DNA from: Rhodocyclaceae bacterium
Lineage (GTDB): Bacteria; Pseudomonadota; Gammaproteobacteria; Burkholderiales; Rhodocyclaceae
DNA: 64,000 nucleotides
Assembly: GCA_016702335.1 (NCBI GenBank)
Contig: JADJEF010000020.1
Location: 1,538,032-1,602,031 of the forward strand
Reading direction: 5' to 3'
The position numbers and the translations under genes are program-made. Below the pieces are notes generated by a model. The model saw only the letters and a list, made by a program, of their open reading frames with translations. It was not told the DNA's origin and searched no databases. How positions within the stretch are numbered: position 1 is the stretch's first letter; each line of letters starts with the position of its first letter. Below are positions 1-64,000 of this stretch, piece by piece.

Positions 1-1
1 G

Positions 2-292
2 CTGGGTGTGGCCGAGTTGTCGGTGCTCGAGGATGTCCGGCAGGGCCCCTGGCTTGTCGTGCTGGGCACGTTTGCCGAGTCGGCAGCGGCGCAGAAGCTG
101 CTCGATGAGCTGGGTCCGCGCGGTGTGCGTTCGGCCCGGCTGCTCACTCGCGAGTCAGCAGCGAGCACGTTTTCTGTGACGCTGAACTGGCCTGAACCCG
201 TCAGCAGTGCACGTCGCCAGTTACTTCAGGACTGGCTTGCCGGCCTGCCTGCCGGCCACGCGGTGCGCACCACCGCCTGCGCCGCGAAGTAA
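2..292 (+). CDS. 3' end of a gene that begins upstream of the window; hypothetical protein, possibly SPOR-like
   Basis: ORF is open from the window start (frame of the 8..292 ORF) and stops at 292, just before coaE. The WLVVLGTFAESAAAQKLLDEL segment resembles a SPOR domain. No strong homology recognised. Confidence 0.35.
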   Translation: MGVAELSVLEDVRQGPWLVVLGTFAESAAAQKLLDELGPRGVRSARLLTRESAASTFSVTLNWPEPVSSARRQLLQDWLAGLPAGHAVRTTACAAK

Positions 293-299
293 GCCCACG

Positions 300-950
300 A
301 TGGCGGTGCTGGCCCCTGTTATTGGCCTCACCGGGGGTATCGGCAGTGGCAAGAGTGCTGTTGCAGAGGTTTTTGCTGCCCATGGCGCGGTTATTGTCGA
401 TACCGACGCCATTGCCCACACGATGACCGGTCCGAGCGGCGCGGCCATGGCCGCGGTGGCGACCGCCTTCGGTTCGGCGGTACTCACCCCGGCAGGTGCG
501 CTGGATCGTGCCGCCATGCGTGAACTGGCGTTCGCCGACCCGGCGGCACGTGCCCGGCTTGAGGGCATCCTGCACCCGGCAATACGCGCCGAGAGTGCCC
601 GTCAGGTGGCTCAGGCCCAAGCCGACCCGGTTGTTCCCTACGTTATTCTTGCCGTCCCGCTGCTGGTGGAGTCGGGTGCCTACACGCGCGGCAATGGCCG
701 CGTGGATCGCGTCTGCGTGGTCGATTGCGCTGAAGAAACCCAGATTCTCCGGGTCATGGGTCGCTCTGGCTTGAGCCGTGAGCAGGTGCTCGGCATCATG
801 TCGGCGCAGGCGACGCGGGCCCAGCGGCTGGTGGTGGCCGACGACGTCATCGACAACAACGGCACCCTTGCCGCCTTGCAGGCGCAAGTCGCTGTCCTTG
901 ACCTGCGGTATCGAAGGATTAGCGGGGGAAATTCGCCAAATGCCGAGTAA
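300..950 (+). CDS. coaE: dephospho-CoA kinase
   Basis: P-loop GLTGGIGSGKS lies right after Met at 300. Typical CoaE length of about 215 aa. Followed by zapD, as in many proteobacteria. The upstream in-frame extension from 207 is rejected. Confidence 0.9.
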   Translation: MAVLAPVIGLTGGIGSGKSAVAEVFAAHGAVIVDTDAIAHTMTGPSGAAMAAVATAFGSAVLTPAGALDRAAMRELAFADPAARARLEGILHPAIRAESARQVAQAQADPVVPYVILAVPLLVESGAYTRGNGRVDRVCVVDCAEETQILRVMGRSGLSREQVLGIMSAQATRAQRLVVADDVIDNNGTLAALQAQVAVLDLRYRRISGGNSPNAE

Positions 951-1011
951 ATATTGTTGTTTGCGCTCGGCTGCGCGAGAATCGCGCGGTGGATGAACTT
1001 TTTCTGACTGT

Positions 1012-1767
1012 GTGACTACCTACGAATACCCGCTCAGCGAGCGCGTGCGCACCCTGCTGCGTCTTGAAGATTTGTTCGAGAAGCTGGGCCACTTCGCCGA
1101 AAGCGATGCGGGGCATGACCATCACGTCGCGCTCACCACGCTGTTTGAAGTGCTCGAAGTCGCCAGTCGCGCCGACCTTAAATTCGATCTGGTGCAGGAA
1201 CTGGAGCGCCAGCGACAGATTTTGCTCTCGTTCCGCAACAACCCCGACATTTCCGAAGAGGCACTATCCGGCGCGCTCTACGAGATCGAGCAGGCCTCGG
1301 CATCCCTGCTCGCCATGCATGGCAAGATTGGTCAGTATCTGCGCGAGAACGACTGGCTCATGGCGATCAAGAACCGGGTGGCCATTCCCGGCGGGGCCTG
1401 CGAGTTTGATTTACCGGGCTATCACTACTGGCTGAATCTGACCCCCGATGTCCGCCGCCGTGATATCAACGGCTGGGTTGCCCCAATGCTGCCGATTCAG
1501 TCGGGTCTCGCGATCGTGCTGCGTTTGCTGCGTTCATCAGGCCGCTCAGAAAATCTCGAAGGCAAGCGCGGGGCGTTTCAGCTCATGTTGCAGGGGCGTA
1601 CTGCGCAATTGATCCGCATTCGCATCGCTGATGGCGAGCCCTATATCCCCGAGATTTCAGCAGGTAAATTCGCCATCAACATTCGCTTTCTCGCTCCCGA
1701 CATGTCGGCCAGGCCCAAGGCGGTCGAGGCGGATGTCCGCTTCGCGATGACGATGTGCAACCTGTAA
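1012..1767 (+). CDS. zapD: cell division protein ZapD (YacF)
   Basis: N-terminus MTTYEYPLSERVRTLLRLEDLF is characteristic of ZapD. 251 aa. Conserved position downstream of coaE. Confidence 0.88.
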   Translation: MTTYEYPLSERVRTLLRLEDLFEKLGHFAESDAGHDHHVALTTLFEVLEVASRADLKFDLVQELERQRQILLSFRNNPDISEEALSGALYEIEQASASLLAMHGKIGQYLRENDWLMAIKNRVAIPGGACEFDLPGYHYWLNLTPDVRRRDINGWVAPMLPIQSGLAIVLRLLRSSGRSENLEGKRGAFQLMLQGRTAQLIRIRIADGEPYIPEISAGKFAINIRFLAPDMSARPKAVEADVRFAMTMCNL

Positions 1768-1789
1768 CCGCACCAGCGGTTCGGTGTCT

Positions 1790-3613
1790 CTAGCGCGCCG
1801 GCAGCACCAAAGAAAACTCGACCTGCTTGTCGTCACTGAAGCTCAGCGTAATGTCACCACCATGCGCCCGGGCAATCTCGCGCGCTAGCGCCAGCCCGAG
1901 GCCGACGCCTTCGACCGTACGGCTGTGCGCCGCATCGGCGCGGAAAAAGCGCTCGAACAGTTTTTTGCGCTGCGTGGCCGAGATGCCGGCCGAGGCATTG
2001 CTCACTTTCACCTCGACGCGCTGCGACCAGTGCAGCAGCGTGATGCGCACCCACCCGTCCGGGAGGTTGTACTTGATGGCATTGCTGATCAGGTTGTGCA
2101 GCACCTGGCGCAGCATAGTGCCATCGGCCTGAATCACAATGCCGGGGGCGATATTGCCATCGACAGTGAGGTGGGGTGCCAGCATGCGCGTGTCTTCGAT
2201 CAGATCGTCGAGTGCCTCCGAAAGATTGAAACTCTCGCGCAGCAGACTCATGTGCCCGGCATCGGCTTGCGAGAGCAGCATCAGCTTGCGTGAAATGCCT
2301 GACAGCCGGCGCACCTCGTCGAGAATGCCGGACAACTGCGCCTGCAGCGGTGAGCCATCGTCGGCACTCTGGATCGCCCGCTCCAGCTGGCCTTGCAGGA
2401 TGGCCAGCGGCGTTTTCAGCTCATGGGCGGCATCGGCGGAAAAGCGCTGCGATTGCTTGAAACTGCGCTCCAGCCGTTCGAGCATGCGGTTAAAAACCTC
2501 GATCAGTTCGCCAAACTCTTCGTCTTCGTCCTGTGTGGCGATGCGTTGATCCAGGCCCTCTGCGGTGACCTTGCGTGCGGCGAAGGTCAGTTTGCGCAGC
2601 GGTTTGAGTGCTCGGCTGGCGACCACCCAACTGGCGACGCCGATCAGCACTAACGCGAAGGGCAAGGCCAACAGAAAGGCATTGCGCATGCTGCGCATGT
2701 CGTCGGCAATCACCTGCGCATTGACGGCAATAGCCACGCGTCCGTTGTCAGTCACGCCGAGGCCAATGCGCCATTCCTGACCATCGACTACGCGTACCAA
2801 TTGTGCGGTGGCAGGCGGAACGCGGCGCGGCGGCGGAAGGGATTCGAGGGGCGGTGGCGGCAAACCGGTGCCGGGTGGTGGGCGTAGCTCCTCACTGGCT
2901 GTCGCCCCACTGTCGGCAGTGACCGGAGTGGCGGGCTCGCCCGGGCTCGTCGATGGCGGCGGGAGTGGCGGCTGAAGCGGCGGCGCAGAAAATACGGGTT
3001 CGGAGGTGCTGCTGGCAGGGCTAGGTGGCGGTAGTCTGAGCGCCATGCCTGCCGGGGGCGGAGCGCTCTCACCGTTGGCGTTGCTTGCAACACCACGCGG
3101 TGGCTGATTGCCGGCACGCGGCGGCGGGAATGGACCACCGATCCCCGCAGGACCACCGGGACCACCGGGACCACCGGGGCCACCCATGCCCGGGCGCGGG
3201 CGACCGCCACCAGGTGGTTCCTGTGCGTGGGCCGAGGCAAACAGCCAGCTACCACTATCCACCACCGGTGCCACGCCCGGCACTGGCCAGGGCAGTGCGT
3301 CACTATCAAGCCCGGCGGGCCAATGCGGCGAACGGTACACGGTATCGCCGCTTTCATCCTGCACCAGCAGCACCAGATCGGTGGGGTTCTTGACCCCGAT
3401 CGCCGTGGTCATGCGCCCGAGCGGTCGCTGCCAGTCGATGACTTCAACGAACCGGGTGACCTCGCGCTCGGCATGAGTCCTCACCTCACTGTCAATGCGT
3501 TCGAGTTTGATCGAGCGCACCAGCCACCACGTACCACCGCCAAAGGCGATCAGCACCAGGCCCGAAAGCAGTGCACTCAACAGCGCAATGCGCAGGCGGA
3601 AGGAGCGGGTCAT
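1790..3613 (-). CDS. two-component sensor histidine kinase with long Pro/Gly-rich periplasmic low-complexity region
   Basis: N-terminal TM, then a second TM and HAMP-like segment. H-box HELKTPLAILQGQLE. HATPase_c motifs (NLISNAIKY, GVGLGLAL). Overlaps the response regulator gene by 4 bp. Confidence 0.85.
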   Translation of the reverse strand: MTRSFRLRIALLSALLSGLVLIAFGGGTWWLVRSIKLERIDSEVRTHAEREVTRFVEVIDWQRPLGRMTTAIGVKNPTDLVLLVQDESGDTVYRSPHWPAGLDSDALPWPVPGVAPVVDSGSWLFASAHAQEPPGGGRPRPGMGGPGGPGGPGGPAGIGGPFPPPRAGNQPPRGVASNANGESAPPPAGMALRLPPPSPASSTSEPVFSAPPLQPPLPPPSTSPGEPATPVTADSGATASEELRPPPGTGLPPPPLESLPPPRRVPPATAQLVRVVDGQEWRIGLGVTDNGRVAIAVNAQVIADDMRSMRNAFLLALPFALVLIGVASWVVASRALKPLRKLTFAARKVTAEGLDQRIATQDEDEEFGELIEVFNRMLERLERSFKQSQRFSADAAHELKTPLAILQGQLERAIQSADDGSPLQAQLSGILDEVRRLSGISRKLMLLSQADAGHMSLLRESFNLSEALDDLIEDTRMLAPHLTVDGNIAPGIVIQADGTMLRQVLHNLISNAIKYNLPDGWVRITLLHWSQRVEVKVSNASAGISATQRKKLFERFFRADAAHSRTVEGVGLGLALAREIARAHGGDITLSFSDDKQVEFSLVLPAR

Positions 3614-4305
3614 GACGCCTCAGTCAGCTTGCGAAAACGGTAGCCGACACCGCGCACCGCTTCGATGGGCGATTCGCCATCCGCGGCCACGCCAAGCGAG
3701 GCGATCTTTTTGCGGATACGCTGTATGCACACATCGACCACATTGGTGCTCGGGTCGAAGTCGTAACCCCAGACGTGCTCGAGAATCTGCGTGCGCGTGA
3801 ACACCCGGCCGGGCGAGCGCATCAGGTATTCGATAAGGTTGAATTCGCGCCCGGTCAGATCGACCGTCTGACCATGCCAGGTGACTTCGCGGCTGATGCG
3901 ATCCAGGCGCAGTTCGCCCACCGCCAGAATGTTCTGCCGCTCGCCCGAGACGCGGCGCAGCAGCGCCTGCACTCGCGCGATCAGTTCTTCAACGAAGAAG
4001 GGCTTGGCCAGATAGTCGTCCGCCCCGAGTGACAGGCCTTCGACGCGGTCATCAAGCTCATTGCGTGCGGTGAGCAGGATGACCGGTGTGGCATTGCCCG
4101 CCTTGCGCAGGCCCTTGAGGATGGACAGCCCGTCGCGCCCGGGCAGCATGATGTCGAGCACGATCACATCGTAGCTGCCGGTGCTGGCGCGGGCAAAACC
4201 CTCGGTGCCGTCGGCACAGTGCTCGACGACAAAGCCCTGCTCCTTGAAGCCGGCGCATACGAAGTCGGCGATTTTCTTCTCGTCTTCTACCAGCAGCACT
4301 TTCAT
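3610..4305 (-). CDS. OmpR/PhoB-family response regulator
   Basis: Receiver domain (MKVLLVEDE...DVIVLDIMLPGRDG...LTAR) plus winged-helix C-terminus (VWGYDFDPSTNVVDVCIQRIRKKI). 231 aa. Confidence 0.9.
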   Translation of the reverse strand: MKVLLVEDEKKIADFVCAGFKEQGFVVEHCADGTEGFARASTGSYDVIVLDIMLPGRDGLSILKGLRKAGNATPVILLTARNELDDRVEGLSLGADDYLAKPFFVEELIARVQALLRRVSGERQNILAVGELRLDRISREVTWHGQTVDLTGREFNLIEYLMRSPGRVFTRTQILEHVWGYDFDPSTNVVDVCIQRIRKKIASLGVAADGESPIEAVRGVGYRFRKLTEAS

Positions 4306-4472
4306 GGGCGGCCTTCCCGTGTTTTTCCTGCATGGAGATTAGCGCGCGCGGCCGTGCACCGCCAATGACAAATCTGTAATCAAAGCGCGGGGGTAGGCGT
4401 TAGGCGCCGGGTAAATCATTCGCTCCAGCAACGCAACACAACTACACCACATCACACCCAAAGGAGCAGCGC

Positions 4473-4739
4473 ATGACCGCACGACAAGTGGAGTTTCCCA
4501 AGACCGAGGTACTGCAGCGATTGGCGCTCAGTGACAGCGGCTTTGTCTTCGATCCGCTCAGCGGCGCCAGCTACACCGTCAATACCACGGGCATTGCCCT
4601 GCTGCGCCGCCTGCAGCATTACGACGGCGACATTACCCGCCTGGTCGCTGGCCTGCGCACAGAATTCGAGGTCGATGCCGCCGTCGCCGAACAGGACACG
4701 GTGGAGTTTGCCGGCGTACTGCGGAGCTACTTCAAATGA
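4473..4739 (+). CDS. PqqD-family / RRE-like small protein (peptide-chaperone fold)
   Basis: 88 aa. Strong RBS aaaggag precedes the ATG. Sequence pattern (L.RL.LSDSGFVFDPLSG.SYTVN.TG..LL..L...) resembles the PqqD family. Stop overlaps the next start (ATGA). Confidence 0.6.
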   Translation: MTARQVEFPKTEVLQRLALSDSGFVFDPLSGASYTVNTTGIALLRRLQHYDGDITRLVAGLRTEFEVDAAVAEQDTVEFAGVLRSYFK

Positions 4740-5851
4740 ACGCCCTGCCTGTGAGAACAATGCACACTGACCCGATCACCGTCGCTATCACCGGCATGAA
4801 CGCACTGCCGGAAAACCCCGGCCCCGGCCTCGCCGTAGCGCGCTGCCTGCGCGAAGCCTTGGGCGAGGGTGTGCGCATTATCGGCCTGGGCTACGACGCG
4901 CTCGATCCGGGCATGTACCTCGACACCTATACCGATGTCGCCTACCTGCTCTCCTACCCGTTGCATGGCAGCGAGGCATTGCTCGAGCGCTTGCAGGAGA
5001 TTCAGCGCATCGAGCAGATCGACGTGCTGATCCCCTGTCTGGATGCCGAGTTGCCACTGATGGTGGCGTTGGCCGAACAAATTACGGCCATGGGCATTCG
5101 CACTTTTTTGCCCGATGCCACGCAATTGCAACGACGCACCAAGGATCGTCTGCCCGAGCTGTGCAAAACCGCCGCCGTGGGCTGCCCGGAGATACAGCCG
5201 CTCAACAGCGCGGCCTTCTTCTACAGCGGCGAAGCCGAGGGGTGGAGCTACCCGCTGGTGGTCAAGGGGCCTTTTTACGACGCCAAGATTTGTCGCAATG
5301 CCGCCGAGGCCACCGCCGCCTTTTACGCCATTGCCGCTGAATGGGGTTACCCGGTGCTGGCCCAGCGCTTCATTGCCGGCGAGGAATACAACCTCGCCGC
5401 GTTGGGCGACGGCAAGGGCGCCATGCTCGGTGAAGTGATGATGAAAAAGCGCGCGCTGACCGCCAAGGGCAAGGCCTGGGCCGGCATTGCCATCAATGAT
5501 GCGGCGCTCGGCGACTTCGCCCGTCGTCTGGTCGCGGAGCTGAAATGGAAAGGCCCGCTCGAAGTCGAAGTGATGCGCGACGAGCACGGCCAGTACCAGC
5601 TCATCGAGATTAACCCGCGCTTTCCGGCGTGGATCTATCTCTCGCAGGGCGTGGGCCGCAACCTGCCGGCGCTGCTGCTGGATCTGGCGCTCGGACGCAC
5701 GCCCGAAGCACTACCGGCGTCACGCCCGGGCACGATGTTCATCCGCTACGCGCAGGAAACCATTGTCGAGCTCAGCGAGTTCGAAACCATGATGATCAAT
5801 GGCAGCACCGTCAATTTCAACCCGCCCTTCAATCTGGGCAAAGGAGAATAA
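4736..5851 (+). CDS. ATP-grasp domain ligase (amino-acid/peptide ligase-like)
   Basis: 371 aa. ATP-grasp signatures (PLVVKGPFYDAKI..., EYNLAALGDGKG, LIEINPRFPAWIYL). Translationally coupled to the PqqD-like gene. Confidence 0.8.
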   Translation: MNALPVRTMHTDPITVAITGMNALPENPGPGLAVARCLREALGEGVRIIGLGYDALDPGMYLDTYTDVAYLLSYPLHGSEALLERLQEIQRIEQIDVLIPCLDAELPLMVALAEQITAMGIRTFLPDATQLQRRTKDRLPELCKTAAVGCPEIQPLNSAAFFYSGEAEGWSYPLVVKGPFYDAKICRNAAEATAAFYAIAAEWGYPVLAQRFIAGEEYNLAALGDGKGAMLGEVMMKKRALTAKGKAWAGIAINDAALGDFARRLVAELKWKGPLEVEVMRDEHGQYQLIEINPRFPAWIYLSQGVGRNLPALLLDLALGRTPEALPASRPGTMFIRYAQETIVELSEFETMMINGSTVNFNPPFNLGKGE

Positions 5852-5853
5852 AC

Positions 5854-7242
5854 ATGGGACACCTTCACCCCTGGATCAAGCCCGTACTCACCGCCCACCG
5901 CGCCGGTGTCATGAACAAGTTCGGTGCCGTGCGCGCGCAGTTTCATCAGCCCGATGTCGATGGCGTGGACATCACCGGCCTGATCGAAAAGTTCGGCTCG
6001 CCGCTCTACATTCTCTCCGAGAAAACCCTGCGCCAGACCGTGCGCCGGCTCAAGCGCGCCTTTGCCACGCGCTGGCCGCGCGTGCGCCACGGCTGGTCGT
6101 ACAAGACCAACTATCTGGGCGCGGTGTGCACCACCCTGCATCAGGAAGGCTCGTGGGCCGAAGTCGTGTCGGCCTACGAGTACCAGAAGGCACGGGCGCT
6201 GGGCGTGCCCGGCTCGCGCATCATCTTCAACGGCCCGCTGAAAGGCGTCGAGATTCTCGAGCAGGCCATCAATGAAGGGGCCACGCTGCACATCGACCAT
6301 TTCGATGAGCTCTACGCCATCGAGCAGATTGCCCAGCGCCTCGACAAGCAGGTGCCGGTCGGCCTGCGCCTGACCTTCGATACCGGCTACACCGACGCCT
6401 GGAGCCGCTTCGGCTTCCATCTCGAATCGGGCGCGGCCATGGACGCGGTGCAGCGCATCGGCGCCAGCCGCCACCTCAAGCTCACCGGCCTGCACAGCCA
6501 CATTGGCACCTTTGTGCTCGACGTGCGCGCTTATGCCGCGCAAGCCAAGATCATGGCCGGCTTCATGGAGCAGGCCGAACAGGCCATCGGCTGCCGCATC
6601 GAGTATCTCGACATTGGCGGCGGCTTCGCCTCGAAGAACGCGCTGCAGGGCTTGTATCTGCCGCCCGAGCAGGTGGTGCCCAGCTTCGAACAATACGCCG
6701 AAGCCATTACCGGCGCGCTGCTGGAGGCCACGCGTGAGCGGGCAGGCAAGGGCAAGCCGCTGCCCGAGTTAGTGCTGGAAACCGGCCGCGCCGTGGTCGA
6801 TGAAGCGGAAGTGCTGATCACCAGCGTGGTCGGCGGCAAGCGCCTGCCCGATGGGCGGCGCGCCGCGATTCTCGATGCCGGAGTCAATCTGTTGTTCACC
6901 GCCTTCTGGTACAACCACGAGGTGCGCCCGGTGCGCCCGCTCGATGGCATTGCCGAAGACACGGTGCTCTACGGCCCGTTGTGCATGAACATCGATGTGC
7001 TGCGCAGTTCCATCATGCTGCCGCCGCTCAATGTCGGCGAGGCGCTGGTGATCCGTAATGTCGGTGCCTACAACAATACCCAGTGGATGCAGTTCATCCA
7101 GCTGCGCCCGGCCATTGTCATGGTGCGCGAAGATGGCAGTGTCGATCTGATCCGCGACGCCGAGCAGGTGGAAACGCTGAGCAACATGGAGCACCTGCCG
7201 GCGAATCTGCAGCAGCCGTTTCCGAAAGGATTGCCGCAGTGA
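5854..7242 (+). CDS. type-III PLP-dependent decarboxylase (DapDC/ODC fold)
   Basis: RBS aaggaga lies 7 bp upstream of ATG 5854. Motifs GSPLYILSEKTLRQ, RIIFNGPLK, LDIGGGF and GPLCMNID match the diaminopimelate/ornithine decarboxylase family. The in-frame extension from 5629 overlaps the ATP-grasp gene and is rejected. Confidence 0.8.
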   Translation: MGHLHPWIKPVLTAHRAGVMNKFGAVRAQFHQPDVDGVDITGLIEKFGSPLYILSEKTLRQTVRRLKRAFATRWPRVRHGWSYKTNYLGAVCTTLHQEGSWAEVVSAYEYQKARALGVPGSRIIFNGPLKGVEILEQAINEGATLHIDHFDELYAIEQIAQRLDKQVPVGLRLTFDTGYTDAWSRFGFHLESGAAMDAVQRIGASRHLKLTGLHSHIGTFVLDVRAYAAQAKIMAGFMEQAEQAIGCRIEYLDIGGGFASKNALQGLYLPPEQVVPSFEQYAEAITGALLEATRERAGKGKPLPELVLETGRAVVDEAEVLITSVVGGKRLPDGRRAAILDAGVNLLFTAFWYNHEVRPVRPLDGIAEDTVLYGPLCMNIDVLRSSIMLPPLNVGEALVIRNVGAYNNTQWMQFIQLRPAIVMVREDGSVDLIRDAEQVETLSNMEHLPANLQQPFPKGLPQ

Positions 7243-9464
7243 ACAGCAGCACCGCAAGTGCCGGAACCCGCCGCATGCCTGATCATCGCGCAAATCGCCG
7301 TGTTACCAGCGCCGACTTGCGGAATAGCGTAGGCAATCGACTGGAAAGCGCATTTCGCGGCCACTTGGAAAGCGCCTTGCGCGCCTACGCCGGGGTGCTG
7401 TTCTGCACCTCACCCCGGCTGGGCGCCTGGCTGGCGGCGATCACCTGGTGTGCGCCGCGCGCGGCGGCGGCGGGCACGCTAGCGCTGCTGGCGTCCATGC
7501 TCTGGGCACGGCTGTTTTCGCTGGAGAAAAGCGGCGAGGGGCATCTGGTCAACAGCCTGCTGGCCGGGCTGTGCCTCGGTGCCTTTCATGCCTTTGACAG
7601 CGTGCTGGCCGGCTGGCTGTTGGCTGCGTCACTCCTCACTACCCTGCTCACCCACGCGCTGGCCGGCCCGCTCTGGCAGCTGGCGCGCCTGCCGGTGCTC
7701 AGCCTGCCCTTTGTGCTCGGCAGCTGGGCGGTGAGCCTCGGCGCGCATCAGTCCTTTTCCCTGTCGATGACCGGCACTACGCTCAATCACCTCGCCGGGC
7801 CATCGTTCGGCAGTTGGGGCGATGCGTTTTTTACCGCGCTGGGCTGGCTGTTGCTGGTGCCCTACCCGCTGGCGGGTGCACTGATCTTTGCCGGCCTCAT
7901 CGCCGCCTCGCGCTATCTGGCCCTGCTCGCGCTCGCTGGCTATCTGGCCGGCCAGTTGGTAATCGCGCTGCTCGCCCACGGCGATACGCAAGCCACCGGC
8001 TTCAACTTCATGCTCGCCAGCATGGCGCTCGGCGGCACCTTCGCCGTGCCCGGCCGGCTGAGCTTTGCCGTTGCGCTCGGTGGCGGCGCGCTGGCCGCGG
8101 CGCTGGTCCTGATGCTCGCGGCACCCCTGGGCGCACAGGGCTTGAGTCTGCTCACCCTGCCCTTCATTCTTGCGGTGTATTTGTGGCTGGCAGCGCTGGG
8201 CAGTCGCGTGCACTCCGGCTCGCTGCAGCTACGTCTGGCACACCCCGGCGACCCGGAAAGCGCCTTCGCCGCCGAGCGGCTGGGGCGGGCGCGCGGTCTC
8301 GCCGGCGACAGCATCGACAGCATTCCGCTGGCCGTACCCTTCTATGGCGAATGGCAGGTCACGCAGGGCTTCGATGGCGAGCACACGCATCAGGCATCGT
8401 GGCAGCATGCGCTGGATTTTGAAATCTTCGCAGACGATGCGCCCGGCAGCGGCAACGGCGATGCCCGCGAGGACTATTTCTGCTTTGGCGCGCCTGTGCT
8501 GGCACCTGCCGCCGGCACCGTGGTCGCCACCGTCGATCACCTGCCCGACTGCCGGCCCGGCGAGGCGGATCTGGCCAACAACTGGGGCAACCATGTACTG
8601 ATCCGCACCGCCGGCGGTGTGTACGTGCTACTTGCGCATCTGCGCCAACACAGCCTCTGCGTCCAGCCCGGTGCCTGGGTGACGGTAGGCGAGCGCATCG
8701 CCGCCTGCGGCAGCTCGGGCCGCTCGCCGGTGCCGCACCTGCATCTGCAGGTGCAAAGCACCGCCGCGCTGGGCAGCCCGACCCTGCCCTTTCATCTGGT
8801 CAATGTCATCGTGCGCCAGGCTGATGCAGAGAGCGAGTTTCGCCTCTGTCATCGCCCCACGCAGGGCGAAGCGATTGCCGGCGTGCAGCGCGACGAGGTA
8901 CTGGCACAGGCCATGGTGCCGACCGTGGGCATGGCCACACACTACCGCTTACCTTCTGGCGGGCAAGCCAGTCTGCGCGCCGAGTTGACCCTGCTCGGGC
9001 AGGCTCGTCTGCACTGTGACAACGGCACTCAACATGCCTCCTGTGCCTTTGACGGACAGGGGGCGAGCCTGGCCGCCTATGATCGGCAGGGGCCGCGCAG
9101 CCCGCTGCTCGATACCTGGCTGCTCGCCCTGGGCCTGAGTGCTCTGAGCAGCGCGGCACAGAGCTGGCGCGATGCCCCGGCACTTGAGCTGTGGCCGCTG
9201 GCACCCTGGCAACGCGCCCTGGTCGCCCTGCTCTATCCGCTGGGCGCGGCCGGACGCAGCCACTACCAGCGCCACTGGGATCTCGCCGAGCAATGCTGGC
9301 GCATTGACGGTACGCATCACTTCACTCTGTTGCCCGGACTACGCGCCCTGCACTGGCAGGCGACCACCCACGCCTGGGTCGCCCCCGGCCAAGGCGTTCG
9401 GCGCCTGCACGTAAGCATGGACGATCGCTGCTGGTTGGCACACCTCGAATCACCCACCCACTAA
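7239..9464 (+). CDS. polytopic membrane domain (urea-transporter-like) fused to C-terminal M23 (LytM-type) metallopeptidase
   Basis: About 8-10 hydrophobic helices in the N-terminal roughly 350 aa. C-terminal M23 motifs HQASWQHALDF (HxxxD) and HLHLQV (HxH). Start is GTG 7239 overlapping the upstream stop, or ATG 7275. A copy of the dispersed repeat lies in the 5' end. Confidence 0.7.
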   Translation: MNSSTASAGTRRMPDHRANRRVTSADLRNSVGNRLESAFRGHLESALRAYAGVLFCTSPRLGAWLAAITWCAPRAAAAGTLALLASMLWARLFSLEKSGEGHLVNSLLAGLCLGAFHAFDSVLAGWLLAASLLTTLLTHALAGPLWQLARLPVLSLPFVLGSWAVSLGAHQSFSLSMTGTTLNHLAGPSFGSWGDAFFTALGWLLLVPYPLAGALIFAGLIAASRYLALLALAGYLAGQLVIALLAHGDTQATGFNFMLASMALGGTFAVPGRLSFAVALGGGALAAALVLMLAAPLGAQGLSLLTLPFILAVYLWLAALGSRVHSGSLQLRLAHPGDPESAFAAERLGRARGLAGDSIDSIPLAVPFYGEWQVTQGFDGEHTHQASWQHALDFEIFADDAPGSGNGDAREDYFCFGAPVLAPAAGTVVATVDHLPDCRPGEADLANNWGNHVLIRTAGGVYVLLAHLRQHSLCVQPGAWVTVGERIAACGSSGRSPVPHLHLQVQSTAALGSPTLPFHLVNVIVRQADAESEFRLCHRPTQGEAIAGVQRDEVLAQAMVPTVGMATHYRLPSGGQASLRAELTLLGQARLHCDNGTQHASCAFDGQGASLAAYDRQGPRSPLLDTWLLALGLSALSSAAQSWRDAPALELWPLAPWQRALVALLYPLGAAGRSHYQRHWDLAEQCWRIDGTHHFTLLPGLRALHWQATTHAWVAPGQGVRRLHVSMDDRCWLAHLESPTH
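7291..7325 (+). repeat. dispersed element copy 1 (gcaaatCGCCGTgttaCCAGCGCCGACTTGCGGaat)
   Basis: Read directly from the sequence. Lies in the 5' end of the M23-fusion gene, just downstream of the decarboxylase stop. Confidence 0.85.
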
Positions 9465-9476
9465 ACGGAGAATCTC

Positions 9477-10091
9477 ATGAAACTCAAGCTCAATGCCCTG
9501 CTCGTCGTTGCATCAATCACCTTTGCCGGTTCCTCGGCGTTTGCCCAAGCAAGTTCGTGGAAGGACTCGTACGGGCACGAGAGCGGCGGTCGCTACGCGC
9601 AAGCCGCAGAAGCCATGGAGCAGGTGCTGCGCGAAGCGCCAGGGCACAGTTTTGCCCTGATGCGCCGCGGCTGGCTCAACTACCTGCAGGGCCGCCATGC
9701 CGAGGCGCTGCGCGACTATGACAACGTGCTCTTGCGCAACCCTAATGCACTGGAAGCGCGCCTGGGGATCACCTTGCCGCTGATGGCGCAAAAACGTTGG
9801 CCCGAAGCCGCCGCCGAGGCGCGCAAGGTGCTGGCCGTGAATGCCTGGGACTACACCGCGCACACGCGTCTGCTGGCCTGCGAAGAAGCCGAGCGGCAGT
9901 GGGACGAACTGGCCCGGCACGCCAATGCCCTGGCCGTGCGCTACCCCTCGGATGCCACGGTGCTGGTGTATCTGGCCCGCGCCGAATTGGCGCGCGGCAA
10001 CGCGAAGGGCGCGCGCAGCGCCTACGCGCAGGTGCTCGAGCGCGCCCCGACGAATGCCGAGGCCTTGGGCTATTTCAGCAAAAGCACCTAG
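9477..10091 (+). CDS. secreted TPR-repeat protein
   Basis: Signal peptide MKLKLNALLVVASITFAGSSAFA. TPR-like repeats (ALMRRGWLNYLQGRHAEALRDYDNVL...). RBS ggagaa. Lies 12 bp after the M23 gene. Confidence 0.7.
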   Translation: MKLKLNALLVVASITFAGSSAFAQASSWKDSYGHESGGRYAQAAEAMEQVLREAPGHSFALMRRGWLNYLQGRHAEALRDYDNVLLRNPNALEARLGITLPLMAQKRWPEAAAEARKVLAVNAWDYTAHTRLLACEEAERQWDELARHANALAVRYPSDATVLVYLARAELARGNAKGARSAYAQVLERAPTNAEALGYFSKST

Positions 10092-10197
10092 CCCCGAAAC
10101 TGCCGGACAGCCTCGACCTCAGAATCACTTCAACCATAGTCTGGTGCGGACTAAGGTTCGAGCTCAGGCAGTCGGGATTGCAGCGAAAGCCTATGCG

Positions 10198-10770
10198 CTA
10201 CCGACGGAACATTGGCAACGGATTGAGCGGGTGTCTGAACAGCCATTTTGTACCAAGCCGCAACAGCTGCATGTGAAATCCGGCGTTGGGGAACGCCGCT
10301 TTGGTCTGGGCAATTAAAGCGGCAGGAATTCCAATTGCCACCACGCCAAGGGAAAAGTCAGCGATGTCAGCACGACGGAAAGCCTCGACGAGAGCAAATG
10401 AGGAGTCCTTGCATGAGCAGATGCAATGATGCATTGCGATCATTTCGGTGATCTCCGCATTCCAGGCCCCCAGTCCTTTCTCATTCAGGTACCTGGATGC
10501 CTCCGACTCTGAAGGAGGCAAATAGTCCAATGTGCCAGCTGTCCAGATGCCGATGTCATGGAAGCAGCCCGCGAGTTGGATTTTCTCTTTCTCTATGGCG
10601 GAGAACTGACCGAGAGAGAAGCACAGATTGATGACTCGGTAGACGTGATTTCGATAGGCATCGAAGTCGCCACCGATACACGCTTTGTACTCACTGAGAA
10701 TCTCTTCAATCAGCGGCAACTGCTTTTCAATAGTCATTAGCACAGTCCATTCTTTGGTCGGTGGGTTCAC
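10198..10770 (-). CDS. HD-domain phosphohydrolase-like protein, in a lower-GC segment
   Basis: CFHDIGIW (HD motif). About 190 aa. Local GC is visibly lower than the surroundings. The start is uncertain (10770 or 10737). Confidence 0.55.
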   Translation of the reverse strand: MNPPTKEWTVLMTIEKQLPLIEEILSEYKACIGGDFDAYRNHVYRVINLCFSLGQFSAIEKEKIQLAGCFHDIGIWTAGTLDYLPPSESEASRYLNEKGLGAWNAEITEMIAMHHCICSCKDSSFALVEAFRRADIADFSLGVVAIGIPAALIAQTKAAFPNAGFHMQLLRLGTKWLFRHPLNPLPMFRR

Positions 10771-10861
10771 TGATCAAGTGAAAAAGTGAAATGTGATGAT
10801 GATGCCGTCTGAAGTGAAAAGTGTCAGCAGAGAAACGCCCACGGTCCTCTTCCGAAGGATC

Positions 10862-11275
10862 TCACGCGGTAAGCTGACGCTTGACATCCCCCATGTCGAA
10901 ATGCGCGCGCTTCTCGACAATCTTCCCATCCTTGATCGTCAGCATGTGCAGTAAAGAAATGCGGATATCCCTTCCGGTCGGCGGGATGCCCAAGGACTCG
11001 GCGCAATGGTTCTTGCCCTCGAAATACATGTACGCGGCGACCTTGTCGCCTTCGGCAATCAACGTGACGACAGGAAACTGGAAGCTTTCAAACGCCTCGA
11101 ACGACTTTTTCTCCGATTCGACCAAACCGGCAACGCCCGGGAAGGGCGTGTCGACCTGAGGGTAAAAAACGAAATCCTCATGCACCATGTTGCTCAGCGC
11201 GTCGAACTCCAATCGCTCGATGGCCTCATAAAAACGCTTCACCAATTCCTTGTTCGCTTCAATCGACATTTTCAT
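10862..11275 (-). CDS. SnoaL-like / NTF2-fold ester cyclase family protein
   Basis: 137 aa beginning MKMSIEANKELVKRFYEAIE. RBS aaggaga upstream. The longer ORF extending to 11620 is rejected. Lower GC. Confidence 0.65.
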   Translation of the reverse strand: MKMSIEANKELVKRFYEAIERLEFDALSNMVHEDFVFYPQVDTPFPGVAGLVESEKKSFEAFESFQFPVVTLIAEGDKVAAYMYFEGKNHCAESLGIPPTGRDIRISLLHMLTIKDGKIVEKRAHFDMGDVKRQLTA

Positions 11276-11312
11276 TCTCCTTGTGGGGTATTCGCCTGAG
11301 TCAGGCCGCGAT

Positions 11313-12239
11313 TCAGAAGCGATAGCTCTGGCCGTCGTTGGGCACCAGCACGCGCCGCTTATCCAGCTTCTGCTCATCGATGAAGGCGCGCAGTTCCTGG
11401 CGCGTGAGCATGGCGTGATTGACCGATTCCATGTGCACGCCGACGATGCTTGCCTTGGGTGAGAAGCGGTAGGCGCGCGCCACATCGTCCTTGCCCATGA
11501 TGATGGAGCCATCGAAGCCGCTGATCTGCGCGTAGCCAGTGTTGAGGAACACCACATCGGGTTGATAAGCGGCAAGCGCGTCTTCAACATTCTGGTTCCA
11601 GACCGTGTCGCCGGCGACATAGGCGGTGGGATGATTCGGGCGCTGGAACACGATGCCCATCACGTCGCCGAGCAGCTCGGCCACCTGGGGCACGGCAAAG
11701 AAATGGTTGCTGCCGTGCTTGCCCAGCGTTTTGATCAGGCGGGTGCCCTTGAACTCAAGGCCCGCTTCCGTCAGTACGCGCACATCGCTGAAGCCATCTT
11801 CGCGTACCTTGGCCGCGTCCTTTTCGTCCTGGGTGAAGATGGTCATTTCGCGCGGCACCAGAAAGCGCGCGACGGGGTCCCAGTGGTCCTCGTGAATGTG
11901 ACTCAGGATGATCGCGTCGGTTTTGAGCACCTCGGTAATCGGCACCGGCAAATTGACCAGCGGGTTGCGTAGCTCGCTGCGCGGCGTGCCCTCAAAGCCT
12001 TTGTAGGCACCTTTGACGGCCAGCATGGGGTCGATCAGAAAAGTGGTGCCGGCATAGGTAAGTTTCATTGTGGCATTGCGGATCAACTGGAAGCCCACCT
12101 GCTTGGACGCCGCCTTCGCCTTGCCAGGGTGGGCGTGGCCGGTTTCATGCGCTTGAACCGTGCCGACGGTGCCGGCGGCGGCGAGCAGCAAGGCGCACAT
12201 CAGGCCGCAGGTAGTGCGCAATAGCGTGGTTGATTTCAT
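11313..12239 (-). CDS. secreted MBL-fold metallo-hydrolase
   Basis: Signal peptide MKSTTLLRTTCGLMCALLLAAAG. MBL motifs (HIHEDHWD). The upstream in-frame extension is rejected. Confidence 0.75.
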   Translation of the reverse strand: MKSTTLLRTTCGLMCALLLAAAGTVGTVQAHETGHAHPGKAKAASKQVGFQLIRNATMKLTYAGTTFLIDPMLAVKGAYKGFEGTPRSELRNPLVNLPVPITEVLKTDAIILSHIHEDHWDPVARFLVPREMTIFTQDEKDAAKVREDGFSDVRVLTEAGLEFKGTRLIKTLGKHGSNHFFAVPQVAELLGDVMGIVFQRPNHPTAYVAGDTVWNQNVEDALAAYQPDVVFLNTGYAQISGFDGSIIMGKDDVARAYRFSPKASIVGVHMESVNHAMLTRQELRAFIDEQKLDKRRVLVPNDGQSYRF

Positions 12240-12398
12240 TTTGTTTTTTCCTTTTCGTGAGGTGGGGAAAATGGAGCCGAGGGGTCTCGGTGAAGCGGTG
12301 ATCGAATTTTCACCAAAGGATGAAAATCTCACCATTGGCCCGAATGACTATCAGCGATACAATCGGGCCATAGTGCTTGCTCTGCATTGGGAGGTGTC

Positions 12399-13388
12399 AT
12401 GCAGCCCGTCCGTGTCGCAGTCCTCGCCTTCGAAGGCGTCAGCCTGTTTCATCTCTCGGTGCCCGGCATTGTGTTCGGCGTCGAGCCCAGGCCAAGCGGC
12501 CTGCCACCGTACGACGTGCGCTATTGCACGCCCACACCCGGCCGCGTCCGCAGTGATCAGGGGATTGAGATCGAAGTGCCCGACGGCCTGGAACTAATGA
12601 CCAGGGCCGACATCGTCGTCGTCCCGGCCTGGAGTCACCCGGAGCACAGCGCTCCGCTGGCCTTGACCAAGGCGCTGCAAAAAGCCCATGCCCGTGGTGC
12701 GCAGGTGGTCGGCTTGTGTCTGGGTGCTTTCGTGCTGGGCGATGCGGGTCTGCTCGATGGGCACCGCGCGACCACCCATTGGGCCGCCCGTGAGCTTTTC
12801 GCCCGGCGCTTTCCCAAGGCCGACTACCACCCCCACGTGCTGTATGTCGACGACGGCAATGTCATTACGTCGGCCGGGACCGTCGCCGCGATCGATTGCT
12901 GCCTGAACCTCATCCGCCAACGCCACGGGGCCGATGTGGCCAATCGCGTCGCGCGAATGCTGGTGACGCCGCCGCACCGCCAGGGCGGACAAGCGCAATA
13001 CATCGAACAGCCCGTGCCCATCCTGCCCAGCGAGAGCCGCCTGCCGAACGTGCTGGACTGGGCGCGGGAACATCTGTCCGAGCCACTGTCTGTGGATACG
13101 CTGGCCGACATCGCGCGTATGAGTCGACGCACCTTTACCCGACGTTTTCGTGAAGCTACCGGCACGACCGTGATCAAGTGGCTGGCCCTGGCGCGTATCG
13201 CAAGAGCGCAGCAATTACTGGAGACAACGGATATGCCGATTGAGCGGGTGGCGGCAGAAGTAGGCTTTGGGTCAGCGCTGTCGCTGCGCCAATATTTTTC
13301 GGGCCAGGTGGGTACTTCGCCGTCGTTGTATCGGCGGACCTTCCGCGATGGTCGGCGGGGAACCGGTGAGTCTCAACGTCCGACTTGA
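12399..13388 (+). CDS. GlxA-family transcriptional regulator (DJ-1/PfpI domain + AraC HTH)
   Basis: RBS gggagg precedes the ATG. DJ-1-like N-terminus (VAVLAFEGVSLFHLSVP). C-terminal AraC HTH (RRFREATGTTVIKWLALARIARAQQLL). Divergent from the MBL hydrolase gene. Confidence 0.8.
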   Translation: MQPVRVAVLAFEGVSLFHLSVPGIVFGVEPRPSGLPPYDVRYCTPTPGRVRSDQGIEIEVPDGLELMTRADIVVVPAWSHPEHSAPLALTKALQKAHARGAQVVGLCLGAFVLGDAGLLDGHRATTHWAARELFARRFPKADYHPHVLYVDDGNVITSAGTVAAIDCCLNLIRQRHGADVANRVARMLVTPPHRQGGQAQYIEQPVPILPSESRLPNVLDWAREHLSEPLSVDTLADIARMSRRTFTRRFREATGTTVIKWLALARIARAQQLLETTDMPIERVAAEVGFGSALSLRQYFSGQVGTSPSLYRRTFRDGRRGTGESQRPT

Positions 13389-13518
13389 TCTGCATGCCAG
13401 GATCTGCCATGTGGCCGGTCGCACCCACACAGCGATACGTCAGTAAGCACAAGTCGGCAAACAAAGCTGTTGCTGCCGCAAGCCTTGCGGATTAGCCGAT
13501 ATTGCATTCAATATCAGT

Positions 13519-13953
13519 ATGATAGCTCTCGATGCCAACGTTCTGGTGGCGGCCTTGCGTTCTACAACTGGATGTTCACGCGTTCTACTCAAGCGTGTGC
13601 TTTTGGGCGAGTTCTTGGCCGTTGTGTCGGTTCCGCTGTTTCTTGAGTACGAGGCGGTGCTGACTCGGTCCAAGCATCTGGCAGCGTTTCAACTTGCCGA
13701 GCAGGAGGTTGTCGAGTTTCTCGACGGTCCGGCCGGTCGGCTTGCGCCAGTTGAAATTTCCTACCTCTGGCGTCCGCAATTACGCGACGCCAGTGATGAG
13801 ATGGTGTTGGAAGCGGCTGCCAATGGCGCAGTCAGCCATCTGGTCACGTGGAACGGCAAAGACTTCCTGCCCGCGGCCGAAAAATTTGGAATCGCTGTAG
13901 TGACTCCGGCCGCATTTATAGCGGCCCATCTACCAACTCGACAGAAGGAGTGA
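13519..13953 (+). CDS. PIN-domain protein (putative toxin), paralog of 52831..53256
   Basis: MIALDANVLVAALRS...; the acidic residues are typical of PIN. Clear paralogy to the second PIN gene in the window. Confidence 0.75.
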   Translation: MIALDANVLVAALRSTTGCSRVLLKRVLLGEFLAVVSVPLFLEYEAVLTRSKHLAAFQLAEQEVVEFLDGPAGRLAPVEISYLWRPQLRDASDEMVLEAAANGAVSHLVTWNGKDFLPAAEKFGIAVVTPAAFIAAHLPTRQKE

Positions 13954-13957
13954 TCCG

Positions 13958-14191
13958 ATGCGTACCAATAACTTTGCCTTGCGTTTGCCTAACTCGCTGA
14001 TGGCCACCCTTCGGCAGGCCGCTGAAGATGATGGTGTCGCCATGAATCAGTACATCACCGTTGCCCTCGCGGAAAAACTGGCCACTCGCAAGACGGCCCT
14101 GCAGTTTCTGGCAGAGCGTGCTCAGCACAGCAGTCCGGCCCGCGCACTGGAAATCCTGGAGCGCGCCGGCAGGGCGGTTGACGAGGTTTGA
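13958..14191 (+). CDS. small DNA-binding (RHH/Arc-like) putative antitoxin, paralog of 52595..52834
   Basis: 77 aa. ALRLPNSLMATLRQAAEDDGVAMNQYITVALAEKLA aligns with LTIRLPDSVHLRIKELAARDGVSVNQFIASAAAEKMA of the second pair. Lies 5 bp after the PIN gene. Confidence 0.6.
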   Translation: MRTNNFALRLPNSLMATLRQAAEDDGVAMNQYITVALAEKLATRKTALQFLAERAQHSSPARALEILERAGRAVDEV

Positions 14192-14508
14192 TGTCCCGCC
14201 ACCGCTTGCCTGGCTCACGGATAGATTGATACCACGATGGTGAATCGCGCCCGCTGGTTCTGGGAGGAGGTTCTTCGCCATCGATTGGCCAGATGGTAAA
14301 TCTGGCCTTCCAGTGGCATTTCGCGCGCAATGCCCTCAAGAACCTCAATGTGATCATGGATCTGCCCTGTGATGGTCTGGCCGATGGGCAGCCAGTCAAA
14401 CGCGAAACATTCGCTGCAATGACGAGCGCGCCGAGCAATCCGGTGATCAGAGTGAAGGCCCAGGCAGTCATCGCACCACACGCCAGCGGATGGAGTCAGG
14501 TGCGCGGC

Positions 14509-15015
14509 TCAATGGCGCGCCTGCAGGTGCAGCCATAGCTGCGCATCGAAAGGCACCTTGCGTGCACCGGCATGAGGGCTTGATGCAACCCGATCCGCCG
14601 ACCCGAACAGGACTTTCTCATACGATAGTTTGGCCAGCGCGAAGGGCGAGTTGGCAAACGGAACGGCCAGACGGTGCAACAGCGCCGGGTCAAGCAGCAC
14701 TTGCGCGGCCATTTGGCTGCCGGACAGGTGCGTGGGTTTTGCTAACGCGGTATCGGCCATGTGTTGCGACAACCAAGGATAGTTGACCGCCCTGCCGAGC
14801 CCAAGCGTCATCGGCTGTTCCGCATCGGATGCGTGTGCACTTAACCAGTCGGCGACCAGACGCTGATAGGTAACTTCATCGATGGTGCATGCCGTAAAGG
14901 CATCGGTGTGAGGACGCAGGATCGCACCCGAGTTGTGGTCCTCGATCCAGGGCGTGCATGCCAGCACCGGCGGGCTGAGGGCGAGGAAGACGAGGGGAAG
15001 AATGCGCCAGGTCAT
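14509..15015 (-). CDS. hypothetical secreted protein
   Basis: Signal-peptide-like N-terminus MTWRILPLVFLALSPPVLA. No recognisable domain. The upstream extension to 15126 is rejected. Confidence 0.4.
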   Translation of the reverse strand: MTWRILPLVFLALSPPVLACTPWIEDHNSGAILRPHTDAFTACTIDEVTYQRLVADWLSAHASDAEQPMTLGLGRAVNYPWLSQHMADTALAKPTHLSGSQMAAQVLLDPALLHRLAVPFANSPFALAKLSYEKVLFGSADRVASSPHAGARKVPFDAQLWLHLQARH

Positions 15016-15120
15016 GCCTAAAGGAAGTGAAGAAGAATCAGCATGCCCGTATTGTGCGCGCCGACAGCGGCCTTGAACAAGACGGGTTTGCTTGGGCGTG
15101 GCTCCGGATGGCCGGCCAGC

Positions 15121-15158
15121 GCGCAAATCGCCGTGTCACCAGCGCCGACTTGCGGAAA
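15121..15158 (+). repeat. dispersed element copy 2 (nearly identical to copy 1 over ~40 bp)
   Basis: gcgcaaatCGCCGTgtcaCCAGCGCCGACTTGCGGaaaa. Intergenic, between two minus-strand genes. Confidence 0.85.
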
Positions 15159-15185
15159 ATGCATGGACATCCGCGCCAAGCACCG

Positions 15186-15881
15186 TCAGCCAGCGCTCCC
15201 CACGTGCACCAGCTCATCGCGCCACTGATCCCAGGTCACGCCTTTGCCCGTGGTATCGCGGTAGTCATGGCGCACCGAGCGGCCTACGCTCGGCGCATAC
15301 CAATAGGTTTCGCTGATGCGGCCCTGCCAGCGATAGCGGCCATCGGTCGCCTCGTAGCGCCCCTCGTGCTCGATGCGCAGCGCCTCGAAACGTCCGGCCG
15401 GCGTGCTCACCGCTTCGTAGCCAACGACACGCGCGGTCTGGTTCACGCTGACCGGGTTCTTGCCCGCGTAGTCATAGCGAAACGACCACGACTGCCCGAT
15501 GACGAGCGGAAAGCGCAGCGGCTCGTAGCGTCCGCGCAGCTTGGCGTCGGCAAAGGCCTGCGTGGCCGCTTCCATCTGCTCGTCGGTCACACTGCCCTGA
15601 CGCGTACTGTCCTCGGAGGATTCGATGGTCCAACGCACCGTCCATTGGCCCTGCTGCTCGGACACCAGCTGTTGGGAAAAGCGTTCGATCTCCTGGTTGC
15701 GCCACTGGTCAATACGCCGGTAGGTCAGGATTTGCCCGGCACGCAGCGTCGGCAAGGCGGCGAGATTGGCGGCCTGGGCGGTGGTGAGCTTCGGCTTGCT
15801 CGGCGCGTTGCGTGTGGGTGGCGCGGCGCACCCCGTGGCCAGACTCAGGAAGGTCAGTGACAGAAAAAAGTGCTTGCTCAT
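15186..15881 (-). CDS. hypothetical lipoprotein
   Basis: Lipobox (LSLATGC) after MSKHFFLSLTF. 232 aa. Sits 15 bp downstream of the DUF1566 gene. Confidence 0.55.
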   Translation of the reverse strand: MSKHFFLSLTFLSLATGCAAPPTRNAPSKPKLTTAQAANLAALPTLRAGQILTYRRIDQWRNQEIERFSQQLVSEQQGQWTVRWTIESSEDSTRQGSVTDEQMEAATQAFADAKLRGRYEPLRFPLVIGQSWSFRYDYAGKNPVSVNQTARVVGYEAVSTPAGRFEALRIEHEGRYEATDGRYRWQGRISETYWYAPSVGRSVRHDYRDTTGKGVTWDQWRDELVHVGSAG

Positions 15882-15895
15882 GGTCGTTCGCTGGC

Positions 15896-17131
15896 TCACT
15901 TCACCTCCCGCACCAGACGCACCAGGTTGGCCATGCGCCGCACATCGCCCTGCGGCCCCATGCCAGTGGGGTAGTCGGCAGCATTTCCCACTTTGGGGTC
16001 GCTGCGTTGTGCGCCGGCGCCATGCACGTCAATGAGCGTCGGCTGGGTGCCGGAGCGGGGAAAGCGCATGAAGCCAAGCGCGTCACCAAAGGCCACATAA
16101 ACCGCCGCGCTGCCGGGACGGGCGCCGTCGAAGTGCGAGGTACTGCTCCAGTAGAAGCCGTAGTTGCTCTGCCCGCCTTCATCGACGATGGCTGTGGCCT
16201 TGAACAGCGGATCGATGGCGGCACTGCCCGTGGTCTGCGGCGAGCGCTGGTAGTCGACGATGCTTTGCAGCTCCTTGGCATTGGGCAGGCGCCAGTCGGT
16301 GTGGCCGGCATAGCTCAGCCCTTGCGCCCACGCCAGGGCCTGGGGCCAATCCATGCGCCCGTCACGGCTCGGCCCGGCCTTGAGATGGCCGCTGTCTTCC
16401 TGCATCCACATCAGGCCGGTGGCGTGATCAGTGAGGGTGCCATCACCATTGGCGCGAAACTGGTTTTGCCCATAGCGGCTGTCGCCGCGGACATAACGCA
16501 CAAACAGTCGTTGCTCGCCGCCGCCGGGTTTGACGCTCGGGTAGGCCTTGATCCGGCCATCGGCGAAATTGACCCCGAAGATCATGTCGCGGCGGTTCAT
16601 GGCGCGGCCGACGTACGGCGTTGCGCTCCAGAACTGCACGTCGATCGGACGCTCGCCCGCGCTGGCGTCGCCATAGCGGAAGGAGAACAGCGGCGACAAA
16701 AACGCCTTGCCCGAGCGCCCCGGCATGGGCGTGCTGCCGGAAAAATCCATCAGCGAGTACAGCTCCTTGAGGGTGGGCAGACGCCAGTCGGTGTGGCCGG
16801 CCAGCGCCAGCGCCGCGGCACCGTCACCAGCGCCGGCACGCGCCTGCGCCCAGGTCACTTTGGCCGGCAGGACCTGCTGCCACATCAGGCCTGTGGTCAG
16901 GTCGCTCACCGTGCCATCGCCGTTGTCGCGATAACGCAGCTCCTGCGTGGCAAAAGCCGCATCTTGCCCGGCCAGGGGACCAACGCGTGCGCGGCAGGCC
17001 ATAACGGCGCCGGTGGTGTTGTGGCAAGTACGCTGGCCGGTGGGGGCCACGGGGTAAGAGCGTTCCACCGCGCCGGCCAGCGCGCTGAAAAATACCGCTA
17101 CGAGCGCCAGAGGCCAATGAATCGTGGGCAT
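15896..17131 (-). CDS. secreted DUF1566 (Lcl C-terminal-like) domain protein, two repeats
   Basis: Signal peptide MPTIHWPLALVAVFFSALAGA. Two copies of the HTDWRLP(T/N)xKEL motif. Confidence 0.65.
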   Translation of the reverse strand: MPTIHWPLALVAVFFSALAGAVERSYPVAPTGQRTCHNTTGAVMACRARVGPLAGQDAAFATQELRYRDNGDGTVSDLTTGLMWQQVLPAKVTWAQARAGAGDGAAALALAGHTDWRLPTLKELYSLMDFSGSTPMPGRSGKAFLSPLFSFRYGDASAGERPIDVQFWSATPYVGRAMNRRDMIFGVNFADGRIKAYPSVKPGGGEQRLFVRYVRGDSRYGQNQFRANGDGTLTDHATGLMWMQEDSGHLKAGPSRDGRMDWPQALAWAQGLSYAGHTDWRLPNAKELQSIVDYQRSPQTTGSAAIDPLFKATAIVDEGGQSNYGFYWSSTSHFDGARPGSAAVYVAFGDALGFMRFPRSGTQPTLIDVHGAGAQRSDPKVGNAADYPTGMGPQGDVRRMANLVRLVREVK

Positions 17132-17236
17132 GATGTGCACCTTGGAGAGTGTCGTGAAAGCGTGTGTGGCGATGGCCACAACGACATTCTTGTCCCCGCA
17201 GATGTCGGGGCAGCGCACCTGCGCATTACAGAGTTG

Positions 17237-17446
17237 TCATCTACCGTGGGCGCGTCTGGGCCCCGACGCGCGATGCGTCACCTCAGGCTTACCGCAGGCT
17301 GTAACACCCAAGGTGGCCAGCGCCAGCACCAGATCGCGGCCACCTTTGGCCAGCGTGACCACCAGAAAAAAACGCCCCAGTGGCTCACGCATGACGCCGG
17401 CAATCAGCGTCAGCGGATCGCCGACCACAGGCAGCCAGCTGAACAA
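17237..17446 (-). pseudogene. possible remnant of a DedA/YqaA-family membrane protein (C-terminal ~60 aa only)
   Basis: VVGDPLTLIAGVMREPLGRFFLVVTLAKGG resembles the DedA C-terminus. The N-terminal 100+ aa are absent upstream. Confidence 0.25.
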
Positions 17447-17571
17447 CAGGGACCAATGGCCATAGCGCGTGTAGCGGGTGCGCGCCGCGTCGCGGCCCCG
17501 AAGGCCGCGACGAACAAGTCCAGATAGGCGCTCAATGCCGGGGTGGGTTGCAGAAGAGCGTAGCGGGTGAC

Positions 17572-18375
17572 TTACAGATTGATGGTTTCGCCCACTTGCA
17601 TTTCCCGCATCGGCGTCTTGACCTTGCGCGCCTTGAGCTCGGCCGCGAGTTCTTCAGGCTTGCCGTGCAGCACGGGGTAGGTGCCGAAGTGCATCGGGAT
17701 CACCATCTTTTTAGGTTGCACCAGACTTGCGGCCACCGCCGCACGGGCAGGGCCCATGGTGAATTTGTCGCCGATGGTGGTCAGCATGACATCGACGGGG
17801 CGGAAGTTTTTGATCAGCGCCATATCGGTAAAGACATCGGTATCGCCGGTGTGATAAATGCTCGGCCCACCCTTGACCGAGACCAGGAAGCCGCCGGGGC
17901 TGCCGCCGGGTGCAATCTCCTTGCCATACGCGACTGCCGAGCTATGTACCGCAGGAATGAAAGCCACCTTGACCTCGCCCGCCAACAGGCTGAGCTCGCC
18001 GCCGAAGTTGCCGGTGTTGTCACGCGGAAACTGCGCTTCGGGAAAGTTTTGGTATTGCGTAATGGCCTTGCCCAGATCAAAGGTCGCCACCAGTTGTGCG
18101 CCGGTCTTTTGGGCGATCGCCACGGCATCGCCAATGTGGTCGTTGTGGCCGTGCGTGATCAGGATCAGGTCGGCTTTTTCGATTGTCGCCAGATCGGCCT
18201 CGCCGTTCTTGTTCGCCGGATTTTTGATCCATGGGTCGAGCAGCACCACCTTGCCCGCAGGCGTTTCGATCTTGAAGGCGGCATGGCCGTACCAGGTGAG
18301 CTTGCTCTGAGCGGCGGCGCTGCCAGCAATTAGCAGTGCGGCGCAAAACGAGACGGATTGCAGCAGGGTTTTCAT
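17572..18375 (-). CDS. secreted MBL-fold metallo-hydrolase (UPF0173-like)
   Basis: Signal peptide MKTLLQSVSFCAALLIAGSAAA. HGHNDHIGD motif. 267 aa. Confidence 0.8.
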   Translation of the reverse strand: MKTLLQSVSFCAALLIAGSAAAQSKLTWYGHAAFKIETPAGKVVLLDPWIKNPANKNGEADLATIEKADLILITHGHNDHIGDAVAIAQKTGAQLVATFDLGKAITQYQNFPEAQFPRDNTGNFGGELSLLAGEVKVAFIPAVHSSAVAYGKEIAPGGSPGGFLVSVKGGPSIYHTGDTDVFTDMALIKNFRPVDVMLTTIGDKFTMGPARAAVAASLVQPKKMVIPMHFGTYPVLHGKPEELAAELKARKVKTPMREMQVGETINL

Positions 18376-18776
18376 GAGTGTTCTCCTTGGTGGGGGTGGG
18401 GGTGGCGGTTCAGTGTAGGCAAAAACGGGTCAAGAACGCGTGCGAGGCGCACGCGATGCCGCGCAAAGCCGCGATAGGCGAAGTTGAGCAAGGGCTGCAG
18501 CAAAGGGCGCGAGAGCAGCCAGGCCAGCACCGGCAGATCGGCGCGCTGATAGGCTTCGGCAAATACGCTGACACCGCTGAGCATCTGGCCATCGGCAAGC
18601 CGCCCGTGCATGGTCGCCAGGGCGATGGCGCAACTCACCTCGCAGGGCAGTGCCTCGGGGGTGCGCGCGATATCCACGAAACTCAGCAAGCCCTGCCGGT
18701 TGCGTCGCTGAAGCAAAGCAATCTCCGTGGCGCACAAGGGGCAGTTGCCGTCAAAGAACAGGGTCAGTGTTTGCAT
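18372..18776 (-). CDS. thiol-disulfide oxidoreductase DCC family (DUF393)
   Basis: LFFDGNCPLCATEIALL motif. 134 aa. 4-bp overlap with the downstream gene. Confidence 0.75.
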   Translation of the reverse strand: MQTLTLFFDGNCPLCATEIALLQRRNRQGLLSFVDIARTPEALPCEVSCAIALATMHGRLADGQMLSGVSVFAEAYQRADLPVLAWLLSRPLLQPLLNFAYRGFARHRVRLARVLDPFLPTLNRHPHPHQGEHS

Positions 18777-18915
18777 GGCGGGGTGGCGAGGGCTTCAGGG
18801 CTATGCGGCAAAGAGCAAGGACCATCTGAAGGCACGAGTAAGTGAGTTGTAGTGGACAATAATAAGAAATATCGAGAATTATTGGGTATACTACGAATCA
18901 ATACATCATCTGTCC

Positions 18916-19491
18916 ATGACAAAAATGTTACGCTATCCGATAATCCAACGCCTCCGACACTTCTGCCTTCTGATCGCTGTACCCCTGTTGCTCACCGCCT
19001 GCGCCCTTGGTCCGGCCCCCGGCGTAACCCCGGTGAGCCCGTTTGCGCTCGAACGCTATCTGGGCACCTGGTATGAAATCGCCCGCCTCGACCATCGCTT
19101 TGAGCGGGACATGTCCGATGTCAGCGCCCGCTACAGCCTCAACGCCGATGGCAGTGTGCGCGTGCTCAATCGTGGCTACGACACCGGCAAAAGCGAGTGG
19201 CGCGAGGCCGAGGGCAAGGCGTTATTCATTGATGACACCAATACTGGCTCGCTCAAAGTCTCGTTCTTTGGTCCGTTCTACGGCGGCTACCATGTGGCCG
19301 CGCTCGACCCGGACTACCGCTGGTCGCTGGTGATCGGGCCCGACCCCTCGTATGCCTGGATTCTGGCGCGCGAGAAAACGCTGTCGCCCGAGGATAGGGA
19401 GCGCATCCTGAACGTGGCCAAGCGCGCCAAGGTGGATACCGATGCGCTGATCTGGGTCAGCCAGGACAAGACCGACCCGGCCGCCAAGTAG
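18916..19491 (+). CDS. blc: bacterial lipocalin (outer-membrane lipoprotein Blc)
   Basis: Lipobox LLTAC. Lipocalin SCR1 motif GTWYEIARL. About 190 aa. AT-rich promoter upstream. Confidence 0.85.
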   Translation: MTKMLRYPIIQRLRHFCLLIAVPLLLTACALGPAPGVTPVSPFALERYLGTWYEIARLDHRFERDMSDVSARYSLNADGSVRVLNRGYDTGKSEWREAEGKALFIDDTNTGSLKVSFFGPFYGGYHVAALDPDYRWSLVIGPDPSYAWILAREKTLSPEDRERILNVAKRAKVDTDALIWVSQDKTDPAAK

Positions 19492-19518
19492 CGCACATAG
19501 TTCGTCTGCAAGCAGGCG

Positions 19519-20154
19519 TCAGGTTTCGTTGCTGCGCTTGAGCGGCTCGACGAAATGAGCCAGCTTGGCGCGCACCTCGCTGCGCAACTCGGGGAAGTGA
19601 ACGCCCTTGAGTGCCAGCGCGCCGATCATCACCATCTTGGCAAAGCGGCCCATCTCGGCCTCGGTAAAGGTGCCCGAACGCTTGTTGATCAGTTCCGCGA
19701 CACCAATAATTTCTCCGCGCGCTGACGTCAGGGGTACGCACAAGATAGTGCGTGTGATCACACCGGTTTCCGCATCCACCTGGCGATTGAAGCGGGGATC
19801 GGCATAGGGGTCATCGATGATCTCGGGCTTGCCCGAGTGGAACACATGACCGGCAATACCACTGGTGTTGGGTATGCGGATGACGTGGGATGAATCGCTC
19901 TCGGTGGGGAAGAAAAACAGTTCTCGGGTGACGGGGTCGTTGAAGAACAGCGAGCCCATTTCGGCGTCGATTTCTGTCTTCGCGATGGCGATGATGGCCG
20001 AGACGCCCTCATGCAGGGTGTGGGTGATCGAAAGCCGCGTGGATATGGCCAGCAGCAACTCCGCTTCGCTGAGCGCGTAGGGTACTTGCTCGACCGGAAC
20101 CTGGCTTTTATCGATGGGTGGCATGAAATAGTGACTTTCAGTCAATGACAACAA
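19519..20154 (-). CDS. GAF-domain protein
   Basis: About 200 aa. Pattern consistent with a GAF fold (..GVITRTILCVPL..GEIIGVAELINK). The start may instead be at 20124. Confidence 0.55.
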   Translation of the reverse strand: MLSLTESHYFMPPIDKSQVPVEQVPYALSEAELLLAISTRLSITHTLHEGVSAIIAIAKTEIDAEMGSLFFNDPVTRELFFFPTESDSSHVIRIPNTSGIAGHVFHSGKPEIIDDPYADPRFNRQVDAETGVITRTILCVPLTSARGEIIGVAELINKRSGTFTEAEMGRFAKMVMIGALALKGVHFPELRSEVRAKLAHFVEPLKRSNET

Positions 20155-20157
20155 CGG

Positions 20158-21501
20158 TTACAAGGCAGGCTTTTTACCACCTGCGCTGCTGGCGGTGAGA
20201 AAACAGGCGCGTACATCCACCCGCGCCTGAAGGCGGGCAGCGAGCAAGTACACGCCGCCAATCTTGCGATGCAGAAAAATGGCATCCACCGGTGGGGTAT
20301 GCCAATAGTCGCGGTCAAAACCCAGTTCCATGCCCAGGCTGTTGATGCGCCTGGCCATATCGGTCTGGCCAAAATCATAGGTACCCGCATGGCGTAGTGG
20401 CTCACAGGCGATCATGAAGATGTCGATCACCACGTCCTTGTGCCGGGGCAGGCTATCGGCCTGAAAGTAACCGATATCGCGTGCCGCCGATTCGAGCGCG
20501 GCGCGATCTTCGTGCATGCCGGCACTGAGCAGGCGGTGATAGGCCTCGATGCGGTCCTTGCGATACACCCGCGTGGCACCAAAATCGAGCAGCACGAGGC
20601 GGTCGCTGACCGGGTCGTAGCGGTAATTGGCGAAGTTGGGGTCGGTCTGCACGCGCCGGAACTCGAACATCTCGCGCACCAGCAGCGAGAACAGCAAGGT
20701 GCCCAGACGGTCACGTCGCGCCTGCGGTGCCGAGAGCTGATCTTCAATGGGCGTGCCGTCAATGAAGGACATGGCCAAAATATTCTTGCGCGTGAATTCC
20801 TCGACCACGCGCGGCAGCACAAAATCGTCACTGCCAGCGAGCAACTCGCCGTAGTGCGCGAGGTGCTTGCCCTCTTTGACGTAATCGGCTTCTTCGTGCA
20901 ACTGACGCTTGGCTTCCTCGACCAGGGGGTCGATGTCCAGACTGCGCGGCACCAGCCCGGCCATGCGCAGCAGGCTCACGACATTGGCCACATCGCTGTC
21001 GATGCTCTGGCGCACACCGGGGTACTGCACCTTGATCGCGAGCTTTTCACCGTCGTGGGTGCGCGCCGCGTGCACCTGCCCGATCGAGGCGGCGGCCACC
21101 GGCGTAAAGTCGAACTCGGCGAACTGCGCTTCCCAGCCCTTGCCCCAGGCCTTGTTGAGCACTTTCATCAACTGCTCGCGCGGCATGTGGTGGGCCTCGG
21201 AACGCAGACGCCCCAAAATGGCCGTGAGCTCCGGGGGCAGCAGATCGCCGGCATCCATGGACAGCATCTGGCCCAGCTTCATCGCCGCACCGCGCATTTG
21301 CGCCAACTGGTCGGCAATGCGCTGGGCATTTTTGGGTGTCAGCAGCAGATCCGATACGCTCGGCCGCTTGCCCTGCGCCAGCTGACGCACGCCCTCCGCC
21401 AGAATATTGCCGGCAATTCCCGAGGCCATTCCGCCTAGCCGCGCCAGGCGCGAAAGACGTGCGGACGGTACTGCCGAGGCTTCGACTTTTTTATCTTTCA
21501 T
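20158..21501 (-). CDS. ABC1/UbiB-family atypical kinase
   Basis: 447 aa. Motifs AAASIGQVHAA, LAIKVQYPGV and LLDFGATR are typical of AarF/ABC1/UbiB. Confidence 0.8.
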   Translation of the reverse strand: MKDKKVEASAVPSARLSRLARLGGMASGIAGNILAEGVRQLAQGKRPSVSDLLLTPKNAQRIADQLAQMRGAAMKLGQMLSMDAGDLLPPELTAILGRLRSEAHHMPREQLMKVLNKAWGKGWEAQFAEFDFTPVAAASIGQVHAARTHDGEKLAIKVQYPGVRQSIDSDVANVVSLLRMAGLVPRSLDIDPLVEEAKRQLHEEADYVKEGKHLAHYGELLAGSDDFVLPRVVEEFTRKNILAMSFIDGTPIEDQLSAPQARRDRLGTLLFSLLVREMFEFRRVQTDPNFANYRYDPVSDRLVLLDFGATRVYRKDRIEAYHRLLSAGMHEDRAALESAARDIGYFQADSLPRHKDVVIDIFMIACEPLRHAGTYDFGQTDMARRINSLGMELGFDRDYWHTPPVDAIFLHRKIGGVYLLAARLQARVDVRACFLTASSAGGKKPAL

Positions 21502-21532
21502 GCGGCCCTCTTCATCGTCATCGGCGGTGCGG

Positions 21533-22411
21533 TCAGTGGTCGGCCCGGAGGCTGGCGCGCCAAATGCCGGTCGTCAGGATGGTACCCACAACAATCAGCA
21601 AACCGCCGGTGATGAAGCGGGGTGTCAGACTTTCATTGAGAAAGACCACACCCCAGAATGTGCCAAAAAGCGGGATCAAAAAAGTGACCGAGAGCGCACG
21701 CACCGGCCCGACATCGGTAATCAAACGGAAGTACATCAGGTAGGCTGCGCCGGTGCAAAGAATACCGAGCGCCAGTGCCGAGCCCCAGGCCATAGCCTCA
21801 GGCTGTCCGGGAAACGGAGCGAGACAAAAGGGCAGCACCATGAGGCTGGAGGCCCCCATGCTGCCGGCGGCATTCTCGAATGCGCCGCCGGCCTGCGGCG
21901 CGCGTTGTGCCAGACCACTGGCAATAGCGTAGCACAGGGGCGCGAGCACTGCCGCGAGGATGGGCAAGCTGCTGCCGACGGGCAGGTGCGCGCCCTCGCC
22001 CAGCGTCATCAAGGCTACGCCGCTGACGCCCAGCGCGAGACCAAGGCCGGCGGTCGCCGTGACCGGCTGCCTCAAGAAAACAAGACCCAGGAGTGCGCCC
22101 CAGATAGGTGCCGTGGAGTTGAACACCGAGAGTACCGAGGCGGGCAGGGTACCTGCCGCATAAGCAAAAAGCAGGAAGGGCAAGGCCGAGTTGAACAGGC
22201 CGATGGTTGCGTAGTGCCGCCAGTGCGCACGCCAGTCGATACGCCGCCCAAGCCAGCGGCCGACGCCAAGCAAAAACAGGAACGCAATGCCGACGCGCAG
22301 CTCAATGATCCAGCCGGCACCGAAGGCCGGCACTCCCAGGCGCAAAAACATGAATGACGCACCCCACAAGGCCGCCAGCAGCACCAGCAGACCGAAGCTG
22401 GCCGGGGTCAT
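21533..22411 (-). CDS. EamA-family (DMT) transporter
   Basis: 10 predicted TM helices with duplicated EamA halves. 292 aa. Confidence 0.8.
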   Translation of the reverse strand: MTPASFGLLVLLAALWGASFMFLRLGVPAFGAGWIIELRVGIAFLFLLGVGRWLGRRIDWRAHWRHYATIGLFNSALPFLLFAYAAGTLPASVLSVFNSTAPIWGALLGLVFLRQPVTATAGLGLALGVSGVALMTLGEGAHLPVGSSLPILAAVLAPLCYAIASGLAQRAPQAGGAFENAAGSMGASSLMVLPFCLAPFPGQPEAMAWGSALALGILCTGAAYLMYFRLITDVGPVRALSVTFLIPLFGTFWGVVFLNESLTPRFITGGLLIVVGTILTTGIWRASLRADH

Positions 22412-23541
22412 CGGCCGCGGGCAATGGCGATGGGCACTACGGTCGCCGCCGCTGGGCGCTCGTGCGCCGTCCCCGGCGTGCCACGAAAGCCGATGACGTG
22501 GTCGACGGCCAGACGGATGCCGATCTTTTCACCCACCGCGTGGTTGTGGTGCGAGGGCACCAGCGAGAGCAATTCGCGCCCCGATGCCAGGCGCAAGGTA
22601 TAGAGAAAGTCGGCACCGCGAAAGGACTTGGCTACGACCTCGGCCTGCAGCTCGCTGGCATCGTCATGCACAATGTCGTCTGGGCGCAGCAGCACGTCGA
22701 GGTGGCAGTCGCGCTGGCAGGTCATGCAGGTTTCAGCGCATTCGAGGGGCAGGTCGGAATGCAGCACGCCCAGCTCGACCTGCACCTCGCCCTTGCCCAC
22801 CACCTCGCCGGGCATGAACACCCCCTGGCCGATGAAGTCGGCCACCGCGCGCGTCGCCGGTTGGTGATACAGCTCGTAGGGGGGTGCCCATTGCTCGATG
22901 CGCCCGTCGCGCATTACACCCACCACATCGGCCATGGCAAAGGCCTCGTGTTGATCATGCGTGACCAGAATGGCCGAGGTGCCCGAGCGCTTGAGGATGT
23001 CGCGCACTTCGAGCGAGAGGCGCTCACGCAGCTCGACATCGAGATTAGAAAAGGGCTCGTCCATGAGCAGCAGATGCGGTGCCGGCGCCAGTGCCCGCGC
23101 CAGGGCCACGCGCTGCTGCTGGCCACCGGAAAGCTCGTGCGGATAGCGCCCGCCCTGAGCCGCCAGCCCGACCAGGTCCAGCATTTCCTCAATTCGCCGT
23201 ATCGCCAGCGCCGACTTGCGGTCAGGCAGGCCAAAACCGACGTTCTGGGCAATGGTCAGGTGCGGAAACAGAGCGTAGTCCTGAAACACCATGCCGATGC
23301 GGCGCTTTTCCGGCGGCAGTTGCCGGCGCGCATCGGCAATCAACTCGCCACCCAGCGCAATGCGGCCAGCCTGCGGCGTTTCGAAGCCCGCAATCAGGCG
23401 CAATACCGTCGTCTTGCCGCAGCCCGAGGCACCGAGCAGGCAGGCGATATCCCCGTGTTCGAGGGCGAACGACAGCTCACGCACCACGGGGGTCTTTCCG
23501 TAGGCATGGGATAGGGCATCCACTGAGAGGATCGCGGACAT
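22408..23541 (-). CDS. ABC transporter ATP-binding protein (Fe3+/polyamine-type, FbpC/PotA-like)
   Basis: Walker A GASGCGKTT, signature LSGGQQQRVALARAL, Walker B LLLMDEPFSNLD, C-terminal TOBE-like domain. The start is Met at 23541; the extension to 23622 is rejected. Contains a copy of the dispersed repeat. Confidence 0.85.
   Translation of the reverse strand: MSAILSVDALSHAYGKTPVVRELSFALEHGDIACLLGASGCGKTTVLRLIAGFETPQAGRIALGGELIADARRQLPPEKRRIGMVFQDYALFPHLTIAQNVGFGLPDRKSALAIRRIEEMLDLVGLAAQGGRYPHELSGGQQQRVALARALAPAPHLLLMDEPFSNLDVELRERLSLEVRDILKRSGTSAILVTHDQHEAFAMADVVGVMRDGRIEQWAPPYELYHQPATRAVADFIGQGVFMPGEVVGKGEVQVELGVLHSDLPLECAETCMTCQRDCHLDVLLRPDDIVHDDASELQAEVVAKSFRGADFLYTLRLASGRELLSLVPSHHNHAVGEKIGIRLAVDHVIGFRGTPGTAHERPAAATVVPIAIARGR
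23195..23221 (+). repeat. dispersed element copy 3
   Basis: CGCCGTatcgCCAGCGCCGACTTGCGG. Lies inside the minus-strand ABC ATPase gene, where it encodes ...RKSALAIRRI... on the other strand. Confidence 0.85.
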
Positions 23542-23578
23542 CAGGAAATGGGCTTCAGGTAATTGAGAGTCATTCGCA

Positions 23579-25297
23579 ATGAGTATACTGGGCTGGCGCC
23601 CTTTTCGACCGCCCTTGTTCACTCACTTCGCCAGCGACCCCTTCACCTTGCCGCGCCTGACCGTTTCCCCTCTGACCGCACTGGCGGTAGTGCTCGCCTT
23701 TGCGGTGGCCATGCCGGTGCTCTCGGTCGCCGCCAACCTGTTTGACGCCGGCACCTCGGGCACCTGGGCGCATCTGGTCGACACCGTGCTGGCCGACTAC
23801 ATACTCAATTCCCTCTGGCTCTGTCTGGGCGTGGGTCTGGGTGTGGCGGCGCTGGGTACCGGCTCGGCCTGGCTGGTGGCGCTGCATGAGTTCCCTGGCC
23901 GGCGTACCGCCGAATGGGCGCTGCTCTTGCCGATGGCGATGCCCGCGTATGTGCTGGCCTACGTCTACACCGACTTTTTGCAGTTTGTCGGCCCGGTACA
24001 AAGCGGCCTGCGCGAGGGCTTTGGCTGGAGCAAAGCCGACTACTGGTTCCCCGAGGTGCGCAGCCTGCCGGGCGCAATTGCACTGTTTTCCTTTGTGCTT
24101 TACCCCTATGTCTATCTGCTGGTGCGCTCGGCCTTTCTCGAGCGCGCCGCCGGCACGCTGGAGGCGGCGCGCAGCCTCGGCCTGTCGCGCGGGCAGGCCA
24201 TCGTGCGCGTGCTCGTTCCGCTGACCCGCCCGGCGATTGCCGCCGGCGTGGCGCTGGCGCTGATGGAAACACTGGCCGACTATGGCACTGTCGCTTACTT
24301 CGCCCTGCCGACGTTTACCACTGGCATCTACCGTGCGTGGTTCTCGCTCGGTGACCGCACCGCGGCGGCGCAGCTGGCCGGCTGCCTGCTCAGCTTCGTG
24401 TTGCTGCTGCTGCTGGTCGAGCGCGCCAGTCGCGGCCGTGCCCGCTACCACGACACCTCAGCGCGCACACGCAACCCCCGGCGACCGCTCACCGGCCTGC
24501 GTGCCCGGCTGGCCCTGGCCGGTTGCGCCGTGCCGGTGCTCATGGGCTTTGCCCTGCCGGCGTGGCTGCTGGTGCGGTTGGCCCGGCAAGACGACGCCTC
24601 CTTACCTTTCGAGCGCTTCTGGCACCTGGCTGGGAACAGTGTTCTGGTCGCACTGGTGGCCGCCGTGCTGGCCGCCGGATTGGCGCTGCTGCTGGCGTAC
24701 GCCGCACGCGGCACCCGCCCGCAACAACGTGTGGCCAAAGTGGCCGCGCGCCTGACCAGTCTTGGCTACGCCGTTCCCGGCTCAGTGATTGCGGTCGGCG
24801 TGCTGATTCCCGTGACCCGGCTCGATCACGCGCTTGGCAGCGCCTGGCAGGCGTTGAGCGGAAGCCACCCGGGCCTGCTGCTCACCGGCGGCATTGCCGC
24901 GTTGGTCTATGCCTATCTCGCCCGCTTTCTGTCCATTGCCCTGCAAACCATGGACGCCGGCTTTACCCGCCTGACGCCGAGCATGGACGCCGTCGCGCGC
25001 AGCCTAGGGTGCACGCCGGGGCAGACGCTACGCCGGGTGCATCTGCCGGTGCTGCGCGGCAGCGTGCTCACCGCCGCGCTGCTGGTGTTTGTCGATGTCA
25101 TGAAAGAGCTGCCCGCCACGCTGGTGATGCGCCCGTTCAACTTCGACACGCTGGCCACGCAAACCTACACCTTCGCCGCCGATGAGCGCCTGGGCGAAGC
25201 CGCCGTGGTATCGCTGGCGATTGTGGTCGTCGGGCTATTGCCGCTGATCGTGCTGGCGCGACAGATCGGCAAGGGGCAAAAAGTGTCGGGCTGCTGA
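23579..25297 (+). CDS. ABC transporter permease, two fused BPD_transp_1 domains (FbpB-like iron(III) permease)
   Basis: 572 aa, about 12 TM helices with duplicated halves. Divergent from the ATPase gene. Confidence 0.85.
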   Translation: MSILGWRPFRPPLFTHFASDPFTLPRLTVSPLTALAVVLAFAVAMPVLSVAANLFDAGTSGTWAHLVDTVLADYILNSLWLCLGVGLGVAALGTGSAWLVALHEFPGRRTAEWALLLPMAMPAYVLAYVYTDFLQFVGPVQSGLREGFGWSKADYWFPEVRSLPGAIALFSFVLYPYVYLLVRSAFLERAAGTLEAARSLGLSRGQAIVRVLVPLTRPAIAAGVALALMETLADYGTVAYFALPTFTTGIYRAWFSLGDRTAAAQLAGCLLSFVLLLLLVERASRGRARYHDTSARTRNPRRPLTGLRARLALAGCAVPVLMGFALPAWLLVRLARQDDASLPFERFWHLAGNSVLVALVAAVLAAGLALLLAYAARGTRPQQRVAKVAARLTSLGYAVPGSVIAVGVLIPVTRLDHALGSAWQALSGSHPGLLLTGGIAALVYAYLARFLSIALQTMDAGFTRLTPSMDAVARSLGCTPGQTLRRVHLPVLRGSVLTAALLVFVDVMKELPATLVMRPFNFDTLATQTYTFAADERLGEAAVVSLAIVVVGLLPLIVLARQIGKGQKVSGC

Positions 25298-25413
25298 ACC
25301 AAGACTCTCAGGGCCCGCAGTCGAACTCGCGCGTTGCGCGGCTTCTGTCGCATGCACATCGTTGGCGATGGCGGTACTGTGACAACGGGCAAGAAAAAAG
25401 CCTCGCCCGGCAA

Positions 25414-28400
25414 TCAAGCCTTCCCCGCCTCCCCACTCCCCGCCGCCTTCCGCGTTCGCGGCGCCGTCTTGGCGTGGGGCATATCCGTCATCTCAATCAA
25501 CTGCTTCATTTCCTTGCCCATTGCTTGCACACGCTCCCAGATGTCATGGTCCATCTTGAGCTTGTGGTAGGCCGCTGTGACCAGCGGGGCGATGCCCTTC
25601 TCATAGGTTTCAGACAGGCTGCGCATGGTGGCGGCAATAGCCGGCGATTCCGCCACATCGACCCGTATGCTCGGTTGCAATGCCGCGATCATGTCGCGTA
25701 GCGCCCCCAGCTCCCGCGCCCAGTCCGGCGTACCGGGCAGCGGGCTGGCGAGTTGGGTTCTGAGGCCATCGAGGGTCATGCCGATGTCGGCAAGCAAATT
25801 GGCGACCCGGGTGGCACCGTCGCTTTCGCTCCCGCCAAGTTTCTTCAGGCGTCGGTAGCCTTCGGTGATGGTCGTCCAGCGGGCCTGCTCCTCCTTGGTC
25901 GGCGTGCCAATCAGTTGCGCCAGTTTCAGCAGATTCTCCTCGGCACCGGTGGTCAGCGTCTGCGCTTCGCCTCGGTAGTGGTCGCGCAGCAGTGCGTCGA
26001 GTTCTGCCGGCTCCATGATCGCGGTGACTTTCACTGCCAGCTTGGCCATGTTGCGGTAGCTGCCTTGGAGCTTGAAGGGCGGTTCGACCCTGTAGTCGTC
26101 GTCCTGCGCTGCGGACAGAATGTAGGCTTGATTGACCCGCAGCAGGACGTCGCGCACCTTGAACAAGCGTTGCATGATGCCGGTCAGCTCCGTGAGCTCG
26201 GCGCTGCTGTAGCTGTGGGCGAAGGCACTGGCGGGGATATCTTCGCCCTGGGCGAGTTTGACCAGACGCTCGATGTCTTTCGGGTCGCGGGTGGCCAGCG
26301 GCATCAGCGCCGGGTTCGCCGTCAGGCTGTTTTCGATATAGGACAGCGCGAAGCTGGCTTCCTTGCCCGAGAGCACGTCGCCGAGGTTGTAGATGTCGGC
26401 GCGATTCGCCAGCATGTCGGGGATCTTGAAGGCCTCGCCGGACTCGGTATAGGGATTGCCGGCCATCACCACCGCGAAGCGCTTGCCGCGCATGTCGTAG
26501 GTGCGCGGTGCGCCCTGCCAGACGCCTTCGATGCGGCGGGTGCCGTCGCACAGCGCGATGAACTTTTGCAGAAATTCCGGGTTCGTGTGCTGGATGTCGT
26601 CGAGATAGAGCATCACGTTGTTGCCCATCGCCAGGCCGAGGTTGAGCTTTTCCAGTTCCTGTCTGGCGCCGCTATGCGGGGCCTGGGTGGGGTCGAGCGA
26701 GACCACGTCGTGGCCCAGCGCCGGGCAGTTGATGCGCACAAAGATCAGCCCCAGGCGGTCGGCGATGTATTCCATCAGCGTGGTCTTGCCGTAGCCGGGC
26801 GGCGAGATCAGCAGCAGCATGCCCATGCGGTCGGTGCGCTTGGCGTCGCCGGCCGCGCCGATCTGCTTGGCCAGGTTGTCACCGACCAGCGGCAGATAGA
26901 CCTCGTCGATCAGGCGGTTGCGCACAAAGCTGGAGAGCGGCTTGGCCTGGAACTGGTCGAGGTGGAGTTGCGCTTTCTCGCTGGCCAACACTTGCTGGCG
27001 CAGCGCCTGCCAGCGCCGAAACTGAGGCACGATGCCGTTGGCGTGCTGACGCAGACGGCCGTGGAAATCGTTGAGATTGAGCGCAAGCTGACCGTTCTCG
27101 ATGCGCGGGTGTTCGCCGCGCAGGCCCGCGACGGTGCAGGCGAGGTCGGCGTTGTGGCGCTGGCGCGGCAGGTCAAGCACCAGCGTCGCCGCCGCTTCGT
27201 CGCTCCAGGCTGCCTCTGTCGGCGCGTGGGCTTGTTGGTAGCTGCCCACCCAGTCGCGCGCGAGGTGCCAGGCGTCGAGCGGGGTACAGTCGGCGAGGCT
27301 GTCTCGCCAGCGGGCAAGCTGTCCCTGGCGTTCGAGATGGCGGACGAAGGCGTCGGCCAGGTCGAGTGCCGCTCCGCTGGCGATCCATGCGCCGTCGCTG
27401 GCGAGTTCGTCGACCAGGTAGGCGGCGGCCTCCTCACTGAGTTCCGGCCCAGCGGCCCAGAGCTTCAGCAGGTGTTCGCGCTCGGCGATGCGTGCGATAT
27501 CGGGTGCCCAGCGGGTGATCAAGGCCTGGCGGACATTGGCTGCGCCGAAGAGTTGATAGATCTGCCCGGCGCTGGCGGCTTGACGTTGCAGGCGCGGACG
27601 TTCAATCATCGGCGCACCTTGCAGCCAGAACAGCGCGGCCAACACGCGCGCCCGTGGGCTGAAGGCCAGACGGCTGGCCTGGGCTTGCATCGGCAGCAGG
27701 GCGGTCAGGATGGCGGCGGTGTCGTGGTCGTGCACGCCCTTTTGGTAGCCTTCCTGATAGCGGGCGGCGCTGAATTCGCGCACCAGTGCCAAGAGCCCCT
27801 CCTGCGTGTCGGCGCTGCACAGGGTTTGCAGGGTGTCGAGGGTGGTTTCATACTCGCCGCGCTGGCAGGCGTGCAGAATCTCTCCAGCGAGGTATTCGGC
27901 GCGGTAAAGGGTGGCAGATTCCGAGACCAGCGCCATCGTCCAGAAGGGCTTGAGCGCTTGTGCTTCTTCGTGTTGCAGCGGCACCAGATAGTCGGTGCCG
28001 GTGAGGTGATAGGCCAGGCCTTGCTCGCCGGGAACCAGCGTCAGATCGAGCGCCTGGTGACCCACCGTGAACGCGTGCCGCCCCAGGTGGATGGTATTGC
28101 CGTCTTCGCCGGTCAGTTCGGCGCGGTCGCGCACGGCGCGAATGGCCTGGTCGCGGGCAGTCTTCAGCCGGGTGTCAAGGTCGTCGGCCTGCAGTTGCGC
28201 GCCGATCTTGCGCAATTCGTCGCAGACGCTGCGGCATTTGGCCAGCAGTGGGTCGCCGGCGAAATAGCCATGCACCTCGGCCAGTTCCTTGAATTGCTGC
28301 ACCCGACGGGGGATGCCGGCGATGATACGTTGGGCGGAGTCCATCAAGGTCTGCGCGCGGCGCTGGCGGGTTTCCAGCAGTTGCTGCTTTCGGGCGGTCA

Positions 28401-30693
28401 GCGCCTCGTAGACCGCCTCGCGCTTTTCGCTGAGGTCGGCGGCGAAGCCTTCCTGTTCGCCGAAGCGTCCTTCGAGTTCTTCGAGCTGCGCCAGCAGCCG
28501 CGTCATCGCATCGTCGCATTGTTCGGGCGTGTCGACCCGCTCCAGCGCGCTTTCGACGGACTGGGCGAAGAGCTTGAACTGAGCGCCGAATTCGGCGGAG
28601 AGTTCGACGCTGGCGAGGTGCTTGCGGCGATTGCGCACCTCTGCCCGCAGCCGGTTGGTTTCGGCGTAGGTGCTGGAAATCTGCTCGAGGATGCCGGTGC
28701 GCGCGGTGGCGTCGCCGCTGGGCAAGTTAGCGACCAGTTCGTTCAACAGGTCCAGGGCGTGGGCGGTGTGTTCGAGGGCCTTGCCTTGCTCGTCAAGCTG
28801 GGTCGTGGTTGTTGCGGTGCCGATGGCAGCTGAGGTTGCGACCAATGCGCTCAGATAGGGCTGAAAGGCTTTGTCGGTGAGCAGGAAGGCAAGGGTCTTC
28901 TCGCCGATTCGTAGCTGTTCGGAGGCCAGTTGCTGGTCGATGGCGTCGATGCGCGGCAGGTCGATGTAGCGCTGCTCGCGCAACGCCAGTAGCCGCCCGC
29001 GCTCCATGCGCAGGCGGTCGAGCATGGCGACGAATTCGTCCGGGTGCTGCCAGAGCTTGGCGGCGATGTCGGTGAGCAGTTTGTGCTGCTCGCCTTCGGC
29101 CTGGGCGAGCAGGCGGGCAGCTTCGCGGCGGATGGCAGCGACCTTGTCGAATTCGTCGAGCGCGGCTCGGGCTGTCCCGGCGATAGCCTTGAGATCAGCA
29201 TCGGCATGGCCCGCTTCGTCGCTGGCCAGCCAGAAATAGCCGTCGAGAATGCGGCTGCACAGACGCAGCAGGTCTTCATAGACCACGCGCGTCGGTGCCT
29301 GCTCGCCGACCGCGCGAGTAATTTCCATCGATTCGGCGATGCCGCGCACCAGTTCGGCATTGCCGATACGGCCGAAGAAACTGGCGCGATCGACGTTACG
29401 CTCGGCGTGATCGTCGCTGACGAAGGGCGTTTGCCAGAGTTGCATCGGATGTAGCCGCGTCGGCTCGTCGGCATCGCTCTGGAACACCAGCATGCGGCCG
29501 TCGTCGTAGCGGGCGTAGCCGTGGGAGAAGACCGGCGTGCCGAGACGCTTTTCGATCAGGTTGTAGGTGAATAGGGCATATTGGCCGCCACCGGGCTGGT
29601 AAAAGACGTAGAGCACGTCTTCGCCGTTCGGCGAGCGCTGCATGCGCTTGAAGCGTAGGCCGGTATTACCCATCGTGGCGTCGGGGGGCAGGTCGAAGCG
29701 CTTGTGCTCGCCGGCTTGCAGGTAGTAGCCGCCGGGGAAGATGATGCCGTGGTCCTCCGGCAGTTGCACGCACGACGGGCCAATGGCGTCGATGCGGACG
29801 ACCTGCTGGGTGCGGTGGTTATAGACCAGATAGCGGTAGTCCGGCTCGCGGTAGGGCTTGATCTTGAGCAGGATCAGCGAACCGAGGCGAACATAGTAGA
29901 TCTCTGCGTCGGCCAGCGACTGGTTCTTGTCAACGACGGGTTCGGCATAGATGCCCAGCCCGCTTTCTGTGTTGTTCTCGATTTTGACGGTGAGATCGCC
30001 GCCAACCGTCTCGACGAAGATGGTGTTGAGGATATTGATGTGGGGGTGGCGACCCGTGATGTGGTCTTCGCGGCGGGTGGGTAGCCATTCGAAGTCGTGA
30101 GCCGCCGGTAGCGCGATGTCGCGCTCGCCGCGGTTGTCGATGTATTTAAGGCTACCGTCGAGTTCGATGGACCAGCGGAAAACGCGCAGATCGGTGAGCT
30201 GCTGGCCGATCTGGAAGGCGGCGAGGAGCTTGTGCTGGTTGATGCGCAACTGCGTCAGGCTGGCCTGCTTGTAGTAGCTGTAGAGCTCGCGAAAATCCAT
30301 CTCGAAACGCGAATCGGCGAGGAAGCTGCCCTCCAGCGGGACAGCTTCCAGTTCTTCGCTGCCCGCCGCCTCGTTCAGGCGATAGAGGCTGAACACGTCT
30401 GCTGCCTGGATGTCCTTGCGCAGGCCCATGAAGACGTTGTAGCCGAAGACCAGGGTATCGCCGACCCGGACGATGTCGCGGGCGACACAGTTGTTCTCGG
30501 TGCGCGCGCGCAGGCGGGCTTGCAGCTTGAGGTCGGAGCGGCCGAAGGCGGTCAGGCGCGCTTCGTTAAGCTGCTTGATTTTGCCGGCCAAGACCTCGCC
30601 CTGTTGCTGGAGGCGCTTCCTCAGCAGTTCGTAGCTGCCGCCAGCGGCAACTGCGGCTTCGACTTGGGTGCTGTCTGTTTCGGCTTGGGTCAT
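25414..30693 (-). CDS. giant (1759 aa) uncharacterised protein with C-terminal-half AAA+ ATPase domain
   Basis: Single uninterrupted ORF. P-loop LLISPPGYGKTT followed by Walker B-like MLYLDDIQH near residue 1330. Same strand as, and downstream of, yqiJ-flotillin. Confidence 0.8.
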   Translation of the reverse strand: MTQAETDSTQVEAAVAAGGSYELLRKRLQQQGEVLAGKIKQLNEARLTAFGRSDLKLQARLRARTENNCVARDIVRVGDTLVFGYNVFMGLRKDIQAADVFSLYRLNEAAGSEELEAVPLEGSFLADSRFEMDFRELYSYYKQASLTQLRINQHKLLAAFQIGQQLTDLRVFRWSIELDGSLKYIDNRGERDIALPAAHDFEWLPTRREDHITGRHPHINILNTIFVETVGGDLTVKIENNTESGLGIYAEPVVDKNQSLADAEIYYVRLGSLILLKIKPYREPDYRYLVYNHRTQQVVRIDAIGPSCVQLPEDHGIIFPGGYYLQAGEHKRFDLPPDATMGNTGLRFKRMQRSPNGEDVLYVFYQPGGGQYALFTYNLIEKRLGTPVFSHGYARYDDGRMLVFQSDADEPTRLHPMQLWQTPFVSDDHAERNVDRASFFGRIGNAELVRGIAESMEITRAVGEQAPTRVVYEDLLRLCSRILDGYFWLASDEAGHADADLKAIAGTARAALDEFDKVAAIRREAARLLAQAEGEQHKLLTDIAAKLWQHPDEFVAMLDRLRMERGRLLALREQRYIDLPRIDAIDQQLASEQLRIGEKTLAFLLTDKAFQPYLSALVATSAAIGTATTTTQLDEQGKALEHTAHALDLLNELVANLPSGDATARTGILEQISSTYAETNRLRAEVRNRRKHLASVELSAEFGAQFKLFAQSVESALERVDTPEQCDDAMTRLLAQLEELEGRFGEQEGFAADLSEKREAVYEALTARKQQLLETRQRRAQTLMDSAQRIIAGIPRRVQQFKELAEVHGYFAGDPLLAKCRSVCDELRKIGAQLQADDLDTRLKTARDQAIRAVRDRAELTGEDGNTIHLGRHAFTVGHQALDLTLVPGEQGLAYHLTGTDYLVPLQHEEAQALKPFWTMALVSESATLYRAEYLAGEILHACQRGEYETTLDTLQTLCSADTQEGLLALVREFSAARYQEGYQKGVHDHDTAAILTALLPMQAQASRLAFSPRARVLAALFWLQGAPMIERPRLQRQAASAGQIYQLFGAANVRQALITRWAPDIARIAEREHLLKLWAAGPELSEEAAAYLVDELASDGAWIASGAALDLADAFVRHLERQGQLARWRDSLADCTPLDAWHLARDWVGSYQQAHAPTEAAWSDEAAATLVLDLPRQRHNADLACTVAGLRGEHPRIENGQLALNLNDFHGRLRQHANGIVPQFRRWQALRQQVLASEKAQLHLDQFQAKPLSSFVRNRLIDEVYLPLVGDNLAKQIGAAGDAKRTDRMGMLLLISPPGYGKTTLMEYIADRLGLIFVRINCPALGHDVVSLDPTQAPHSGARQELEKLNLGLAMGNNVMLYLDDIQHTNPEFLQKFIALCDGTRRIEGVWQGAPRTYDMRGKRFAVVMAGNPYTESGEAFKIPDMLANRADIYNLGDVLSGKEASFALSYIENSLTANPALMPLATRDPKDIERLVKLAQGEDIPASAFAHSYSSAELTELTGIMQRLFKVRDVLLRVNQAYILSAAQDDDYRVEPPFKLQGSYRNMAKLAVKVTAIMEPAELDALLRDHYRGEAQTLTTGAEENLLKLAQLIGTPTKEEQARWTTITEGYRRLKKLGGSESDGATRVANLLADIGMTLDGLRTQLASPLPGTPDWARELGALRDMIAALQPSIRVDVAESPAIAATMRSLSETYEKGIAPLVTAAYHKLKMDHDIWERVQAMGKEMKQLIEMTDMPHAKTAPRTRKAAGSGEAGKA

Positions 30694-30884
30694 GACGGTT
30701 CGTGGTGTTCCGAGGATTCCATTCGGTCAGGCTCGGCATTCAAAAAGGCAAGCATTTCTCGCCGCTGGCCCTGTTGCGTCAGCCATTGACGCATCTCACA
30801 CAGACGCGCAAATTCGGCAGCCCCAAAGCGAGCGCTGCAATAGCAGAACAACTCGGCTGCGCTCGCTTTTTTGCGTGCCGTCAT
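30690..30884 (-). CDS. small hypothetical protein (64 aa), translationally coupled to the giant gene
   Basis: Start lies 6 bp after the flotillin stop. Its stop overlaps the giant gene start (ATGA). No homology recognised. Confidence 0.35.
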   Translation of the reverse strand: MTARKKASAAELFCYCSARFGAAEFARLCEMRQWLTQQGQRREMLAFLNAEPDRMESSEHHEPS

Positions 30885-30889
30885 TGCGA

Positions 30890-33112
30890 CTAATTGCGCA
30901 AGCTGGTGACGAATTTCTGTAATGCCGAGCGCTGGTCCGCCGTGCCCTCCTGCATCACCTTGGTCATGATCGCGGTCAGGCTCAGGTTTTGCAGCTCGGG
31001 CGACGAACTGCCCAGTGCGCCGATCAGACCTTGCAGATCGCCGACCATGTCGCGTTCGCCGGCGAGGTGATCTTTGAGCGCAATCTGCAGCGTTTCGCTC
31101 TTGGCGATTGCGCCGTCAATACCCTTGCCGACTGCCAGCGCATTGACGAAGCGCTGGAAGTAATCGCCTTCGCCGCCGACGATGTCGATCTTGGCGTGGC
31201 TCATGGCCGATGACAGGACTTCGGCCTGTTCTTTGGCGATACTGGTTTGTGCCTCGATGCCCTTGAGGATTTCGATATGGGCGTTGTTCACGCGCACGCG
31301 ATATTCCTCGTGCGCCCGTGTCTCCGGCGACATTTCGGCCATGGCGGCGAATTTTTCCTTCAGACCGCGCGCTTCCGCAATCATGCGGGCTTCGACGGCT
31401 TCGCCTTCTGCATGGCCTTGCTTGCTGACGGCTTCGGCGTCGGCGGCTTTGATAGTCACGGCGGCCATGCCGAGCTGCTGGTTGCCTTGTGCCTGTGCTT
31501 CGAGCTTGAGGCGCAGCACATCGGCTTCGGCAGTGCCGTATTTCGCGGTGGCGTCAGCGTCGGCGATTTTCACCTTGGCGGCGACCATGCCGAGTTGCTG
31601 GTTACCCTGTGCCTGTGCTTCGAGCTTGAGGCGCAGCACATCGGCTTCGGCGGTGCCGAATTTCGCAGTGGCGTCGGCGTCGGCGATCTTCACCTTGGCG
31701 GCGACCATGCCAGCTTTCTCGTTGGCGTCGGCAGTGGCCAGTTGCACCTTCGCGGCGGCGAGGCCCGGGGCGGCGGCGTAGGCTTCGATACCCTCGGCCT
31801 CGCGCTTCTTGGCCTCGGCGTCCTTTTCGGCAACCTTCAATTTGGCTTCGGCCAGGGTCAAATCCCGCGTGGCTTGATGACGCGCCTTGCGTTCATCGGA
31901 CTCCGCGGCTTTCACCTGCAGCACCAGATCATGCTCTGCCTTGCCTTCCGCTTCGATGACGGTTGACTTGCGGACGCGGTCAGCCTCTGACACCAGGCGA
32001 ACTTCCTTGATCGCTTCCTCCTGCTCGGCGACCGTGCGCTCGACGATGACCCGTTCGCGGATCACATCGGCGATGGCCTTCTTCTGCACTTCGACCGCCT
32101 TGTCCTTGTCTATGGTCTGCAGCGTGACTTCTTTCTCGCGGTCAACGATCTCCAACAGGCGGGCGCGGGTGACGCGCTCTTCCTCGATGGCGACAGCGCG
32201 TTGGCGGTTGTTGGCGGCCACTTCGGTTTCGCGCCTGACGTTTTCCTTTTGTACCGCGATCAACTGGTCGGCCTGCAGCCCGGCCAGTTCGCCCTTGGCG
32301 CGCTCTTCGGACTGCACCTTGCGTGATTCGGCCTCTTCACGGGCTTGAACGACGGCAATTTCCCGAAGCTGACGGGCCTGCGCCTCGGCTTGCTGACGCT
32401 CCAGCTCATAGATGGTTTCCTGCGTCTCGACGTCTTTCTTCTTTATCTTGGCCTGTTCGTCGCGCTCCCACTGATTGGTCTGAATATGCTCGATGGCGGT
32501 CAGCTCGGTGATCTTGCGGATACCTTGGGCATCCATGATGTTGCGGGGATCGAGCCTGTCGAGCGGCGTTTGCTCCAAATAGTCGATAGCGGCGTCTTCC
32601 AGCACGTAGCCGGACAGGTTGTCGCCGATCTGGCGGAGTATTTCGTCCCGGAAGCGGTCGCGAGCCTGATAGAGGTCTTCGAAATTCATCGACTTGCCGG
32701 CGGTCTTAAGGGCTTCGGAGAATTTGGCGGCGAAGAGTTCTTCCAGGGTTTCCTGACTCGACGCACGGGCGCAGCCAATGTTCTGAGCGACCTTCATCAC
32801 GTCGGCGGTGGTCTTATTGACATGCACGAAAAAGGTAACTTCGATGTCGGCGCGGATATTGTCCTTGCAGATCAGCCCCTGATTTCCGGTGCGCTTGATC
32901 ACGATGGTCTTGATGGAGATTTCCATCATCTCCATCTTGTGAATGATCGGATACACCATGCCGCCGGTGAAGGTGACCTCCGGCATGGCGGAGAGGTTAT
33001 TCACGATCATCGCGTGCCCCTGTTCCACCTTGTGATAGAACTTCGCGAACAGAGCGAACAGTCCGAAGACGAAGATCGCCAGTATGACGATAGCAGTGAG
33101 GATCAGTTCCAT
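30890..33112 (-). CDS. yqiK: flotillin-like SPFH/band-7 protein (YqiK family) with long coiled-coil and internal 39-aa tandem repeats
   Basis: N-terminal TM plus SPFH domain (MIVNNLSAMPEVTFTGGMVYPIIHKMEMMEISIKTI). Long E/A/K/R-rich coiled-coil. C-terminal flotillin-like tail. Confidence 0.85.
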   Translation of the reverse strand: MELILTAIVILAIFVFGLFALFAKFYHKVEQGHAMIVNNLSAMPEVTFTGGMVYPIIHKMEMMEISIKTIVIKRTGNQGLICKDNIRADIEVTFFVHVNKTTADVMKVAQNIGCARASSQETLEELFAAKFSEALKTAGKSMNFEDLYQARDRFRDEILRQIGDNLSGYVLEDAAIDYLEQTPLDRLDPRNIMDAQGIRKITELTAIEHIQTNQWERDEQAKIKKKDVETQETIYELERQQAEAQARQLREIAVVQAREEAESRKVQSEERAKGELAGLQADQLIAVQKENVRRETEVAANNRQRAVAIEEERVTRARLLEIVDREKEVTLQTIDKDKAVEVQKKAIADVIRERVIVERTVAEQEEAIKEVRLVSEADRVRKSTVIEAEGKAEHDLVLQVKAAESDERKARHQATRDLTLAEAKLKVAEKDAEAKKREAEGIEAYAAAPGLAAAKVQLATADANEKAGMVAAKVKIADADATAKFGTAEADVLRLKLEAQAQGNQQLGMVAAKVKIADADATAKYGTAEADVLRLKLEAQAQGNQQLGMAAVTIKAADAEAVSKQGHAEGEAVEARMIAEARGLKEKFAAMAEMSPETRAHEEYRVRVNNAHIEILKGIEAQTSIAKEQAEVLSSAMSHAKIDIVGGEGDYFQRFVNALAVGKGIDGAIAKSETLQIALKDHLAGERDMVGDLQGLIGALGSSSPELQNLSLTAIMTKVMQEGTADQRSALQKFVTSLRN
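31444..31710. repeat. 117-bp direct tandem repeat (~2.3 copies) inside the flotillin gene
   Basis: 31467-31583 and 31584-31700 are near-identical. They encode the repeated AGMVAAKVKIADADATAK(F/Y)GTAEADVLRLKLEAQAQGNQQL segment. Confidence 0.85.
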
Positions 33113-33137
33113 TGGTTTGCCTTTCGGTGGGTTGTAG

Positions 33138-33800
33138 TCAAACGGGATCGGTGGTGGCTGGGTCGACGCCAGTGACGCGGTAGCGCTGAGCGGCTTCGTC
33201 GTAGTTGATTATCAGCGCCTGCGCTCCCTTGCAAAGGGTATTCGGTTCGGCGGCGGCAATGCGAATATTGAAGCTGCCGGTGTGATCGGCGCCCTCGGCC
33301 TGACCAAACGCTTCGCCGACTGTCAGCGTAGTGACCCGGCAGTACAGGCCGATCAGACCCTGGCTGGATCGCGCGGTATGGCGCACGAACAAGCCACGTA
33401 TTGGCTGCACCAGGAGCGCAGTGAGAAAAATGGACGGTGCCAACGCGAGCACGGCAACGGCCAGACCCGCCACGGCACGCAAGGGCGCAGTGGGCACCCA
33501 GGACAGGAGGTATTGGGAAATTAGCCCGGTGATTACCCAGGCGATCAGGGTTACCAGGCTGATCACTATCGAGAACGGCACGCCGCTCAAGCCGAAGGCG
33601 ACAACGTAACCGGCGATGGTGGAAAGATGCTCGCCGCCGCTGTGGTTGGGCACCTCGTGGTGGGCATCGATATGCAAATGGCCGTGGTCAAAATTGACGA
33701 CGCCCACCAGCGCCATCAGCCAGTACAGCACCACCACGCCAAGCAATACCGTATAGACACCCGTCGGCCAGCCGACAATCAGTGTTAGCAATGCGTCCAT
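33138..33800 (-). CDS. yqiJ: NfeD-like inner-membrane protein (YqiJ family), partner of the flotillin
   Basis: Multi-TM N-terminus plus C-terminal beta-rich domain (VTTLTVGEAFGQAEG...ALIINYDEAAQRYRV). Lies immediately upstream of the flotillin gene. Confidence 0.7.
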   Translation of the reverse strand: MDALLTLIVGWPTGVYTVLLGVVVLYWLMALVGVVNFDHGHLHIDAHHEVPNHSGGEHLSTIAGYVVAFGLSGVPFSIVISLVTLIAWVITGLISQYLLSWVPTAPLRAVAGLAVAVLALAPSIFLTALLVQPIRGLFVRHTARSSQGLIGLYCRVTTLTVGEAFGQAEGADHTGSFNIRIAAAEPNTLCKGAQALIINYDEAAQRYRVTGVDPATTDPV

Positions 33801-33927
33801 ACCCGTCCTCGCTCAGTTCGCGCCGCCAAAGCCTGTCATTGTGCGGCTATGGGGAAAGTCAATCAAGTCGAATTTGATGACGGCGCGCTTGAATTTGCTG
33901 CCGAAGACTCTCTGCGGCAACGGTGAG

Positions 33928-34872
33928 TCAGCGAGTCTGCGAGGCGATCCAGATCGCCAGCCCCTGAGCATCCAGTTCCAGATCCATGTCCCAGATCTCC
34001 AGCAACTGCACATCTGACTGCTGACAGCCGTGGGCGCGCGCTTCGGCCAGCAGGTAGGTGCGCAGGTGCTGATGAATCGCCGCAATCGCCGTGTCACCAG
34101 CGCCGACTTGCCGCGCAATCGCCACCATGCCGTCCAGCCGGCGCAGCAGGTCAGTCGCTAGCAACGCGGGCGGTGCGCGCCGGCTGTAGTGGGTGAGATA
34201 CACCGCCTCGGGCTGGCAGGCGAGCATGCGTGCCACCGAATCGCGCATGGCCTCGGGATCAAACTGGCTGGGCGTGGTGGTGGGGAAGATGAAGGCGCGG
34301 CCATCGACATCGCATTCGCGATAACTCAGTCCAAAGGTATCGCCGGTGAATAGGCCACGCGCGGCGTGATCGTGAATGAAGACATGGTGCTTGGCATGGC
34401 CGGGGCAGTCATGAAAGCTCAGGGTGCGTGCGCCCAATGTCAGCATCATCCCATCGGTGGTTTCGAGCACGCGTTCGGCTGCAATGGGGATAAGCGCACC
34501 GTAGAGTGCCTTGGCGCGCTCGCTGCCGTATACCTCTTCGGTCGCGGCCCAGAGCTTGGCGGGCTCGATCATGTGCCGCGCCCCGCGCGGGTGCACCACC
34601 AGTTTGGCGTGCGGAAAGGCCTGCATCATGGCGCCAGCGCCGCCGGCATGATCGAGGTGAATGTGTGTGAGCAACACATAGTCAACGCAGTCCGGCGTGA
34701 GGCCCAGCTCGCTCAGCGCAGCTTGAGCGGCCGGCAGGCTGTAGTTGCTGCCGCAATCGACAAAGGCGGCGCGACCGTTGTCGATAATCAGGTGGATCGC
34801 CGCCAGTTGGTGGCGCACATAGGTGGCGTCGATGGCATGAATGCCGTTGCCGTAGTCGATGCGGGGGGTCAT
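33928..34872 (-). CDS. MBL-fold metallo-hydrolase
   Basis: LLTHIHLDHAGG motif. 314 aa. Contains a copy of the dispersed repeat near its 3' end (encoding VGAGDTAIA). Confidence 0.75.
   Translation of the reverse strand: MTPRIDYGNGIHAIDATYVRHQLAAIHLIIDNGRAAFVDCGSNYSLPAAQAALSELGLTPDCVDYVLLTHIHLDHAGGAGAMMQAFPHAKLVVHPRGARHMIEPAKLWAATEEVYGSERAKALYGALIPIAAERVLETTDGMMLTLGARTLSFHDCPGHAKHHVFIHDHAARGLFTGDTFGLSYRECDVDGRAFIFPTTTPSQFDPEAMRDSVARMLACQPEAVYLTHYSRRAPPALLATDLLRRLDGMVAIARQVGAGDTAIAAIHQHLRTYLLAEARAHGCQQSDVQLLEIWDMDLELDAQGLAIWIASQTR
34087..34113 (+). repeat. dispersed element copy 4
   Basis: CGCCGTgtcaCCAGCGCCGACTTGCCG. Lies inside the minus-strand MBL gene, where it encodes ...VGAGDTAIA... Confidence 0.85.
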
Positions 34873-35042
34873 TGCTTTCTCCGTCTTTCCAAGACCGGGA
34901 GTATCGCTCAGGCGCTCACTGCGGCGAGATTCAGGTGCCGCTGGGCGAGGGGCGAAGGTGCCCGTGAGGCCTTACCCCTCCGCCTCCAGAAAACTGATCT
35001 AGCGCAAGAACCCGGCAGCGTGGACTTGCTAGACTGCGCGCC

Positions 35043-35441
35043 ATGTTCTCCGGTTTCGATGTGCTGCTGATGCGCCTGCGCCGCCATGGCTGGGCCTTGC
35101 TCGCCCTGGCCTTGAGCCTGGTGCTGCTGCAAACCGCGACGCTCGCCCGTAGCGCGCCTCATGGGAGCGTCGGCGGCGAAAGCGGGCTCAGTGAAATCTG
35201 TACCGTACAAGGTGTCATCACCGTCAATGCCAACGGCGAACCGGTGCTGCCGGCCAGCAGCGACGCTGGCCACGATTGCTGCGTCAGTTGCATTCTGGCT
35301 GCCCCGGCACTCCCCGATACGGCCCGCATCGCCGTCCCGCCAGCGCCGACTTGCGGAACGCAAGCCGCCCACGTCGCCGCGCCTTACCCTGGGCGCGACC
35401 AGTACCGCGCGCCGCCGAGCCGCGCCCCACCCTCCGCCTGA
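35043..35441 (+). CDS. DUF2946-like small membrane-anchored Cys-motif protein (paralog 1)
   Basis: N-terminal TM. HDCCVSC motif. C-terminal ..IAVPPAPTCG...PP..A tail shared with paralogs at 36627 and 40901. Copper-locus context. Confidence 0.55.
   Translation: MFSGFDVLLMRLRRHGWALLALALSLVLLQTATLARSAPHGSVGGESGLSEICTVQGVITVNANGEPVLPASSDAGHDCCVSCILAAPALPDTARIAVPPAPTCGTQAAHVAAPYPGRDQYRAPPSRAPPSA
35330..35356 (+). repeat. dispersed element copy 5
   Basis: CGCCGTcccgCCAGCGCCGACTTGCGG. In-frame in DUF2946 paralog 1 (IAVPPAPTCG). Confidence 0.85.
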
Positions 35442-35510
35442 GTGTTTTCCGGTGGCCCTGTTCCTGCGAACAGCGGCCTTTGGTTTCTCACTTTTGTTCA
35501 GGAGGGATTC

Positions 35511-36083
35511 ATGTCCCCAGAGAGTTGCATTGGCTTCGCCCATGGCGAAGCAGTTTTGGTCGCTGGCATGCCCGGACGCTGCTGGCGCATTCATCAAGGC
35601 GCTGTCCGCCTCACCCGCTGGGTAGACGACAGCGAGCACTTTGCCGGCCTGGCCCGCACCGGTGACCTGATCGGGGTCGAGGCGCTCATGGGTAATGACA
35701 GCACGTTCAGTGCCTATGCCTTGAGCGAACTTATTCTTGAGCCCAAGGGTGCGCTGGACAGTGCCGCCCTGCTGGCCGCGCTCACCTCCAGCGAGCAACG
35801 AGCCGCCGAGGCGCTCGCCCTGTGTCGCGGCACGGCAGACGAACGCATCGCACGTCTGATGACCCTGCTGGCCAAGCCCACCGCCAGCGGCCACGCCCGC
35901 GTGCAAATGCCCAGCCTGCGCGAAATGGCCGAGATCACCAACCTGACGCAAGAGACCATCTCGCGCGTGGTCAGCCGCTTGCGGCGTCTTGGCCAGTTGG
36001 TGCGCAACAGCCGGGCGCAGGCCGAGTTCATTCCCTGCCGTGGGCTGGCCACCGGCAATCCGGGTCTGAGTCTGGCGGCCTGA
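35511..36083 (+). CDS. Crp/Fnr-family transcriptional regulator
   Basis: RBS aggaggga. cNMP-binding-like N-terminus. C-terminal HTH (SLREMAEITNLTQETISRVVSRLRRLG). Confidence 0.75.
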   Translation: MSPESCIGFAHGEAVLVAGMPGRCWRIHQGAVRLTRWVDDSEHFAGLARTGDLIGVEALMGNDSTFSAYALSELILEPKGALDSAALLAALTSSEQRAAEALALCRGTADERIARLMTLLAKPTASGHARVQMPSLREMAEITNLTQETISRVVSRLRRLGQLVRNSRAQAEFIPCRGLATGNPGLSLAA

Positions 36084-36133
36084 TCACAATTCCCTCCACT
36101 GCCCACTTCATTCACCTTAGCGAAAGAAATCCC

Positions 36134-36604
36134 ATGAGACTCAAACTTGCCGCACTCCTCACTGCTCTCCTCGCCACCGCGCTTGCCAGCCAGTTCGCCG
36201 TGGCCGAGGTCAAGGTCGCCGACGCCTGGGTGCGCGCCACCGTGCCCGCCCAAAAAGCCACCGGTGCCTTCATGACCCTGACGGCTGACAAGGCGACCCG
36301 TCTGATCGCGGCAAGTTCGCCTGCCGCCGAGGTGACCGAGGTGCATGAAATGGCCATGAGCGACGGCATCATGACCATGCGCCATTTGGAGAAAGGGCTG
36401 GAGCTGCCCGCCGGCAAGGCCGTCGAGCTCAAGCCCGGTGGCTATCACTTCATGCTCATGGGCCTGAAGGCACAGATGAAGGCAGGCAGCACCGTGCCGC
36501 TCACCCTCAGCTTGCAAGACGCCGATGGCAAGAGCCGGACCGTCGCGGTCGAGGCCGTGGTCAAGCCGCTCGCGGCCCCGGCGGCAGGCTCCAAGCACCA
36601 CTGA
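36134..36604 (+). CDS. periplasmic copper chaperone PCu(A)C
   Basis: Signal peptide. H(M)x10Mx21HxM-type motif (EVHEMAMSDGIMTMRHLE). About 156 aa. Confidence 0.8.
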   Translation: MRLKLAALLTALLATALASQFAVAEVKVADAWVRATVPAQKATGAFMTLTADKATRLIAASSPAAEVTEVHEMAMSDGIMTMRHLEKGLELPAGKAVELKPGGYHFMLMGLKAQMKAGSTVPLTLSLQDADGKSRTVAVEAVVKPLAAPAAGSKHH

Positions 36605-36626
36605 GCCACTGAGTAACGGCCGCGCC

Positions 36627-36995
36627 ATGCACAGTTGCCGTCTGCGCCACCCGGCTCCGGCATGGCTCATGCTCGTGCTGGGCCTGCTGGTCTGGTGCGG
36701 TCAGGCCATTGCCTTTCAGCGGCTGGCGCAGGCTGAACTGGTGGCGCTTGATCCGCTCGCGCGCATCGTCGCCGCTTCGCTCTGCACCAGTCATGGCGGT
36801 GAAGCCGGCCCTGTTGCCCAAACCCATGACTGCTGCCTCAGTTGCGTCGGCGTTGCCAGCGGTGGCATCCCCGGCAGCGCGCCAAGCGCCGTCTCACCAG
36901 CGCCGACTTGGGGACTGTTCGTTACCGGCATCCACGCACCACCGCCAACACCTCGCTATCTGCGCCGCCCGGCGCGCGAGCCACCCCTCGCCTGA
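36627..36995 (+). CDS. DUF2946-like protein (paralog 2)
   Basis: TM region. HDCCLSC motif. C-terminal AVSPAPTWG...PPPTPRYLRRPAREPP tail. Confidence 0.55.
   Translation: MHSCRLRHPAPAWLMLVLGLLVWCGQAIAFQRLAQAELVALDPLARIVAASLCTSHGGEAGPVAQTHDCCLSCVGVASGGIPGSAPSAVSPAPTWGLFVTGIHAPPPTPRYLRRPAREPPLA
36887..36913 (+). repeat. dispersed element copy 6
   Basis: CGCCGTctcaCCAGCGCCGACTTGGGG. In-frame in DUF2946 paralog 2 (AVSPAPTWG). Confidence 0.85.
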
Positions 36996-37067
36996 TCGAC
37001 ACCCACTGATTCCTCCACGTGCGCGCCGCGCACCGTGGCCGTATTCCCTGTCGATTGGAAGAATTTC

Positions 37068-39203
37068 ATGATGTCCACCCGCATTGCGCTCGCCGTCGCC
37101 ACGGCTTGCACCAGCCTTTCCGCGTTCGCCGTCCATGTGGACGCCCCCCTCACCATTACCGTCACCGCCACGCGTGAAGCCAAGGCCATCGCCGAAACCC
37201 CGGCCAGCCTCAGCGCCGTCGATGGCGAAGCCATCCGCGAGCAACGCCCCACGCACCCCAGCCAGATCCTCAATCAGCTGCCCGGCGTCTGGCTGAGCAC
37301 GCTCTCGGGTGAGGGTCACTTCACCTCGATCCGTCACCCGCTGACCACCGGCGCGGTGTATCTGTATCTCGAAGACGGAATCCCGACACGCTCGACCGGC
37401 TTCTTCAACCACAATGCCCTGTACGAAATCAACGTGCCGCAAGCGGGCGGCATGGAAGTTTCGAAAGGGCCGGGCAGCGCGCTCTACGGCTCGGATGCCA
37501 TCGGCGGCACCATCAACGTGCTCACCCGCGCGCCGGACAAAAGCAATGGCGGCGAGCTGACGCTGGAAGCCGGCAGCCACGGCTGGCAACGCGCCCTGGG
37601 CAGTGCCAGCGTGCGTTGGGGAGACGCGGGCCGGGACGGCCTGCGCGCCAGCGTCAACCTGACACGCACCGACGGCTGGCAGGACGACGCCGGCTACGAC
37701 CGGCAGGCCGGCACCCTGCGCTGGGACCGCGCGCTGGGCGATGGGGCGAATCTCACCACCGTGCTCTCGTATTCGCACGTCGACCAGCAGCATGTCGGCA
37801 GCCTCAACCCGGCGCAACTGCGCGCCACGCCCGAGCACAACAACATTCCGTTTTCCTATCGCACGGTCGATGCCCTGCGCCTGTCCAGCACCTTTGAAAA
37901 GCACAGTGGCGAATGGCTGCTGAGCCTCACGCCCTACTACCGTGACAACCGCATGGAGATCATCCCCAGCTGGTCCGTCACCTACGACCCGAGCCAGTAC
38001 GTGAGTGCCAATGAGTCCTTCGGCCTGCTCGCCAAAGTGCGCCGCGATTTCGTGCCCATGCGTGCACAGCTGATCGCCGGCATCGACCTCGACCACAGCC
38101 CCGGCATGCGCAAGGAAGATTCGATCCGCCTCGCCTCGACCACCAATGCCTTCGGTGCCAGCGACTACACCCTCAACACCGCCACCGCGCCGGTGCGTAT
38201 CTACGACTACGACGTCACCTACCGGGGCATCTCGCCCTATCTGCACGGCGAGATTTCGCCCCTCGAACCGCTGCGCATTACCGCCGGCCTGCGCTACGAC
38301 CGCATGAGCTACGACTACGACAATCACATGGCCGACGCCGCCACACGCGGCGTGCTCACACCCGCCGGATTTCCCGCCGGCGGCTTCTACGGCCACGCGC
38401 CCAGCCAGAAGGTCAGCTACTCGCACCTTGGGCCCAAGCTGGGCGCGACCTGGCGTTTCAGCAAACAGCTGTCGGCCTTTGTGAATTACGCCAATTCCTT
38501 CCGCACGCCCTCCGAGAGCCAGGTGTTCCGGGGCAGCCGTGAATCGAATGCGCTGCGCGCGCAAACCCAGGCGCTCTCGCTCATTGAGCTCAAGCCCGTG
38601 GTGGTGGACAACGTCGAGACCGGCGTGCGCTTCGCCAATGGCCACTGGAGCGGCAGCCTCTCGGTCTATGACATGCACAAGTCGGACGACATTGTCAGCT
38701 ATCAGGACGCGACCTTGCAGCGGCGCACAGTCAATGCCGGCTCGACGCGCCATCGCGGTACCGAGCTGGCGCTGGGCTTGCGTTTCAACGACGACTGGCG
38801 GGCCGATCTGGCCTGGAGCAGCGCCCGCCACACCTATGAAAAATGGCTGATCTCGGGCACCACCGATTACAGCGGCAAGACCATGGAAGCCGCACCGCGC
38901 TACATGGGCCACCTGGCGCTGGCGTGGACGCCCGCGCTACTCAATGGCGGGCATGTGCGGCTGACCTGGCATCACATCGGTAGCTACTGGCATGACCCGG
39001 CCAATACCCAGAAGTACGATGGCCACACCCTGCTCGGCCTGCAAGTGCGTTACCCGGCCAGTGAGCACTGGGAGCTCTATGCCAATGCTGAAAATCTGGC
39101 CAACAAACGCTATGCCGATACCGTCGGCGGCACCGATGCCGCGCCCACCTATGGGGCCGGCCAGCCGCGTACCGTCACGGCCGGCGTGCAGTACCGTTTC
39201 TGA
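37068..39203 (+). CDS. TonB-dependent outer-membrane receptor (copper-locus associated)
   Basis: Signal peptide. Plug domain (GSALYGSDAIGGTINV). C-terminal ...GVQYRF beta-barrel terminus with terminal aromatic residue. Confidence 0.85.
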   Translation: MMSTRIALAVATACTSLSAFAVHVDAPLTITVTATREAKAIAETPASLSAVDGEAIREQRPTHPSQILNQLPGVWLSTLSGEGHFTSIRHPLTTGAVYLYLEDGIPTRSTGFFNHNALYEINVPQAGGMEVSKGPGSALYGSDAIGGTINVLTRAPDKSNGGELTLEAGSHGWQRALGSASVRWGDAGRDGLRASVNLTRTDGWQDDAGYDRQAGTLRWDRALGDGANLTTVLSYSHVDQQHVGSLNPAQLRATPEHNNIPFSYRTVDALRLSSTFEKHSGEWLLSLTPYYRDNRMEIIPSWSVTYDPSQYVSANESFGLLAKVRRDFVPMRAQLIAGIDLDHSPGMRKEDSIRLASTTNAFGASDYTLNTATAPVRIYDYDVTYRGISPYLHGEISPLEPLRITAGLRYDRMSYDYDNHMADAATRGVLTPAGFPAGGFYGHAPSQKVSYSHLGPKLGATWRFSKQLSAFVNYANSFRTPSESQVFRGSRESNALRAQTQALSLIELKPVVVDNVETGVRFANGHWSGSLSVYDMHKSDDIVSYQDATLQRRTVNAGSTRHRGTELALGLRFNDDWRADLAWSSARHTYEKWLISGTTDYSGKTMEAAPRYMGHLALAWTPALLNGGHVRLTWHHIGSYWHDPANTQKYDGHTLLGLQVRYPASEHWELYANAENLANKRYADTVGGTDAAPTYGAGQPRTVTAGVQYRF

Positions 39204-39213
39204 GGAATCCATC

Positions 39214-40419
39214 ATGAGAATTCTGCTTTTCTGTCTGAGCCTTTTTCTGGCCACGGCCGAGGCCCACGACATGAGTGCCCACTGGAAAACCCTGCACCAG
39301 ACAAGGGGCGGGCTGGCCACAGCGCTCGCCAGCGACAGCACCGGCGCGCTCTGGCGCGTCGAAGCGCGGGCCGGGCACCTGTGGGTGAGCCGGTCCACCG
39401 ACACGGGCAAGACTTTCAGCGCCCCGGTGCGGGTCAATGCCGAGCCGGAAACAGTGATGGCCGAAGGCCAGAACCGGCCGCAGATCGCCGTACTGGAGTC
39501 GTCCGGGCAGGCCCCGGTCGTGGTGGTAGCGTGGGTACGGGCGCGGGAAAAAGTGTTTGCCTCGGAGGTTCGCTTTGCTCGTTCGGTCGATGGCGGCGTC
39601 AGCTTCGAACCGGCGCGCACGCTCAATGACGACGGCCAGACCGACATTGGTCACAGCTTTGTCGCCCTCGCCGCACAAGGCGCGCAGCTGACTCTGGCGT
39701 GGATCGACGCCCGCGCATCGCACGCTGCCCGCACCGCCGCCGGCGGCAAGCGCGACGCCTATGCCGGTAGCGCCATTTTTGTTGTCGAGTCGCAGGACGC
39801 CGGCGCGAGCTTTGCGCCCAACCGCAAACTGGCCGACCACAGCTGCGAGTGCTGCCAGCTCTCGCTCGCCAGCCCGGCGACGGGGGCGCCACTGCTGCTC
39901 TGGCGACACATCTTCGAGGGCAAATTCCGCGACTTTGCCCTGGCCGATGTCAGCACCGGCGTGATCACCCGCGCCAGCAGCGACGGCTGGGCGATCACCG
40001 CCTGCCCGCACCATGGCGGTGATCTGGCCATTGCCGCCGACGGCCGCCAGCACTGGGTATGGTTCACCGGGGCGGCCGGCGCCCCCGGCCTGCACTATCG
40101 CCATCAGAGCGGCAATCAACTGTCCCCCGCGCAAGCCGTCGGCAATCTCGACGCGCAGGCGAGCTTTCCGGTCGTCTGGGCTGGCGGTGCGCCGAATGAA
40201 GTGCATCTGGCCTGGCGCGAATTTAGCGACGGCGCCTACGCGCTGCGTACTCGGCGCTCGCAGGACGGCGGTGTGAGCTGGTCAGCCGAGCGCACCGTCG
40301 CCAGCAGCCGCAACGCCGCCGACAACCCGCGCTTTGTGCGCGCCGCCCCGCGCCCGCTGCTGGCCTGGAACACGCAGGAGGAAGGCACGCGCGTGTTTGA
40401 TCTGGGGGTGCAGCCATGA
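39214..40419 (+). CDS. secreted BNR/Asp-box repeat protein (sialidase-like beta-propeller)
   Basis: RBS gaggaa. Signal peptide MRILLFCLSLFLATAEA. Asp-box STDTGKTFS. Confidence 0.7.
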   Translation: MRILLFCLSLFLATAEAHDMSAHWKTLHQTRGGLATALASDSTGALWRVEARAGHLWVSRSTDTGKTFSAPVRVNAEPETVMAEGQNRPQIAVLESSGQAPVVVVAWVRAREKVFASEVRFARSVDGGVSFEPARTLNDDGQTDIGHSFVALAAQGAQLTLAWIDARASHAARTAAGGKRDAYAGSAIFVVESQDAGASFAPNRKLADHSCECCQLSLASPATGAPLLLWRHIFEGKFRDFALADVSTGVITRASSDGWAITACPHHGGDLAIAADGRQHWVWFTGAAGAPGLHYRHQSGNQLSPAQAVGNLDAQASFPVVWAGGAPNEVHLAWREFSDGAYALRTRRSQDGGVSWSAERTVASSRNAADNPRFVRAAPRPLLAWNTQEEGTRVFDLGVQP

Positions 40420-40901
40420 GTCTGCTGCGCAAACTCCTCGGCCTGCTGGTGCTGGTCGCGGCCACGACCGCGTTCGCCAGTGCGCCGGTCAAGCCCTTTA
40501 CCACCGAGAGTTATGCCGCCATTCTCGCCGCGCACCGGGGCCAGCCGCTGGTCGTCGCCTTCTGGTCGCTGGACTGCGCCCATTGCCCGGGCTCGCTGGC
40601 CACACTGGCCAGGTTCGCCCGTGCCCATCCAAAGGTGTCGGTGGTACTGGTCGCCACCGACACCGGCGCAGACCCGGCGGCACTGGCCAGCCATGTGCGG
40701 CAGGCCGCTCTGGCGCAGGCCGAACAGTGGGTCTTCGCCGACCCGCTGCCCGAGCGCCTGCGCCTGAGCATCGACAGCCGCTGGTGGGGCGAACTGCCGC
40801 GCAGCTATCTGATCGCCGCCGACGGCACGCGCAGCGCCCATTCCGGCGTGTTAGACGCCGGGCAGCTGGCCCAGTGGCTGAGCGCGCAGCGGCAGCCCTG
40901 A
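40416..40901 (+). CDS. TlpA/ResA-like periplasmic thiol-disulfide oxidoreductase
   Basis: Signal peptide. Thioredoxin CxxC motif (WSLDCAHCP). Confidence 0.75.
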   Translation: MSLLRKLLGLLVLVAATTAFASAPVKPFTTESYAAILAAHRGQPLVVAFWSLDCAHCPGSLATLARFARAHPKVSVVLVATDTGADPAALASHVRQAALAQAEQWVFADPLPERLRLSIDSRWWGELPRSYLIAADGTRSAHSGVLDAGQLAQWLSAQRQP

Positions 40902-41272
40902 TGCAGCAAGCCCGGCGCGCCCGGTGCAACGCCAGCGCCAGCCGCTGGCTGCTGGCGCTCGGACTGCTGGTGATACTGATGCAGGCCACGGCGCGGTGGC
41001 CGCAGGCACGCACCGTGTCGCTGCAGATGACGCAGGTATGCACCGCGCACGGCATGGTGTCGGTAGTGCTGCCGGGTCCACCGGCACAGAGCGCGCCGGG
41101 CGCGCACGAGTGCTGTCGCGACTGTGTGCTGAACACCCCCGCGCCCCCGGCGCTGCACGCAATCGCCGTCCCGCCAGCGCCGACTTGGGGGCTTTTATCC
41201 AGCGCGGTCAGTACATCGATCACGCCGCCCCGCTACCTGCGCCACCCGGCGCGCGCGCCGCCGCACGCCTGA
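40901..41272 (+). CDS. DUF2946-like protein (paralog 3)
   Basis: Start overlaps the upstream stop (TGATG). HECCRDC motif. C-terminal IAVPPAPTWG...PPRYLRHPARAPP tail. Confidence 0.55.
   Translation: MQQARRARCNASASRWLLALGLLVILMQATARWPQARTVSLQMTQVCTAHGMVSVVLPGPPAQSAPGAHECCRDCVLNTPAPPALHAIAVPPAPTWGLLSSAVSTSITPPRYLRHPARAPPHA
41164..41190 (+). repeat. dispersed element copy 7
   Basis: CGCCGTcccgCCAGCGCCGACTTGGGG. In-frame in DUF2946 paralog 3 (IAVPPAPTWG). Confidence 0.85.
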
Positions 41273-41394
41273 GCCTTTTCCGGCCTTTTGGCTGTCCTGT
41301 TGTCTGCTCTGTGCGCGCACCGCGCGGTGCGTATGCATACGCGTATCCGCCTGCCGGCGGCGCTCCCCTGATCTTTTTCGGAAAGTCTTCTGTC

Positions 41395-43593
41395 ATGAAA
41401 CGCAAACTGCTCTGCACCGCCCTGGCGGCGCTGCCCCTGATCACTCTGGCCGACGAGGCCAGTCTCGCCACCATTGTCATTACCGGCCGGTCCGCTGAGC
41501 CGGCGACCGCCGGCAGCATCGGCCCCCGCCAGCTGCGCGCCCAGCAGGCCGCGACCTCGGATACCGCCAGTCTGCTCAAGGATGTACCCGGCGTCAGCCT
41601 CTATGGGGCCGGCGGCGCGTCCAGCCTGCCGGTGATCCACGGCCTTGCCGACGACCGCCTGCGCATCAAGGTTGACGGCATGGATCTGGTGGCCTCCTGC
41701 CCCAACCACATGAACCCGGCGCTCTCTTACCTCGACCCGAGCAATGTCGCCAAGCTCAAGGTCTATGCCGGCATCGCGCCGGTGAGTGTGGGCGGCGACA
41801 GCATCGGCGGGACGATCCTTGCCGAAACGCCGGCGCCCGAATTTGCCACGGCCGCTGCACCGAGCTTGTTCAAGGGCGAGATTGGCGGCTTTTATCGCAG
41901 CAATGGCGGCGCGACCGGGGGCAATCTCTCGGCCACGGCGGCCACTGAAACGTTCAGCCTGAGCTATTCCGGGTCCATCGCCAAGTCGGACAACTACGAA
42001 GCGGGCGGAAAGTTCAAGACCCGCACCGACACCGGCCGCACCGGCCACAGCCTCGATCTTGATGAGGTCGGCTCCACGGCCTACGAGACGCGCAATCAGA
42101 CGCTGGGCATTGCGTTCAAGAATGGCCAGCATTTGCTGGAAGCCAAGCTTGGGCGGCAGGACGTGCCCGAGCAGCTGTTCCCCAATCAGCGCATGGACAT
42201 GCTGAAGAACACGCAGGATCGCCTGAATCTGCGCTATGCCGGTGAGTTCGCCTGGGGGGCGCTGGAGGCGCGGGTGTATCAGGAAAAAGTCGATCACTTC
42301 ATGGATTTCGGCGCCGACAAGCAGTTCCAGTACGGCACCGCGCCGGGCATGCCCATGAACACCGTAAGCAAAACCACCGGCCTCAGTATTAATGCCAACC
42401 TCGACCTGCGCGCCGGCAACCAGCTGCGCCTGGGCACGGAATTCCAGCACTACGCGCTGAACGACTGGTGGCCGCCCTCGGGCACGGGCATGATGTCGCC
42501 CAATGCCTTCATCAACATCAATGACGGCCAGCGCAACCGCAGTGCTGTCTTTGGCGAGTGGGAACAGCGCGCCTCGGCGCAGTGGCTGAGCGTGCTCGGG
42601 CTGCGCTACGAGCACGTCAGCACCGATGCCAGCAATGTCGCCGGCTATGCCGCCACCAATATGATGGGCTCGAACCAGCTGCGCGACAGCACGGCCTTCA
42701 ACGCCCGGGATCGCAGCAAAACCGACCACAACTGGGACCTGACGGCCCTGGCTCGCTATACGGCCAGCGCCACCTACGACATCGAATTCGGCGTAGCACG
42801 CAAGACCCGCTCGCCCAATCTCTATGAGCGTTATACCTGGTCGACCTGGGGCATGGCGGCGATCATGAACAACTTCAATGGCGACGGCAACGGCTATCTG
42901 GGCGATGTTGAGCTCAAACCCGAGGTAGCTCACACCGCCAGCGCTACCTTCGACTGGCACGCCGCCGATCGCAACTGGGGGTTCAAGGCCACGCCGTACT
43001 ACACGCGCGTTGCCGACTATATCGATGCCGTGCAATGGGACGGCACCAGCAACGTCGCCGACACCACGCCCGCTGTCGGGGCGTTCTCGGTGCTGAAGTA
43101 TCGCAATCAGTCGGCGCGCCTTTACGGGCTCGACCTTTCCGGCCATCTGCCACTGGCCACGACCGCGCTGGGCGAATTCGGCCTGAAAGGCGTGTTGAAC
43201 TACGTCAATGGCAAGAACCGCGACACCGGCGATGACCTGTACAACATCATGCCACTCAACACCCGACTGACCCTGACCCAAACGCTGGGCAACTGGTCCA
43301 ACAGTGCCGAGCTGGTCACGGTGAAGTCCAAAAATCACGTCTCGGATGTGCGCAACGAAATCGCCACCGGCGGCTACAGCCTGATCAACCTGCGCGCGAG
43401 CTACGCATGGGCCAAGGCGCGCATTGATGTCGGCGTGGAAAACCTGTTTGACAAGCGCTACGACCTGCCGCTGGGCGGCGCCTATGTCGGCCAGGGCAGC
43501 ACCATGTCCACCAACACCGCCAACCTGCCCTGGGGTATTGCGGTTCCCGGTGCCGGACGGTCGCTCTACGCGGGCTTCAACCTGAAGTTCTGA
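41395..43593 (+). CDS. TonB-dependent outer-membrane receptor (OprC/NosA-like candidate copper receptor)
   Basis: Signal peptide MKRKLLCTALAALPLITLA. Plug domain. Ends ...GFNLKF. Confidence 0.85.
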   Translation: MKRKLLCTALAALPLITLADEASLATIVITGRSAEPATAGSIGPRQLRAQQAATSDTASLLKDVPGVSLYGAGGASSLPVIHGLADDRLRIKVDGMDLVASCPNHMNPALSYLDPSNVAKLKVYAGIAPVSVGGDSIGGTILAETPAPEFATAAAPSLFKGEIGGFYRSNGGATGGNLSATAATETFSLSYSGSIAKSDNYEAGGKFKTRTDTGRTGHSLDLDEVGSTAYETRNQTLGIAFKNGQHLLEAKLGRQDVPEQLFPNQRMDMLKNTQDRLNLRYAGEFAWGALEARVYQEKVDHFMDFGADKQFQYGTAPGMPMNTVSKTTGLSINANLDLRAGNQLRLGTEFQHYALNDWWPPSGTGMMSPNAFININDGQRNRSAVFGEWEQRASAQWLSVLGLRYEHVSTDASNVAGYAATNMMGSNQLRDSTAFNARDRSKTDHNWDLTALARYTASATYDIEFGVARKTRSPNLYERYTWSTWGMAAIMNNFNGDGNGYLGDVELKPEVAHTASATFDWHAADRNWGFKATPYYTRVADYIDAVQWDGTSNVADTTPAVGAFSVLKYRNQSARLYGLDLSGHLPLATTALGEFGLKGVLNYVNGKNRDTGDDLYNIMPLNTRLTLTQTLGNWSNSAELVTVKSKNHVSDVRNEIATGGYSLINLRASYAWAKARIDVGVENLFDKRYDLPLGGAYVGQGSTMSTNTANLPWGIAVPGAGRSLYAGFNLKF

Positions 43594-43636
43594 CCTGAAA
43601 TGCGGCGATCGGGACGAAGCCGTGACTCGCCCCGAT

Positions 43637-43663
43637 CGCCGTTTCACCAGCGCCGACTTGCGG
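43637..43663 (+). repeat. dispersed element copy 8
   Basis: CGCCGTttcaCCAGCGCCGACTTGCGG. Intergenic, between the TonB-dependent receptor stop and the GGDEF-EAL gene start. Confidence 0.85.
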
Positions 43664-43710
43664 GCCCGGACTGTCATCCTGCGGCAAGACAGCCGGTTCA
43701 TACTACGGGC

Positions 43711-45627
43711 ATGAACGTGTTGCCGACCCAGCTCCAAACCGCGCAAGGCCTACCCTCTGCCCCGACCGATCTGGCGACCTGGCGCCAGCGCCTGCTGGAG
43801 CGCCTGCTTGGCGTCATCATTGTCGCGGGCTGGCTGGTCGCCCTGCCCAGCATTGCCCTGGCGGTTTATGAGCGGCTCTGGCCGCTGGTCGTCGTCGACG
43901 TGGTCGCGCTGGGCTGGCTCTCCCTGATTTACCGCAAGCGCCAGTGGGACTACCGCTGGCGCACCTGGCAGTTGCTCGCCCTGCTTTATCTGATCAGCGT
44001 CGTCCTGCTGCTGACCATCGGCCATGCCAGCCAGATCTACCTGATGGCACTGCCCGTATTGGCCGTGCTGTTGCTCTCGCTGCGCGCGGCCATCGGCTGT
44101 CTGGTGCTCAACGCGCTGACCCTGGCGCTGGTGGGCACGCTGCTCCAGGTCGACAGCGGCATGGCGGCACTGGGCGAGAACCCGCTGCTGCGCTGGGGGG
44201 CGATCACGCTCAATTTTCTGCTTATCGACACGGCCCTCACCATTGCCTGCGCCTTTCTACTGCACGGCATGGAGCGCGCCCTGGCCGAGCAGCAGGCCAA
44301 TGCCCGGCTGCTCGAACATCAGGCCATGCACGACACCCTGACCGGGCTGGCCAACCGCCGCCTGCTCGACGACCGTGTGCATCAGGCCATTGCCCAGGCC
44401 CAGCGTCAGGGCGGCGTGGTCGGACTGGTGTTGCTCGATCTGGATCACTTCAAGCTCGTCAACGACGGCCACGGCCACGAACTCGGTGACGCGCTCATCG
44501 TCGCCTGCGCACAGCGGCTGACCGCCGCCGCGCGCGCCGGCGACACCGTCGCCCGCTTTGGCGGCGACGAGTTTGTCGTGGTGCTCACCGGCCTGCGCAC
44601 GGAAAGCGAATTGCCGGGGGCCATCGAACGCCTGCATGGCGCCATTGGCGGCCGCTACGAATTACCCGGCCATGAGCTGCATGTCGGCACCAGTATGGGC
44701 GTGGCGGTGTACCCGCGTGACGGCGCCGACGCCACCAGCCTGATCAAGAGCGCCGACACCGCGATGTATCGGGCCAAGGAAAAGGGGCGCGACGGCTTCC
44801 AGTTTTTCCAGGCAGAAATGAACGATCGGCTGGCGCAGCGTTTGCAGCTGGAGAACGCCCTGCGCGACGCCCTTGAGCGTGATCAGCTGCGCCTGCATTT
44901 CCAGCCCCGCGTGGGTGCATCCGACGGCCGGCCGCGCGGTGGCGAGGCCCTGCTGCGCTGGCACCACCCCGAGCTGGGCCTGATCAGCCCGGCGCAGTTC
45001 ATCCCCATCGCCGAGGAAACCGGGCTGATCGTGCCCATCGGCGAATGGGTGGTGCGCACCGCCGCCGAGCATCTGGCGCAGTGGCAGCAGGAGTTTCCGG
45101 TCATGTGCCTGAGCGTCAATATTTCGCCCCGGCAGTTTCGCGCTGCCGGGCTGGAGCCGGCGATCCGTGCCGCCTGCGCGCGCGTCGCGCCGGGCACCCT
45201 GGAAGTGGAGATCACCGAGAGCCTGGTCATGCATCAGCCCGATGCCGCCTTCAGCCTGTTGCGCCAGTGGCGTGCGCTGGGTGTTGGTGTGGCCATGGAC
45301 GATTTCGGTACCGGCTTTTCCAGCCTGGCGCGGCTGAAGTCCTTTCCGCTCGATGTGCTCAAGATCGATCAGTCGTTTGTGCGCGGCATCGGGCAGGACG
45401 CCTCCGATGCCGCCATCGTCAAGACCATTGTCGACCTGGCCGGGAACCTCGGGCTGACCACCGTCGCCGAGGGCGTGGAGACGGACGGGCAGGCGAGCAT
45501 TTTGCGCAAACTCGGCGTGCATGAGTTGCAGGGCTATCTGCTGGCGCGGCCGATGCCGGCGGACGACTACCTGGCCTGGTGGCGGGCACAGGCCGCCGCC
45601 CCAAGTGGCGGACACGTGGCAGAATAA
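43711..45627 (+). CDS. membrane-anchored GGDEF-EAL (diguanylate cyclase/phosphodiesterase) protein
   Basis: N-terminal multi-TM sensor domain. RFGGDEF motif. EAL-type domain (EVEITES...DDFGTG...KIDQSF). Confidence 0.85.
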   Translation: MNVLPTQLQTAQGLPSAPTDLATWRQRLLERLLGVIIVAGWLVALPSIALAVYERLWPLVVVDVVALGWLSLIYRKRQWDYRWRTWQLLALLYLISVVLLLTIGHASQIYLMALPVLAVLLLSLRAAIGCLVLNALTLALVGTLLQVDSGMAALGENPLLRWGAITLNFLLIDTALTIACAFLLHGMERALAEQQANARLLEHQAMHDTLTGLANRRLLDDRVHQAIAQAQRQGGVVGLVLLDLDHFKLVNDGHGHELGDALIVACAQRLTAAARAGDTVARFGGDEFVVVLTGLRTESELPGAIERLHGAIGGRYELPGHELHVGTSMGVAVYPRDGADATSLIKSADTAMYRAKEKGRDGFQFFQAEMNDRLAQRLQLENALRDALERDQLRLHFQPRVGASDGRPRGGEALLRWHHPELGLISPAQFIPIAEETGLIVPIGEWVVRTAAEHLAQWQQEFPVMCLSVNISPRQFRAAGLEPAIRAACARVAPGTLEVEITESLVMHQPDAAFSLLRQWRALGVGVAMDDFGTGFSSLARLKSFPLDVLKIDQSFVRGIGQDASDAAIVKTIVDLAGNLGLTTVAEGVETDGQASILRKLGVHELQGYLLARPMPADDYLAWWRAQAAAPSGGHVAE

Positions 45628-45708
45628 AGCCGTACGCGCCGCTCTTCGGTGGCCGGCGCATGCACTGCCCCTGACTATCCACGCTAGCCACCCCTCCGGG
45701 AGAACCTC

Positions 45709-46152
45709 ATGGATCGACGCGACACTCTGCTCGCCCTTGCCGGCGCCGGCCTGCTGGCCGCCAGCGGCAGCGCGGCTGCCAGCAACCACCAGCATCATGG
45801 CCACCACGGTCACAGCATGGCCCTGCACGACGCGCTGATCGCAGCGGCGAGCAAATGTGTGAGTACCGGTGAAGCCTGCCTGGCCCACTGTCTGGTGCTG
45901 CTCGCCGATGGCGACAAGGCCATGGCCGAGTGCGCCCAGTCGGTCAATGAAACCCTGGCTATCTGCGGCGCGCTGCGCAGCCTCGCCGGCCAGCAGTCGA
46001 ATCACACGCCGGCCATGGCCAAGGTCGCGCTCGATGCTTGCCTCGAGTGCGAAAAGGAATGCAAGAAGCATGCCGACAAGCACGCCGAATGCAAGGCCTG
46101 TATGGAGGCCTGCGCCGACTGCGCCAGGGAGTGCAAGAAGCTGATCGGCTGA
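45709..46152 (+). CDS. Tat-exported four-helix-bundle Cys-rich copper-storage protein (Csp1-like, DUF326)
   Basis: Twin-arginine signal MDRRDTLLALAGAGLLAASGSAAA. His-rich stretch. Multiple CxxxC pairs on predicted helices. Confidence 0.7.
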   Translation: MDRRDTLLALAGAGLLAASGSAAASNHQHHGHHGHSMALHDALIAAASKCVSTGEACLAHCLVLLADGDKAMAECAQSVNETLAICGALRSLAGQQSNHTPAMAKVALDACLECEKECKKHADKHAECKACMEACADCARECKKLIG

Positions 46153-46189
46153 ACCAAACCGGCGCTGATCCGTCGCCGGTGCGTGACAG

Positions 46190-46216
46190 CGCCGTGTCAC
46201 CAGCGCCGACTTGGGG
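46190..46216 (+). repeat. dispersed element copy 9
   Basis: CGCCGTgtcaCCAGCGCCGACTTGGGG. Intergenic, between the convergent csp-like and fbpA genes. Confidence 0.85.
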
Positions 46217-46263
46217 TAGCCGCCTGAACCTCGCCGGCGAGGCGGCACCCGCAGGCCGCGTGC

Positions 46264-47277
46264 TTACTTCCAGCCGGCGCGATCAAATACCTTTTGTGCG
46301 GTGGCGGCATGGTTCGCCAGTTGCGCGACGGGCAGCGCATCGGCCTTGAACGGCCCCATGGCCTTGAGTGCCGGGTTGTCGACCTTGACACTCGCCACCA
46401 CCGGCCACTCGTTATTGCCATCGGCAAAATATTTCTGCGCGCTGTCCGAGGCGAGGTACTCCAGGAACTTCACGGCCGCTTCCTTGTGCGGAGCTGTTTT
46501 CAGCAGGCCGCCACCCGAGACATTGATGTGCGCACCCAAGCCTGAGGCCTGCTCGGGCCAGACCACCTGAAACTGGCTGGCCAGCTTTTTGTCTTCGGGT
46601 TTCTCGCTGCGCAAGATGCGCGCGACGTAGTAGCTGTTGGCAATCGCCACGCCGCATTCGCCGGCGGCCACGCCCTTGATCTGGTCGGTGTCGCCACCCT
46701 TGGGCGTGCGCGCGAAGTTTTGCACTACGCCACGCGCCCAGGCCTCGGCACGCGCCTCATCGCTGTGCGCAATGATCGAGGCCAGCAATGAGATGTTGTA
46801 CGGGTGCGCACCCGAGCGGCTGCACACCTGACCCTTGAGTTTGGGGTTGGCCAGGTCGCCGTAGCTCTGCACATCGGCCGCCTTGACCAGCGCCGGGTTG
46901 ATCACGAACACGCGGGCGCGGGTCGAAAACGCCAGCCAGGTGTCGGCGCGCAGGTTGGCCGGCACGCGTGATTCGATGGCTTTCGACTTCACCGGCGCGA
47001 ACAGACCCAGCTCATCGGCCTTGGCCAGGCGCGAGGCATCGACGGTAATAAACACGTCGGCGGGGCTCGACGCACCCTCGTTCTTTAGCCGTTCGAGCAG
47101 TTCGTCTTCCTTGCCTTCAATGCGATTGATCTTGATGCCGGTTTGCTTGGTGAAATCGGCATACAGCGCTTCATCGGTCTGGTAGTGACGGGCTGAGTAG
47201 AGGTTGAGTTCGGTGTCTTTGGCCTGAGCAGTGGAAAAAGCAGCGGTCATGGCGAGAAAGAATGCAGCGCGTTTCAT
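46264..47277 (-). CDS. fbpA: Fe(3+) ABC transporter substrate-binding protein (FbpA/AfuA family)
   Basis: Signal peptide. 337 aa. Typical FbpA sequence, with Fur boxes in its upstream region. Confidence 0.85.
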   Translation of the reverse strand: MKRAAFFLAMTAAFSTAQAKDTELNLYSARHYQTDEALYADFTKQTGIKINRIEGKEDELLERLKNEGASSPADVFITVDASRLAKADELGLFAPVKSKAIESRVPANLRADTWLAFSTRARVFVINPALVKAADVQSYGDLANPKLKGQVCSRSGAHPYNISLLASIIAHSDEARAEAWARGVVQNFARTPKGGDTDQIKGVAAGECGVAIANSYYVARILRSEKPEDKKLASQFQVVWPEQASGLGAHINVSGGGLLKTAPHKEAAVKFLEYLASDSAQKYFADGNNEWPVVASVKVDNPALKAMGPFKADALPVAQLANHAATAQKVFDRAGWK

Positions 47278-47295
47278 GGGCGGGTTCCTTGGGTG

Positions 47296-47380
47296 GAGTG
47301 GAGAACGTACGTATCTTAATGAGAACGATTCTCATTCTACTTGACTTATATCAATCCACAAATGAGAATGATTCCTAATA
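47296..47380. promoter_or_regulatory. divergent Fur-regulated promoter with two Fur boxes
   Basis: AATGAGAACGATTCTCATT is a perfect 8-bp inverted repeat matching the Fur-box consensus. A second box is AATGAGAATGATTCCTAAT. Both sit between fbpA and hemP. Confidence 0.65.
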
Positions 47381-47595
47381 ATTCATCCCATTCACTGATC
47401 AACTTACCTGTCATGACCCCTCTCAACACGTCCCTCGCCCCGCCTCGCCCCGACCAGCCCGTGCCCGTGCACCGCATCAACGGCATGGACAGCCGCACCC
47501 TGTTTGCCGGGGCCAAAGAAGTTCTGATCCTGCATCACGGCGAGCCCTACCGCCTTCGCGAAACGCGGCAGGGCAAGCTGATCCTGACCAAGTAA
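47341..47595 (+). CDS. hemP: hemin uptake protein HemP
   Basis: C-terminal LFAGAKEVLILHHGEPYRLRETRQGKLILTK is the HemP signature. The true start is probably Met 47413 (60 aa), because 47341 overlaps a Fur box. Confidence 0.65.
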   Translation: MTYINPQMRMIPNNSSHSLINLPVMTPLNTSLAPPRPDQPVPVHRINGMDSRTLFAGAKEVLILHHGEPYRLRETRQGKLILTK

Positions 47596-47605
47596 AGGAG
47601 CCACC

Positions 47606-47821
47606 ATGTACGTGTGCATCTGCAATGCGGTACGCGAAGCCGACATCCACGCTGCCGTCGCTGGCGGTGGCTGCCGGAAAGTGCGAGACTTGCGCACGCA
47701 GTTGGGGGTAGCGGCCGAGTGTGGCCGCTGCGCCGGCTGCGCGCGCGAGGTGCTGCATCAGGCTCTGCAAACCCGTGCCTCGAACAACCCCGCGGTCCGC
47801 GCCTGTTGCGCCGCCGCCTGA
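47606..47821 (+). CDS. bfd: bacterioferritin-associated ferredoxin
   Basis: RBS aaaggag. MYVCICNAV...CGRCAGC [2Fe-2S]-binding BFD motif. Confidence 0.85.
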
Positions 47822-47834
47822 ACGGAGATTTGCC

Positions 47835-48311
47835 ATGAAAGGCGACGCCCAGGTCATCAAACTGCTCAACAAGCAACTGGTCAACGAGCTGACCGCGATC
47901 AACCAGTATTTCCTGCATGCGCGCATGTACAAGAACTGGGGCTTTACCGCCCTGGGCAAGCATGAGTACGAGGAGTCGATCGAGGAAATGCATCACGCCG
48001 ACAAGCTCATCGAGCGCGTGCTGTTCCTCGAAGGCTTGCCCAATCTGCAAGCGCTGAACAAGCTGATCATCGGCGAGAACGTGCCCGAATGCATCGCCGG
48101 CGATCTGAAGCTGGAAAAGGGCGCGCACAAGGATCTGGTCGAGGCCATCGCCCACTGCGAGAGCGTGCGCGACTACGTCTCGCGTGATCTGCTGCAGGAG
48201 ATTCTCGACGATACCGAAGAGCACATCGACTACCTCGAAACGCAACTGGAGCTGATCGAGAAGGTCGGCGTGCAGAACTATCTGCAGACGCAGATGGGCT
48301 CGCCCTCGTAG
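47835..48311 (+). CDS. bfr: bacterioferritin
   Basis: [37 protein letters not shown]; a classic Bfr of 158 aa. Confidence 0.9.
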
Positions 48312-48421
48312 CTTTGCAACACTGACGGCCGGGCAGTCTCCCGGTCTTTTCCAGCCAGCCAGCCGGCGCGCATGATGCGCCTGGCAAGCCAGCCAACAAT
48401 CATCTTGTTTGGAGGTTTGCC

Positions 48422-48976
48422 ATGCGCATCGCGCGCCTTGCTGTAGTTGCCGCATCACTCACCACCCTGACCACCCTGCCAGCGCTGGCGCTGGAATACC
48501 CCATCGGCGCGCCGAAGGAGGTCAATGGTCTCGAAGTCGCTGCCGTTTATCTGCAGCCCATCGACATGGAACCGCCCGGCCACATGCGCAAGGCCTCGGA
48601 GTCGGACATCCACCTCGAAGCCGACATCAAGGCCTTGGGCAAGAACCCCAACGGCATTCCCGAAGGTGCCTGGGCGCCTTACCTGCACGTCACCTTCGAG
48701 CTGACCAAGGCCGGTGACAAGGACGTGATCAAGGGCGACATGATGCCCATGGTCGCCAGCGACGGTCCGCACTATGGCGACAACGTCAAGCTCAAGGGCC
48801 CGGGCAAGTACAAGGTTAAATTCACCGTCTACCCGCCGGGCGATGCCGGCAACCCGCATGGTGCGCACTTCGGCCGCCACACCGACCGCGCCACCGGTGT
48901 CGGTGCCTGGTTCAAGCCCTTCAGCGTGGAGTGGGACTTCACCTACGCCGGCATCGGCAAGAAGGGCGGCTACTGA
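48422..48976 (+). CDS. ftrA: periplasmic iron/copper-binding protein P19 (FtrA/Tp34 family)
   Basis: Signal peptide. Conserved P19 segments (MMPMVASDGPHYGDNVKL, KVKFTVYPPG). Confidence 0.8.
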   Translation: MRIARLAVVAASLTTLTTLPALALEYPIGAPKEVNGLEVAAVYLQPIDMEPPGHMRKASESDIHLEADIKALGKNPNGIPEGAWAPYLHVTFELTKAGDKDVIKGDMMPMVASDGPHYGDNVKLKGPGKYKVKFTVYPPGDAGNPHGAHFGRHTDRATGVGAWFKPFSVEWDFTYAGIGKKGGY

Positions 48977-49347
48977 TGCCGCCTCGTGGTGGCCGCTGGC
49001 TCGCGCACGGCAGCTTTGTCGCCGCACTCTGGATCGGGCTTGGCCTCGCCGTGCCCGAGCCGGTGCAGGCGCAGGCCAAAGCGCTGCCGGCATTTACCGC
49101 CACCGTGACCGATGGCGTGTTCGCCCCGGCCCGCCTCGTCGTGCCGGCCGGCGAGCGGGTCAAGATCATCCTCAAGAACGAAGGCCCCGGCCCGCTCGAA
49201 TTCGAGAACGACGACATGCGCATCGAAAAGATTGTCGCTGCCGGAGCGGGTTCGTTTGTGGTGCTGCCACCGCTCAAGCCGGGGACGTATGAGTTCATTG
49301 ATGAATTCAACATCGCGACCGGCGTGCTGGTGATCGAGGCGCAGTAA
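48976..49347 (+). CDS. periplasmic cupredoxin-like protein (FtrB-like)
   Basis: Start overlaps the upstream stop (ATGA). Signal peptide. Cupredoxin-like beta-strand pattern. Confidence 0.6.
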   Translation: MPPRGGRWLAHGSFVAALWIGLGLAVPEPVQAQAKALPAFTATVTDGVFAPARLVVPAGERVKIILKNEGPGPLEFENDDMRIEKIVAAGAGSFVVLPPLKPGTYEFIDEFNIATGVLVIEAQ

Positions 49348-49352
49348 TCGTT

Positions 49353-50735
49353 GTGCACACCATCGTATTCCATCGCCAACCGCCGTTACGCCAGCGCCGA
49401 CTTGCGGTACTTGCGCGCATTGGCGACTGGCTGGCCACGCACCGCCGCGTCATCCTCGGCGTGCAGTGGGTGGTGGTCGCGTGCTATCTGCTGCTCGTCG
49501 CGCTGCCCGCCTTCCTGCCCCTGCCGGCGGGCGACGCACACCTGTTTGGCTCGGCACTGTGGCATGAACGTGTGGTGCTCTTGGCGCAATACCTGTTCTG
49601 GGGCGTGTGGTGGCCCTTCGTCATTCTGTCCATCATGCTCATGGGCCGCGTCTGGTGCGGCGTGCTCTGCCCCGAGGGCGCGCTCTCGGAATGGGCCAGC
49701 CGGCACGGGCGCGGCGGCGCGATTCCCAAATGGCTGCGCTGGGGCGGCTGGCCCTTTGTTGCCTTCGTACTGACCACGGTTTATGGGCAGCTGGTCAGCG
49801 TGTATGACTACGCGCAGGCGGCACTGCTGATCCTAGGCGGCTCGACCGTTGCCGCGATGATCGTGGGCTATTTCTACGGCCAGGGCAAGCGCGTCTGGTG
49901 CCGCTACCTGTGCCCGGTCACCGGCGTGTTTGCGTTGCTGGCGCGCTTAGCGCCCATCCACTTTCGCGTCGACCGCGCCGCGTGGGCCGCCTACCCGCAG
50001 CGCACGCCAGCGGTCGATTGCGCACCGCTGCTGCCCGTGAGCCACCTGAATGGCATGGCGCAGTGCCACGCCTGCGGCCGCTGCAGCGGGCATCGTGATG
50101 CGATGACGCTGGCGGCGCGTTCGCCCAATGCCGAAATCCTTGCCGGCGATGCGCCAACGCACTGGGACATGGCGCTGCTCTGCGTCGGCATTTTCGGCGT
50201 GGCGCTGGGCGCGTTTACCTGGAGCCTGGCGCCGACGTTTGTGGCGCTGAAACAGACAACGGCCGCATGGCTGATCGAGCGCGACATCCTCTGGCCGCTG
50301 GCCGAGAGCCCGGCCTGGTGGCTGCTCACGGCCTACCCGCAGGCCAACGACGTATTCACCCTGCTCGACGGCGCAGCCATCCTCGGCTGGATCGCAGCGA
50401 CCGCACTGGTGCTCGGCGGCGGCATCTGGCTGACGCTGCACGGCGCGGCGCGGCTGGCCCAGGTCGATGCCCGTCGCCTGGCCCTGGGTCTCGTGCCACT
50501 GGCCGGCGCCAGCCTGTTTCTCGGCCTCTCAATGATGACGGTGAATCACCTGCGCGCCGAGGGCGTGCTGCTGCCCTGGCTTGAGGTGGTGCGAGTGGGC
50601 CTGCTGGGCGGTACGGCGCTGTGGTCGGCCGCGCTGCTCTGGCGACTGGCGGCGGATCGCCTCGCCGGCTTTCTAACCGCCCTGCTGCCGGTGGTCGCGG
50701 TGTGCAGCGTCTGGACGCTAACGCTGCTCAAATGA
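49353..50735 (+). CDS. membrane-bound polyferredoxin (FtrD/NapH-like)
   Basis: TM helices plus CxxC..CP pairs (WCGVLCPEG, WCRYLCPVTG, CHACGRC). The dispersed repeat lies in the N-terminal cytoplasmic region. Confidence 0.7.
   Translation: MHTIVFHRQPPLRQRRLAVLARIGDWLATHRRVILGVQWVVVACYLLLVALPAFLPLPAGDAHLFGSALWHERVVLLAQYLFWGVWWPFVILSIMLMGRVWCGVLCPEGALSEWASRHGRGGAIPKWLRWGGWPFVAFVLTTVYGQLVSVYDYAQAALLILGGSTVAAMIVGYFYGQGKRVWCRYLCPVTGVFALLARLAPIHFRVDRAAWAAYPQRTPAVDCAPLLPVSHLNGMAQCHACGRCSGHRDAMTLAARSPNAEILAGDAPTHWDMALLCVGIFGVALGAFTWSLAPTFVALKQTTAAWLIERDILWPLAESPAWWLLTAYPQANDVFTLLDGAAILGWIAATALVLGGGIWLTLHGAARLAQVDARRLALGLVPLAGASLFLGLSMMTVNHLRAEGVLLPWLEVVRVGLLGGTALWSAALLWRLAADRLAGFLTALLPVVAVCSVWTLTLLK
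49381..49407 (+). repeat. dispersed element copy 10
   Basis: CGCCGTtacgCCAGCGCCGACTTGCGG. In the 5' end of the polyferredoxin gene, encoding PPLRQRRLAVL in a different frame. Confidence 0.85.
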
Positions 50736-51430
50736 ACGTGCGCACAACCACCTTGATCGTGTCCTCGCCGACACAGATTCTGAGCTCTGCCTGTCACTGC
50801 GCACTGGTCGCCGGCGTGCATCTGGCGGTGCTGGCATGGCTGTGGCAGGCGGTGCCGACCGCTGTGCGCGCGCCGCTGGTGTTGCAGATGCGCATGATCG
50901 CAGCAGGGGTAGCACCAACGGTCACAGCGCCACTATCGGCCGTGTCCCCACTCCAGTCGCGCCGGCAAAACGCCGTCCTGCCAGCGCCGACTTCCCGACC
51001 CATCGTTGCACCCGTCGCGCCACCCATAGCATCACCCACGGCCACATCGCCCGTCGCCGTTGCCGATGCGCCCGCGCCAACCATCGCCGCCACTGAGAGC
51101 TTCGCCACGCCCACCGAGAGCACCCCCGCGAGCGCCCCGGTCGACCCCACGCCGCCACGCTTTGACGTCGGCACGCTCGACAACCCCACGCCCGCCTACC
51201 CCGCGCTCTCGCGCCGGCTGGGCGAGCAGGGGCAGGTGCTGCTGCAGGTCGAGGTCGGCACCGACGGCCGCGCGCACAAAGTGGCGGTGAAACGCAGCAG
51301 CGGCTACCCGCGTCTGGACCACGCGGCGCTGGAAACCGTGCGCCGCTGGACCTTTATCCCCGCCCGCCTGAGCCGCCTCGCCATCGCGGCCAGCGTGCTG
51401 GTGCCAATTCGTTTCTCGCTGAAAGAGTGA
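50732..51430 (+). CDS. tonB: TonB energy-transducer
   Basis: ATG overlaps the upstream stop (ATGA). N-terminal TM. Pro/Ala-rich spacer. C-terminal TonB domain (GQVLLQVEVGTDGRAHKVAVKRSSGYPRLDHAALETVRRWTFIPA). The GTG start at 50621 is rejected. Confidence 0.75.
   Translation: MNVRTTTLIVSSPTQILSSACHCALVAGVHLAVLAWLWQAVPTAVRAPLVLQMRMIAAGVAPTVTAPLSAVSPLQSRRQNAVLPAPTSRPIVAPVAPPIASPTATSPVAVADAPAPTIAATESFATPTESTPASAPVDPTPPRFDVGTLDNPTPAYPALSRRLGEQGQVLLQVEVGTDGRAHKVAVKRSSGYPRLDHAALETVRRWTFIPARLSRLAIAASVLVPIRFSLKE
50971..50997 (+). repeat. dispersed element copy 11 (CTTCCCGACCC sub-variant)
   Basis: CGCCGTcctgCCAGCGCCGACTTCCCGACC. In the TonB proline-rich spacer (AVLPAPTSRP). Confidence 0.85.
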
Positions 51431-51431
51431 T

Positions 51432-52154
51432 GTGATGGACTCCGCTGCAAACCCCATGGGCCTCGCCCACTTCATTGCCCACGCCGACGCCGTGGCGCGC
51501 ACCCTGCTGCTCATCCTGCTGGTGATGTCCATTGGCACCTGGTCGCTCATTGTCGGCAAGGGGCTCAAGCTGTGGCGCGCGCACCGCGCTGCCGGCGATT
51601 TCCTGCGCGATTTCTGGGCCGCGCCCAGCCTCGATGCCGTGGCGCAGCGCATTACCGAGAACGGCGTCACCGACGCCTTCTCGCACCTCGTGCATCACGG
51701 CTTTACGGCTGTGGCGCAGCATCGCGCCGGGCGCGACGGCGAACAGCCGCGCGGCCTGATCGACGCCGGCACGCCCGACGAGTTCCTCACCCGCGCACTC
51801 AAGCGCGCCATCGCGCAGGACAAGGCGCGCCTCGATGCTGGCCTCACCTTTCTCGCCACCGTCGCGTCGAGTGCGCCCTTCGTCGGTTTGTTTGGCACGG
51901 TCTGGGGCATCTACCACGCGCTGATCGCCATCGGCGCCAGCGGCCAGGGCACGCTGGACAAGGTCGCCGGCCCGGTCGGTGAAGCGCTGATCATGACCGC
52001 CATGGGTCTGGCGGTCGCCATTCCCGCCGCCATGGCCTACAACGCCTTCGCCCGTGCCCAGCGCAACACGCTCGCCGAGCTCAATTCGTTCGCCCACGAC
52101 GTGTTCACCTTTCTTGCCACCGGGCTCAAGCAAGCGCCGGTAGCGCGCGTCTGA
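51432..52154 (+). CDS. exbB: ExbB (MotA/TolQ/ExbB proton channel)
   Basis: Three TM helices. Conserved ExbB C-terminal helix (PFVGLFGTVWGI...IMTAMGLAVAIPA). Confidence 0.85.
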   Translation: MMDSAANPMGLAHFIAHADAVARTLLLILLVMSIGTWSLIVGKGLKLWRAHRAAGDFLRDFWAAPSLDAVAQRITENGVTDAFSHLVHHGFTAVAQHRAGRDGEQPRGLIDAGTPDEFLTRALKRAIAQDKARLDAGLTFLATVASSAPFVGLFGTVWGIYHALIAIGASGQGTLDKVAGPVGEALIMTAMGLAVAIPAAMAYNAFARAQRNTLAELNSFAHDVFTFLATGLKQAPVARV

Positions 52155-52166
52155 GCGGCCAACACC

Positions 52167-52586
52167 ATGAGCTTCGCCACCCTCGACCCCGACGATACCG
52201 CCAGCGATCTGGCCGAGATCAACATGGTGCCGCTGATCGACGTGATGCTGGTGCTGCTGGTGATCTTCATCGTCGCCGCACCGCTGCTCCAGCATGCCGT
52301 GCCGCTCGATCTGCCACGCGCCGCCAGCCAGCCGCAGAGCGCGCCGGCCGAGCACATCAAGCTCGCCATCGACCGCGCCGGGCACATCTACTGGAATGGC
52401 ACGCTCACCCCGCTGGCGCAGATCGAGCAACGCCTGACCGACACCGGTACGCGCGCCCCGCACACCGAGTTGCACCTGTCAGCGGACAGCGCCACCGCCT
52501 ACGAACGCGTCGCCCAGCTGCTCGCCGCCAGCAGTCGCGCCGGGCTGACGCGGGTGGGGTTTGTCACCGATCCGAGGGCGAAATGA
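52167..52586 (+). CDS. exbD: ExbD
   Basis: EINMVPLIDVMLVLLVIFIV motif. 139 aa. Confidence 0.85.
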   Translation: MSFATLDPDDTASDLAEINMVPLIDVMLVLLVIFIVAAPLLQHAVPLDLPRAASQPQSAPAEHIKLAIDRAGHIYWNGTLTPLAQIEQRLTDTGTRAPHTELHLSADSATAYERVAQLLAASSRAGLTRVGFVTDPRAK

Positions 52587-52594
52587 ACCGGTAC

Positions 52595-52834
52595 TTACTG
52601 CCGTTCGTCACCGAGGTCGGGCGTCACATCGGGGGCGCGATCCAGCACAGCGAGAAAATCACTGCGCCGGCCTTGCGCCGCCTCGGCGCGCAGGTAGTCC
52701 AGCGTCATTACGCTGGCCATTTTTTCGGCGGCGGCACTGGCAATGAACTGATTCACCGACACGCCGTCGCGCGCCGCCAGTTCCTTGATGCGCAGATGCA
52801 CCGAATCGGGCAGTCGTATGGTCAGGGCAGTCAT
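52595..52834 (-). CDS. small DNA-binding (RHH/Arc-like) putative antitoxin, paralog of 13958..14191
   Basis: 79 aa. Paralogy noted above. 4-bp overlap with the upstream PIN gene. Confidence 0.6.
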   Translation of the reverse strand: MTALTIRLPDSVHLRIKELAARDGVSVNQFIASAAAEKMASVMTLDYLRAEAAQGRRSDFLAVLDRAPDVTPDLGDERQ

Positions 52835-53256
52835 GGCAGGGTCTCCAGATGACGAAGGAAATTACCGGGCGTCATGGCGACCACACCCAGCTCGGAGGCA
52901 CGCGCAAAGTCCTTGACGTTGTGCGTGATGATGAATTCGCAACTCGCCGCCACGGCGCACTCCAGCACCATGTCGTCGTCCGGGTCGCGCAGGAAGGGAC
53001 GCCACAGGTAGTAGATATCCTGCAAGTGCGCAATCGAGGCGAGATAGCGCAGAAAGCCCTGAATCTGCTCAACGCCCACGCCGGGCGGTCGATGCTCAGG
53101 GCGCGTCAGCACCGCCTGCCACTCCATGTACAGGGCGACGGAAAGTGCCGGCGTGAATTGCGTCGACGGCAGGCCGCGCAGCAAGCCCTGACTGGCGCCC
53201 TGACGGGAACGCAGGGCGGCAACGAGTACCGAGGTATCAATAACGATGCGCATCAT
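52831..53256 (-). CDS. PIN-domain protein (putative toxin), paralog of 13519..13953
   Basis: MMRIVIDTSVLVAALRS...EFIITHNVKDF. Aligns with the first PIN gene along its whole length. Confidence 0.75.
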   Translation of the reverse strand: MMRIVIDTSVLVAALRSRQGASQGLLRGLPSTQFTPALSVALYMEWQAVLTRPEHRPPGVGVEQIQGFLRYLASIAHLQDIYYLWRPFLRDPDDDMVLECAVAASCEFIITHNVKDFARASELGVVAMTPGNFLRHLETLP

Positions 53257-53399
53257 GGTTACACCAATATACCCATCGAAGCACTATTACGCAACTCATG
53301 AATACCTGATTGCGTCGAATATCAACCCCTGCCAGCCAGCCCCCGCAGTCCTTTCTGCCGCCAGCCAGCCTTGAACACTTGCTCCCGGAAAGGAATGCC

Positions 53400-55619
53400 A
53401 TGTCCCGTTTTACCCGTTTCACCTCACGTCGCCAGCCGCTGGCGGCTGCCGTCGCCACGGCAATCGCCGTCCTGTCAGCGCCGACTTGGGCGCAGCAGTT
53501 GCTCCAGGAAACCGTCGTCTCCGGCTCGCGCATCGAGCAGGAAATCGACAGCGTGCCGGCCACGCTCACGGTCATCACTGACGAGACCATTGCCCGCGAA
53601 AACCCCACTGATCTCGACGACCTGCTCAAGCATGAGGCGGGCGTTTCGGTGCGCAGCCAGCCCAATCGTTCGTCGGGTGTGTTCCGCGCCGTCGGCCGCG
53701 CCGGCAACGAGGGCGTGAACATTCGCGGCCTCGAAGGTGACCAGGTGCGTCTGCAGGTCGATGGCGTCGCCCTGCCCATGACCTACAGCAGCGGCCCCTA
53801 CGCCGCCGGGCGCGGTGATGTGATCGACCCCGAGGGCTACAAACAGGTCGAGATCCTGCGCGGGGCGGCCTCGACCCAGTTCGGTTCCGACGGCCTCGCC
53901 GGGGCCGTGAGCTTTCGCACCAAGGACCCGGCCGACCTGCTGACGCTGGGCAAGGACGTGCAGGGCAACATAAAGTTGGCCTATGCCTCGGCCAATCGCG
54001 AATGGCAGTTCGCGCCCTCGGCCGCATTCAAGACCGACAGCGTGCAGGGCATGGTGCTGGCCAGCTACCGGCGCGGTCATGAGACCGAGACCATGGGCAC
54101 GAACAACGCGCACAGCGTCAATCGCACCAGCGCCAACCCCTCGGAGCGCGACGCCGATTACCTGCTGGCCAAGCTGGTCTGGTCGCCCTCGGCGGCGCAT
54201 CAGTTCAAGCTCACCGCCGAGTCGCTCAAGCGCGACAACGCCACCGATGTGTACACGTTCTTTGGCGACCCCTTCGCCGCCGCCACGCTCACCGACGTCG
54301 AGGTCGAAGAAAAGGTCACGCGCGAACTGGTCAAGCTCGACTACCGCTACGTGCCGCAGAACCTGTGGTTCGATCTGCTCGAACTCTCGCTCTATACGCA
54401 GGCATCGGAAAACCGCCAGCTCGGGCTGGAGCGCCGTTCGGCCAACCCCCTGCTGCGCACCCGCGATACCCGCTATGCCGAAGACACGCTGGGCGGCAGC
54501 CTGCTGCTGGAGAGCAATCTGCGCTTGGGCAGTACCGAGCACCGCGTGGTCGGCGGGCTGGATCTCGTGCGCAACGACGTGACCTCGCTCAAGGATGGCT
54601 ACAACAGCTCGGGCGCCGCCTTCGTGGCCAACAAGAGCTTTCCCGATACCGGGTACCGCACGCTCGGCGCTTTCCTTCAGGATGAAATCCGTCTCGGCCC
54701 GGTCAGCTTCACGCCGGGGGTGCGCTACGACGAATTCAAGCTCTCGCCCAAGGCCGACGCGCTGTATCGGGTGAACAACACCGTCGCCCCCGCCGCGCTC
54801 AAAGGCGATGAACTCTCGCCGCGTCTGGGCGCGATCTGGTCCGTGTCGCCCCTGCTTCAGCCCTACGCGCAGTACGCGCACGGCTTTCGCGCGACCAAAC
54901 CCAGCCAGGTCAATGGCGGTGTCACCAACCTGACCACGGTCACCGGTTCCGGCCCCTACACCTCGCAAGGCAACCCCGACCTGCTGCCCGAAACCAGCGA
55001 CACCGTCGAGCTCGGCCTGCGCGGGCGCGACGCTACCCGGCGTTACAGCGTGTCGGTGTTCAAGGGCAAGTACAAGGATTTCATTGCCTCCAATCAGCTG
55101 GTGGCGAGCAATGTGGACCTCGGGCTGGGGCCGCTGGTCGATGTCTTCCAGACCGTCAACCTCTCCCGCGTCACCCTGCAAGGTTTTGAAGCGCGCGGCG
55201 AATGGGCATTCGCCAAGGGCTGGCGCACCAGCCTCGCCTACGCCCACGTCAAGGGCGACTCGGATGACGGCAACACCAAAGCCCCGCTGGCCACCGTCGA
55301 CCCCGACAAGCTGGTGCTCGGACTGAGCTACGAGCAGGCCGGGCACTGGGGCGCATCCGCCACCGCGACGGCGGTCGAGCGCAAGCAGCGCAACCCGGAC
55401 CCGACCACCTACACCGCGCCGGGCTACCGACTGCTCGACCTCTCCGCGTGGTACGCGTTCAGCAAAGCCACGCGCCTCGCCACGACGCTCAACAATGTCT
55501 TCGACCGCAAATACGTCGAATGGGCCGACGTGCGCGACCTGGCGGCGACGAGCACCGTGCTCGACGCCTATACGCAGCCGGGGCGCAACTTCACCGTCAG
55601 CCTGACGCACAGCTTCTGA
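53400..55619 (+). CDS. TonB-dependent outer-membrane receptor (heme/metalloporphyrin-type candidate)
   Basis: RBS aaaggaa. Signal peptide incorporating the dispersed repeat (AIAVLSAPTWA/QQ). Plug domain. Ends ...SLTHSF. Confidence 0.85.
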   Translation: MSRFTRFTSRRQPLAAAVATAIAVLSAPTWAQQLLQETVVSGSRIEQEIDSVPATLTVITDETIARENPTDLDDLLKHEAGVSVRSQPNRSSGVFRAVGRAGNEGVNIRGLEGDQVRLQVDGVALPMTYSSGPYAAGRGDVIDPEGYKQVEILRGAASTQFGSDGLAGAVSFRTKDPADLLTLGKDVQGNIKLAYASANREWQFAPSAAFKTDSVQGMVLASYRRGHETETMGTNNAHSVNRTSANPSERDADYLLAKLVWSPSAAHQFKLTAESLKRDNATDVYTFFGDPFAAATLTDVEVEEKVTRELVKLDYRYVPQNLWFDLLELSLYTQASENRQLGLERRSANPLLRTRDTRYAEDTLGGSLLLESNLRLGSTEHRVVGGLDLVRNDVTSLKDGYNSSGAAFVANKSFPDTGYRTLGAFLQDEIRLGPVSFTPGVRYDEFKLSPKADALYRVNNTVAPAALKGDELSPRLGAIWSVSPLLQPYAQYAHGFRATKPSQVNGGVTNLTTVTGSGPYTSQGNPDLLPETSDTVELGLRGRDATRRYSVSVFKGKYKDFIASNQLVASNVDLGLGPLVDVFQTVNLSRVTLQGFEARGEWAFAKGWRTSLAYAHVKGDSDDGNTKAPLATVDPDKLVLGLSYEQAGHWGASATATAVERKQRNPDPTTYTAPGYRLLDLSAWYAFSKATRLATTLNNVFDRKYVEWADVRDLAATSTVLDAYTQPGRNFTVSLTHSF
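53465..53490 (+). repeat. dispersed element copy 12 (TCAGCGCC variant)
   Basis: CGCCGTcctgTCAGCGCCGACTTGGGC. Forms the signal-peptide h/c-region of the TonB-dependent receptor (AIAVLSAPTWA). Confidence 0.8.
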
Positions 55620-55620
55620 C

Positions 55621-58600
55621 ATGCGCGCCATCTTGCTGTTACTGCTGTGCGTGGCGAACTTAACCTGCCACGCCGCCCACCTGCTGGTCGTCACCACCGG
55701 CCCCGTCACCGCCGGCAAGTTCCGTGTGCTGGACGAGGCGGCGCGGGCGCATGGCCTTACCATCGAAGCGCGTTTTGTCGAGAAGCTCGACCGTCCCGTC
55801 AATGCCGACTTCTGGCGTGGGGCGGACGCCGTGCTGTTCGACACCCCGCGCGAACACATGGAAGAAGCCGTGCGCGCCAAGGTCGCCCCGGCGCTGCCGG
55901 CCCTGGCGCAGGCCAAGCTGCCGGTGCTCTGGGCACCGGCCAGCGCGCCGCGCGCAAGCCACCTGCCGGACGAGCTGGCGCGCCGGCTGCACGCCCATTA
56001 CGTCAATGGCGGGCGCGACAACAACGCCGGCTTTGTCGCCACGCTGGCGGCGCACCTGCAAGGCAAACCGTGGCAGGCGTTGCCCGGCATCAAACCGCCC
56101 ATCGTCTTTCCGGCCACGGCCATCTACCACCCGCGCGCACCGGCGACGGTGTTTTCCGACACGGCGGCGTATCGCGCGTGGCATGGCCGACGCGCTACGC
56201 AACCCGTCGTCGCCATCGCCTTCCACCAGCAGGCCATCGCCGCCGGCCAGACCGGTCTGATCGACGACCTGATCGCCCGCATCGAGGCGGCCGGGGCGCT
56301 GCCGCTGGCCTTTTACAGCCCGGTGATGGACAACACGGCCATCACGGCCTTGCTCAAACCCAAGGGCGAGCGCGTCGCCGACGTCCTGATCAACACCCAG
56401 ATCGTGCTCAACCCGGAGGGGCGACGCAGCGAATTCGCCGCGCTCGGCATCCCGGTGCTTCAGGCATTGCACTACAAGAAAGGCGACGAGGCGGCCTGGC
56501 GTGCCGACACGGTCGGCATCACGCTCATGGACGTGCCCTTCTATGTCTCGCAGCCCGAATACGCCGGCATCCACGACATTCAGGTGGCCTCGGTCACCGA
56601 CCCGGCGACCGAGCTGGTGACGCCCATTGCCGATCAGGCGGCGAGCGTGGTCGGCAAGGCGGTAAATCTGGCGCGCCTCGCCCACCTGCCCAATCGCGAA
56701 AAACGCGTGGCGGTGATGTTCTGGAACTACCCCTCGGGCGAAAAAAACCTCGGCGCGTCATTCATGAACCTGCCCGAGAGCCTCGCGCATACCTTGCGTG
56801 AAATGAAAGCTGTCGGCTATCGCGTGGAAACCCCCGAGCCGCGCCAGCTCACCCTGCTCTTGCAGCGTCTGCTGGTGCCCTTCTACCGCCCGGCACTACA
56901 AGTCCGTGACGAGATGGAAACGCTGCTGCGCGAAGGGCTCGCCGAGGCGATACCGATGAGCGCGTACAAGCGCTGGTTCGACGCCCTGCCCGAGGATGTG
57001 CAACAGCGCTGGCTGCAGGCCATGGGCTACCCGGAAAAATCCGGCTTCGCCATCCGTCGCGACGGCGTGCAGTACTTCGTCGTGCCGCGCCTGAAACTGG
57101 GCAATGTGACCATCCTGCCGCAGCCGCCGCGCGGCGAGCCGACGGCCGGCAGCCTCGCCGCCACCGAAAAGGCGCTCTACCACTCCAGCAGCGCCGCGCC
57201 CACGCACTACTACATGGCCGCCTACCTGTGGCTGCGCCAGCAGATGCAGCTCGACGCGCTGGTGCATTTCGGCACCCACGGCACGCAGGAATGGCTGCCC
57301 GGCAAGGAGCGCGGGCTGGCACTCACCGACTACCCGCTCATGGCGCTAGGCGACGTGCCGGTGATCTACCCCTACATCATCGACAACATCGGCGAGGCGG
57401 TGCAGACCAAGCGGCGCGGGCGCGCCGTAAATATCAGCCACCAGACCGCACCGTTCACGCCCGCCGGCCTGCACGATGCCTTCACCAAGCTGCACGACGA
57501 ACTGCACGCCTGGCTGGCGCAGGACGCCGGCCCGGTACGCGACCAGATTCGCGACGAGCTGATCGCGCGCGTGCTGCGCGAAAACCTGCACCGTGACATG
57601 GGCTGGGACGAAGCGCGCATGACGCGCGAATTCCGCCCCTTCATCGACGCCCTGCACGACCACCTGCACGAGCTGGCGCAGGCCGCGCAGCCTGCCGGGC
57701 TGCACACCTTCGGCCGTGGCGCGGGCGAGCATGCACGCTTGGCCACGCTGCTCATGATGCTGGGCAACGAGTTCTGGGAGGCAGCCTACAAGCACAGCGG
57801 CGGCGACCCGGCCGAGGCGGACGAGGCGATCATCGCCAACTACGACCAGCTCGCCGGCACCACGCCCTATCGCCTGCTCAAGACGCAACTGGCGCAAGCC
57901 GACGACACGGCGCTGCCCGAGCCTTTGCGCACGCACATGGCGCAGGCGCGGCGCTGGCATAGCGACCTTGACGCGCGTTCGGAAACACAGGCGCTGCTGG
58001 CCGCGCTGGCCGGGCAGTACATCGCCACCAGCTACGGCGGCGACCCGATCAAGAACCCGGACGCCCTGCCCACCGGGCGCAACGTCTATGGCTTCGACCC
58101 TTCGCGCGTGCCCACCAAGGCCGCATGGGAAGCGGGCAAGGCGGCGCTGGAGCAGCTGGTCGCGGCGCACAAGGCCAGGAGCGGTAGCGCACCGAAAAAG
58201 CTTGCCTTCACGCTCTGGTCAGTCGAGACCATGCGCCATCAGGGCATGCTCGAAGCGCAGGCGCTGTGGGCGCTCGGTGTCGAGCCGGTGTGGGATGCCG
58301 GCGGGCGCGTCACCGATGTCAGGCTGGTGTCGCGCAAGGCGCTGGGCCGGGCGCGCATCGACGTGGTGCTCTCGGCCACGGGCCTCTACCGCGACCACTT
58401 TCCCAATGCCATGAAGCAGCTGGCCAAAGCCGCGCAGCTGGCCGCACAAGCACCGGAGGCAGTGAAAGAAACGGATAACCCGGTGACGCAGAATGCCCGC
58501 GCACTAGTCGCGCAACTGACCACCCAGGGCTGGAGCGGCGCCGCCGCGCAGAAGGCCGCCGCCACGCGCATCTACTCGGCCGCGAGCGGCAACTACGGCT

Positions 58601-59694
58601 CGGGGCTGGACGATGCCGCGACCGCCACCGATACCTGGCAGAGCAAGGCCGAAGGTGACAAAAAACTGGCCGAGCTGTACCTGAAAAAGATGCAGTTCGC
58701 CTTCGGCCCCGATGAAGCCGACTGGGGCAAGAGCGGCGGCGATCTGGCACGCGAGGCGGGCGTGTCGGAAGAGCAGCTGGAAAAAGCCGCAGAGCAGGGC
58801 AGCCTCGCCGTCAATCTTTACGCCGCCACGCTCAAGGGCACCGAGGCGGCGGTGCTGGCACGCACCTCCAACCTCTACGGCATGCTCACCACCGACGACC
58901 CCTTCCAGTACCTGGGCGGCATTGCCACGGCGGTACGGCATCTCGACGGGCAGGCACCCGGCCTCTACATCGCCAACCAGCGCGGCAGCGGGCCGGGGCG
59001 CATCGAGGAGGCCGGTGCCTTTCTGGCCAAGGAACTGGCCACGCGCCAGTTCCACCCCGGCTACATCAAGCACCTGATGGCCGAGGGCTACGCCGGCACG
59101 CTGGAACTGCTCGACGGCATGAACAACTTCGCCGGCTGGACGTCAGTTGCGCGCGAGATCGTGCGCGATGACCAGTGGCAACAGTTCGCCGAGGTCTACG
59201 TGCAGGACAAGCACAATCTCGGGCTGGACAAATGGTTCGAGGCGCAGAACCCGCACGCGCAGGCGCAGATGGTCGAGCGCATGCTCGAAGCGGCGCGCCA
59301 CGGCTACTGGCAGGCCGATCCGGCGACCGTTGAAACACTGAAGGCACGCTACCGTGACCTCGCCGTGCGCTATGACGTGCGTACCGATAACGTCGCCCTG
59401 CAGAAGTTCGCCGGGCTGCCCGGGTACGGGCTGGGTCGCTCGGTGGCACCGCCGCCCGAGGCGGTAGCGCAGCCGCCGGCGGCCGCCTCACGACCGGCGC
59501 TGCGGCAAACCGCCGTACCACCAGCGCCGACTTCCCGACCCGCCGCCGAACCAACACCCCTGATCACCGGCCAGAAGTTGCAGAAGGTCGCGGACGCGGT
59601 TGTCGAAGCAACGCCATGGCTGGGAATGCTCGCGCTGATTCTGATTGCGCTGACACCCCTGGGCGGCGCACTGCGGCAATGGCGGCGCGCATGA
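55621..59694 (+). CDS. CobN/Mg-chelatase-family large subunit homolog (HmuS-like putative metalloporphyrin chelatase/dechelatase)
   Basis: 1357 aa. CobN-family core (HFGTHGTQEWLPGKERGL). Signal-like N-terminus. Sits between a TonB-dependent receptor and a ChaN-like gene. Confidence 0.8.
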   Translation: MRAILLLLLCVANLTCHAAHLLVVTTGPVTAGKFRVLDEAARAHGLTIEARFVEKLDRPVNADFWRGADAVLFDTPREHMEEAVRAKVAPALPALAQAKLPVLWAPASAPRASHLPDELARRLHAHYVNGGRDNNAGFVATLAAHLQGKPWQALPGIKPPIVFPATAIYHPRAPATVFSDTAAYRAWHGRRATQPVVAIAFHQQAIAAGQTGLIDDLIARIEAAGALPLAFYSPVMDNTAITALLKPKGERVADVLINTQIVLNPEGRRSEFAALGIPVLQALHYKKGDEAAWRADTVGITLMDVPFYVSQPEYAGIHDIQVASVTDPATELVTPIADQAASVVGKAVNLARLAHLPNREKRVAVMFWNYPSGEKNLGASFMNLPESLAHTLREMKAVGYRVETPEPRQLTLLLQRLLVPFYRPALQVRDEMETLLREGLAEAIPMSAYKRWFDALPEDVQQRWLQAMGYPEKSGFAIRRDGVQYFVVPRLKLGNVTILPQPPRGEPTAGSLAATEKALYHSSSAAPTHYYMAAYLWLRQQMQLDALVHFGTHGTQEWLPGKERGLALTDYPLMALGDVPVIYPYIIDNIGEAVQTKRRGRAVNISHQTAPFTPAGLHDAFTKLHDELHAWLAQDAGPVRDQIRDELIARVLRENLHRDMGWDEARMTREFRPFIDALHDHLHELAQAAQPAGLHTFGRGAGEHARLATLLMMLGNEFWEAAYKHSGGDPAEADEAIIANYDQLAGTTPYRLLKTQLAQADDTALPEPLRTHMAQARRWHSDLDARSETQALLAALAGQYIATSYGGDPIKNPDALPTGRNVYGFDPSRVPTKAAWEAGKAALEQLVAAHKARSGSAPKKLAFTLWSVETMRHQGMLEAQALWALGVEPVWDAGGRVTDVRLVSRKALGRARIDVVLSATGLYRDHFPNAMKQLAKAAQLAAQAPEAVKETDNPVTQNARALVAQLTTQGWSGAAAQKAAATRIYSAASGNYGSGLDDAATATDTWQSKAEGDKKLAELYLKKMQFAFGPDEADWGKSGGDLAREAGVSEEQLEKAAEQGSLAVNLYAATLKGTEAAVLARTSNLYGMLTTDDPFQYLGGIATAVRHLDGQAPGLYIANQRGSGPGRIEEAGAFLAKELATRQFHPGYIKHLMAEGYAGTLELLDGMNNFAGWTSVAREIVRDDQWQQFAEVYVQDKHNLGLDKWFEAQNPHAQAQMVERMLEAARHGYWQADPATVETLKARYRDLAVRYDVRTDNVALQKFAGLPGYGLGRSVAPPPEAVAQPPAAASRPALRQTAVPPAPTSRPAAEPTPLITGQKLQKVADAVVEATPWLGMLALILIALTPLGGALRQWRRA
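59511..59537 (+). repeat. dispersed element copy 13 (CTTCCCGACCC sub-variant, as copy 11)
   Basis: CGCCGTaccaCCAGCGCCGACTTCCCGACC. Near the 3' end of the CobN-like gene (TAVPPAPTSRP). Confidence 0.85.
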
Positions 59695-60572
59695 GAGCCG
59701 GCCTTATCACTCTGCTGCTGATGGCCAGTCTCGGCACGCAGGCGCACCCGCTGGATGGGCAATGGTGGGACGTCAAGGCGCAGCGTTTCAGCGACGAGAA
59801 GAGCGTGCAGGCGCGTGCGACGGCGGCGCGCTACGTGCTGCTTGGCGAAAAGCACGACAGCGACATTCACCACGCCGAGCAGCTGGCCATGCTTCAGGCA
59901 CTGGCCAGCCACGGCTGGCGCGGTGCCCTGGCCATGGAGCAGTTCGACCAGATAAACCAAGCGGCCCTCACCGCCGCACAACAGACCGGCGCGCGCGATG
60001 CCGACACACTCGCCGACGCTGGCCAGCTCAATCGCAAAGGCTGGCGCTGGCCAATGTACAAGGACCTGATCGCCTTCGCTGCCGCGCAAGGCTGGCCGCT
60101 GCGGGCGGCCAACCTGTCGCGTGCCGAAGGGCGCGCCATTGTGCTCGGCGAAACCACGCCCACGCTACCGCCGGCCGACGCGGCACAGACGGCCGCGCTG
60201 GAAGTCGACGTGATTCAGGGCCATTGCGGCGAGGCGCCCGAGCCGGCACGCCTCACCGCCATCGTGCTCGCCCAGCGCGCCCGCGATGCACGCATGGCCG
60301 AGGCGCTGCGCGCGGTCGGCACGCCCGTGGTGCTGATCGCCGGCGCCGGCCATGTGCGCACCGATCGCGCCGTGCCGCGTTACCTGACGCCGCCGGACTC
60401 GGCGCTGGCCATTGCCTATGTCGAAATCGACGCTGGAAATACCACACCTGCACAGTACGACCTCGCCGGCTTCGATCTTGTCCGCTTCACCCCGGCCACG
60501 GTGCGCCCCGACCCCTGCGCCGTGCCGCTCACCGGTTCCGTTTCACCCTCATCAACCAAGGAAAAACCATGA
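59691..60572 (+). CDS. ChaN-family heme-binding lipoprotein-like protein
   Basis: ATGA overlap with the CobN-like gene. ChaN/DUF399-like sequence (YVLLGEKHDSDIHH...VVLIAGAGHV). Confidence 0.65.
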   Translation: MRAGLITLLLMASLGTQAHPLDGQWWDVKAQRFSDEKSVQARATAARYVLLGEKHDSDIHHAEQLAMLQALASHGWRGALAMEQFDQINQAALTAAQQTGARDADTLADAGQLNRKGWRWPMYKDLIAFAAAQGWPLRAANLSRAEGRAIVLGETTPTLPPADAAQTAALEVDVIQGHCGEAPEPARLTAIVLAQRARDARMAEALRAVGTPVVLIAGAGHVRTDRAVPRYLTPPDSALAIAYVEIDAGNTTPAQYDLAGFDLVRFTPATVRPDPCAVPLTGSVSPSSTKEKP

Positions 60573-61057
60573 ACGACAGCACCCTGATTGAACTTTTGAT
60601 GTACCAGATCGGCCAGCTTTTTTTGCTGCCCGTGCTCGGCCTCGTCGGCCTGCTCTTTGTCTATGCACTCTGGGTGCTCGGCCGCTTTGCCGTGCAGGCC
60701 TGGCAGCGCCGGCAGGCCAGTGCCGCCGGATTTCCCTTGCGCGCCTACCTGCAGCGCCGCCCGCAGGCCAGCGCCGACGAGCTCGACCTCTATGCACACA
60801 AGCTGCTCGAACCCGAGCGCCTGGCCAGCCGCATCGCGCCCATGCTCGGGCTGGTGGGCACCATGATCCCCATGGGCCCGGCGCTCAAGTCGCTGGCCGA
60901 TGGCAATCTTGCCAAAGTGTCAGGGAATCTCACCGTCGCCTTCTCGGCCGTCATCCTCGCCCTGCTCGCCGCCAGCATCACCTACTGGGTGTCAAACGTG
61001 CGCAAGCGCTGGCTGGCCGAAGAGCTGGTGGCGCTGCAACAGGGGGCAGCGGCATGA
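60569..61057 (+). CDS. MotA/TolQ/ExbB-family proton-channel protein (short form)
   Basis: ATGA overlap with the ChaN gene. Three TM helices. The upstream in-frame extension from 59762 is rejected. Confidence 0.7.
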   Translation: MNDSTLIELLMYQIGQLFLLPVLGLVGLLFVYALWVLGRFAVQAWQRRQASAAGFPLRAYLQRRPQASADELDLYAHKLLEPERLASRIAPMLGLVGTMIPMGPALKSLADGNLAKVSGNLTVAFSAVILALLAASITYWVSNVRKRWLAEELVALQQGAAA

Positions 61058-61368
61058 GCCTGAAAATCCTGCATGAAGCGGAGAACGACGATCCGATTCT
61101 CTCGGTGGTGAACATCATCGACATCTTCCTCGTCATCATCGCCGCGCTGCTCATCACTGTCGCGCAGAACCCCATGCTCAATGCCTTCAGCCAACGCGAC
61201 GTAACGGTAATCACCGACGCCGGCAAACCGACGATGGAAATGATGGTCAAGAAAGGCGAAAAGATCGAACGCTACAAATCCCGCGGCCAGATCGGTCAGG
61301 GCGAAGGCGCGAAAGCCGGCACCGCGTATCGCATGAAGGACGGAGGGATTGTTTATGTGCCGGAGTGA
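61054..61368 (+). CDS. DUF2149-like small membrane protein (ExbD-analog partner)
   Basis: Single TM (IIDIFLVIIAALLI). 4-bp overlap with the ExbB-like gene. Typical companion in CobN-associated clusters. Confidence 0.55.
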   Translation: MSLKILHEAENDDPILSVVNIIDIFLVIIAALLITVAQNPMLNAFSQRDVTVITDAGKPTMEMMVKKGEKIERYKSRGQIGQGEGAKAGTAYRMKDGGIVYVPE

Positions 61369-61447
61369 GGAAGCGCGCCAAGCGCAAAATTCCAGACGAT
61401 TTCGCCTCTTCCTGCGCGTGACCGGTGCTTTGATGCAGATAGTCAGC

Positions 61448-62389
61448 TCAATGGTGGGCCTTGAGCGCCCGCTCCAGAAACTGGAAGACTTTTTCAAGAT
61501 TCTGCGGTGTCTCGAACTGCGGGCCACCATGACCCGCTCCTTCGATGATTTCCAGGCTAACCCTTTCGGGCCCACCGATGCGACGAATCGCCTCGGCAAA
61601 CTGGATCGACTGCTGCGTGGGCACCAACGGGTCCTTTGAACCATGTTGAATGAAGAAGGGCGGTGAGTTCGGGGTCAGATGCGAGGCGGGGTTGGCCGCC
61701 TTCACAAGATCCGGAACCTTGTTGATGGCCTGACCAAGGTACCGTGATTCCGGCGAGCCTTGTGCAGAGTGATCTGGCCGCCCGATTCCCGATGCGGCAA
61801 ATTGTTCATCCATAGTCAGAAAGTCGATCGGACCAAACCAGTCGATGACCGCCTGCACGCGATCATTTTCGTCGCGACCCGCCGCACCTGCCCAGGCGGC
61901 CAGATTGCCACCCGCCGATCCGCCCCACGTCGCAAAGCGCTTTGTATCCAGCTGATACCGGCCTGCATTGATCCTTAGAAAGCGAATGGCAGCCTGAACA
62001 TCATCGGTCGCCGCAGGAAAAATTGCTTCGCCACTCATGCGGTAATTGATCGACACGACCGCATAGCCGCGCTTGATCCCAGTCAGGGGGGCATTGAGCT
62101 GCCCGTCGGCCTTATCCCCCATCATGAAGCCGCCACCATGAATGGCCACAATCACGGGAAAGGGCCCCGTGCCAGTGTCGGGAAGATAGATATCCAGTTT
62201 TTGCGCGGGCGATTGCCGCCCATAGGGCAGATCGATCCACTTTCGTTGCACCTGGCTCGTATCGGCCGCTTTCGGCATCATCCCTCCGGGTGGCGGCCCC
62301 GGCATTTCGGCCAATGCCGTTTGTTGGATGCCGACGCACGCAGCAATCAGAAGAAATACGCTTCGGGAGGTGGAATCAGATTTTTTCAT
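61448..62389 (-). CDS. secreted alpha/beta-hydrolase (carboxylesterase/lipase-like)
   Basis: Signal peptide. HGGGF oxyanion motif. GGSAGG nucleophile elbow. Confidence 0.8.
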   Translation of the reverse strand: MKKSDSTSRSVFLLIAACVGIQQTALAEMPGPPPGGMMPKAADTSQVQRKWIDLPYGRQSPAQKLDIYLPDTGTGPFPVIVAIHGGGFMMGDKADGQLNAPLTGIKRGYAVVSINYRMSGEAIFPAATDDVQAAIRFLRINAGRYQLDTKRFATWGGSAGGNLAAWAGAAGRDENDRVQAVIDWFGPIDFLTMDEQFAASGIGRPDHSAQGSPESRYLGQAINKVPDLVKAANPASHLTPNSPPFFIQHGSKDPLVPTQQSIQFAEAIRRIGGPERVSLEIIEGAGHGGPQFETPQNLEKVFQFLERALKAHH

Positions 62390-62635
62390 GGGGTCCTTTC
62401 GTCTGGCGATGGCGGCTTCAAGATGGCAACACTCTCTCGGTTAAGCCAACTCCGTCAGCCCGCCTCGAGCGTACATGCGCAATCAGATCAAAGTCAAACA
62501 AGACAGGTAGGCGCAGGGCTATTGTCACCTGATGTGGCCACGCTATGACGCGTATCGCAAAAATCAATTGGGCGCTGTGTGCGTGGCTGCCTAGTATCCG
62601 GTCAAGCCACAACACGCCGTTCAACCCCTGCCTAG

Positions 62636-64000
<1,365 letters not shown>

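Follow-up and report, generated by a model that had tools for sequence, protein, structure and literature searches.

A conserved operon encoding a PqqD-family protein, an ATP-grasp ligase, a FigC-like decarboxylase and a channel-peptidase fusion: a candidate pathway for a small amide conjugate

The five genes at positions 4473-10091 (+ strand) of the window, the whole 64,000-nucleotide stretch of Rhodocyclaceae DNA analyzed here, form an operon, the first four of which, encoding a PqqD-family protein, an ATP-grasp ligase, a PLP-dependent decarboxylase and a membrane protein with an M23 peptidase domain, constitute a core whose order is kept in nearly all related loci that could be judged. The gene content, gene order, conservation and folds, as well as the catalytic and pocket residues, were observed. 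Our tentative reading, put forward with limited confidence, is that the genes encode a conserved route to a small amide conjugate with a terminal amine, which would be released at a channel of the inner membrane.

All five open reading frames of the operon described in the earlier note were found where it had placed them, and domains were called above the curated Pfam cutoffs. The gene for the PqqD-family (RRE-type) small protein (88 aa; 4473..4739, +), preceded by AAGGAG, shares an ATGA overlap (4736-4739) with the gene for the ATP-grasp ligase (371 aa; 4736..5851, +), the stop codon of which (5849-5851) is separated by 2 bp from the ATG, at 5854, of the decarboxylase gene (462 aa; 5854..7242, +). 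The start of the following gene, encoding the three-domain inner-membrane protein (741 aa; 7239..9464, +), is ambiguous: in the JGI annotation, the 741-aa protein starts with GTG at 7239, which overlaps the decarboxylase stop codon TGA at 7240-7242 (GTGA), whereas in the NCBI annotation (MBK6636540.1), a 729-aa protein starts with ATG at 7275, leaving a 32-bp gap. In the closest relative, locus L081, all four junctions are 4-nt overlaps, which favors the coupled GTG start. The last gene, encoding a TPR protein (204 aa; 9477..10091, +), begins with an ATG 12 bp downstream of the end of the fusion gene at 9464.

The same gene order was found in all 80 fetched loci, which come from many phyla, so that the arrangement is far beyond chance. 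The decarboxylase gene is adjacent in 69 of the 69 loci of sufficient length and the M23 gene lies downstream in 63 of 65; by tblastn, PqqD adjoins the ligase on its upstream side in 70 of 79 loci, and divergent PqqD copies were spotted by eye in two of the remaining nine (L034 and L073). The core occurs in at least eight lineages (Beta-, Gamma-, Alpha-, Zeta- and Deltaproteobacteria, Nitrospirota, Acidobacteriota and Melainabacteria), and the cassette in at least 595 species-representative genomes along with thousands of metagenomic proteins. The hosts, all of which are diderms across the 80 loci, include iron oxidizers (Gallionella, Mariprofundus), methanotrophs, Accumulibacter, magnetotactic bacteria, Nitrospirota and non-photosynthetic Melainabacteria. 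Full-text literature searches found no name, paper or curated family for the cassette, nor a described pathway with a product, in agreement with its earlier designation as uncharacterized. None of the three outcomes that the earlier note named as refuting its reading was encountered: no such pathway turned up, co-conservation of the genes is strong, and the small ORF scores above the PqqD cutoff. A defense system was ruled out because none of the five proteins matched the anti-phage defense component models of PADLOC (E<=0.01), and so was the stalk-formation (sfz) cluster of Zetaproteobacteria, as these domains do not feature in the sfz paper.

Hidden Markov model searches of the individual proteins upheld both the PqqD-family membership and the combination of amide-forming and decarboxylating genes that had been proposed. 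The PqqD-like protein matches PF05402 with 37.2 bits (cutoff 23.4) and has no PP-binding match; its best-scoring curated model is TIGR04353, where it falls just short of the cutoff (34.5 bits against 35). The core L-x-L/I-S-x-x-G-F-x-F-D-P-x-x-G-x-S-F/Y-x-V-N and the beta-sheet face of the protein are highly conserved, the orthologues are annotated as 'PqqD family protein', and a wider search yielded close orthologues only. The absence of a recognizable precursor peptide, noted before, was confirmed by clustering of small ORFs and inspection of mini-ORFs upstream. Clustering of 2030 small ORFs within ~9 kb recovered the PqqD family and the ORFs antisense to it but nothing else; across the 80 loci and the window, no conserved small ORF was found at lengths of at least 20 aa by clustering or at least 12 aa by eye, and the upstream mini-ORFs showed no conservation. 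The 170-320-bp gaps between the ligase and decarboxylase genes in some loci, considered as a place for a precursor, consist of unrelated repeat-like DNA with no shared ORF.

The ligase matches ATPgrasp_Ter with 36 bits (cutoff 29.1) and ATP-grasp_3 with 23.5 bits, and reaches 80 bits, far under the respective cutoffs, with PRK12767-type models. The ATP-grasp core is invariant in 18 diverse orthologues, including K177, E276, E278 and the stretch E291-I-N293-P-R295. The closest solved structure, at just 40 bits, is 2pn1, a protein of unknown function.

The decarboxylase, an alanine-racemase-fold PLP enzyme, matches Orn_Arg_deC_N (115.7 bits) and Orn_DAP_Arg_deC (50.8 bits), and its top PDB match is the N-citrylornithine decarboxylase 7kh2 at 200 bits, compared with 123 bits for the best diaminopimelate (DAP) decarboxylase structure and ~84 bits for the BtrK structures 7ru7 and 2j66. 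Its scores against the FslC model NF041039 (226 bits, cutoff 500) and the LysA model TIGR01048 (212.5 bits, cutoff 297.9) are below threshold. Across 70 orthologues, the PLP lysine K84 and the catalytic cysteine C377 are invariant, as are T349, W352, Y353, M378, I380 and Q410. With the roles of the pocket residues taken from published work (PMC7857480), M378, as in FigC, replaces the Asp that binds the distal amine in ODC, ADC and DAPDC; the specificity helix (T349, W352, Y353) contains no Asp or Arg, so that both the specificity-helix Arg and the Cys-adjacent Asp of DAPDC are missing; and the citrate-binding residues H357, R387 and N389 of FigC correspond to I380, Q410 and M/L412, of which only the last is not invariant. 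By these sequence features, Met in place of Asp beside the catalytic Cys and a specificity helix without an acidic or basic residue, the enzyme is a member of the FslC/FigC-like subfamily of acylated-substrate decarboxylases. Decarboxylases of this fold require a free alpha-amino acid group, and the characterized close relatives are all biosynthetic (PMC7857480). The invariant FigC-like pocket implies a substrate that would be N-acylated and would not bear citrate. Given that the nearest relative is FigC and that the Met replacing the distal-amine Asp is invariant, ligation probably comes first and decarboxylation of the conjugate second, which would reverse the order suggested earlier, where a decarboxylated amine was then ligated.

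The fourth protein of the core was described previously as a fusion of a membrane domain with an M23 peptidase; both parts, a urea-transporter-fold (UT) channel domain (residues 44-319; 7368..8195, +) and a LytM-type zinc metallopeptidase domain (residues ~360-537; 8316..8849, +), are borne out, and a third, family-specific C-terminal beta-barrel domain (residues 538-741; 8850..9464, +) had been missed. The AF2 model of the fusion has a pLDDT of 88 and a pTM of 0.84, and the UT and M23 domains co-occur in 120 of 120 fusion homologues among the matches listed. The UT domain matches PF03253 with 114.5 bits and, in Foldseek comparisons, aligns at a TM of ~0.8 with the Desulfovibrio vulgaris UT (dvUT; 3k3f, 3me1) and UT-B; both halves contain the NxxL and LPxx(S/T)LPF motifs, the pore motifs N105, L108, LPVLS155LPF, F255-N256, L259 and LLT306LPF being kept, so that the domain belongs to the family by fold and motifs. 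The position equivalent to F80 of dvUT is occupied by V104 and is variable among orthologues. Against the urea_trans_yut equivalog model, the domain scores 65 bits (cutoff 274.6), and genes for urease or urea metabolism are not among the conserved neighbors in the 80 loci.

The peptidase domain matches PF01551 (51.2 bits) and the folds of ShyA, DipM, Csd1/2, LytM and lysostaphin. D393, H467, H500 and H502 do not vary in 38 orthologues, among which H390 is at least 90% conserved; the first motif, H-A-L-D, lacks one residue relative to the standard HxxxD, and an insert of 22 residues comes after it. By fold and by its zinc and catalytic residues, as read from the sequence, the domain is an M23 peptidase. 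The C-terminal barrel, which resembles carriers of hydrophobic ligands, was found in this fusion and in no other architecture. The fusion has no signal peptide and no hydrophobic segment after residue ~325; nine Arg residues are located in positions 1-48 and five in 322-352, and the central loop 170-195 lacks Lys and Arg. In UT-B, both ends of the UT fold are cytoplasmic. The complete, co-linear UT fold, the Arg-rich flanks and the lack of a later membrane segment lead us to predict a cytoplasmic M23 domain; such a location speaks against the peptidoglycan sacculus being its target and makes the previously suggested action on peptidoglycan unlikely. Counting against this predicted topology, the usual location of M23 domains and of barrels of the LolA type is the periplasm.

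The TPR protein, which matches multiple TPR Pfam families, was called secreted from a signal-like N-terminus, MKLKLNALLVVASITFAGSSAFA/Q, read by eye. Homologues are encoded in 29 of the 54 loci with enough downstream DNA, mostly 3' of the fusion gene and at times 5' of PqqD; the matches to the PrsT, BcsC and PgaA models are sub-threshold, generic and far below the cutoffs. A ~300-aa signal-peptide protein ending in W, a putative outer-membrane barrel without a Pfam match even at E<=5, is encoded in 27-28 of the 80 loci, adjacent to the TPR gene in 27; a tblastn search found no homologue of this barrel gene in the window. The melainabacterial loci lack both the TPR and the barrel genes, so outer-membrane export is not a universal feature.

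Divergently from the operon, with 167 bp between the PqqD start at 4473 and the response-regulator start at 4305, lie the genes for an OmpR-type response regulator with Response_reg and Trans_reg_C domains (231 aa; 3610..4305, -) and, overlapping it by 4 nt, a HAMP-HisKA-HATPase_c sensor histidine kinase (607 aa; 1790..3613, -), which has a large N-terminal region without a Pfam match. Kinase orthologues with 50-54% identity adjoin the cluster in L002-L005 and L081; the response regulator has counterparts of 82-86% identity, likewise placed divergently from the operon, in L002, L003 and L005, L004 carries an 85% identical copy upstream on the operon strand, and L081 shares the divergent two-component layout. 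In the intergenic region, an inverted repeat, TGACA-N4-TGTAA (4366..4379, no strand), aligns with the perfect TTACA-N4-TGTAA repeat of L081 and L002 and is a candidate operator. Regulation of the operon by this system, as previously suggested, is plausible but lineage-specific: in other lineages, an HK-RR pair encoded downstream or a fusion of TetR with PqqD takes its place. Such a fusion of PqqD with a TetR regulator occurs in 14 of the 80 loci; in one of these, from the cultured Mariprofundus sp. EBB-1, TetR_N and PqqD form a single ORF (L035:1857-2648), as would be expected if the PqqD domain binds a ligand. A riboswitch 5' of PqqD in Zetaproteobacteria was considered and rejected, the conserved 400 nt being coding, with TetR in frame with PqqD; Rfam searches gave no matches in seven loci or in the window between 3500 and 11000.

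In the pathway that we propose, where substrates, reaction order, topology and transport direction are what we infer, the PqqD-type protein would be an adaptor that binds a peptide or ligand on behalf of the ATP-grasp ligase, which would join a carboxylate and an amine at the expense of ATP, yielding a product that keeps a free alpha-amino-acid head group. This group could come from an Orn-, Lys- or DAP-type amino acid via its side-chain amine, or from Glu or Asp via the side-chain carboxylate. The FigC-like decarboxylase would then strip CO2 from the head group, leaving a terminal primary amine, and the cytoplasmic M23 domain, together with the private beta-barrel domain, would cut the conjugate at the mouth of the fused UT-type channel, through which the small polar product would traverse the inner membrane. 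The periplasmic TPR protein, joined in many relatives by the outer-membrane barrel, may handle an onward step, with control by the neighboring two-component system, for which the TetR fused to PqqD may substitute in the 14 loci. Several observations count against this conjugate: substrate, carrier and precursor were not found, the small-ORF search having covered the 80 loci out to ~9 kb; the narrowness of urea-type pores may exclude even a small conjugate; the pore Phe (F80 of dvUT) is not conserved; and the window has no barrel gene. The PqqD domain could also bind the enzyme or DNA instead of a peptide. Precedents exist in FigA/FigC and SbnH (PMC7857480) and in small molecules assembled on scaffold peptides with RRE machinery (PMC13622209). 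The cassette might even represent a new, phylum-spanning class of pathways in which an amine-bearing molecule is built on a peptide or protein handle recognized by PqqD, freed by M23 and channeled through the inner membrane by UT, which we regard as rather unlikely. The M23-in-UT arrangement would then be a passive-channel counterpart of peptidase-containing exporters, and the TetR-fused PqqD domain would, in some lineages, report substrate availability to the promoter.

Among the alternatives, a true RiPP pathway would have its precursor encoded elsewhere, with PqqD binding the leader, M23 acting as the leader peptidase, and a peptide as the product, to which the ATP-grasp enzyme adds a side-chain amide or an amino acid that the decarboxylase trims. 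The genuine PqqD-family membership and conserved beta-sheet face suit such a pathway, the membrane-fused peptidase recalls peptidase-containing exporters, and scaffold or precursor genes have been missed before in other clusters (PMC13622209). We nevertheless consider it unlikely, given that a decarboxylase of this fold depends on a free alpha-amino acid group (PMC7857480), that no conserved small ORF was detected in the 80 loci despite 48-77% identity of the enzymes, that the pore of the UT fold is much too narrow to pass a peptide, and that no ABC or MFS exporter is conserved among the neighbors. Modification of the envelope, as also raised in the earlier note, would entail the ligase and decarboxylase altering a precursor stem peptide, at a residue such as meso-DAP or at one added to it, and M23 trimming precursor or sacculus peptides. 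Most M23 enzymes are endopeptidases of peptidoglycan, the free end of meso-DAP is where the DAP-decarboxylase fold acts, peptidoglycan precursors are substrates of some ATP-grasp ligases, the D-Asp ligase among them, and the TPR and barrel partners are envelope-located in hosts that are diderm in all 80 loci. Such a role becomes very unlikely once it is considered that the M23 domain is predicted to be cytoplasmic, that the decarboxylase lacks the Arg and Asp by which DAPDC recognizes DAP (lysA model, 212 against a cutoff of 298), that mur, pbp and flippase genes are not co-conserved, and that the UT domain would be left without a role.

Transport might instead run inward, the barrel and UT domain admitting a small amide or ureido compound that the cytoplasmic M23 domain hydrolyzes, with the ligase and decarboxylase converting the pieces. 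UT channels are passive and bidirectional, the ~300-aa barrel has the size of substrate-specific porins, and the TetR-PqqD fusion and sensor kinases suit substrate-induced expression. Such uptake or salvage is quite improbable, however, because neither the window nor the loci from Melainabacteria contain the barrel gene, the succession of an ATP-consuming ligase and a decarboxylase follows biosynthetic logic, and the characterized close relatives of the decarboxylase all act in biosynthesis (PMC7857480). Most improbable of all, in our estimation, is a polyamide polymer made by an iterative ATP-grasp enzyme, as with cyanophycin or poly-Glu, and exiting through a TPR and outer-membrane beta-barrel module modeled on PgaA, BcsC or AlgK-AlgE; the adjacency of the barrel and TPR genes in 27 loci and the sub-threshold PrsT, BcsC and PgaA matches point that way, but these matches are generic and far below the cutoffs, the two genes are dispensable in several lineages, an inner-membrane polymer translocase is absent, and the UT pore cannot pass a polymer.

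Annotation pipelines label parts of the cassette 'urea transporter', 'carbamoyl-phosphate synthase large subunit' and 'PqqD family protein', so that solving its function would correct systematic misannotation in ecologically important groups of bacteria. It would also establish the role of a cytoplasmic M23 peptidase on a urea-type channel, test whether PqqD/RRE domains can operate when the cluster encodes no precursor and whether they can act as sensors within TetR regulators, and probably uncover a new, widespread metabolite.

As stated in the earlier note, the gene set does not fit the lasso peptide, PQQ, mycofactocin or graspetide cassettes, the defining enzymes of which are absent from the conserved neighbors. 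Like the lasso B1/B2/C proteins, it includes a peptidase, a stand-alone RRE of the PqqD type and an enzyme that forms amides at the expense of ATP, but there is no Asn-synthetase-like cyclase, transglutaminase-type B2 protease or precursor gene, whereas lasso clusters lack the decarboxylase and the UT channel. The radical-SAM/SPASM partner (PqqE, MftC) and the PqqA/MftA precursor of the PQQ and mycofactocin systems were not found. Unlike in microviridin-type graspetide loci, no precursor with a leader and a Ser/Thr/Lys-Asp/Glu core lies beside the ATP-grasp gene, and the best models for the ligase are ATPgrasp_Ter and PRK12767 rather than graspetide synthetases. In the case of the HPr-rel-A system, to which the PqqD chaperone model TIGR04353 belongs, the HprK-related kinases and other system components are not co-conserved here; to our knowledge, that system has no recognized precursor either.

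The relationship to dvUT and UT-B encompasses the whole fold (TM ~0.8) and most pore-lining motifs, whereas the fusion carries ~420 extra residues, the M23 and barrel domains, predicted to be cytoplasmic. As a working analogy, peptidase-containing ABC transporters (PCATs) likewise join a cytoplasmic peptidase to a membrane conduit for the cleaved product, although their peptidase is of the C39 and not the M23 type, and the conduit in the present case is a passive channel with the UT fold, for which the cargo must be much smaller. The butirosin enzymes BtrI-BtrJ-BtrK also combine a ~90-aa partner, an ATP-grasp ligase and a DAPDC-fold PLP decarboxylase, and BtrK acts on an amino acid held via its side chain on the partner protein; however, the small protein here has the PqqD fold and is not an acyl carrier protein, so phosphopantetheinyl chemistry is not implied, and BtrK is a more distant relative of the decarboxylase than FigC. 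In the biosynthesis of rhizoferrin by FigA/FigC (FslA/FslC) of Francisella and of staphyloferrin B with SbnH, an amide ligase starts by attaching an acyl group to a diamino acid at its side-chain amine, and a dedicated alanine-racemase-fold PLP decarboxylase, FigC or SbnH, then removes the alpha-carboxylate of the conjugate. These pathways differ from the present one in that their MFS exporter is absent here, in that they have no counterpart to the PqqD protein, the UT-M23 fusion or the TPR protein, and in that the ligase here is an ATP-grasp enzyme, not an IucA/IucC-type NIS synthetase, but the decarboxylase has the same Cys-Met pair and the same T/Y specificity-helix residues as FigC.

The five genes form a genuine cassette, undescribed and strongly conserved, in which domain families already known are arranged in a new way. 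At E ≤ 1e-10, more than 3271 proteins are homologous to the ATP-grasp ligase; the top 120 all share 59-77% identity with it and carry generic names only. When one genome was scanned for each species, at least 595 related loci were recovered. Neighbourhood counts rest on the best 80 of these (L-numbered here), against which the window proteins were searched. The decarboxylase lies directly 3' of the ligase in all 69 loci with room for it, an M23-bearing gene is found downstream in 63 of 65 (in one exception, it is divergent and upstream), and the PqqD gene directly precedes the ligase in 70 of 79; among the nine others, the two inspected (L034 and L073) have divergent PqqD-like ORFs. The TPR protein is present in 29 of 54 loci, and clustering of all ORFs of at least 90 aa in the loci revealed no further universally conserved gene. 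Such co-conservation is what the reading of these genes as one pathway in the earlier note implies. The hosts include Methylococcaceae, Gallionella, Rhodocyclales, Accumulibacter, Halieaceae, Reyranella, Magnetospirillum, Mariprofundaceae and other Zetaproteobacteria, Magnetococcales, Desulfobulbaceae, Myxococcales, Nitrospirota, Solibacteraceae, one Bacteroidetes bin and many Obscuribacterales (Melainabacteria). We found no pathway with this domain combination in the full-text literature, in keeping with its earlier designation as uncharacterised; author manuscripts lay outside this coverage, and an earlier mention in comparative genomics is possible.

Listed ORFs, together with junctions read directly from the sequence, placed all five genes on the forward strand: the PqqD-family protein (4473-4739; Pfam PqqD, 37.2 bits, cutoff 23.4), the ATP-grasp ligase (4736-5851; ATPgrasp_Ter, 36 bits, cutoff 29.1), the PLP decarboxylase (5854-7242; Orn_Arg_deC_N, 115.7 bits, and Orn_DAP_Arg_deC, 50.8 bits), gene 4, which fuses a urea-transporter-fold channel domain (UT) to an M23 peptidase domain (7239-9464; UT, 114.5 bits, and Peptidase_M23, 51.2 bits), and the TPR protein (9477-10091; many TPR families). 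All five, PqqD included, scored above the curated Pfam thresholds. Genes 1 and 2 overlap by ATGA and genes 3 and 4 by GTGA; 2 bp separate genes 2 and 3, and 12 bp separate genes 4 and 5. AAGGAG stands in front of the first ATG, that of the PqqD gene. The operon thus has the structure originally read from the sequence, and the position and Pfam domains of the divergent OmpR-type two-component system agree as well: the response regulator (3610-4305) starts 167 bp from the PqqD start, next to a HAMP-HisKA-HATPase kinase (1790-3613). The presence of coaE and zapD farther upstream indicates that this DNA is chromosomal. Exact protein matches place the window in a Rhodocyclaceae metagenome-assembled genome, where gene 4 is MBK6636540.1, publicly labelled 'urea transporter'. 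Only the start of this gene is uncertain: the JGI annotation gives 741 aa (GTG at 7239, overlapping the upstream stop) and that of NCBI 729 aa (ATG at 7275). AAGGA lies 8 nt 5' of the GTG. In L081, the closest relative, all four junctions are 4-nt overlaps, which favours the coupled GTG start.

Among solved structures, the decarboxylase is by far closest to the N-citrylornithine decarboxylase FigC/FslC (7kh2, 200 bits), compared with 123 bits for the best DAP decarboxylase and about 84 bits for BtrK. The pocket residues of FigC have assigned roles: the Asp beside the catalytic Cys, which in ODC, ADC and DAPDC holds the free distal amine of the substrate, is Met in FigC because the distal nitrogen of its substrate is acylated (PMC7857480). 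In a residue-level alignment and across 70 orthologues, K84 (the PLP lysine), C377 and M378 are invariant, as are T349, W352 and Y353 of the specificity helix, from which both the ODC-type Asp and the DAPDC-type Arg are absent. The citrate ligands of FigC, H357, R387 and N389, correspond to I380, Q410 and M/L412, the first two invariant. From this pocket, we infer a diamino or acidic amino acid as substrate, its side chain already joined to a non-citrate group, which would be neutral or hydrophobic, possibly a peptide. Ligation would therefore precede decarboxylation, the reverse of the order suggested in the earlier note. The ligase itself has invariant ATP-grasp core residues, scores far below the cutoffs of curated NCBIfam models, and has a single solved relative, 2pn1 (40 bits), a structural-genomics protein of unknown function.

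AlphaFold2, given 38 sequences, modelled the gene 4 protein with confidence (pLDDT 88, pTM 0.84). Residues ~45-321 superpose on the UT of Desulfovibrio vulgaris and on mammalian UT-B with a TM score of about 0.8, and the pore motifs are kept (N105, L108, LPVLS155LPF, F255-N256, L259, LLT306LPF); the position aligned with F80 of the D. vulgaris protein is Val here and variable across the fusion family. Residues ~360-537 adopt an M23 fold matching ShyA, DipM, Csd, LytM and lysostaphin, in which D393, H467, H500 and H502 never vary and H390 seldom does. The two termini of UT-B lie inside the cell, with the loop between its repeats outside. The gene 4 protein has nine Arg in its 48 N-terminal residues, five in the post-channel linker, no Lys or Arg in the central loop, and no hydrophobic segment after residue 325. 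Together with the topology of the fold, this distribution predicts a cytoplasmic M23 domain, which argues against the sacculus as its substrate and thus disfavours the earlier suggestion that it acts on peptidoglycan.

The window PqqD protein is of the stand-alone form. In 14 of the 80 loci (L035, L017, L018, L019, L026, L033, L044, L045, L075, L009, L030, L050, L040 and L053), the PqqD domain instead occupies the last third of an ORF of ~265 aa that runs through without a stop and often lacks an internal Met; in it, a conserved LPWE linker joins an N-terminal TetR-type HTH to the PqqD part in frame. Every one of the nine Zetaproteobacteria has this form, as do three gammaproteobacterial bins, one Magnetococcales bin and one Desulfobulbaceae bin. 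In two of the fusions, L053 and that of the cultured Mariprofundus sp. EBB-1 (L035:1857-2648; TetR_N 28.9 bits, PqqD 26.9 bits), the N-terminal portion is recognised by the TetR_N model. Fusion to a DNA-binding regulator fits a PqqD domain that binds a diffusible ligand or peptide and suggests that such binding serves regulation as well as catalysis. No precursor ORF emerged, as originally reported: clustering of 2030 small ORFs from all loci and the window (20-129 aa, less than 40% overlap with ORFs of at least 130 aa) gave nothing beyond the PqqD family and its antisense shadows, and mini-ORFs 5' of PqqD showed no conservation. The occasional ligase-decarboxylase gaps were rejected as a precursor site because they hold unrelated repeats; 170-320 bp of repeat-like or palindromic DNA (L003:10062-10378, L005:10065-10320, L042:3223-3415) breaks the tight coupling present in the window.

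Between the fusion and TPR genes, 27-28 of the 80 loci encode a ~300-aa signal-peptide protein with a C-terminal Trp (L035:7398-8300, L003:14002-14910, L053:12110-13009, L084:4881-5885 and about 23 others); the window lacks this gene. The protein matches nothing in Pfam even at E ≤ 5 and probably represents an undescribed family of outer-membrane beta-barrels. About half of the loci adjoin a pair of genes for a histidine kinase and a response regulator, divergent and upstream in close betaproteobacterial relatives (regulator 82-86% identical), and downstream and co-oriented in Accumulibacter and Obscuribacterales. The divergent promoter region of the window contains an inverted repeat, TGACA-N4-TGTAA (4366-4379), with a perfect TTACA-N4-TGTAA counterpart in L081 and L002, which may be an operator.

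After the TPR gene, a low-GC stretch (10100-13500; 0.53-0.54, against 0.62-0.68 in the operon) looks like an insertion ending the operon; HD-domain, SnoaL-like, metallo-beta-lactamase-fold, AraC/DJ-1 and PIN genes occupy ~10.2-14 kb. A DUF3108-like lipoprotein (15186-15899, reverse strand), beside an Lcl_C-domain protein (15896-17218, reverse), is 44% identical to the product of the gene directly 3' of the TPR gene in L081, L002, L007 and L010 and, although now 5 kb from the operon on the opposite strand, may once have belonged to the cluster neighbourhood. L081 (12805-14088) and also L042 encode, downstream of the cluster, a protein of 427 aa that has a signal peptide and weakly matches Metal_resist/LTXXQ (CpxP/Spy-like). 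Unrelated to the operon, a 1759-aa DUF3686/DUF7902/AAA ATPase adjoins a 740-aa SPFH (Band 7) protein (25414-33112, reverse). Three TonB-dependent receptors and a CobN/Mg-chelatase-family protein (37035-39203, 40924-43593, 53310-55619 and 55621-59694, forward) indicate that other parts of the window contain loci for the uptake of metals or corrinoids; no link to the operon was seen.

In the working model that we tentatively favour, as a whole at well below even confidence, the PqqD protein would be the adaptor of a cytoplasmic trio in which the ligase forms an amide conjugate whose alpha-amino-acid head stays free, and the FigC-like enzyme then decarboxylates this head to a terminal amine. The inner-membrane fusion would then cut the conjugate at its cytoplasmic M23 site, with its C-terminal barrel domain possibly holding it, and the small product would cross through the UT-type channel; the TPR protein, with the outer-membrane barrel where present, would act in the periplasm and outer membrane. 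The data establish gene anatomy, conservation, folds and residue patterns, from which substrates, reaction order, topology and the direction of transport are inferred. The boldest reading, a small-molecule pathway that depends on a handle and releases its product by a channel-coupled peptidase, is more doubtful.

A true RiPP with a precursor encoded in trans is unlikely. Peptidoglycan modification at the precursor level and uptake and salvage of a small amide both appear improbable. A secreted polyamide is less probable still.

No PADLOC defence model matched, and the cassette fails the defining tests of the FigA/FigC, BtrI/J/K, lasso and PCAT families. The PqqD protein falls marginally short of the HPr-rel-A PqqD cutoff, and the remaining components of that system are absent. 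Lasso B1/B2 present a similar pairing of RRE and peptidase, but the operon has neither a lasso cyclase nor a precursor; PCATs share the idea of a peptidase on a conduit, but there is no ABC transporter here. The BtrI/J/K trio is alike in its genes (small partner, ATP-grasp, DAPDC-fold decarboxylase), whereas the operon lacks an ACP. Although the operon differs from FigA/FigC in having neither a NIS synthetase nor the citrate ligands, FigA/FigC and SbnH, which ligate and then decarboxylate, are the closest in chemistry.

Follow-up and report, generated by a model that had tools for sequence, protein, structure and literature searches.

A dispersed 25-bp word in Rhodocyclaceae genomes and its possible reading as a DNA uptake signal

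A near-invariant, GC-rich and non-palindromic word was found in 13 copies, all on the + strand, in the window, by which we mean the whole 64-kb stretch of Rhodocyclaceae DNA analysed here. The best reading that we can offer, made by analogy and held tentatively, is that the word is an analogue of DNA uptake signals, accumulating through mutation and recognition-based drive.

Copy number and sequence of the word

The consensus of the window copies is aatCGCCGTnyyrCCAGCGCCGACTTGsgg, and its core, CCAGCGCCGACTTG, occurs ten times exactly and three times with one mismatch in the window, on the + strand every time. Allowing up to two mismatches gave 19 matches in the window against 1.6 expected from shuffles, in line with the over-representation anticipated in an earlier note on this DNA. 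A 31-nt weight matrix, whose frame defines the copy coordinates given below, returned exactly 13 copies (39.8-50.3 bits, all +) where about 0 would be expected by chance; the note had counted at least 13. The scores were bimodal, with no intermediate values between the lowest copy and the next-best site on either strand of the window (14.6 bits), and the window is therefore without decayed or reversed copies. Copy spacing ranged from 1.24 to 10.9 kb and was more even than random (CV 0.65, P = 0.04), and the note's dismissal of a CRISPR array is upheld. The density is one copy per 4.7-7 kb, with roughly 5 kb between copies in the source chromosome and those of its relatives.

Across 250 distinct copies the information was limited to positions -1 to +23 (37 bits in total) with sharp boundaries, defining a 25-mer with 25 informative positions. 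Eighteen bases are fixed (~34-37 bits), in a bipartite 5+13 layout that is interrupted by a semi-free 4-nt spacer and covers roughly two turns of the helix. Across the family the consensus reads 5'-CGCCGT-NYCG-CCAGCGCCGACTT-TY, the form in the source genome ending in -TTGSGG. The long match noted earlier between copies 1 and 2 amounts to 87% identity across 54 nt, and the sub-variant reported in copies 11 and 13 is likewise real, CTTCCCGACCC being common to both, with 71% identity across 87 nt. No terminal repeats, insertion footprint or longer shared flanks were found across the 250 distinct copies. Single copies had no significant secondary structure (fold z from -1.8 to +1.6), as the note had said of hairpin potential, and no Rfam covariance model was matched at gathering score in any part of the window.

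Genomic setting and conservation of the copies

Copies in the window lie between genes, in sense frames 0, 1 and 2, and antisense in two Pfam-supported minus-strand genes, so the claim of three frames and both coding strands was borne out. Copy 1 (7292..7322, +; AAATCGCCGTGTTACCAGCGCCGACTTGCGG) encodes, in sense frame 1, N-terminal residues (NRRVTSADL) of a urea-transporter/M23 fusion gene, ahead of its UT domain, and copy 2 (15125..15155, +) is intergenic, 35 nt past the stop of gene 15186-15881 (-). The two antisense copies are copy 3 (23191..23221, +), in an ABC-transporter ATPase gene (22408-23487, -) that reads RKSALAIRRIE through it, and copy 4 (34083..34113, +), in a metallo-beta-lactamase-fold gene (33928-34872, -) that reads QVGAGDTAI at residues ~254-262, beyond its Pfam domain (27-228). 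Three frame-0 copies follow in paralogous genes: copy 5 (35326..35356, +) in a small DUF2946 gene (35043-35441, +; IAVPPAPTC), copy 6 (36883..36913, +) in a DUF2946-like ORF (36525-36995, +; SAVSPAPTW) upstream of a TonB-dependent receptor gene at 37035, and copy 7 (41160..41190, +) in a DUF2946 gene (~40865-41272, +; IAVPPAPTW) upstream of another such receptor gene at 41395. Copy 8 (43633..43663, +) is intergenic, between the receptor stop (43593) and the start of a GGDEF-EAL gene (43711), and copy 9 (46186..46216, +) occupies a convergent spacer, 39 nt past gene 45709-46152 (+) and 52 nt from the stop of a solute-binding-protein gene (46264-47277, -). Copy 10 (49377..49407, +) covers codons ~9-18 of a Fer4_5 gene (49353-50735, +) in frame 2 (RQRRLA), ahead of the first Pfam match. 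The remaining copies are all in frame 0: copy 11 (50967..50997, +), a CTTCCCGACCC variant, in the Pro-rich linker of TonB (50732-51430; NAVLPAPTSRP); copy 12 (53461..53491, +), whose core has a single mismatch (TCAGCG), within the signal peptide of a TonB-dependent receptor (53400-55619; IAVLSAPTW); and copy 13 (59507..59537, +), the other CTTCCCGACCC variant, in a hypervariable Pro/Ala linker towards the C-terminal end of CobN (55621-59694; TAVPPAPTSRP).

Over the wider set of loci, 36/76 copies at chromosomal loci were intergenic, as were 74/121 at prophage-type loci against a non-coding baseline of 33% (p = 2e-10). The 40-53% of copies within genes at these loci were in sense frames 0, 1 and, rarely, 2, or antisense, and many copies lay 5-75 nt past stop codons or in the opening 90 nt of genes. 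A single terminator-like inverted pair was found, in L049 (7459/7485), where the two copies lie downstream of a gene and can fold into a perfect hairpin of 24 bp (dG -30.4 kcal/mol); the window has none. A REP/BIME or MITE identity was rejected on fold z values of about 0, this intragenic share and the unshared flanks, in agreement with the note, which had argued from the lack of a hairpin and the intragenic copies that the repeat was not REP/BIME-like.

Frame-0 copies invariably use the codons CCA and ACT, which make up only 4% of Pro and 5% of Thr codons here. A 90%-identical relative has the CobN copy unchanged (100%) between flanks that are about half identical, the linker being hypervariable in sequence and conserved in length. 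Because the linkers of more distant CobN orthologues are unrelated to it and similar to it in length, this copy is not an insertion. Since rare codons are kept and a copy stays intact in a hypervariable linker, conservation acts on the DNA, as the earlier note had proposed.

Dialects among relatives and the uptake-signal reading

The search of close relatives suggested in the note found the word in Sulfuritalea, Rugosibacter, Methylophosphatis and other Rhodocyclaceae MAGs, and in some of their prophages. No copies were found at orthologous loci of Zoogloea or a Comamonadaceae-like lineage, or in sequenced plasmids or GenBank phages, and the word is restricted to one clade, comprising Sulfuritalea-like and other Rhodocyclaceae MAGs. 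Within it, dialect CCAGCGCTGACTT was found in L041 and L049 and dialect CCAGCGCCAACTY in L039, a Sulfuritalea MAG, and the 3' flank differs by lineage (TTGSGG in the source genome versus TTTY elsewhere). One 25.9-kb contig carries 11 copies of CCAGCGCTGACTT or CCAGCACTGACTT, three of which are orthologous to window sites in the TonB linker, the receptor signal peptide and the CobN tail; in the distant relative L041, the site orthologous to copy 12 is a T-dialect copy. Extra copies occurred once per 21 kb on viral/prophage contigs and once per 7.4 kb at chromosomal loci, a ~3-fold lower density on the former in samples that are ascertainment-biased. Bona fide phage structural modules also bear copies, an observation that speaks against an uptake role.

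We propose that the word would be a lineage-specific, non-palindromic recognition sequence, kept at the DNA level at hundreds of sites per genome. Copies would originate on the spot, through point substitutions at any site that can bear the sequence (spacers between genes, signal peptides, Pro/Ala linkers, N- and C-terminal tails) and, once formed, would be held nearly perfect, the whole set having moved to slightly different 'dialects' in related lineages. A surface receptor of the natural-transformation machinery would favour word-bearing DNA; such fragments would be taken up and recombined more often, and the word would therefore spread and persist through this uptake bias (molecular drive) throughout the recombining chromosome and, to a lesser degree, in prophages residing there. 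The single orientation in the window would then owe most to local chance in the order of genes, in paralogy and in sampling. A long uptake-signal-type sequence had been the second suggestion of the earlier note; it is the reading that the evidence favours, the function itself being argued by analogy.

To our knowledge, uptake sequences are the sole known means by which bacteria recognise 'self' DNA for transformation. The uptake signal sequences (USS) and DNA uptake sequences (DUS) described in the literature originate by mutation plus recombination, occur in both orientations and less often in coding DNA, and display reading-frame bias, permissive positions, terminator pairs and dialects (PMC2817400; bioRxiv 10.1101/2025.10.24.684340). 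The observed properties of the element would, on this analogy, match those published for both. According to a 2025 survey, uptake sequences are documented in Neisseriaceae and Pasteurellaceae only (bioRxiv 10.1101/2025.10.24.684340). If the reading is true, the word would be a third, independent and much longer example, and would imply self-selective natural transformation in abundant, uncultured Rhodocyclaceae of wastewater and groundwater; its receptor would be findable through co-variation with the dialects, and the word would serve as a marker to tell core from foreign DNA in these metagenome-assembled genomes.

A doubtful, though still credible, alternative is that the copies are sites for an abundant cytoplasmic DNA-binding protein, independent of uptake, with dialects arising by co-evolution with that protein; candidate readers would be a nucleoid-associated or architectural factor, or a nuclease or defence system using the word as a 'self' tag. 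The 18 near-invariant bases, spaced 5+13 over about two helical turns, resemble a typical protein footprint, and the clade-specific dialects, the copies in resident prophages and the orientation neutrality described below would all suit such a protein, for which there is precedent in the NTS/SRM repeats and their cognate Ssn nucleases (PMC11893778). However, site-by-site selection on hundreds of ~35-bit sites, despite rare codons, would be hard without drive, a candidate gene linked to the copies was not found in the loci examined, and the word does not form a hairpin, unlike SRM. Should the uptake reading be wrong, a clade-wide ~35-bit word kept in genes despite rare codons would still be unexplained, and a novel binding protein would therefore be called for.

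Orientation and comparison with known systems

The 13/13 orientation in the window (binomial p = 2.4e-4) became 15/18 when the flanks were included (p = 0.0075), the exceptions being two reversed copies just left of the window and one past a putative oriC. The polarity is weakened by these flank copies, and the window copies are themselves partly non-independent (three in the paralogous DUF2946 genes, two CTTCCCGACCC variants). The single orientation claimed earlier stood within the window and not beyond it, and the reverse copies that the note had allowed for were absent from the window and present immediately to its left. Among relatives and prophages, adjacent copies shared an orientation in 36 cases and differed in 43; outside this lineage the element is orientation-neutral, and the single-strand arrangement appears to be a local peculiarity.

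The leading idea of the note had been a Chi/KOPS-like motif oriented with replication. On that idea an FtsK-, RecBCD- or helicase-like directional machine would read the word, which would hence be kept on the leading strand. The orientation does hold irrespective of gene strand, with four to five copies antisense, and ~12.6 kb left of the window the hemE-priA spacer contains a unique DnaA-box cluster and an AT-rich tract; if this cluster is the origin, the leading strand would be the one that carries the 15 co-oriented copies. Against this, the three copies closest to the putative oriC all point the 'wrong' way, the switch in orientation at the left of the window (at about window -1.6 to +7.3 kb) coincides with no ori, dif or DnaA boxes, and on the 25.9-kb T-dialect contig orientation mostly tracks gene strand through two strand changes. 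KOPS and Chi octamers showed no clear direction in the window, and the polar motifs known so far are 5-8 nt long and show no intergenic enrichment. With the 36 and 43 adjacent pairs in relatives, the idea is not supported as a property of the element, and for this genome we judge it unlikely. There is a slim chance that in this lineage drive maintains the word and the word is replication-oriented as well, with 15/18 copies pointing away from the putative oriC on the leading strand; this would call for a step specific to one strand, for example that incoming single strands are integrated at replication forks or, alternatively, that a directional translocase reads a 25-bp signal, and would be unlike any known uptake or architecture motif.

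It is very improbable that the word acts in transcripts or is coupled to transcription, as a UTR RNA motif or a non-template-strand signal: although 27/36 copies at curated chromosomal loci were sense to the local gene (p = 0.004) and many lie just past stops or early in genes, perfect copies are antisense within well-supported genes, sense and antisense copies are equally conserved, a larger independent sample gave 18 sense versus 29 antisense in coding DNA and 16 versus 14 between genes, and neither structure nor an Rfam family was found. It is just as improbable that the word is left over from mobile DNA, be it as a MITE, as a solo terminal repeat or as a piece of an integron cassette. Copies do cluster with other repeats between toxin-antitoxin cassettes in L007 and sit in 316-bp tandem cassettes adjoining an IntI-like pseudogene in L111. 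However, the word has neither terminal inverted repeats nor target duplications, copies share no longer flanking stretch, coding copies substitute for sequence and add none, whole-set dialect shifts occur at orthologous sites, and sequenced plasmids are without it.

Among known repeats, REP/BIME, ERIC, Correia and MITE elements are likewise short, dispersed and intergenically enriched, but they are either palindromes or flanked by inverted repeats, lie strictly outside genes or have been inserted, and vary in sequence, whereas the word is asymmetric, nearly invariant and often in coding sequence without change of length. NTS/SRM is also a ~30-bp oriented repeat in hundreds of copies, and its clade variants co-varying with a cognate protein and its link to transformation may be counted as likenesses; its hairpins cluster around the GIY-YIG gene ssnA, whereas the word has neither a hairpin nor a linked gene in the loci examined. 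Chi (RecBCD/AddAB) and KOPS/SRS (FtsK/SpoIIIE) show genome-wide skew and resemble the word in being non-palindromic, dispersed inside and outside genes and, in the window, co-oriented whatever the gene strand; the word differs at 25 bp (37 bits), in its intergenic enrichment and in its neutral orientation in relatives.

The DUS of Neisseriaceae is 12 bp long (ATGCCGTCTGAA and seven other dialects) and the USS of Pasteurellaceae has a 9-bp core in a ~29-bp consensus; both occur about once per kb with no strong bias to one orientation. The word differs from them in its 18 fixed bases (~34-37 bits) versus 9-12, its ~5-fold lower density, its GC-rich, bipartite layout with a semi-free 4-nt spacer, its strong one-strand run in this genome region (15/18 copies) and its host clade of uncultured Rhodocyclaceae, in which competence and receptor are putative. 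Like them, it is non-palindromic, hugely over-represented in one clade, apparently formed on site by mutation, commoner between genes and in protein segments of low conservation, subject to a reading-frame bias, present in both orientations across the family, divided into lineage dialects (some at orthologous sites), occasionally paired into hairpins (one seen here) and less dense in mobile DNA, in samples that are here ascertainment-biased. In overall length it is similar to the extended USS, and the GCCGT(C) that it has in common with the neisserial DUS is a lead only.

Number, shape and gene context of the copies

A 31-nt weight matrix derived from the window copies themselves found 13 sites in the window, all on the + strand and scoring 39.8-50.3 bits, with irregular gaps of 1.24-10.9 kb between them, which bears out the earlier note's description of at least 13 near-invariant, irregularly spaced copies. 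The best score of any other site on either strand was 14.6 bits, so the window holds no decayed or reversed copies. A search of both strands of the window for the 14-nt core CCAGCGCCGACTTG gave 10 exact and 3 one-mismatch occurrences, every one on the + strand; when up to two mismatches were allowed the count was 19, where dinucleotide-shuffled sequence would give 1.6. The extended match described for copies 1 and 2 was recovered as 87% identity across 54 nt, and the sub-variant of copies 11 and 13 as a common CTTCCCGACCC tail. Single copies folded no better than shuffled sequence, as expected from the reported lack of a hairpin, and the entire window gave no Rfam family match at gathering score. 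An imperfect inverted repeat (GCAAATCGCCG / CGCCGACTTGC) was rejected, having neither covariation nor a significant fold. A weak reverse match (40248-40269, - strand, 3 mismatches) was rejected as a decayed copy as it aligns with a BNR Asp-box, SQDGG.[ST]W; its orthologue in the related locus L049 (4551-4572, - strand; 2-3 mismatches across the two genomes) likewise lies on a BNR Asp-box, so two thirds of the word can be mimicked by a common protein motif.

The gene context of each copy was taken from Pfam matches, a gene model based on codon usage and the genes annotated on JADJBN010000001.1 ('Rhodocyclaceae bacterium' MAG GCA_016703725.1), a record ~99% identical to the window. Six copies are in sense frame 0 and encode AV.PAPT: three in DUF2946-type small genes (starts 35326, 36883 and 41160) and one each in TonB (Pro-rich linker, 50967), a TonB-dependent receptor (signal peptide, 53461) and CobN (C-terminal linker, 59507). 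Sense frame 1 (NRRVTSADL) is read at the N-terminus of a urea-transporter/M23 fusion (7292) and sense frame 2 near the start of a Fer4_5 gene (49377); the copies at 23191-23221 and 34083 are antisense to an ABC ATPase gene and a metallo-beta-lactamase-fold gene, and those at 15125, 43633 and 46186 are intergenic. Copies are thus present in coding sequences of both strands and in all three frames, as had been claimed. Coding copies are mostly found outside matched Pfam domains, in linkers, signal peptides or terminal tails; the ABC ATPase and DUF2946 copies are exceptions. Reading copy 23191-23221 as a LysR helix-turn-helix was rejected, since the gene is an ABC ATPase, and a promoter of sigma-54 or ECF type was dismissed on spacing, judged by eye.

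Several neighbourhoods were recorded alongside. Two paralogous operons of DUF2946 and TonB-dependent receptor genes, with PCuAC, BNR-repeat and Sco/AhpC-like genes, occupy 35043-43593 in what looks like a copper-uptake layout, and in two DUF2946 genes the 45 nt 3' of the motif, encoding PRYLRRPAR, are 84% identical. The widest gap between copies in the window (10.9 kb) includes 25414-33112, which may be a defence-type island, where a 1759-aa DUF3686/DUF7902/AAA ATPase ('ATPase involved in DNA repair') adjoins a 740-aa SPFH/Band-7 protein containing 120-bp tandem repeats (31401-31640). A possible peptide-modification cluster at 4473-10091 encodes, in a row, PqqD-like, ATP-grasp, PLP-dependent decarboxylase, urea-transporter/M23 peptidase fusion and TPR proteins.

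The motif is maintained at the DNA level, as the earlier note had held: frame-0 copies invariably use CCA and ACT, which make up 4% of Pro and 5% of Thr codons in window genes, and in the CobN gene of L040, a related locus of 90% nucleotide identity, all 25 bases of the copy are identical within a linker that has diverged with indels. This Pro/Ala-rich linker is hypervariable yet of similar length among 14 orthologues. Copies arose in place at permissive positions and not by insertion.

Orientation and a putative origin of replication

The single orientation reported for the motif held inside the window (13/13 on the + strand) but not beyond it, as two reversed copies lie directly to the left, in rsmB (~-3.7 kb) and antisense in birA (~-1.6 kb). 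Two more + copies follow on the right (~64.9 and 70.8 kb), giving 15 of 18 copies co-oriented across the window and flanks (p = 0.0075, several copies being paralogous). Further left, the hemE-priA spacer (15186-15641 of the left flank region L052, equivalent to ~-12.4 to -12.8 kb from the window and ~441.1-441.6 kb of JADJBN010000001.1) contains DnaA boxes TTATGCACA, TTTTCCACA and TTATCCACA, more box-like sites and a long adjoining AT-rich tract; no other DnaA-box cluster was found in the 560 kb searched. On this sequence evidence the spacer is a putative chromosomal oriC at ~-12.6 kb, not adjoining dnaA. If it is the origin, the 15 co-oriented copies would lie on the leading strand; the three copies nearest to it point the opposite way, one of them, in priA, from beyond it.

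GC skew was no guide to replication direction, as it tracks gene strand in the window. Coding-strand GC3 skew was ~-0.15 (C-rich third positions) for + and - genes alike across all window genes; it therefore has no replication component, replication direction cannot be read from composition, and transcription and codon usage, not replication, account for the GC skew of the window. Counting KOPS and Chi octamers in the window was also uninformative on direction, and no dif-like site was found in the window, flanks or related loci searched.

Across the family the motif is orientation-neutral: adjacent copies had the same versus different orientation in 12 versus 13 cases at chromosomal loci and 24 versus 30 on viral contigs (36 versus 43 combined). 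On the contig carrying L041 and L049, whose copies have a lineage-specific form that we call the T-dialect, copy orientation mostly tracks gene strand, with two gene-strand changes in 26 kb. An apparent sense bias (sense:antisense 41:23 in a first sample and 27:9 in curated loci) was not replicated in the larger viral-contig sample (18:29 coding, 16:14 intergenic), and an analysis of whether coding bases are co-oriented with the motif was set aside as confounded by mixed loci.

Distribution, dialects and surroundings in related genomes

The evidence base comprised the 64-kb window, ~30 kb of flanking sequence and fragments totalling ~1.5 Mb, many of these fragments ascertained by presence of the motif and with genes called by a simple codon model. 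An exact-pattern scan with one genome per species gave at least 29 loci, and the matches listed were nearly all from Rhodocyclaceae or Sterolibacteriaceae MAGs, with Sulfuritalea, Rugosibacter, Ca. Methylophosphatis, Propionivibrio and Thiobacillus among them; two further metagenome scans gave 0 and 4 loci. The motif was absent from PLSDB plasmids and GenBank phages, where only chance-level partial matches were seen. IMG/VR viral contigs yielded at least 120 loci, including real prophage/phage modules (major head, tape measure, integrase, RecET), with an extra-copy density ~3-fold lower than at chromosomal loci.

Alignment of 250 distinct copies gave the family consensus CGCCGT-NYCG-CCAGCGCCGACTT-TY, with information limited to positions -1 to +23 (~37 bits total). 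In form the motif is a sharply bounded, asymmetric 25-mer specific to one clade, and the -TTGSGG ending is the source genome's own dialect. Relatives were compared at orthologous CobN and receptor loci. All six of six copies were kept in L038 (97-98% nucleotide identity to the window). The 25.9-kb contig of L041 and L049 (CobN 66% amino acid identity) carries 11 T-dialect copies (CCAGCGCTGACTT or CCAGCACTGACTT), three of them orthologous in site to the window TonB, receptor signal-peptide and CobN copies; a Sulfuritalea MAG (L039) has a CCAGCGCCAACTY form. Dialect shifts between lineages are concerted. Copies were more degenerate in a Rhodocyclales MAG (L047), the orthologous DUF2946 site was degenerate in L050 (78% nucleotide identity), and the orthologous loci of Zoogloea (L048) and a Comamonadaceae-like genome (L046) had zero copies.

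The motif is over-represented in intergenic DNA, which holds 36 of 76 copies at chromosomal loci and 74 of 121 on viral contigs (33% non-coding baseline for the latter, p = 2e-10). Many copies lie 5-75 nt past a stop codon or in the first 90 nt of a gene, and spacing across an 80-kb region was more even than random (CV 0.65, P = 0.04). A single inverted pair, located 3' of a gene in L049, folds into a perfect 24-bp hairpin (dG -30.4 kcal/mol, z = -10).

Near the dense motif clusters of two related loci (L007, L012), a search for a cognate gene found only toxin-antitoxin and housekeeping genes. The L007 toxin-antitoxin cassettes (DUF6036, MNT/HEPN-like; 100-2960, - strand) are separated by a ~110-nt composite repeat in which ~60 nt link the motif to another dispersed word, AACCGTGGTCTGTCCCC; this other word adjoins motif copies in two other genomes (L012 2350-2366, L025 2000-2016) in either relative orientation and is absent from the window. 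At L007 ~196-240 a 'split' copy has GCCGT and CCAGCGCCGACT parted not by the usual 4-nt spacer but by a 25-nt insert that contains a hairpin, ACCCCATACGGGGCATTTCATCCCG; the insert sequence recurs at 1914-1958. Locus L111 (629-2123 and 3489-4269) has 4.7 tandem units of 316 bp that are 91% identical. They resemble a motif-bearing integron cassette array, since each unit has one motif copy and an attC-like TAAC...GTTAGGC segment, and the array adjoins a frameshifted IntI-like integrase. The same CusA/CzcA-type RND pump gene with a frame-1 motif (ENRRVASADLYAAV) was seen in MAGs of at least four assemblies (at ~4711 in L002, 4957 in L009, where the gene is truncated, 2756 in L010, 5231 in L014 and 5957 in L017); it could be a heavy-metal resistance gene that motif-bearing lineages share and pass to one another.

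Candidate functions of the motif

By our analysis, the behaviour of the motif closely resembles the published properties of DNA uptake sequences, these being origin by mutation and recombination, presence in both orientations, under-representation in coding sequence, frame bias, permissive positions, terminator pairs and dialects (PMC2817400; bioRxiv 10.1101/2025.10.24.684340). Of these, the balance of orientations was seen in relatives and prophages and not in this genome region (15 of 18 copies co-oriented), and a terminator-like pair was seen once. Our leading but tentative interpretation is that the motif could be of uptake-signal type, in which case a transformation receptor would favour DNA carrying the word, and biased uptake and recombination following from that preference would spread and preserve it.

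The main rival, that a cytoplasmic binding protein or a 'self' tag lies behind the motif, we regard as unlikely. A Chi/KOPS-like polar motif, the lead proposal of the earlier note, would suit the one-strand run in the window, but is improbable, since polarity breaks down nearest the putative origin and in all the other genomes sampled. A transcript-level element and a mobile-element relic each seem very improbable given the perfect antisense copies, absent structure, absent insertion footprints and dialect shifts at orthologous sites.

Neither the motif sequence nor uptake sequences of Rhodocyclaceae turned up in the literature searched, and a 2025 survey places uptake sequences only in Neisseriaceae (8 dialects) and Pasteurellaceae (2) (bioRxiv 10.1101/2025.10.24.684340). 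Compared with these known uptake sequences, the motif differs in its length, its information content and its lower density, and also in having copies in phage modules and a local run on one strand.

Follow-up and report, generated by a model that had tools for sequence, protein, structure and literature searches.

A flotillin gene cluster with a giant DUF3686 AAA+ ATPase in a Rhodocyclaceae bacterium, a probable abbreviated form of a conserved envelope-stress cluster

Why are the genes for a flotillin and its small membrane partner followed, on the same strand and almost without a gap, by a gene for a 1,759-residue ATPase, and do the products act together? We analyzed this question in a stretch of 64,000 nucleotides from a Rhodocyclaceae bacterium (GCA_016702335.1, JADJEF010000020.1:1538032-1602031), hereafter the window. 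With a probability of roughly 0.6, the 4 ORFs of the locus are a conserved envelope-stress cluster in abbreviated form, lacking PspA, which is read as a system for ATP-driven scaffold remodeling. That the cluster belongs to this operon family is nearly certain, and the YqiJ-like protein, the flotillin, and the giant ATPase very probably work together, whereas ATP-driven scaffold remodeling as the mechanism is tentative, at somewhat less than even odds.

Gene layout and encoded proteins

ORF calling and translation recovered all 4 ORFs of the initial annotation, each on the minus strand and with unchanged coordinates (Table 1). Read from the sequence, 25 nt separate the stop codon of the YqiJ-like gene from the flotillin ATG, 5 nt (and not 6 bp, as first reported) lie between the flotillin TAG and the ATG of the 64-aa ORF, and the stop codon of the 64-aa ORF overlaps the giant-gene ATG as ATGA, the form in which this overlap had been described. 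A spacing of only 5 nt and an ATGA overlap speak for co-transcription of the flotillin and ATPase genes in the window. The sequence GAGGA lies 8 nt 5' of the YqiJ-like ATG, and the upstream neighbor, across the 127-nt intergenic region, is a metallo-beta-lactamase-fold gene. Scans of this intergenic region for sigma-70 sites and for the sigma-54 pattern returned no site, overall counts being at chance level for both, and neither a promoter nor a terminator was assignable in the window.

Table 1. Features of the flotillin-ATPase cluster, in positions of the window
Feature	Position	Strand	Basis or remark
YqiJ/NfeD-like membrane protein, 220 aa	33138..33800	-	First cluster gene
YqiK-type flotillin (SPFH2), 740 aa	30890..33112	-	Band_7, YqiK homology
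64-aa ORF	30690..30884	-	Clusters with zinc-ribbon family
Giant protein, 1759 aa	25414..30693	-	DUF3686, DUF7902, and AAA+ module (Pfam)
DUF3686 (PF12458), residues 35-487	29233..30591	-	Pfam, E 4.9e-194
DUF7902 (PF25472), residues 608-691	28621..28872	-	Pfam, E 1e-21
AAA+ ATPase core, residues ~1290-1440	26374..26826	-	Pfam, AF2, Foldseek
Intergenic region, 127 nt	33801..33927	-	Presumed promoter region
Tandem repeat, 120 bp, 2.2 copies, 92% matches	31459..31715		Tandem Repeats Finder

The YqiJ-like protein has approximately 3 hydrophobic segments in its N-terminal part and a beta-rich C-terminal domain. It had no Pfam or NCBIfam match at E<=0.01, and its BLASTP alignment to Escherichia coli YqiJ was not significant (E 3.7), while a 15-sequence profile compared with YqiJ by hhalign gave a moderate match (76% probability, E 2.3e-5, collinear over 133 columns). 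Profile comparison, together with position and size, is thus what points to the yqiJ/NfeD-like label given previously, which the Pfam, NCBIfam, and BLASTP searches did not return. The flotillin assignment is sound on sequence grounds, as first proposed, with an N-terminal TM segment, a Band_7/SPFH domain (Pfam E 4.2e-10), a long coiled coil, a C-terminal flotillin region, and 26% identity to E. coli YqiK over 439 aa (E 1e-31); its translation shows an N-terminal hydrophobic segment and a long Ala/Glu/Lys-rich repeat region. SPFH2/NfeD pairs are established in E. coli (yqiJ-yqiK) and Bacillus subtilis (yuaF-floT) (Hinderhofer 2009, PMC2636767), where the gene directly upstream of a YqiK-type flotillin encodes a small protein with several TM segments and an OB-like domain at the C-terminus; the window has a corresponding arrangement, its first gene matching YqiJ at profile level. 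In E. coli K-12, however, no giant ATPase gene follows yqiK, the sibD/ibsD locus being found there instead, and the window flotillin is ~190 aa longer than E. coli YqiK.

The giant protein is named "DNA repair ATPase" in public databases, matches a Rhodocyclaceae MAG protein at 100% identity, and had more than 5,458 homologues in a database search. Its layout comprises N-terminal helices, a beta-propeller-like domain, a helical/coiled-coil region of ~430 residues, a small beta domain, a helical domain, the AAA+ module, and C-terminal helices. About 1200 aa of its N-terminal sequence had been considered unrecognized, yet DUF3686 and DUF7902 cover part of this stretch, and its predicted fold is helical, then beta-propeller-like, then long helical. 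DUF3686 scored 645 bits against a Pfam gathering score of 25, spanning profile positions 2-448 of 448, and is present in 728 clusters at 50% identity; DUF7902 lies inside the long helical region (residues ~430-860), and both are families of unknown function in Pfam. Both AlphaFold2 (AF2) models of the giant protein are of modest confidence (pLDDT 74-77, pTM 0.36-0.48), with strands over residues 71-405 of the DUF3686 region, preceded by the N-terminal helices, and long helices over residues 497-860, where pLDDT is mostly 80-90. In the structural homology search suggested at the outset for the N-terminal part, the Foldseek matches of the DUF3686 region to the PDB were weak, with 1 match at E<=1e-3 and query TM-scores of 0.05-0.09, and most of the PDB matches listed have a beta-propeller domain (e.g., YVTN, TolB, prolyl oligopeptidase, and clathrin N-terminal domain), which weakly suggests that the region is propeller-like. 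Pfam detected no DNA-binding, nuclease, or other DNA-related domain and no MIT domain in the giant protein.

The AAA+ domain reported for the C-terminal half is present, with its core in the last third of the protein. Pfam AAA_22, AAA, and AAA_5 all scored over their cut-offs (AAA_5 with 25.6 bits against 22), and the core carries a Walker A motif SPPGYGKTT, a Walker B motif LYLDDIQH (i.e., Asp-Asp and not Asp-Glu), and the sensor-1/Arg region AGNPYTESGEAFKIPDMLANRAD. Foldseek returned 523 PDB matches for the AAA+ module at E<=1e-3; the 50 listed are all AAA+ ATPases, and the best of those are the MoxR-family NorQ (E 1.6e-6, target TM 0.58) and CbbQ (TM 0.54), with RuvB close. The AF2 model places a beta-hairpin at residues ~1387-1400, between the post-Walker B helix and the sensor-1 strand, and by this predicted pre-sensor-1 hairpin and its closest structures the core fits the MoxR-type clade. 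Assignment to the classical AAA type (Vps4/spastin/Cdc48) was rejected, as the hairpin is predicted and the PF00004 match is confined to residues 1293-1332 (profile positions 1-40 of 131); PDB sequence matches to Rix7 and Rpt3 were not significant (E 0.04-0.08). No variation in the AAA+ motifs was seen among 56 aligned homologues or the 6 distant relatives sampled, the Asp-Asp Walker B occurring in 56/56 of the former and in the distant members, so that the motifs persist at an N-domain identity of only ~30%. No other part of the giant protein is as conserved as the ATPase active site.

Conservation of gene order and relation to described operons

The co-occurrence across genomes that had been suggested as a check was borne out: of 76 informative genome loci from different species, 74 have a flotillin gene directly upstream of the giant gene, its product being 44-80% identical to the window flotillin. 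The exceptions, L015 and L053, have the giant gene alone with no flotillin nearby and count against the link. YqiJ-like homologues were found directly upstream of the flotillin in 68 of the 70 loci whose upstream DNA extends over 3.6 kb or more, including those of Pseudomonas, and the order YqiJ-like, flotillin, giant gene was also present in the 4 nearest metagenomic loci. The same triad occurs in 7 loci of 6 distant relatives (N-domain 30-36% identity), checked by blastp and hmmsearch at 1 locus per relative, and all 6 distant loci tested with a profile had a YqiJ-like homologue upstream of the flotillin (hmmsearch E 7e-13 to 5e-38). Other distant family members are found in Vibrio and Bacteroidota, going by database names. 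The triad is almost invariant in Beta- and Gammaproteobacteria and these 6 distant relatives, and with its order recurring in 74/76 loci, the arrangement is far beyond chance. Identity to the window co-varies among the 3 triad genes (Spearman 0.76-0.82, n=71), which diverge in step.

Other genes accompany the triad at lower frequency, including PspA (55/69 loci), a PLD-like (HKD) hydrolase after the giant gene (35/76), a zinc-ribbon protein (31/76), and a TerB-like protein (20/76), and TelA or PspA adjoins the distant members. The full form of the cluster, that of the bacABCDEF operon of Pseudomonas aeruginosa, reads DUF2170/YjfI (CesT-like chaperone), PspA/YjfJ, YqiJ-like, flotillin/YqiK, giant DUF3686 AAA+ ATPase, and PLD-like hydrolase. 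The initial annotation could not assign this architecture to a described system, but it has been described. The sections of Ravi et al. 2024 on this operon report CesT/Tir-PspA with a Band-7/flotillin protein, YqiJ/YuaF, and a "novel AAA+ ATPase with coiled-coil and beta-propeller" (PMC11237479), as well as abbreviated operons with only flotillin, YqiJ/YuaF, and sometimes the AAA+ ATPase, for which PspA possibly comes from elsewhere (PMC11237479). As given there, the domain architectures and gene set match those of the window in its abbreviated form. By tblastn with Pseudomonas proteins (E<=1e-4), DUF2170 and PspA had no match in the 64-kb window, and a PLD-like gene was not found within it either; since the DUF2170/PspA dyad is lacking and the upstream neighbor is the metallo-beta-lactamase-fold gene, the window fits the published abbreviated form and not the full form. 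The same sections of Ravi et al. do not mention zinc-ribbon, 79-aa TerB-like, 113-aa, or TelA proteins as recurrent accessories, nor the MoxR-like character or Asp-Asp Walker B of the ATPase.

The architecture also corresponds to bacC-bacD-bacE of the bacABCDEF operon of Pseudomonas aeruginosa (PA3732-PA3727 / PA14_16140-16200; Mace 2008, PMC2587700; PMC10948618), which shares the core order YqiJ-like (BacC), flotillin (BacD), and giant DUF3686 AAA+ ATPase (BacE). We infer from gene order and the label "ATPase" that BacE is PA3728 and the DUF3686 protein; BacE, assigned by synteny with the P. paraeruginosa locus L055, is ~50% identical to the window giant protein. This operon is a single transcript by RT-PCR (PMC10948618), and its products are co-regulated in proteomics, with BacB-F up 6-13 fold in a bacA mutant (PMC10948618). 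Unlike the bac operon, the window has no bacA (DUF2170), bacB (PspA), or bacF (PLD-like) within 64 kb, lacks a counterpart of the sigma-54 site proposed upstream of bacA, and carries a zinc-ribbon stub between flotillin and ATPase, whereas L055, standing in for P. aeruginosa, has a 149-nt gap and no stub. Together with the near-universal synteny in Beta- and Gammaproteobacteria and 6 distant relatives, the P. aeruginosa transcript and proteomic data (PMC10948618) support the initial suggestion that the giant ATPase is functionally linked to the NfeD/flotillin pair. The locus is a trimmed copy of a published bacterial membrane-stress cluster, where a propeller/coiled-coil/AAA+ ATPase of 1,600-1,900 residues nearly always comes after a flotillin and its small membrane partner; the linkage is real and widely conserved, and it is not new.

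Possible function of the giant ATPase

The likely role of the cluster, as we infer it, is ATP-driven remodeling of flotillin/PspA membrane scaffolds. In the proposed mechanism, the flotillin would form an SPFH scaffold on the inner membrane, held and tuned by its YqiJ-like NfeD-type partner, and the giant protein would dock on this scaffold via its N-terminal propeller and long helical arm. The AAA+ ring would then spend ATP to assemble, remodel, or dismantle the flotillin scaffold, and also polymers of PspA if this is encoded, much as Vps4 acts on ESCRT-III, though the AAA+ domain is not of the classical Vps4 type. The module of this genome would work by itself or together with a PspA encoded elsewhere, and the 64-aa ORF would be what is left, without the zinc ribbons, of an optional accessory protein. 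Ravi et al. draw the Vps4/ESCRT-III parallel for PspA-linked AAA+ ATPases generally (PMC11237479). The shared concept is an AAA+ ATPase encoded beside a membrane-remodeling polymer, here PspA in the majority of loci, but this is a resemblance and not homology, as the window AAA+ domain has the predicted pre-sensor-1 hairpin and PspA is absent from the window.

Some observations count against parts of this mechanism. The AAA+ domain is nearest to MoxR/RuvB and not to Vps4, which tells against dismantling of polymers; the Asp-Asp Walker B could mean slow, switch-like hydrolysis and not a processive unfoldase; and PspA, DUF2170, and PLD are missing within 64 kb, which makes a PspA-centered model speculative for the window. 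We regard as doubtful a more specific version, in which the giant DUF3686 protein would be dedicated to assembling and disassembling bacterial flotillin (SPFH) scaffolds with energy from ATP, the short accessories (zinc-ribbon C-terminal motif, TerB-like) would be exchangeable docking adaptors, and the window triad would be the minimal working unit. If true, a regulator of SPFH microdomains that consumes energy would be known for the first time in any organism.

The usual task of MoxR proteins is to mature client complexes together with a VWA partner and not to dismantle polymers. A fairly unlikely alternative is that the giant protein is such a maturation chaperone for a third-party membrane complex (e.g., respiratory, transport, or secretion), with flotillin and YqiJ only as its platform. 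The structural matches to NorQ and CbbQ and the AAA_5 score agree with a chaperone of this type, as does the sensor-1/Arg-finger stretch, which we take to resemble the MoxR signature. According to Ravi et al., SPFH proteins are generally thought to corral clients (PMC11237479), which also favors it. Members of the MoxR family (NorQ/NorD, CbbQ/CbbO, RavA/ViaA) have ~300 aa and a VWA partner, whereas the window AAA+ module follows ~1,290 residues of extra domains and has DD in place of DE in Walker B. Against this alternative, no VWA protein was seen among the conserved neighbors in a non-exhaustive, non-systematic Pfam scan, no conserved client gene travels with the triad, and the recurrent accessories are all of membrane-stress types (PspA, TerB-like, TelA, and PLD).

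A role in anti-phage or anti-toxin defense is improbable, although very large NTPases are common in defense systems. Under such a scheme, flotillin, YqiJ, and PspA would sense membrane perturbation by an invader, the giant NTPase would transduce the signal, and the PLD-like hydrolase would be the effector where present. In its favor, the PLD-like gene follows the giant gene in nearly half of the loci, and the 17 genes whose expression rises in every phage-infected P. aeruginosa sample include PA3728-PA3732. Yet the PspA-like PA3731 is also raised by osmotic shock, biofilm growth, and membrane-active/damaging staphylococcal peptides, which points to a general envelope-stress response, and a PLD effector is missing from the window as from many other loci. 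PADLOC 2.0 gave only 2 weak P-loop matches to IetA in the giant protein (E 0.002 and 0.009) and none in the other 3 proteins, PHROGs gave no match, and identity to the window declines with taxonomic distance, the flanks being ordinary chromosomal genes and not defense islands.

It is very improbable that the giant protein is a DNA repair ATPase, as its database name has it, with the flotillin adjacent only incidentally. The Pfam description of DUF3686 and the NCBI name "ATPase involved in DNA repair" speak for this reading, along with weak P-loop similarities to RuvB and a downstream recJ in Pseudomonas, but the RuvB likeness is confined to the generic AAA+ core (NCBIfam RuvB 18-19 bits against cut-offs of 282-299), and recJ was detected in only 12 of 80 genome loci, all of pseudomonads, at 1.4 to 8 kb. 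The invariant neighbors are membrane proteins, Pfam revealed neither a DNA-binding nor a nuclease domain, and our literature search returned no paper with "DUF3686" or with "DNA repair ATPase" together with flotillin. Chance adjacency or a local rearrangement of genes with unrelated functions, for which the 2 loci without flotillin and the lack of a mappable promoter or terminator in the window might speak, is effectively refuted by the synteny of 74/76 loci and 6 distant relatives, alongside the ATGA overlap and 5-25-nt gaps in the window and the single P. aeruginosa transcript.

The 64-aa ORF and a repeat in the flotillin gene

The homology search suggested for the 64-aa ORF revealed a family relationship, the ORF clustering with the zinc-ribbon family that occupies the same slot in other loci and whose full-length members match Pfam Zn_ribbon_TFIIB. 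Residues 18-52 are 60% identical to residues 153-187 of the 195-residue zinc-ribbon protein of locus L081 (ZnR195; E 1e-11), and residues 7-19 match its residues 2-14 weakly (E 0.04 in a nine-sequence database); DNA identity is 70% over 96 nt, and dN/dS is 0.25 over 35 codons. The ORF appears to have arisen from the gene for a double zinc-ribbon accessory protein of ~180-195 aa by an in-frame internal deletion, with a proposed junction at CYCSAR|FGAAEF, and to be a stub that keeps ~13 N-terminal residues and the conserved C-terminal motif of ~35 aa, the zinc ribbons apparently gone. It is not a core component, as it is missing from most loci, and binding to the ATPase may persist through the C-terminal motif that it keeps.

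The 120-bp tandem repeat falls in the coiled-coil region of the flotillin, where a duplicated 40-aa unit is seen in the translation, and the window flotillin has 740 aa against 699-701 aa in its nearest relatives.

Layout of the cluster and its published counterparts

We identified all 4 ORFs of the initial annotation, each on the minus strand, encoding a YqiJ-like protein, a flotillin, a small product of 64 aa, and a giant protein with DUF3686, DUF7902, and AAA+ domains. As read from the sequence, the YqiJ-like and flotillin genes are spaced 25 nt apart, with GAGGA located 8 nt 5' of the YqiJ-like ATG, and the small-ORF stop and giant-gene start share ATGA as originally described, whereas 5 nt rather than the proposed 6 bp separate the flotillin stop codon (TAG) from the ATG of the 64-aa ORF. 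A gene with a metallo-beta-lactamase fold lies upstream on the same strand beyond a 127-nt gap, and an ABC-transporter permease gene is located downstream in convergent orientation. The metallo-beta-lactamase-fold gene occupies the position of the DUF2170-PspA pair in relatives, and its match to Apyc1, a family of anti-Pycsar proteins, is weak and below the cut-off (22 bits vs 50). Scans of the window for sigma-70 promoters and terminators and for the sigma-54 pattern returned chance-level counts, with no site in the 127-nt upstream gap. None of the 4 proteins had a useful match in NCBIfam, PADLOC, or PHROGs.

Positions of features in the window, in the giant protein (predicted domains), and at homologous loci
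Feature	Sequence	Position	Strand	Evidence or detail
YqiJ-like protein, 220 aa	window	33800-33138	minus	ORF
Flotillin, 740 aa	window	33112-30890	minus	ORF
64-aa ORF	window	30884-30690	minus	ORF
Giant protein, 1759 aa	window	30693-25414	minus	ORF
Metallo-beta-lactamase-fold gene	window	33928-34872	minus	Lactamase_B E 3.7e-25
120-bp tandem repeat in flotillin gene	window	31459-31715		2.2 copies, 92% identity
Walker B of giant protein, residues ~1361-1368	window	about 26590-26613		LYLDDIQH
82-aa ORF directly 3' of giant gene	window	25413-25165		
N-terminal helices	giant protein	residues 6-64		AF2 prediction
Beta-rich domain	giant protein	residues 71-405		AF2 prediction
Long helices, about 430 residues	giant protein	residues 430-860		AF2 prediction
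Small beta domain	giant protein	residues 867-905		AF2 prediction
Helical domain	giant protein	residues 930-1250		AF2 prediction
AAA+ core	giant protein	residues about 1290-1440		AF2 prediction
C-terminal helices	giant protein	after AAA+ core		AF2 prediction
Zinc-ribbon gene	L081	4460-5047		
315-aa gene	L081	5044-5991		
Region at a locus without flotillin	L015	3653-8149		
C-terminal-only ORF	L002	9786-9944		
C-terminal-only ORF	L014	9666-9785		
TelA/PspA neighbor	L086	12001-13221		
TelA/PspA neighbor	L088	12502-13608		
TelA/PspA neighbor	L090	12586-13701		
TelA/PspA neighbor	L091	11902-12648		

The cluster almost certainly belongs to a published operon family. Passages of Ravi et al. 2024 (PMC11237479) describe operons of CesT/Tir (YjfI)-PspA and 3 other proteins, including a 3TM protein of the YqiJ/YuaF type, with PLD added in some Proteobacteria, as well as widespread "related abbreviated operons" (flotillin, YqiJ/YuaF, and sometimes the ATPase only) that may use PspA encoded elsewhere. 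The window arrangement is exactly the abbreviated form set out in those passages, and the architecture that the initial annotation could not assign was already in print there, trimmed form included.

The Pseudomonas aeruginosa counterpart is the bac operon (PMC2587700), in which bacABCDEF form 1 transcript by RT-PCR over every junction and a bacA mutation raises the BacB-F proteins 6-13 fold (PMC10948618). Synteny with locus L055 of P. paraeruginosa leads us to infer that BacC is YqiJ-like, BacD is the flotillin, BacE (PA3728) is the giant ATPase, and BacF is PLD-like. Biofilm formation, virulence, and envelope stress have all been linked to the operon, with PA3728-PA3732 up on phage infection, PA3731 up with membrane-active staphylococcal peptides and with osmotic shock, and PA3728 recurrently mutated in cystic-fibrosis isolates (listed in 3 studies). 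An eLife paper on the Arc pathway was set aside, as PA3729 is merely a pull-down background protein there. Our literature search returned no paper on DUF3686, none joining "DNA repair ATPase" with "flotillin," and no experiment on the activity of the giant protein.

Conservation of the triad and its accessory genes

The analysis covered 76 informative loci from species genomes and 11 from metagenomes. The genome scan, with 1 genome per species, yielded 80 loci from relatives at 45-68% identity (best aligned segment), with at least 900 nt of upstream DNA in 76 and at least 3.6 kb in 70, and the triad (YqiJ-like gene, flotillin gene, giant gene) was counted by tblastn with the window proteins. 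The gene immediately 5' of the giant gene encodes flotillin in 74 of the 76 loci, and both the YqiJ-like gene and flotillin were present in 68 of the 70. The exceptions without flotillin were an Azoarcus MAG (L015) and a Methyloprofundus MAG (L053); a diverged flotillin hidden at these loci was considered and rejected because the upstream genes are unrelated, including divergently transcribed ones at L053. Those at L015 include genes for Cas Csy4, transketolase, OmpW, and a PIN-domain protein, suggesting that the giant gene was moved by rearrangement. The same gene order was identified in the 4 nearest metagenomic loci (69-80% identity).

A search with the N-domain of the giant protein against 1.84 billion representative proteins matched 728 clusters, 250 of them at E<=1e-30, and the full-length family members among the 150 best matches listed were about 1,600-1,930 aa long. 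Six of the most distant members (N-domain 30-36% identity) led to 7 loci. In all of them a gene for 204-245 aa precedes one for 646-710 aa, which in turn precedes the giant gene, and the first 2 genes are homologues of the YqiJ-like and flotillin genes by blastp and profile comparison (1 locus per protein). Source names assign distant family members to Vibrio and, within the Bacteroidota, to Niabella and Flammeovirga. The identities of the triad genes to the window copies co-vary (Spearman 0.76-0.82, n=71), and by these sequence comparisons the triad behaves as one inherited unit. The initial annotation had claimed a functional link between flotillin and the giant ATPase and proposed co-occurrence as a check; with flotillin upstream in nearly all species loci and the order retained in the 7 distant ones, this link is well supported.

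Extra genes beyond the triad were identified in most loci. DUF2170/YjfI and PspA/YjfJ genes lie upstream, with PspA in 55 of the 69 loci where the upstream DNA is long enough, and a PLD-like (HKD) hydrolase gene was present in 35 of 76 loci, nearly always 3' of the giant gene. A TFIIB-type zinc-ribbon protein of about 180-195 aa was encoded in 31 of the 76 loci (5' of the giant gene in 22 and 3' of it in 9), a 113-aa protein without a Pfam match in 30 (Betaproteobacteria and a few others), and a 79-aa TerB-like protein (Pfam TerB E 5.8e-5, slightly below the cut-off) in 20. These 3 recurrent genes occupy the slot separating flotillin from the giant gene or follow the latter directly, and the zinc-ribbon and TerB-like genes differ among lineages in their placement around it. 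TelA or a convergent PspA adjoins several distant members, and these neighbors, together with the TerB-like protein, tie the cluster to membrane-stress proteins of the "tellurite-resistance" type. In 3 of 6 sampled distant relatives, TelA (PF05816) lies 3' of the giant gene at a distance of at most 2 kb, and in another a convergent PspA gene abuts the end of the giant gene.

The cluster is reduced in the window and fullest in the closest relative, the metagenomic locus L081 (80% identity); DUF2170, PspA, PLD, and the TerB-like protein were not found anywhere in the 64-kb window. An 82-aa ORF directly 3' of the giant gene was rejected as a TerB-like accessory, as it has no similarity to the TerB-like protein encoded 3' of the giant gene in the nearest relatives. 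Between its zinc-ribbon and giant genes, L081 harbors an extra 315-aa gene without a Pfam match that overlaps the zinc-ribbon gene by ATGA and was not found in the window or in any of the 76 genome loci.

The 64-aa ORF is neither a random ORF nor a core gene. The flotillin/giant-gene gap in which it is located measures between 3 and 859 nt, depending on the locus. The ORF clusters with the zinc-ribbon family, aligning only to the conserved C-terminal ~35 residues of the family. Residues 18-52 match residues 153-187 of the 195-aa zinc-ribbon protein of L081 (60% identity, E 1e-11), with a weaker match of residues 7-19 to residues 2-14 (E 0.04 in a nine-sequence database), and the DNA identity to the L081 gene is 70% over 96 nt. 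The ORF retains only an N-terminal segment of ~13 residues, by that weak match, and the conserved C-terminal motif R.R.WL..Q..R.E.L.(F/L)L. It looks like the remnant of a gene from which both zinc ribbons were lost by in-frame deletion between copies of a short repeat, a reading that depends on the weak N-terminal match, with the proposed junction between CYCSAR and FGAAEF compared with CYCSPR... and ...SRFGDADY in L081. Over the 35 retained C-terminal codons, a small sample, dN/dS is 0.25 at a dS of about 1.2. The intact frame, the start codon, and the ATGA coupling hint at a continued use for the stub or, at the least, for its being translated. Comparable C-terminal-only ORFs were identified at 2 other loci (L002 and L014), suggesting that the C-terminal motif of the zinc-ribbon family is a separable module.

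Domains and predicted folds of the triad proteins

Pfam identified a Band_7/SPFH domain in the flotillin (E 4e-10), which shares 26% identity with Escherichia coli YqiK over 439 residues (E 1e-31). The flotillin is longer than the 699-701 aa of its nearest relatives, probably because of the 120-bp repeat, which doubles a 40-aa coiled-coil unit (GMVAAKVKIADADATAK.GTAEADVLRLKLEAQAQGNQQL) and looks like a recent in-frame expansion. The YqiJ-like protein had no Pfam or NCBIfam match and no significant BLASTP match to E. coli YqiJ; a 15-sequence profile of its orthologues was collinear with E. coli YqiJ (hhalign 76%, E 2.3e-5). The YqiJ/NfeD-like label is reasonable, given this profile match together with the size, topology, and position of the protein. 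Pairing of SPFH2 with NfeD has been known since 2009 (PMC2636767). Sequence searches of the PDB with the flotillin, the YqiJ-like protein and its profile, and the giant protein and its 56-sequence profile returned nothing significant.

In the giant protein, Pfam identified DUF3686 ("ATPase involved in DNA repair") at residues 35-487 (E 5e-194), DUF7902 at residues 608-691, and AAA/AAA_5/AAA_22 matches around residues 1290-1416. The P-loop AAA+ domain of the initial annotation is borne out, whereas the N-terminal ~1200 aa, described there as unrecognised, contain the 2 DUF domains. A Rhodocyclaceae MAG protein named "DNA repair ATPase" is 100% identical to the giant protein, which has >5,458 homologues.

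AlphaFold2 models built from the 56-sequence alignment had pLDDT values of 77 and 74. Foldseek comparison of the N-terminal model with the PDB was weak (1 match at E<=1e-3, query TM-scores 0.05-0.09), with a beta-propeller domain in most matches listed, including YVTN, TolB, and prolyl-oligopeptidase propellers and the clathrin heavy chain. The C-terminal model had 523 matches at E<=1e-3, and all 50 listed were AAA+ ATPases, the best being MoxR-family NorQ (target TM 0.58) and CbbQ, with RuvB close behind. A beta-hairpin predicted immediately before the sensor-1 strand of the AAA+ core fits the MoxR/RuvB group rather than the classical Vps4-type AAA clade.

Walker A (SPPGYGKTT), Walker B with Asp-Asp in place of the usual Asp-Glu, and an AGNPYTE...PDMLANRAD stretch are invariant in 56 homologues and kept in sampled relatives with an N-domain only about 30% identical, making the ATPase site the most constrained part of the protein. 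The AAA+ core of the distant relatives is visibly far more conserved than their N-domain. Relative to the passages of Ravi et al. 2024 (PMC11237479), several points may be new, namely the universal Asp-Asp Walker B, the resemblance of the ATPase to MoxR proteins, the zinc-ribbon, TerB-like, 113-aa, and TelA accessories, and the interpretation of the 64-aa ORF as a stub left by a deletion.

Possible function of the cluster

The building, regulation, and removal of SPFH/flotillin scaffolds are an open question in bacteria and eukaryotes. We know of no ATPase that acts on such scaffolds, which makes the biology of this cluster open and attractive, and since a flotillin and an NfeD-type partner are almost always paired here with a huge and highly conserved AAA+ protein, the cluster is a natural place to seek one. 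As one more, trimmed example of a published architecture, the window adds little to this question; it contributes some detail on accessories and shows how misleading the name "DNA repair ATPase" is.

The triad proteins very probably work together. As their mechanism, we tentatively propose ATP-driven scaffold remodelling, with a probability of about 0.4. On the inner membrane, the flotillin and its YqiJ-like partner would build an SPFH scaffold at which the giant protein would dock via its N-terminal domains, and the AAA+ ring would spend ATP to assemble, remodel, or dismantle the scaffold, plus PspA polymers where present. This function would be like that of Vps4 on ESCRT-III, whereas the ATPase itself looks closest to MoxR and RuvB folds. 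The main alternative, a MoxR-style maturation chaperone for a client held in the microdomain, is unlikely. Still more doubtful is a defence system, a reading that fits the phage induction and the PLD of related operons but finds no PADLOC match, no defence-island context, and no effector in the window.

A function in DNA repair, as in the database name, is very improbable, given no DNA-related domains, RuvB models at 18-19 bits vs cut-offs near 290, and detection of recJ in the vicinity of just 12 loci, all from pseudomonads and with differing spacing, which also led us to reject recJ linkage as the source of the name. No domain, gene context, or paper was found to back the name "DNA repair ATPase," which, with "ATPase involved in DNA repair," has spread to thousands of proteins through the Pfam PF12458 description and the NCBI product name and looks like a misleading annotation.
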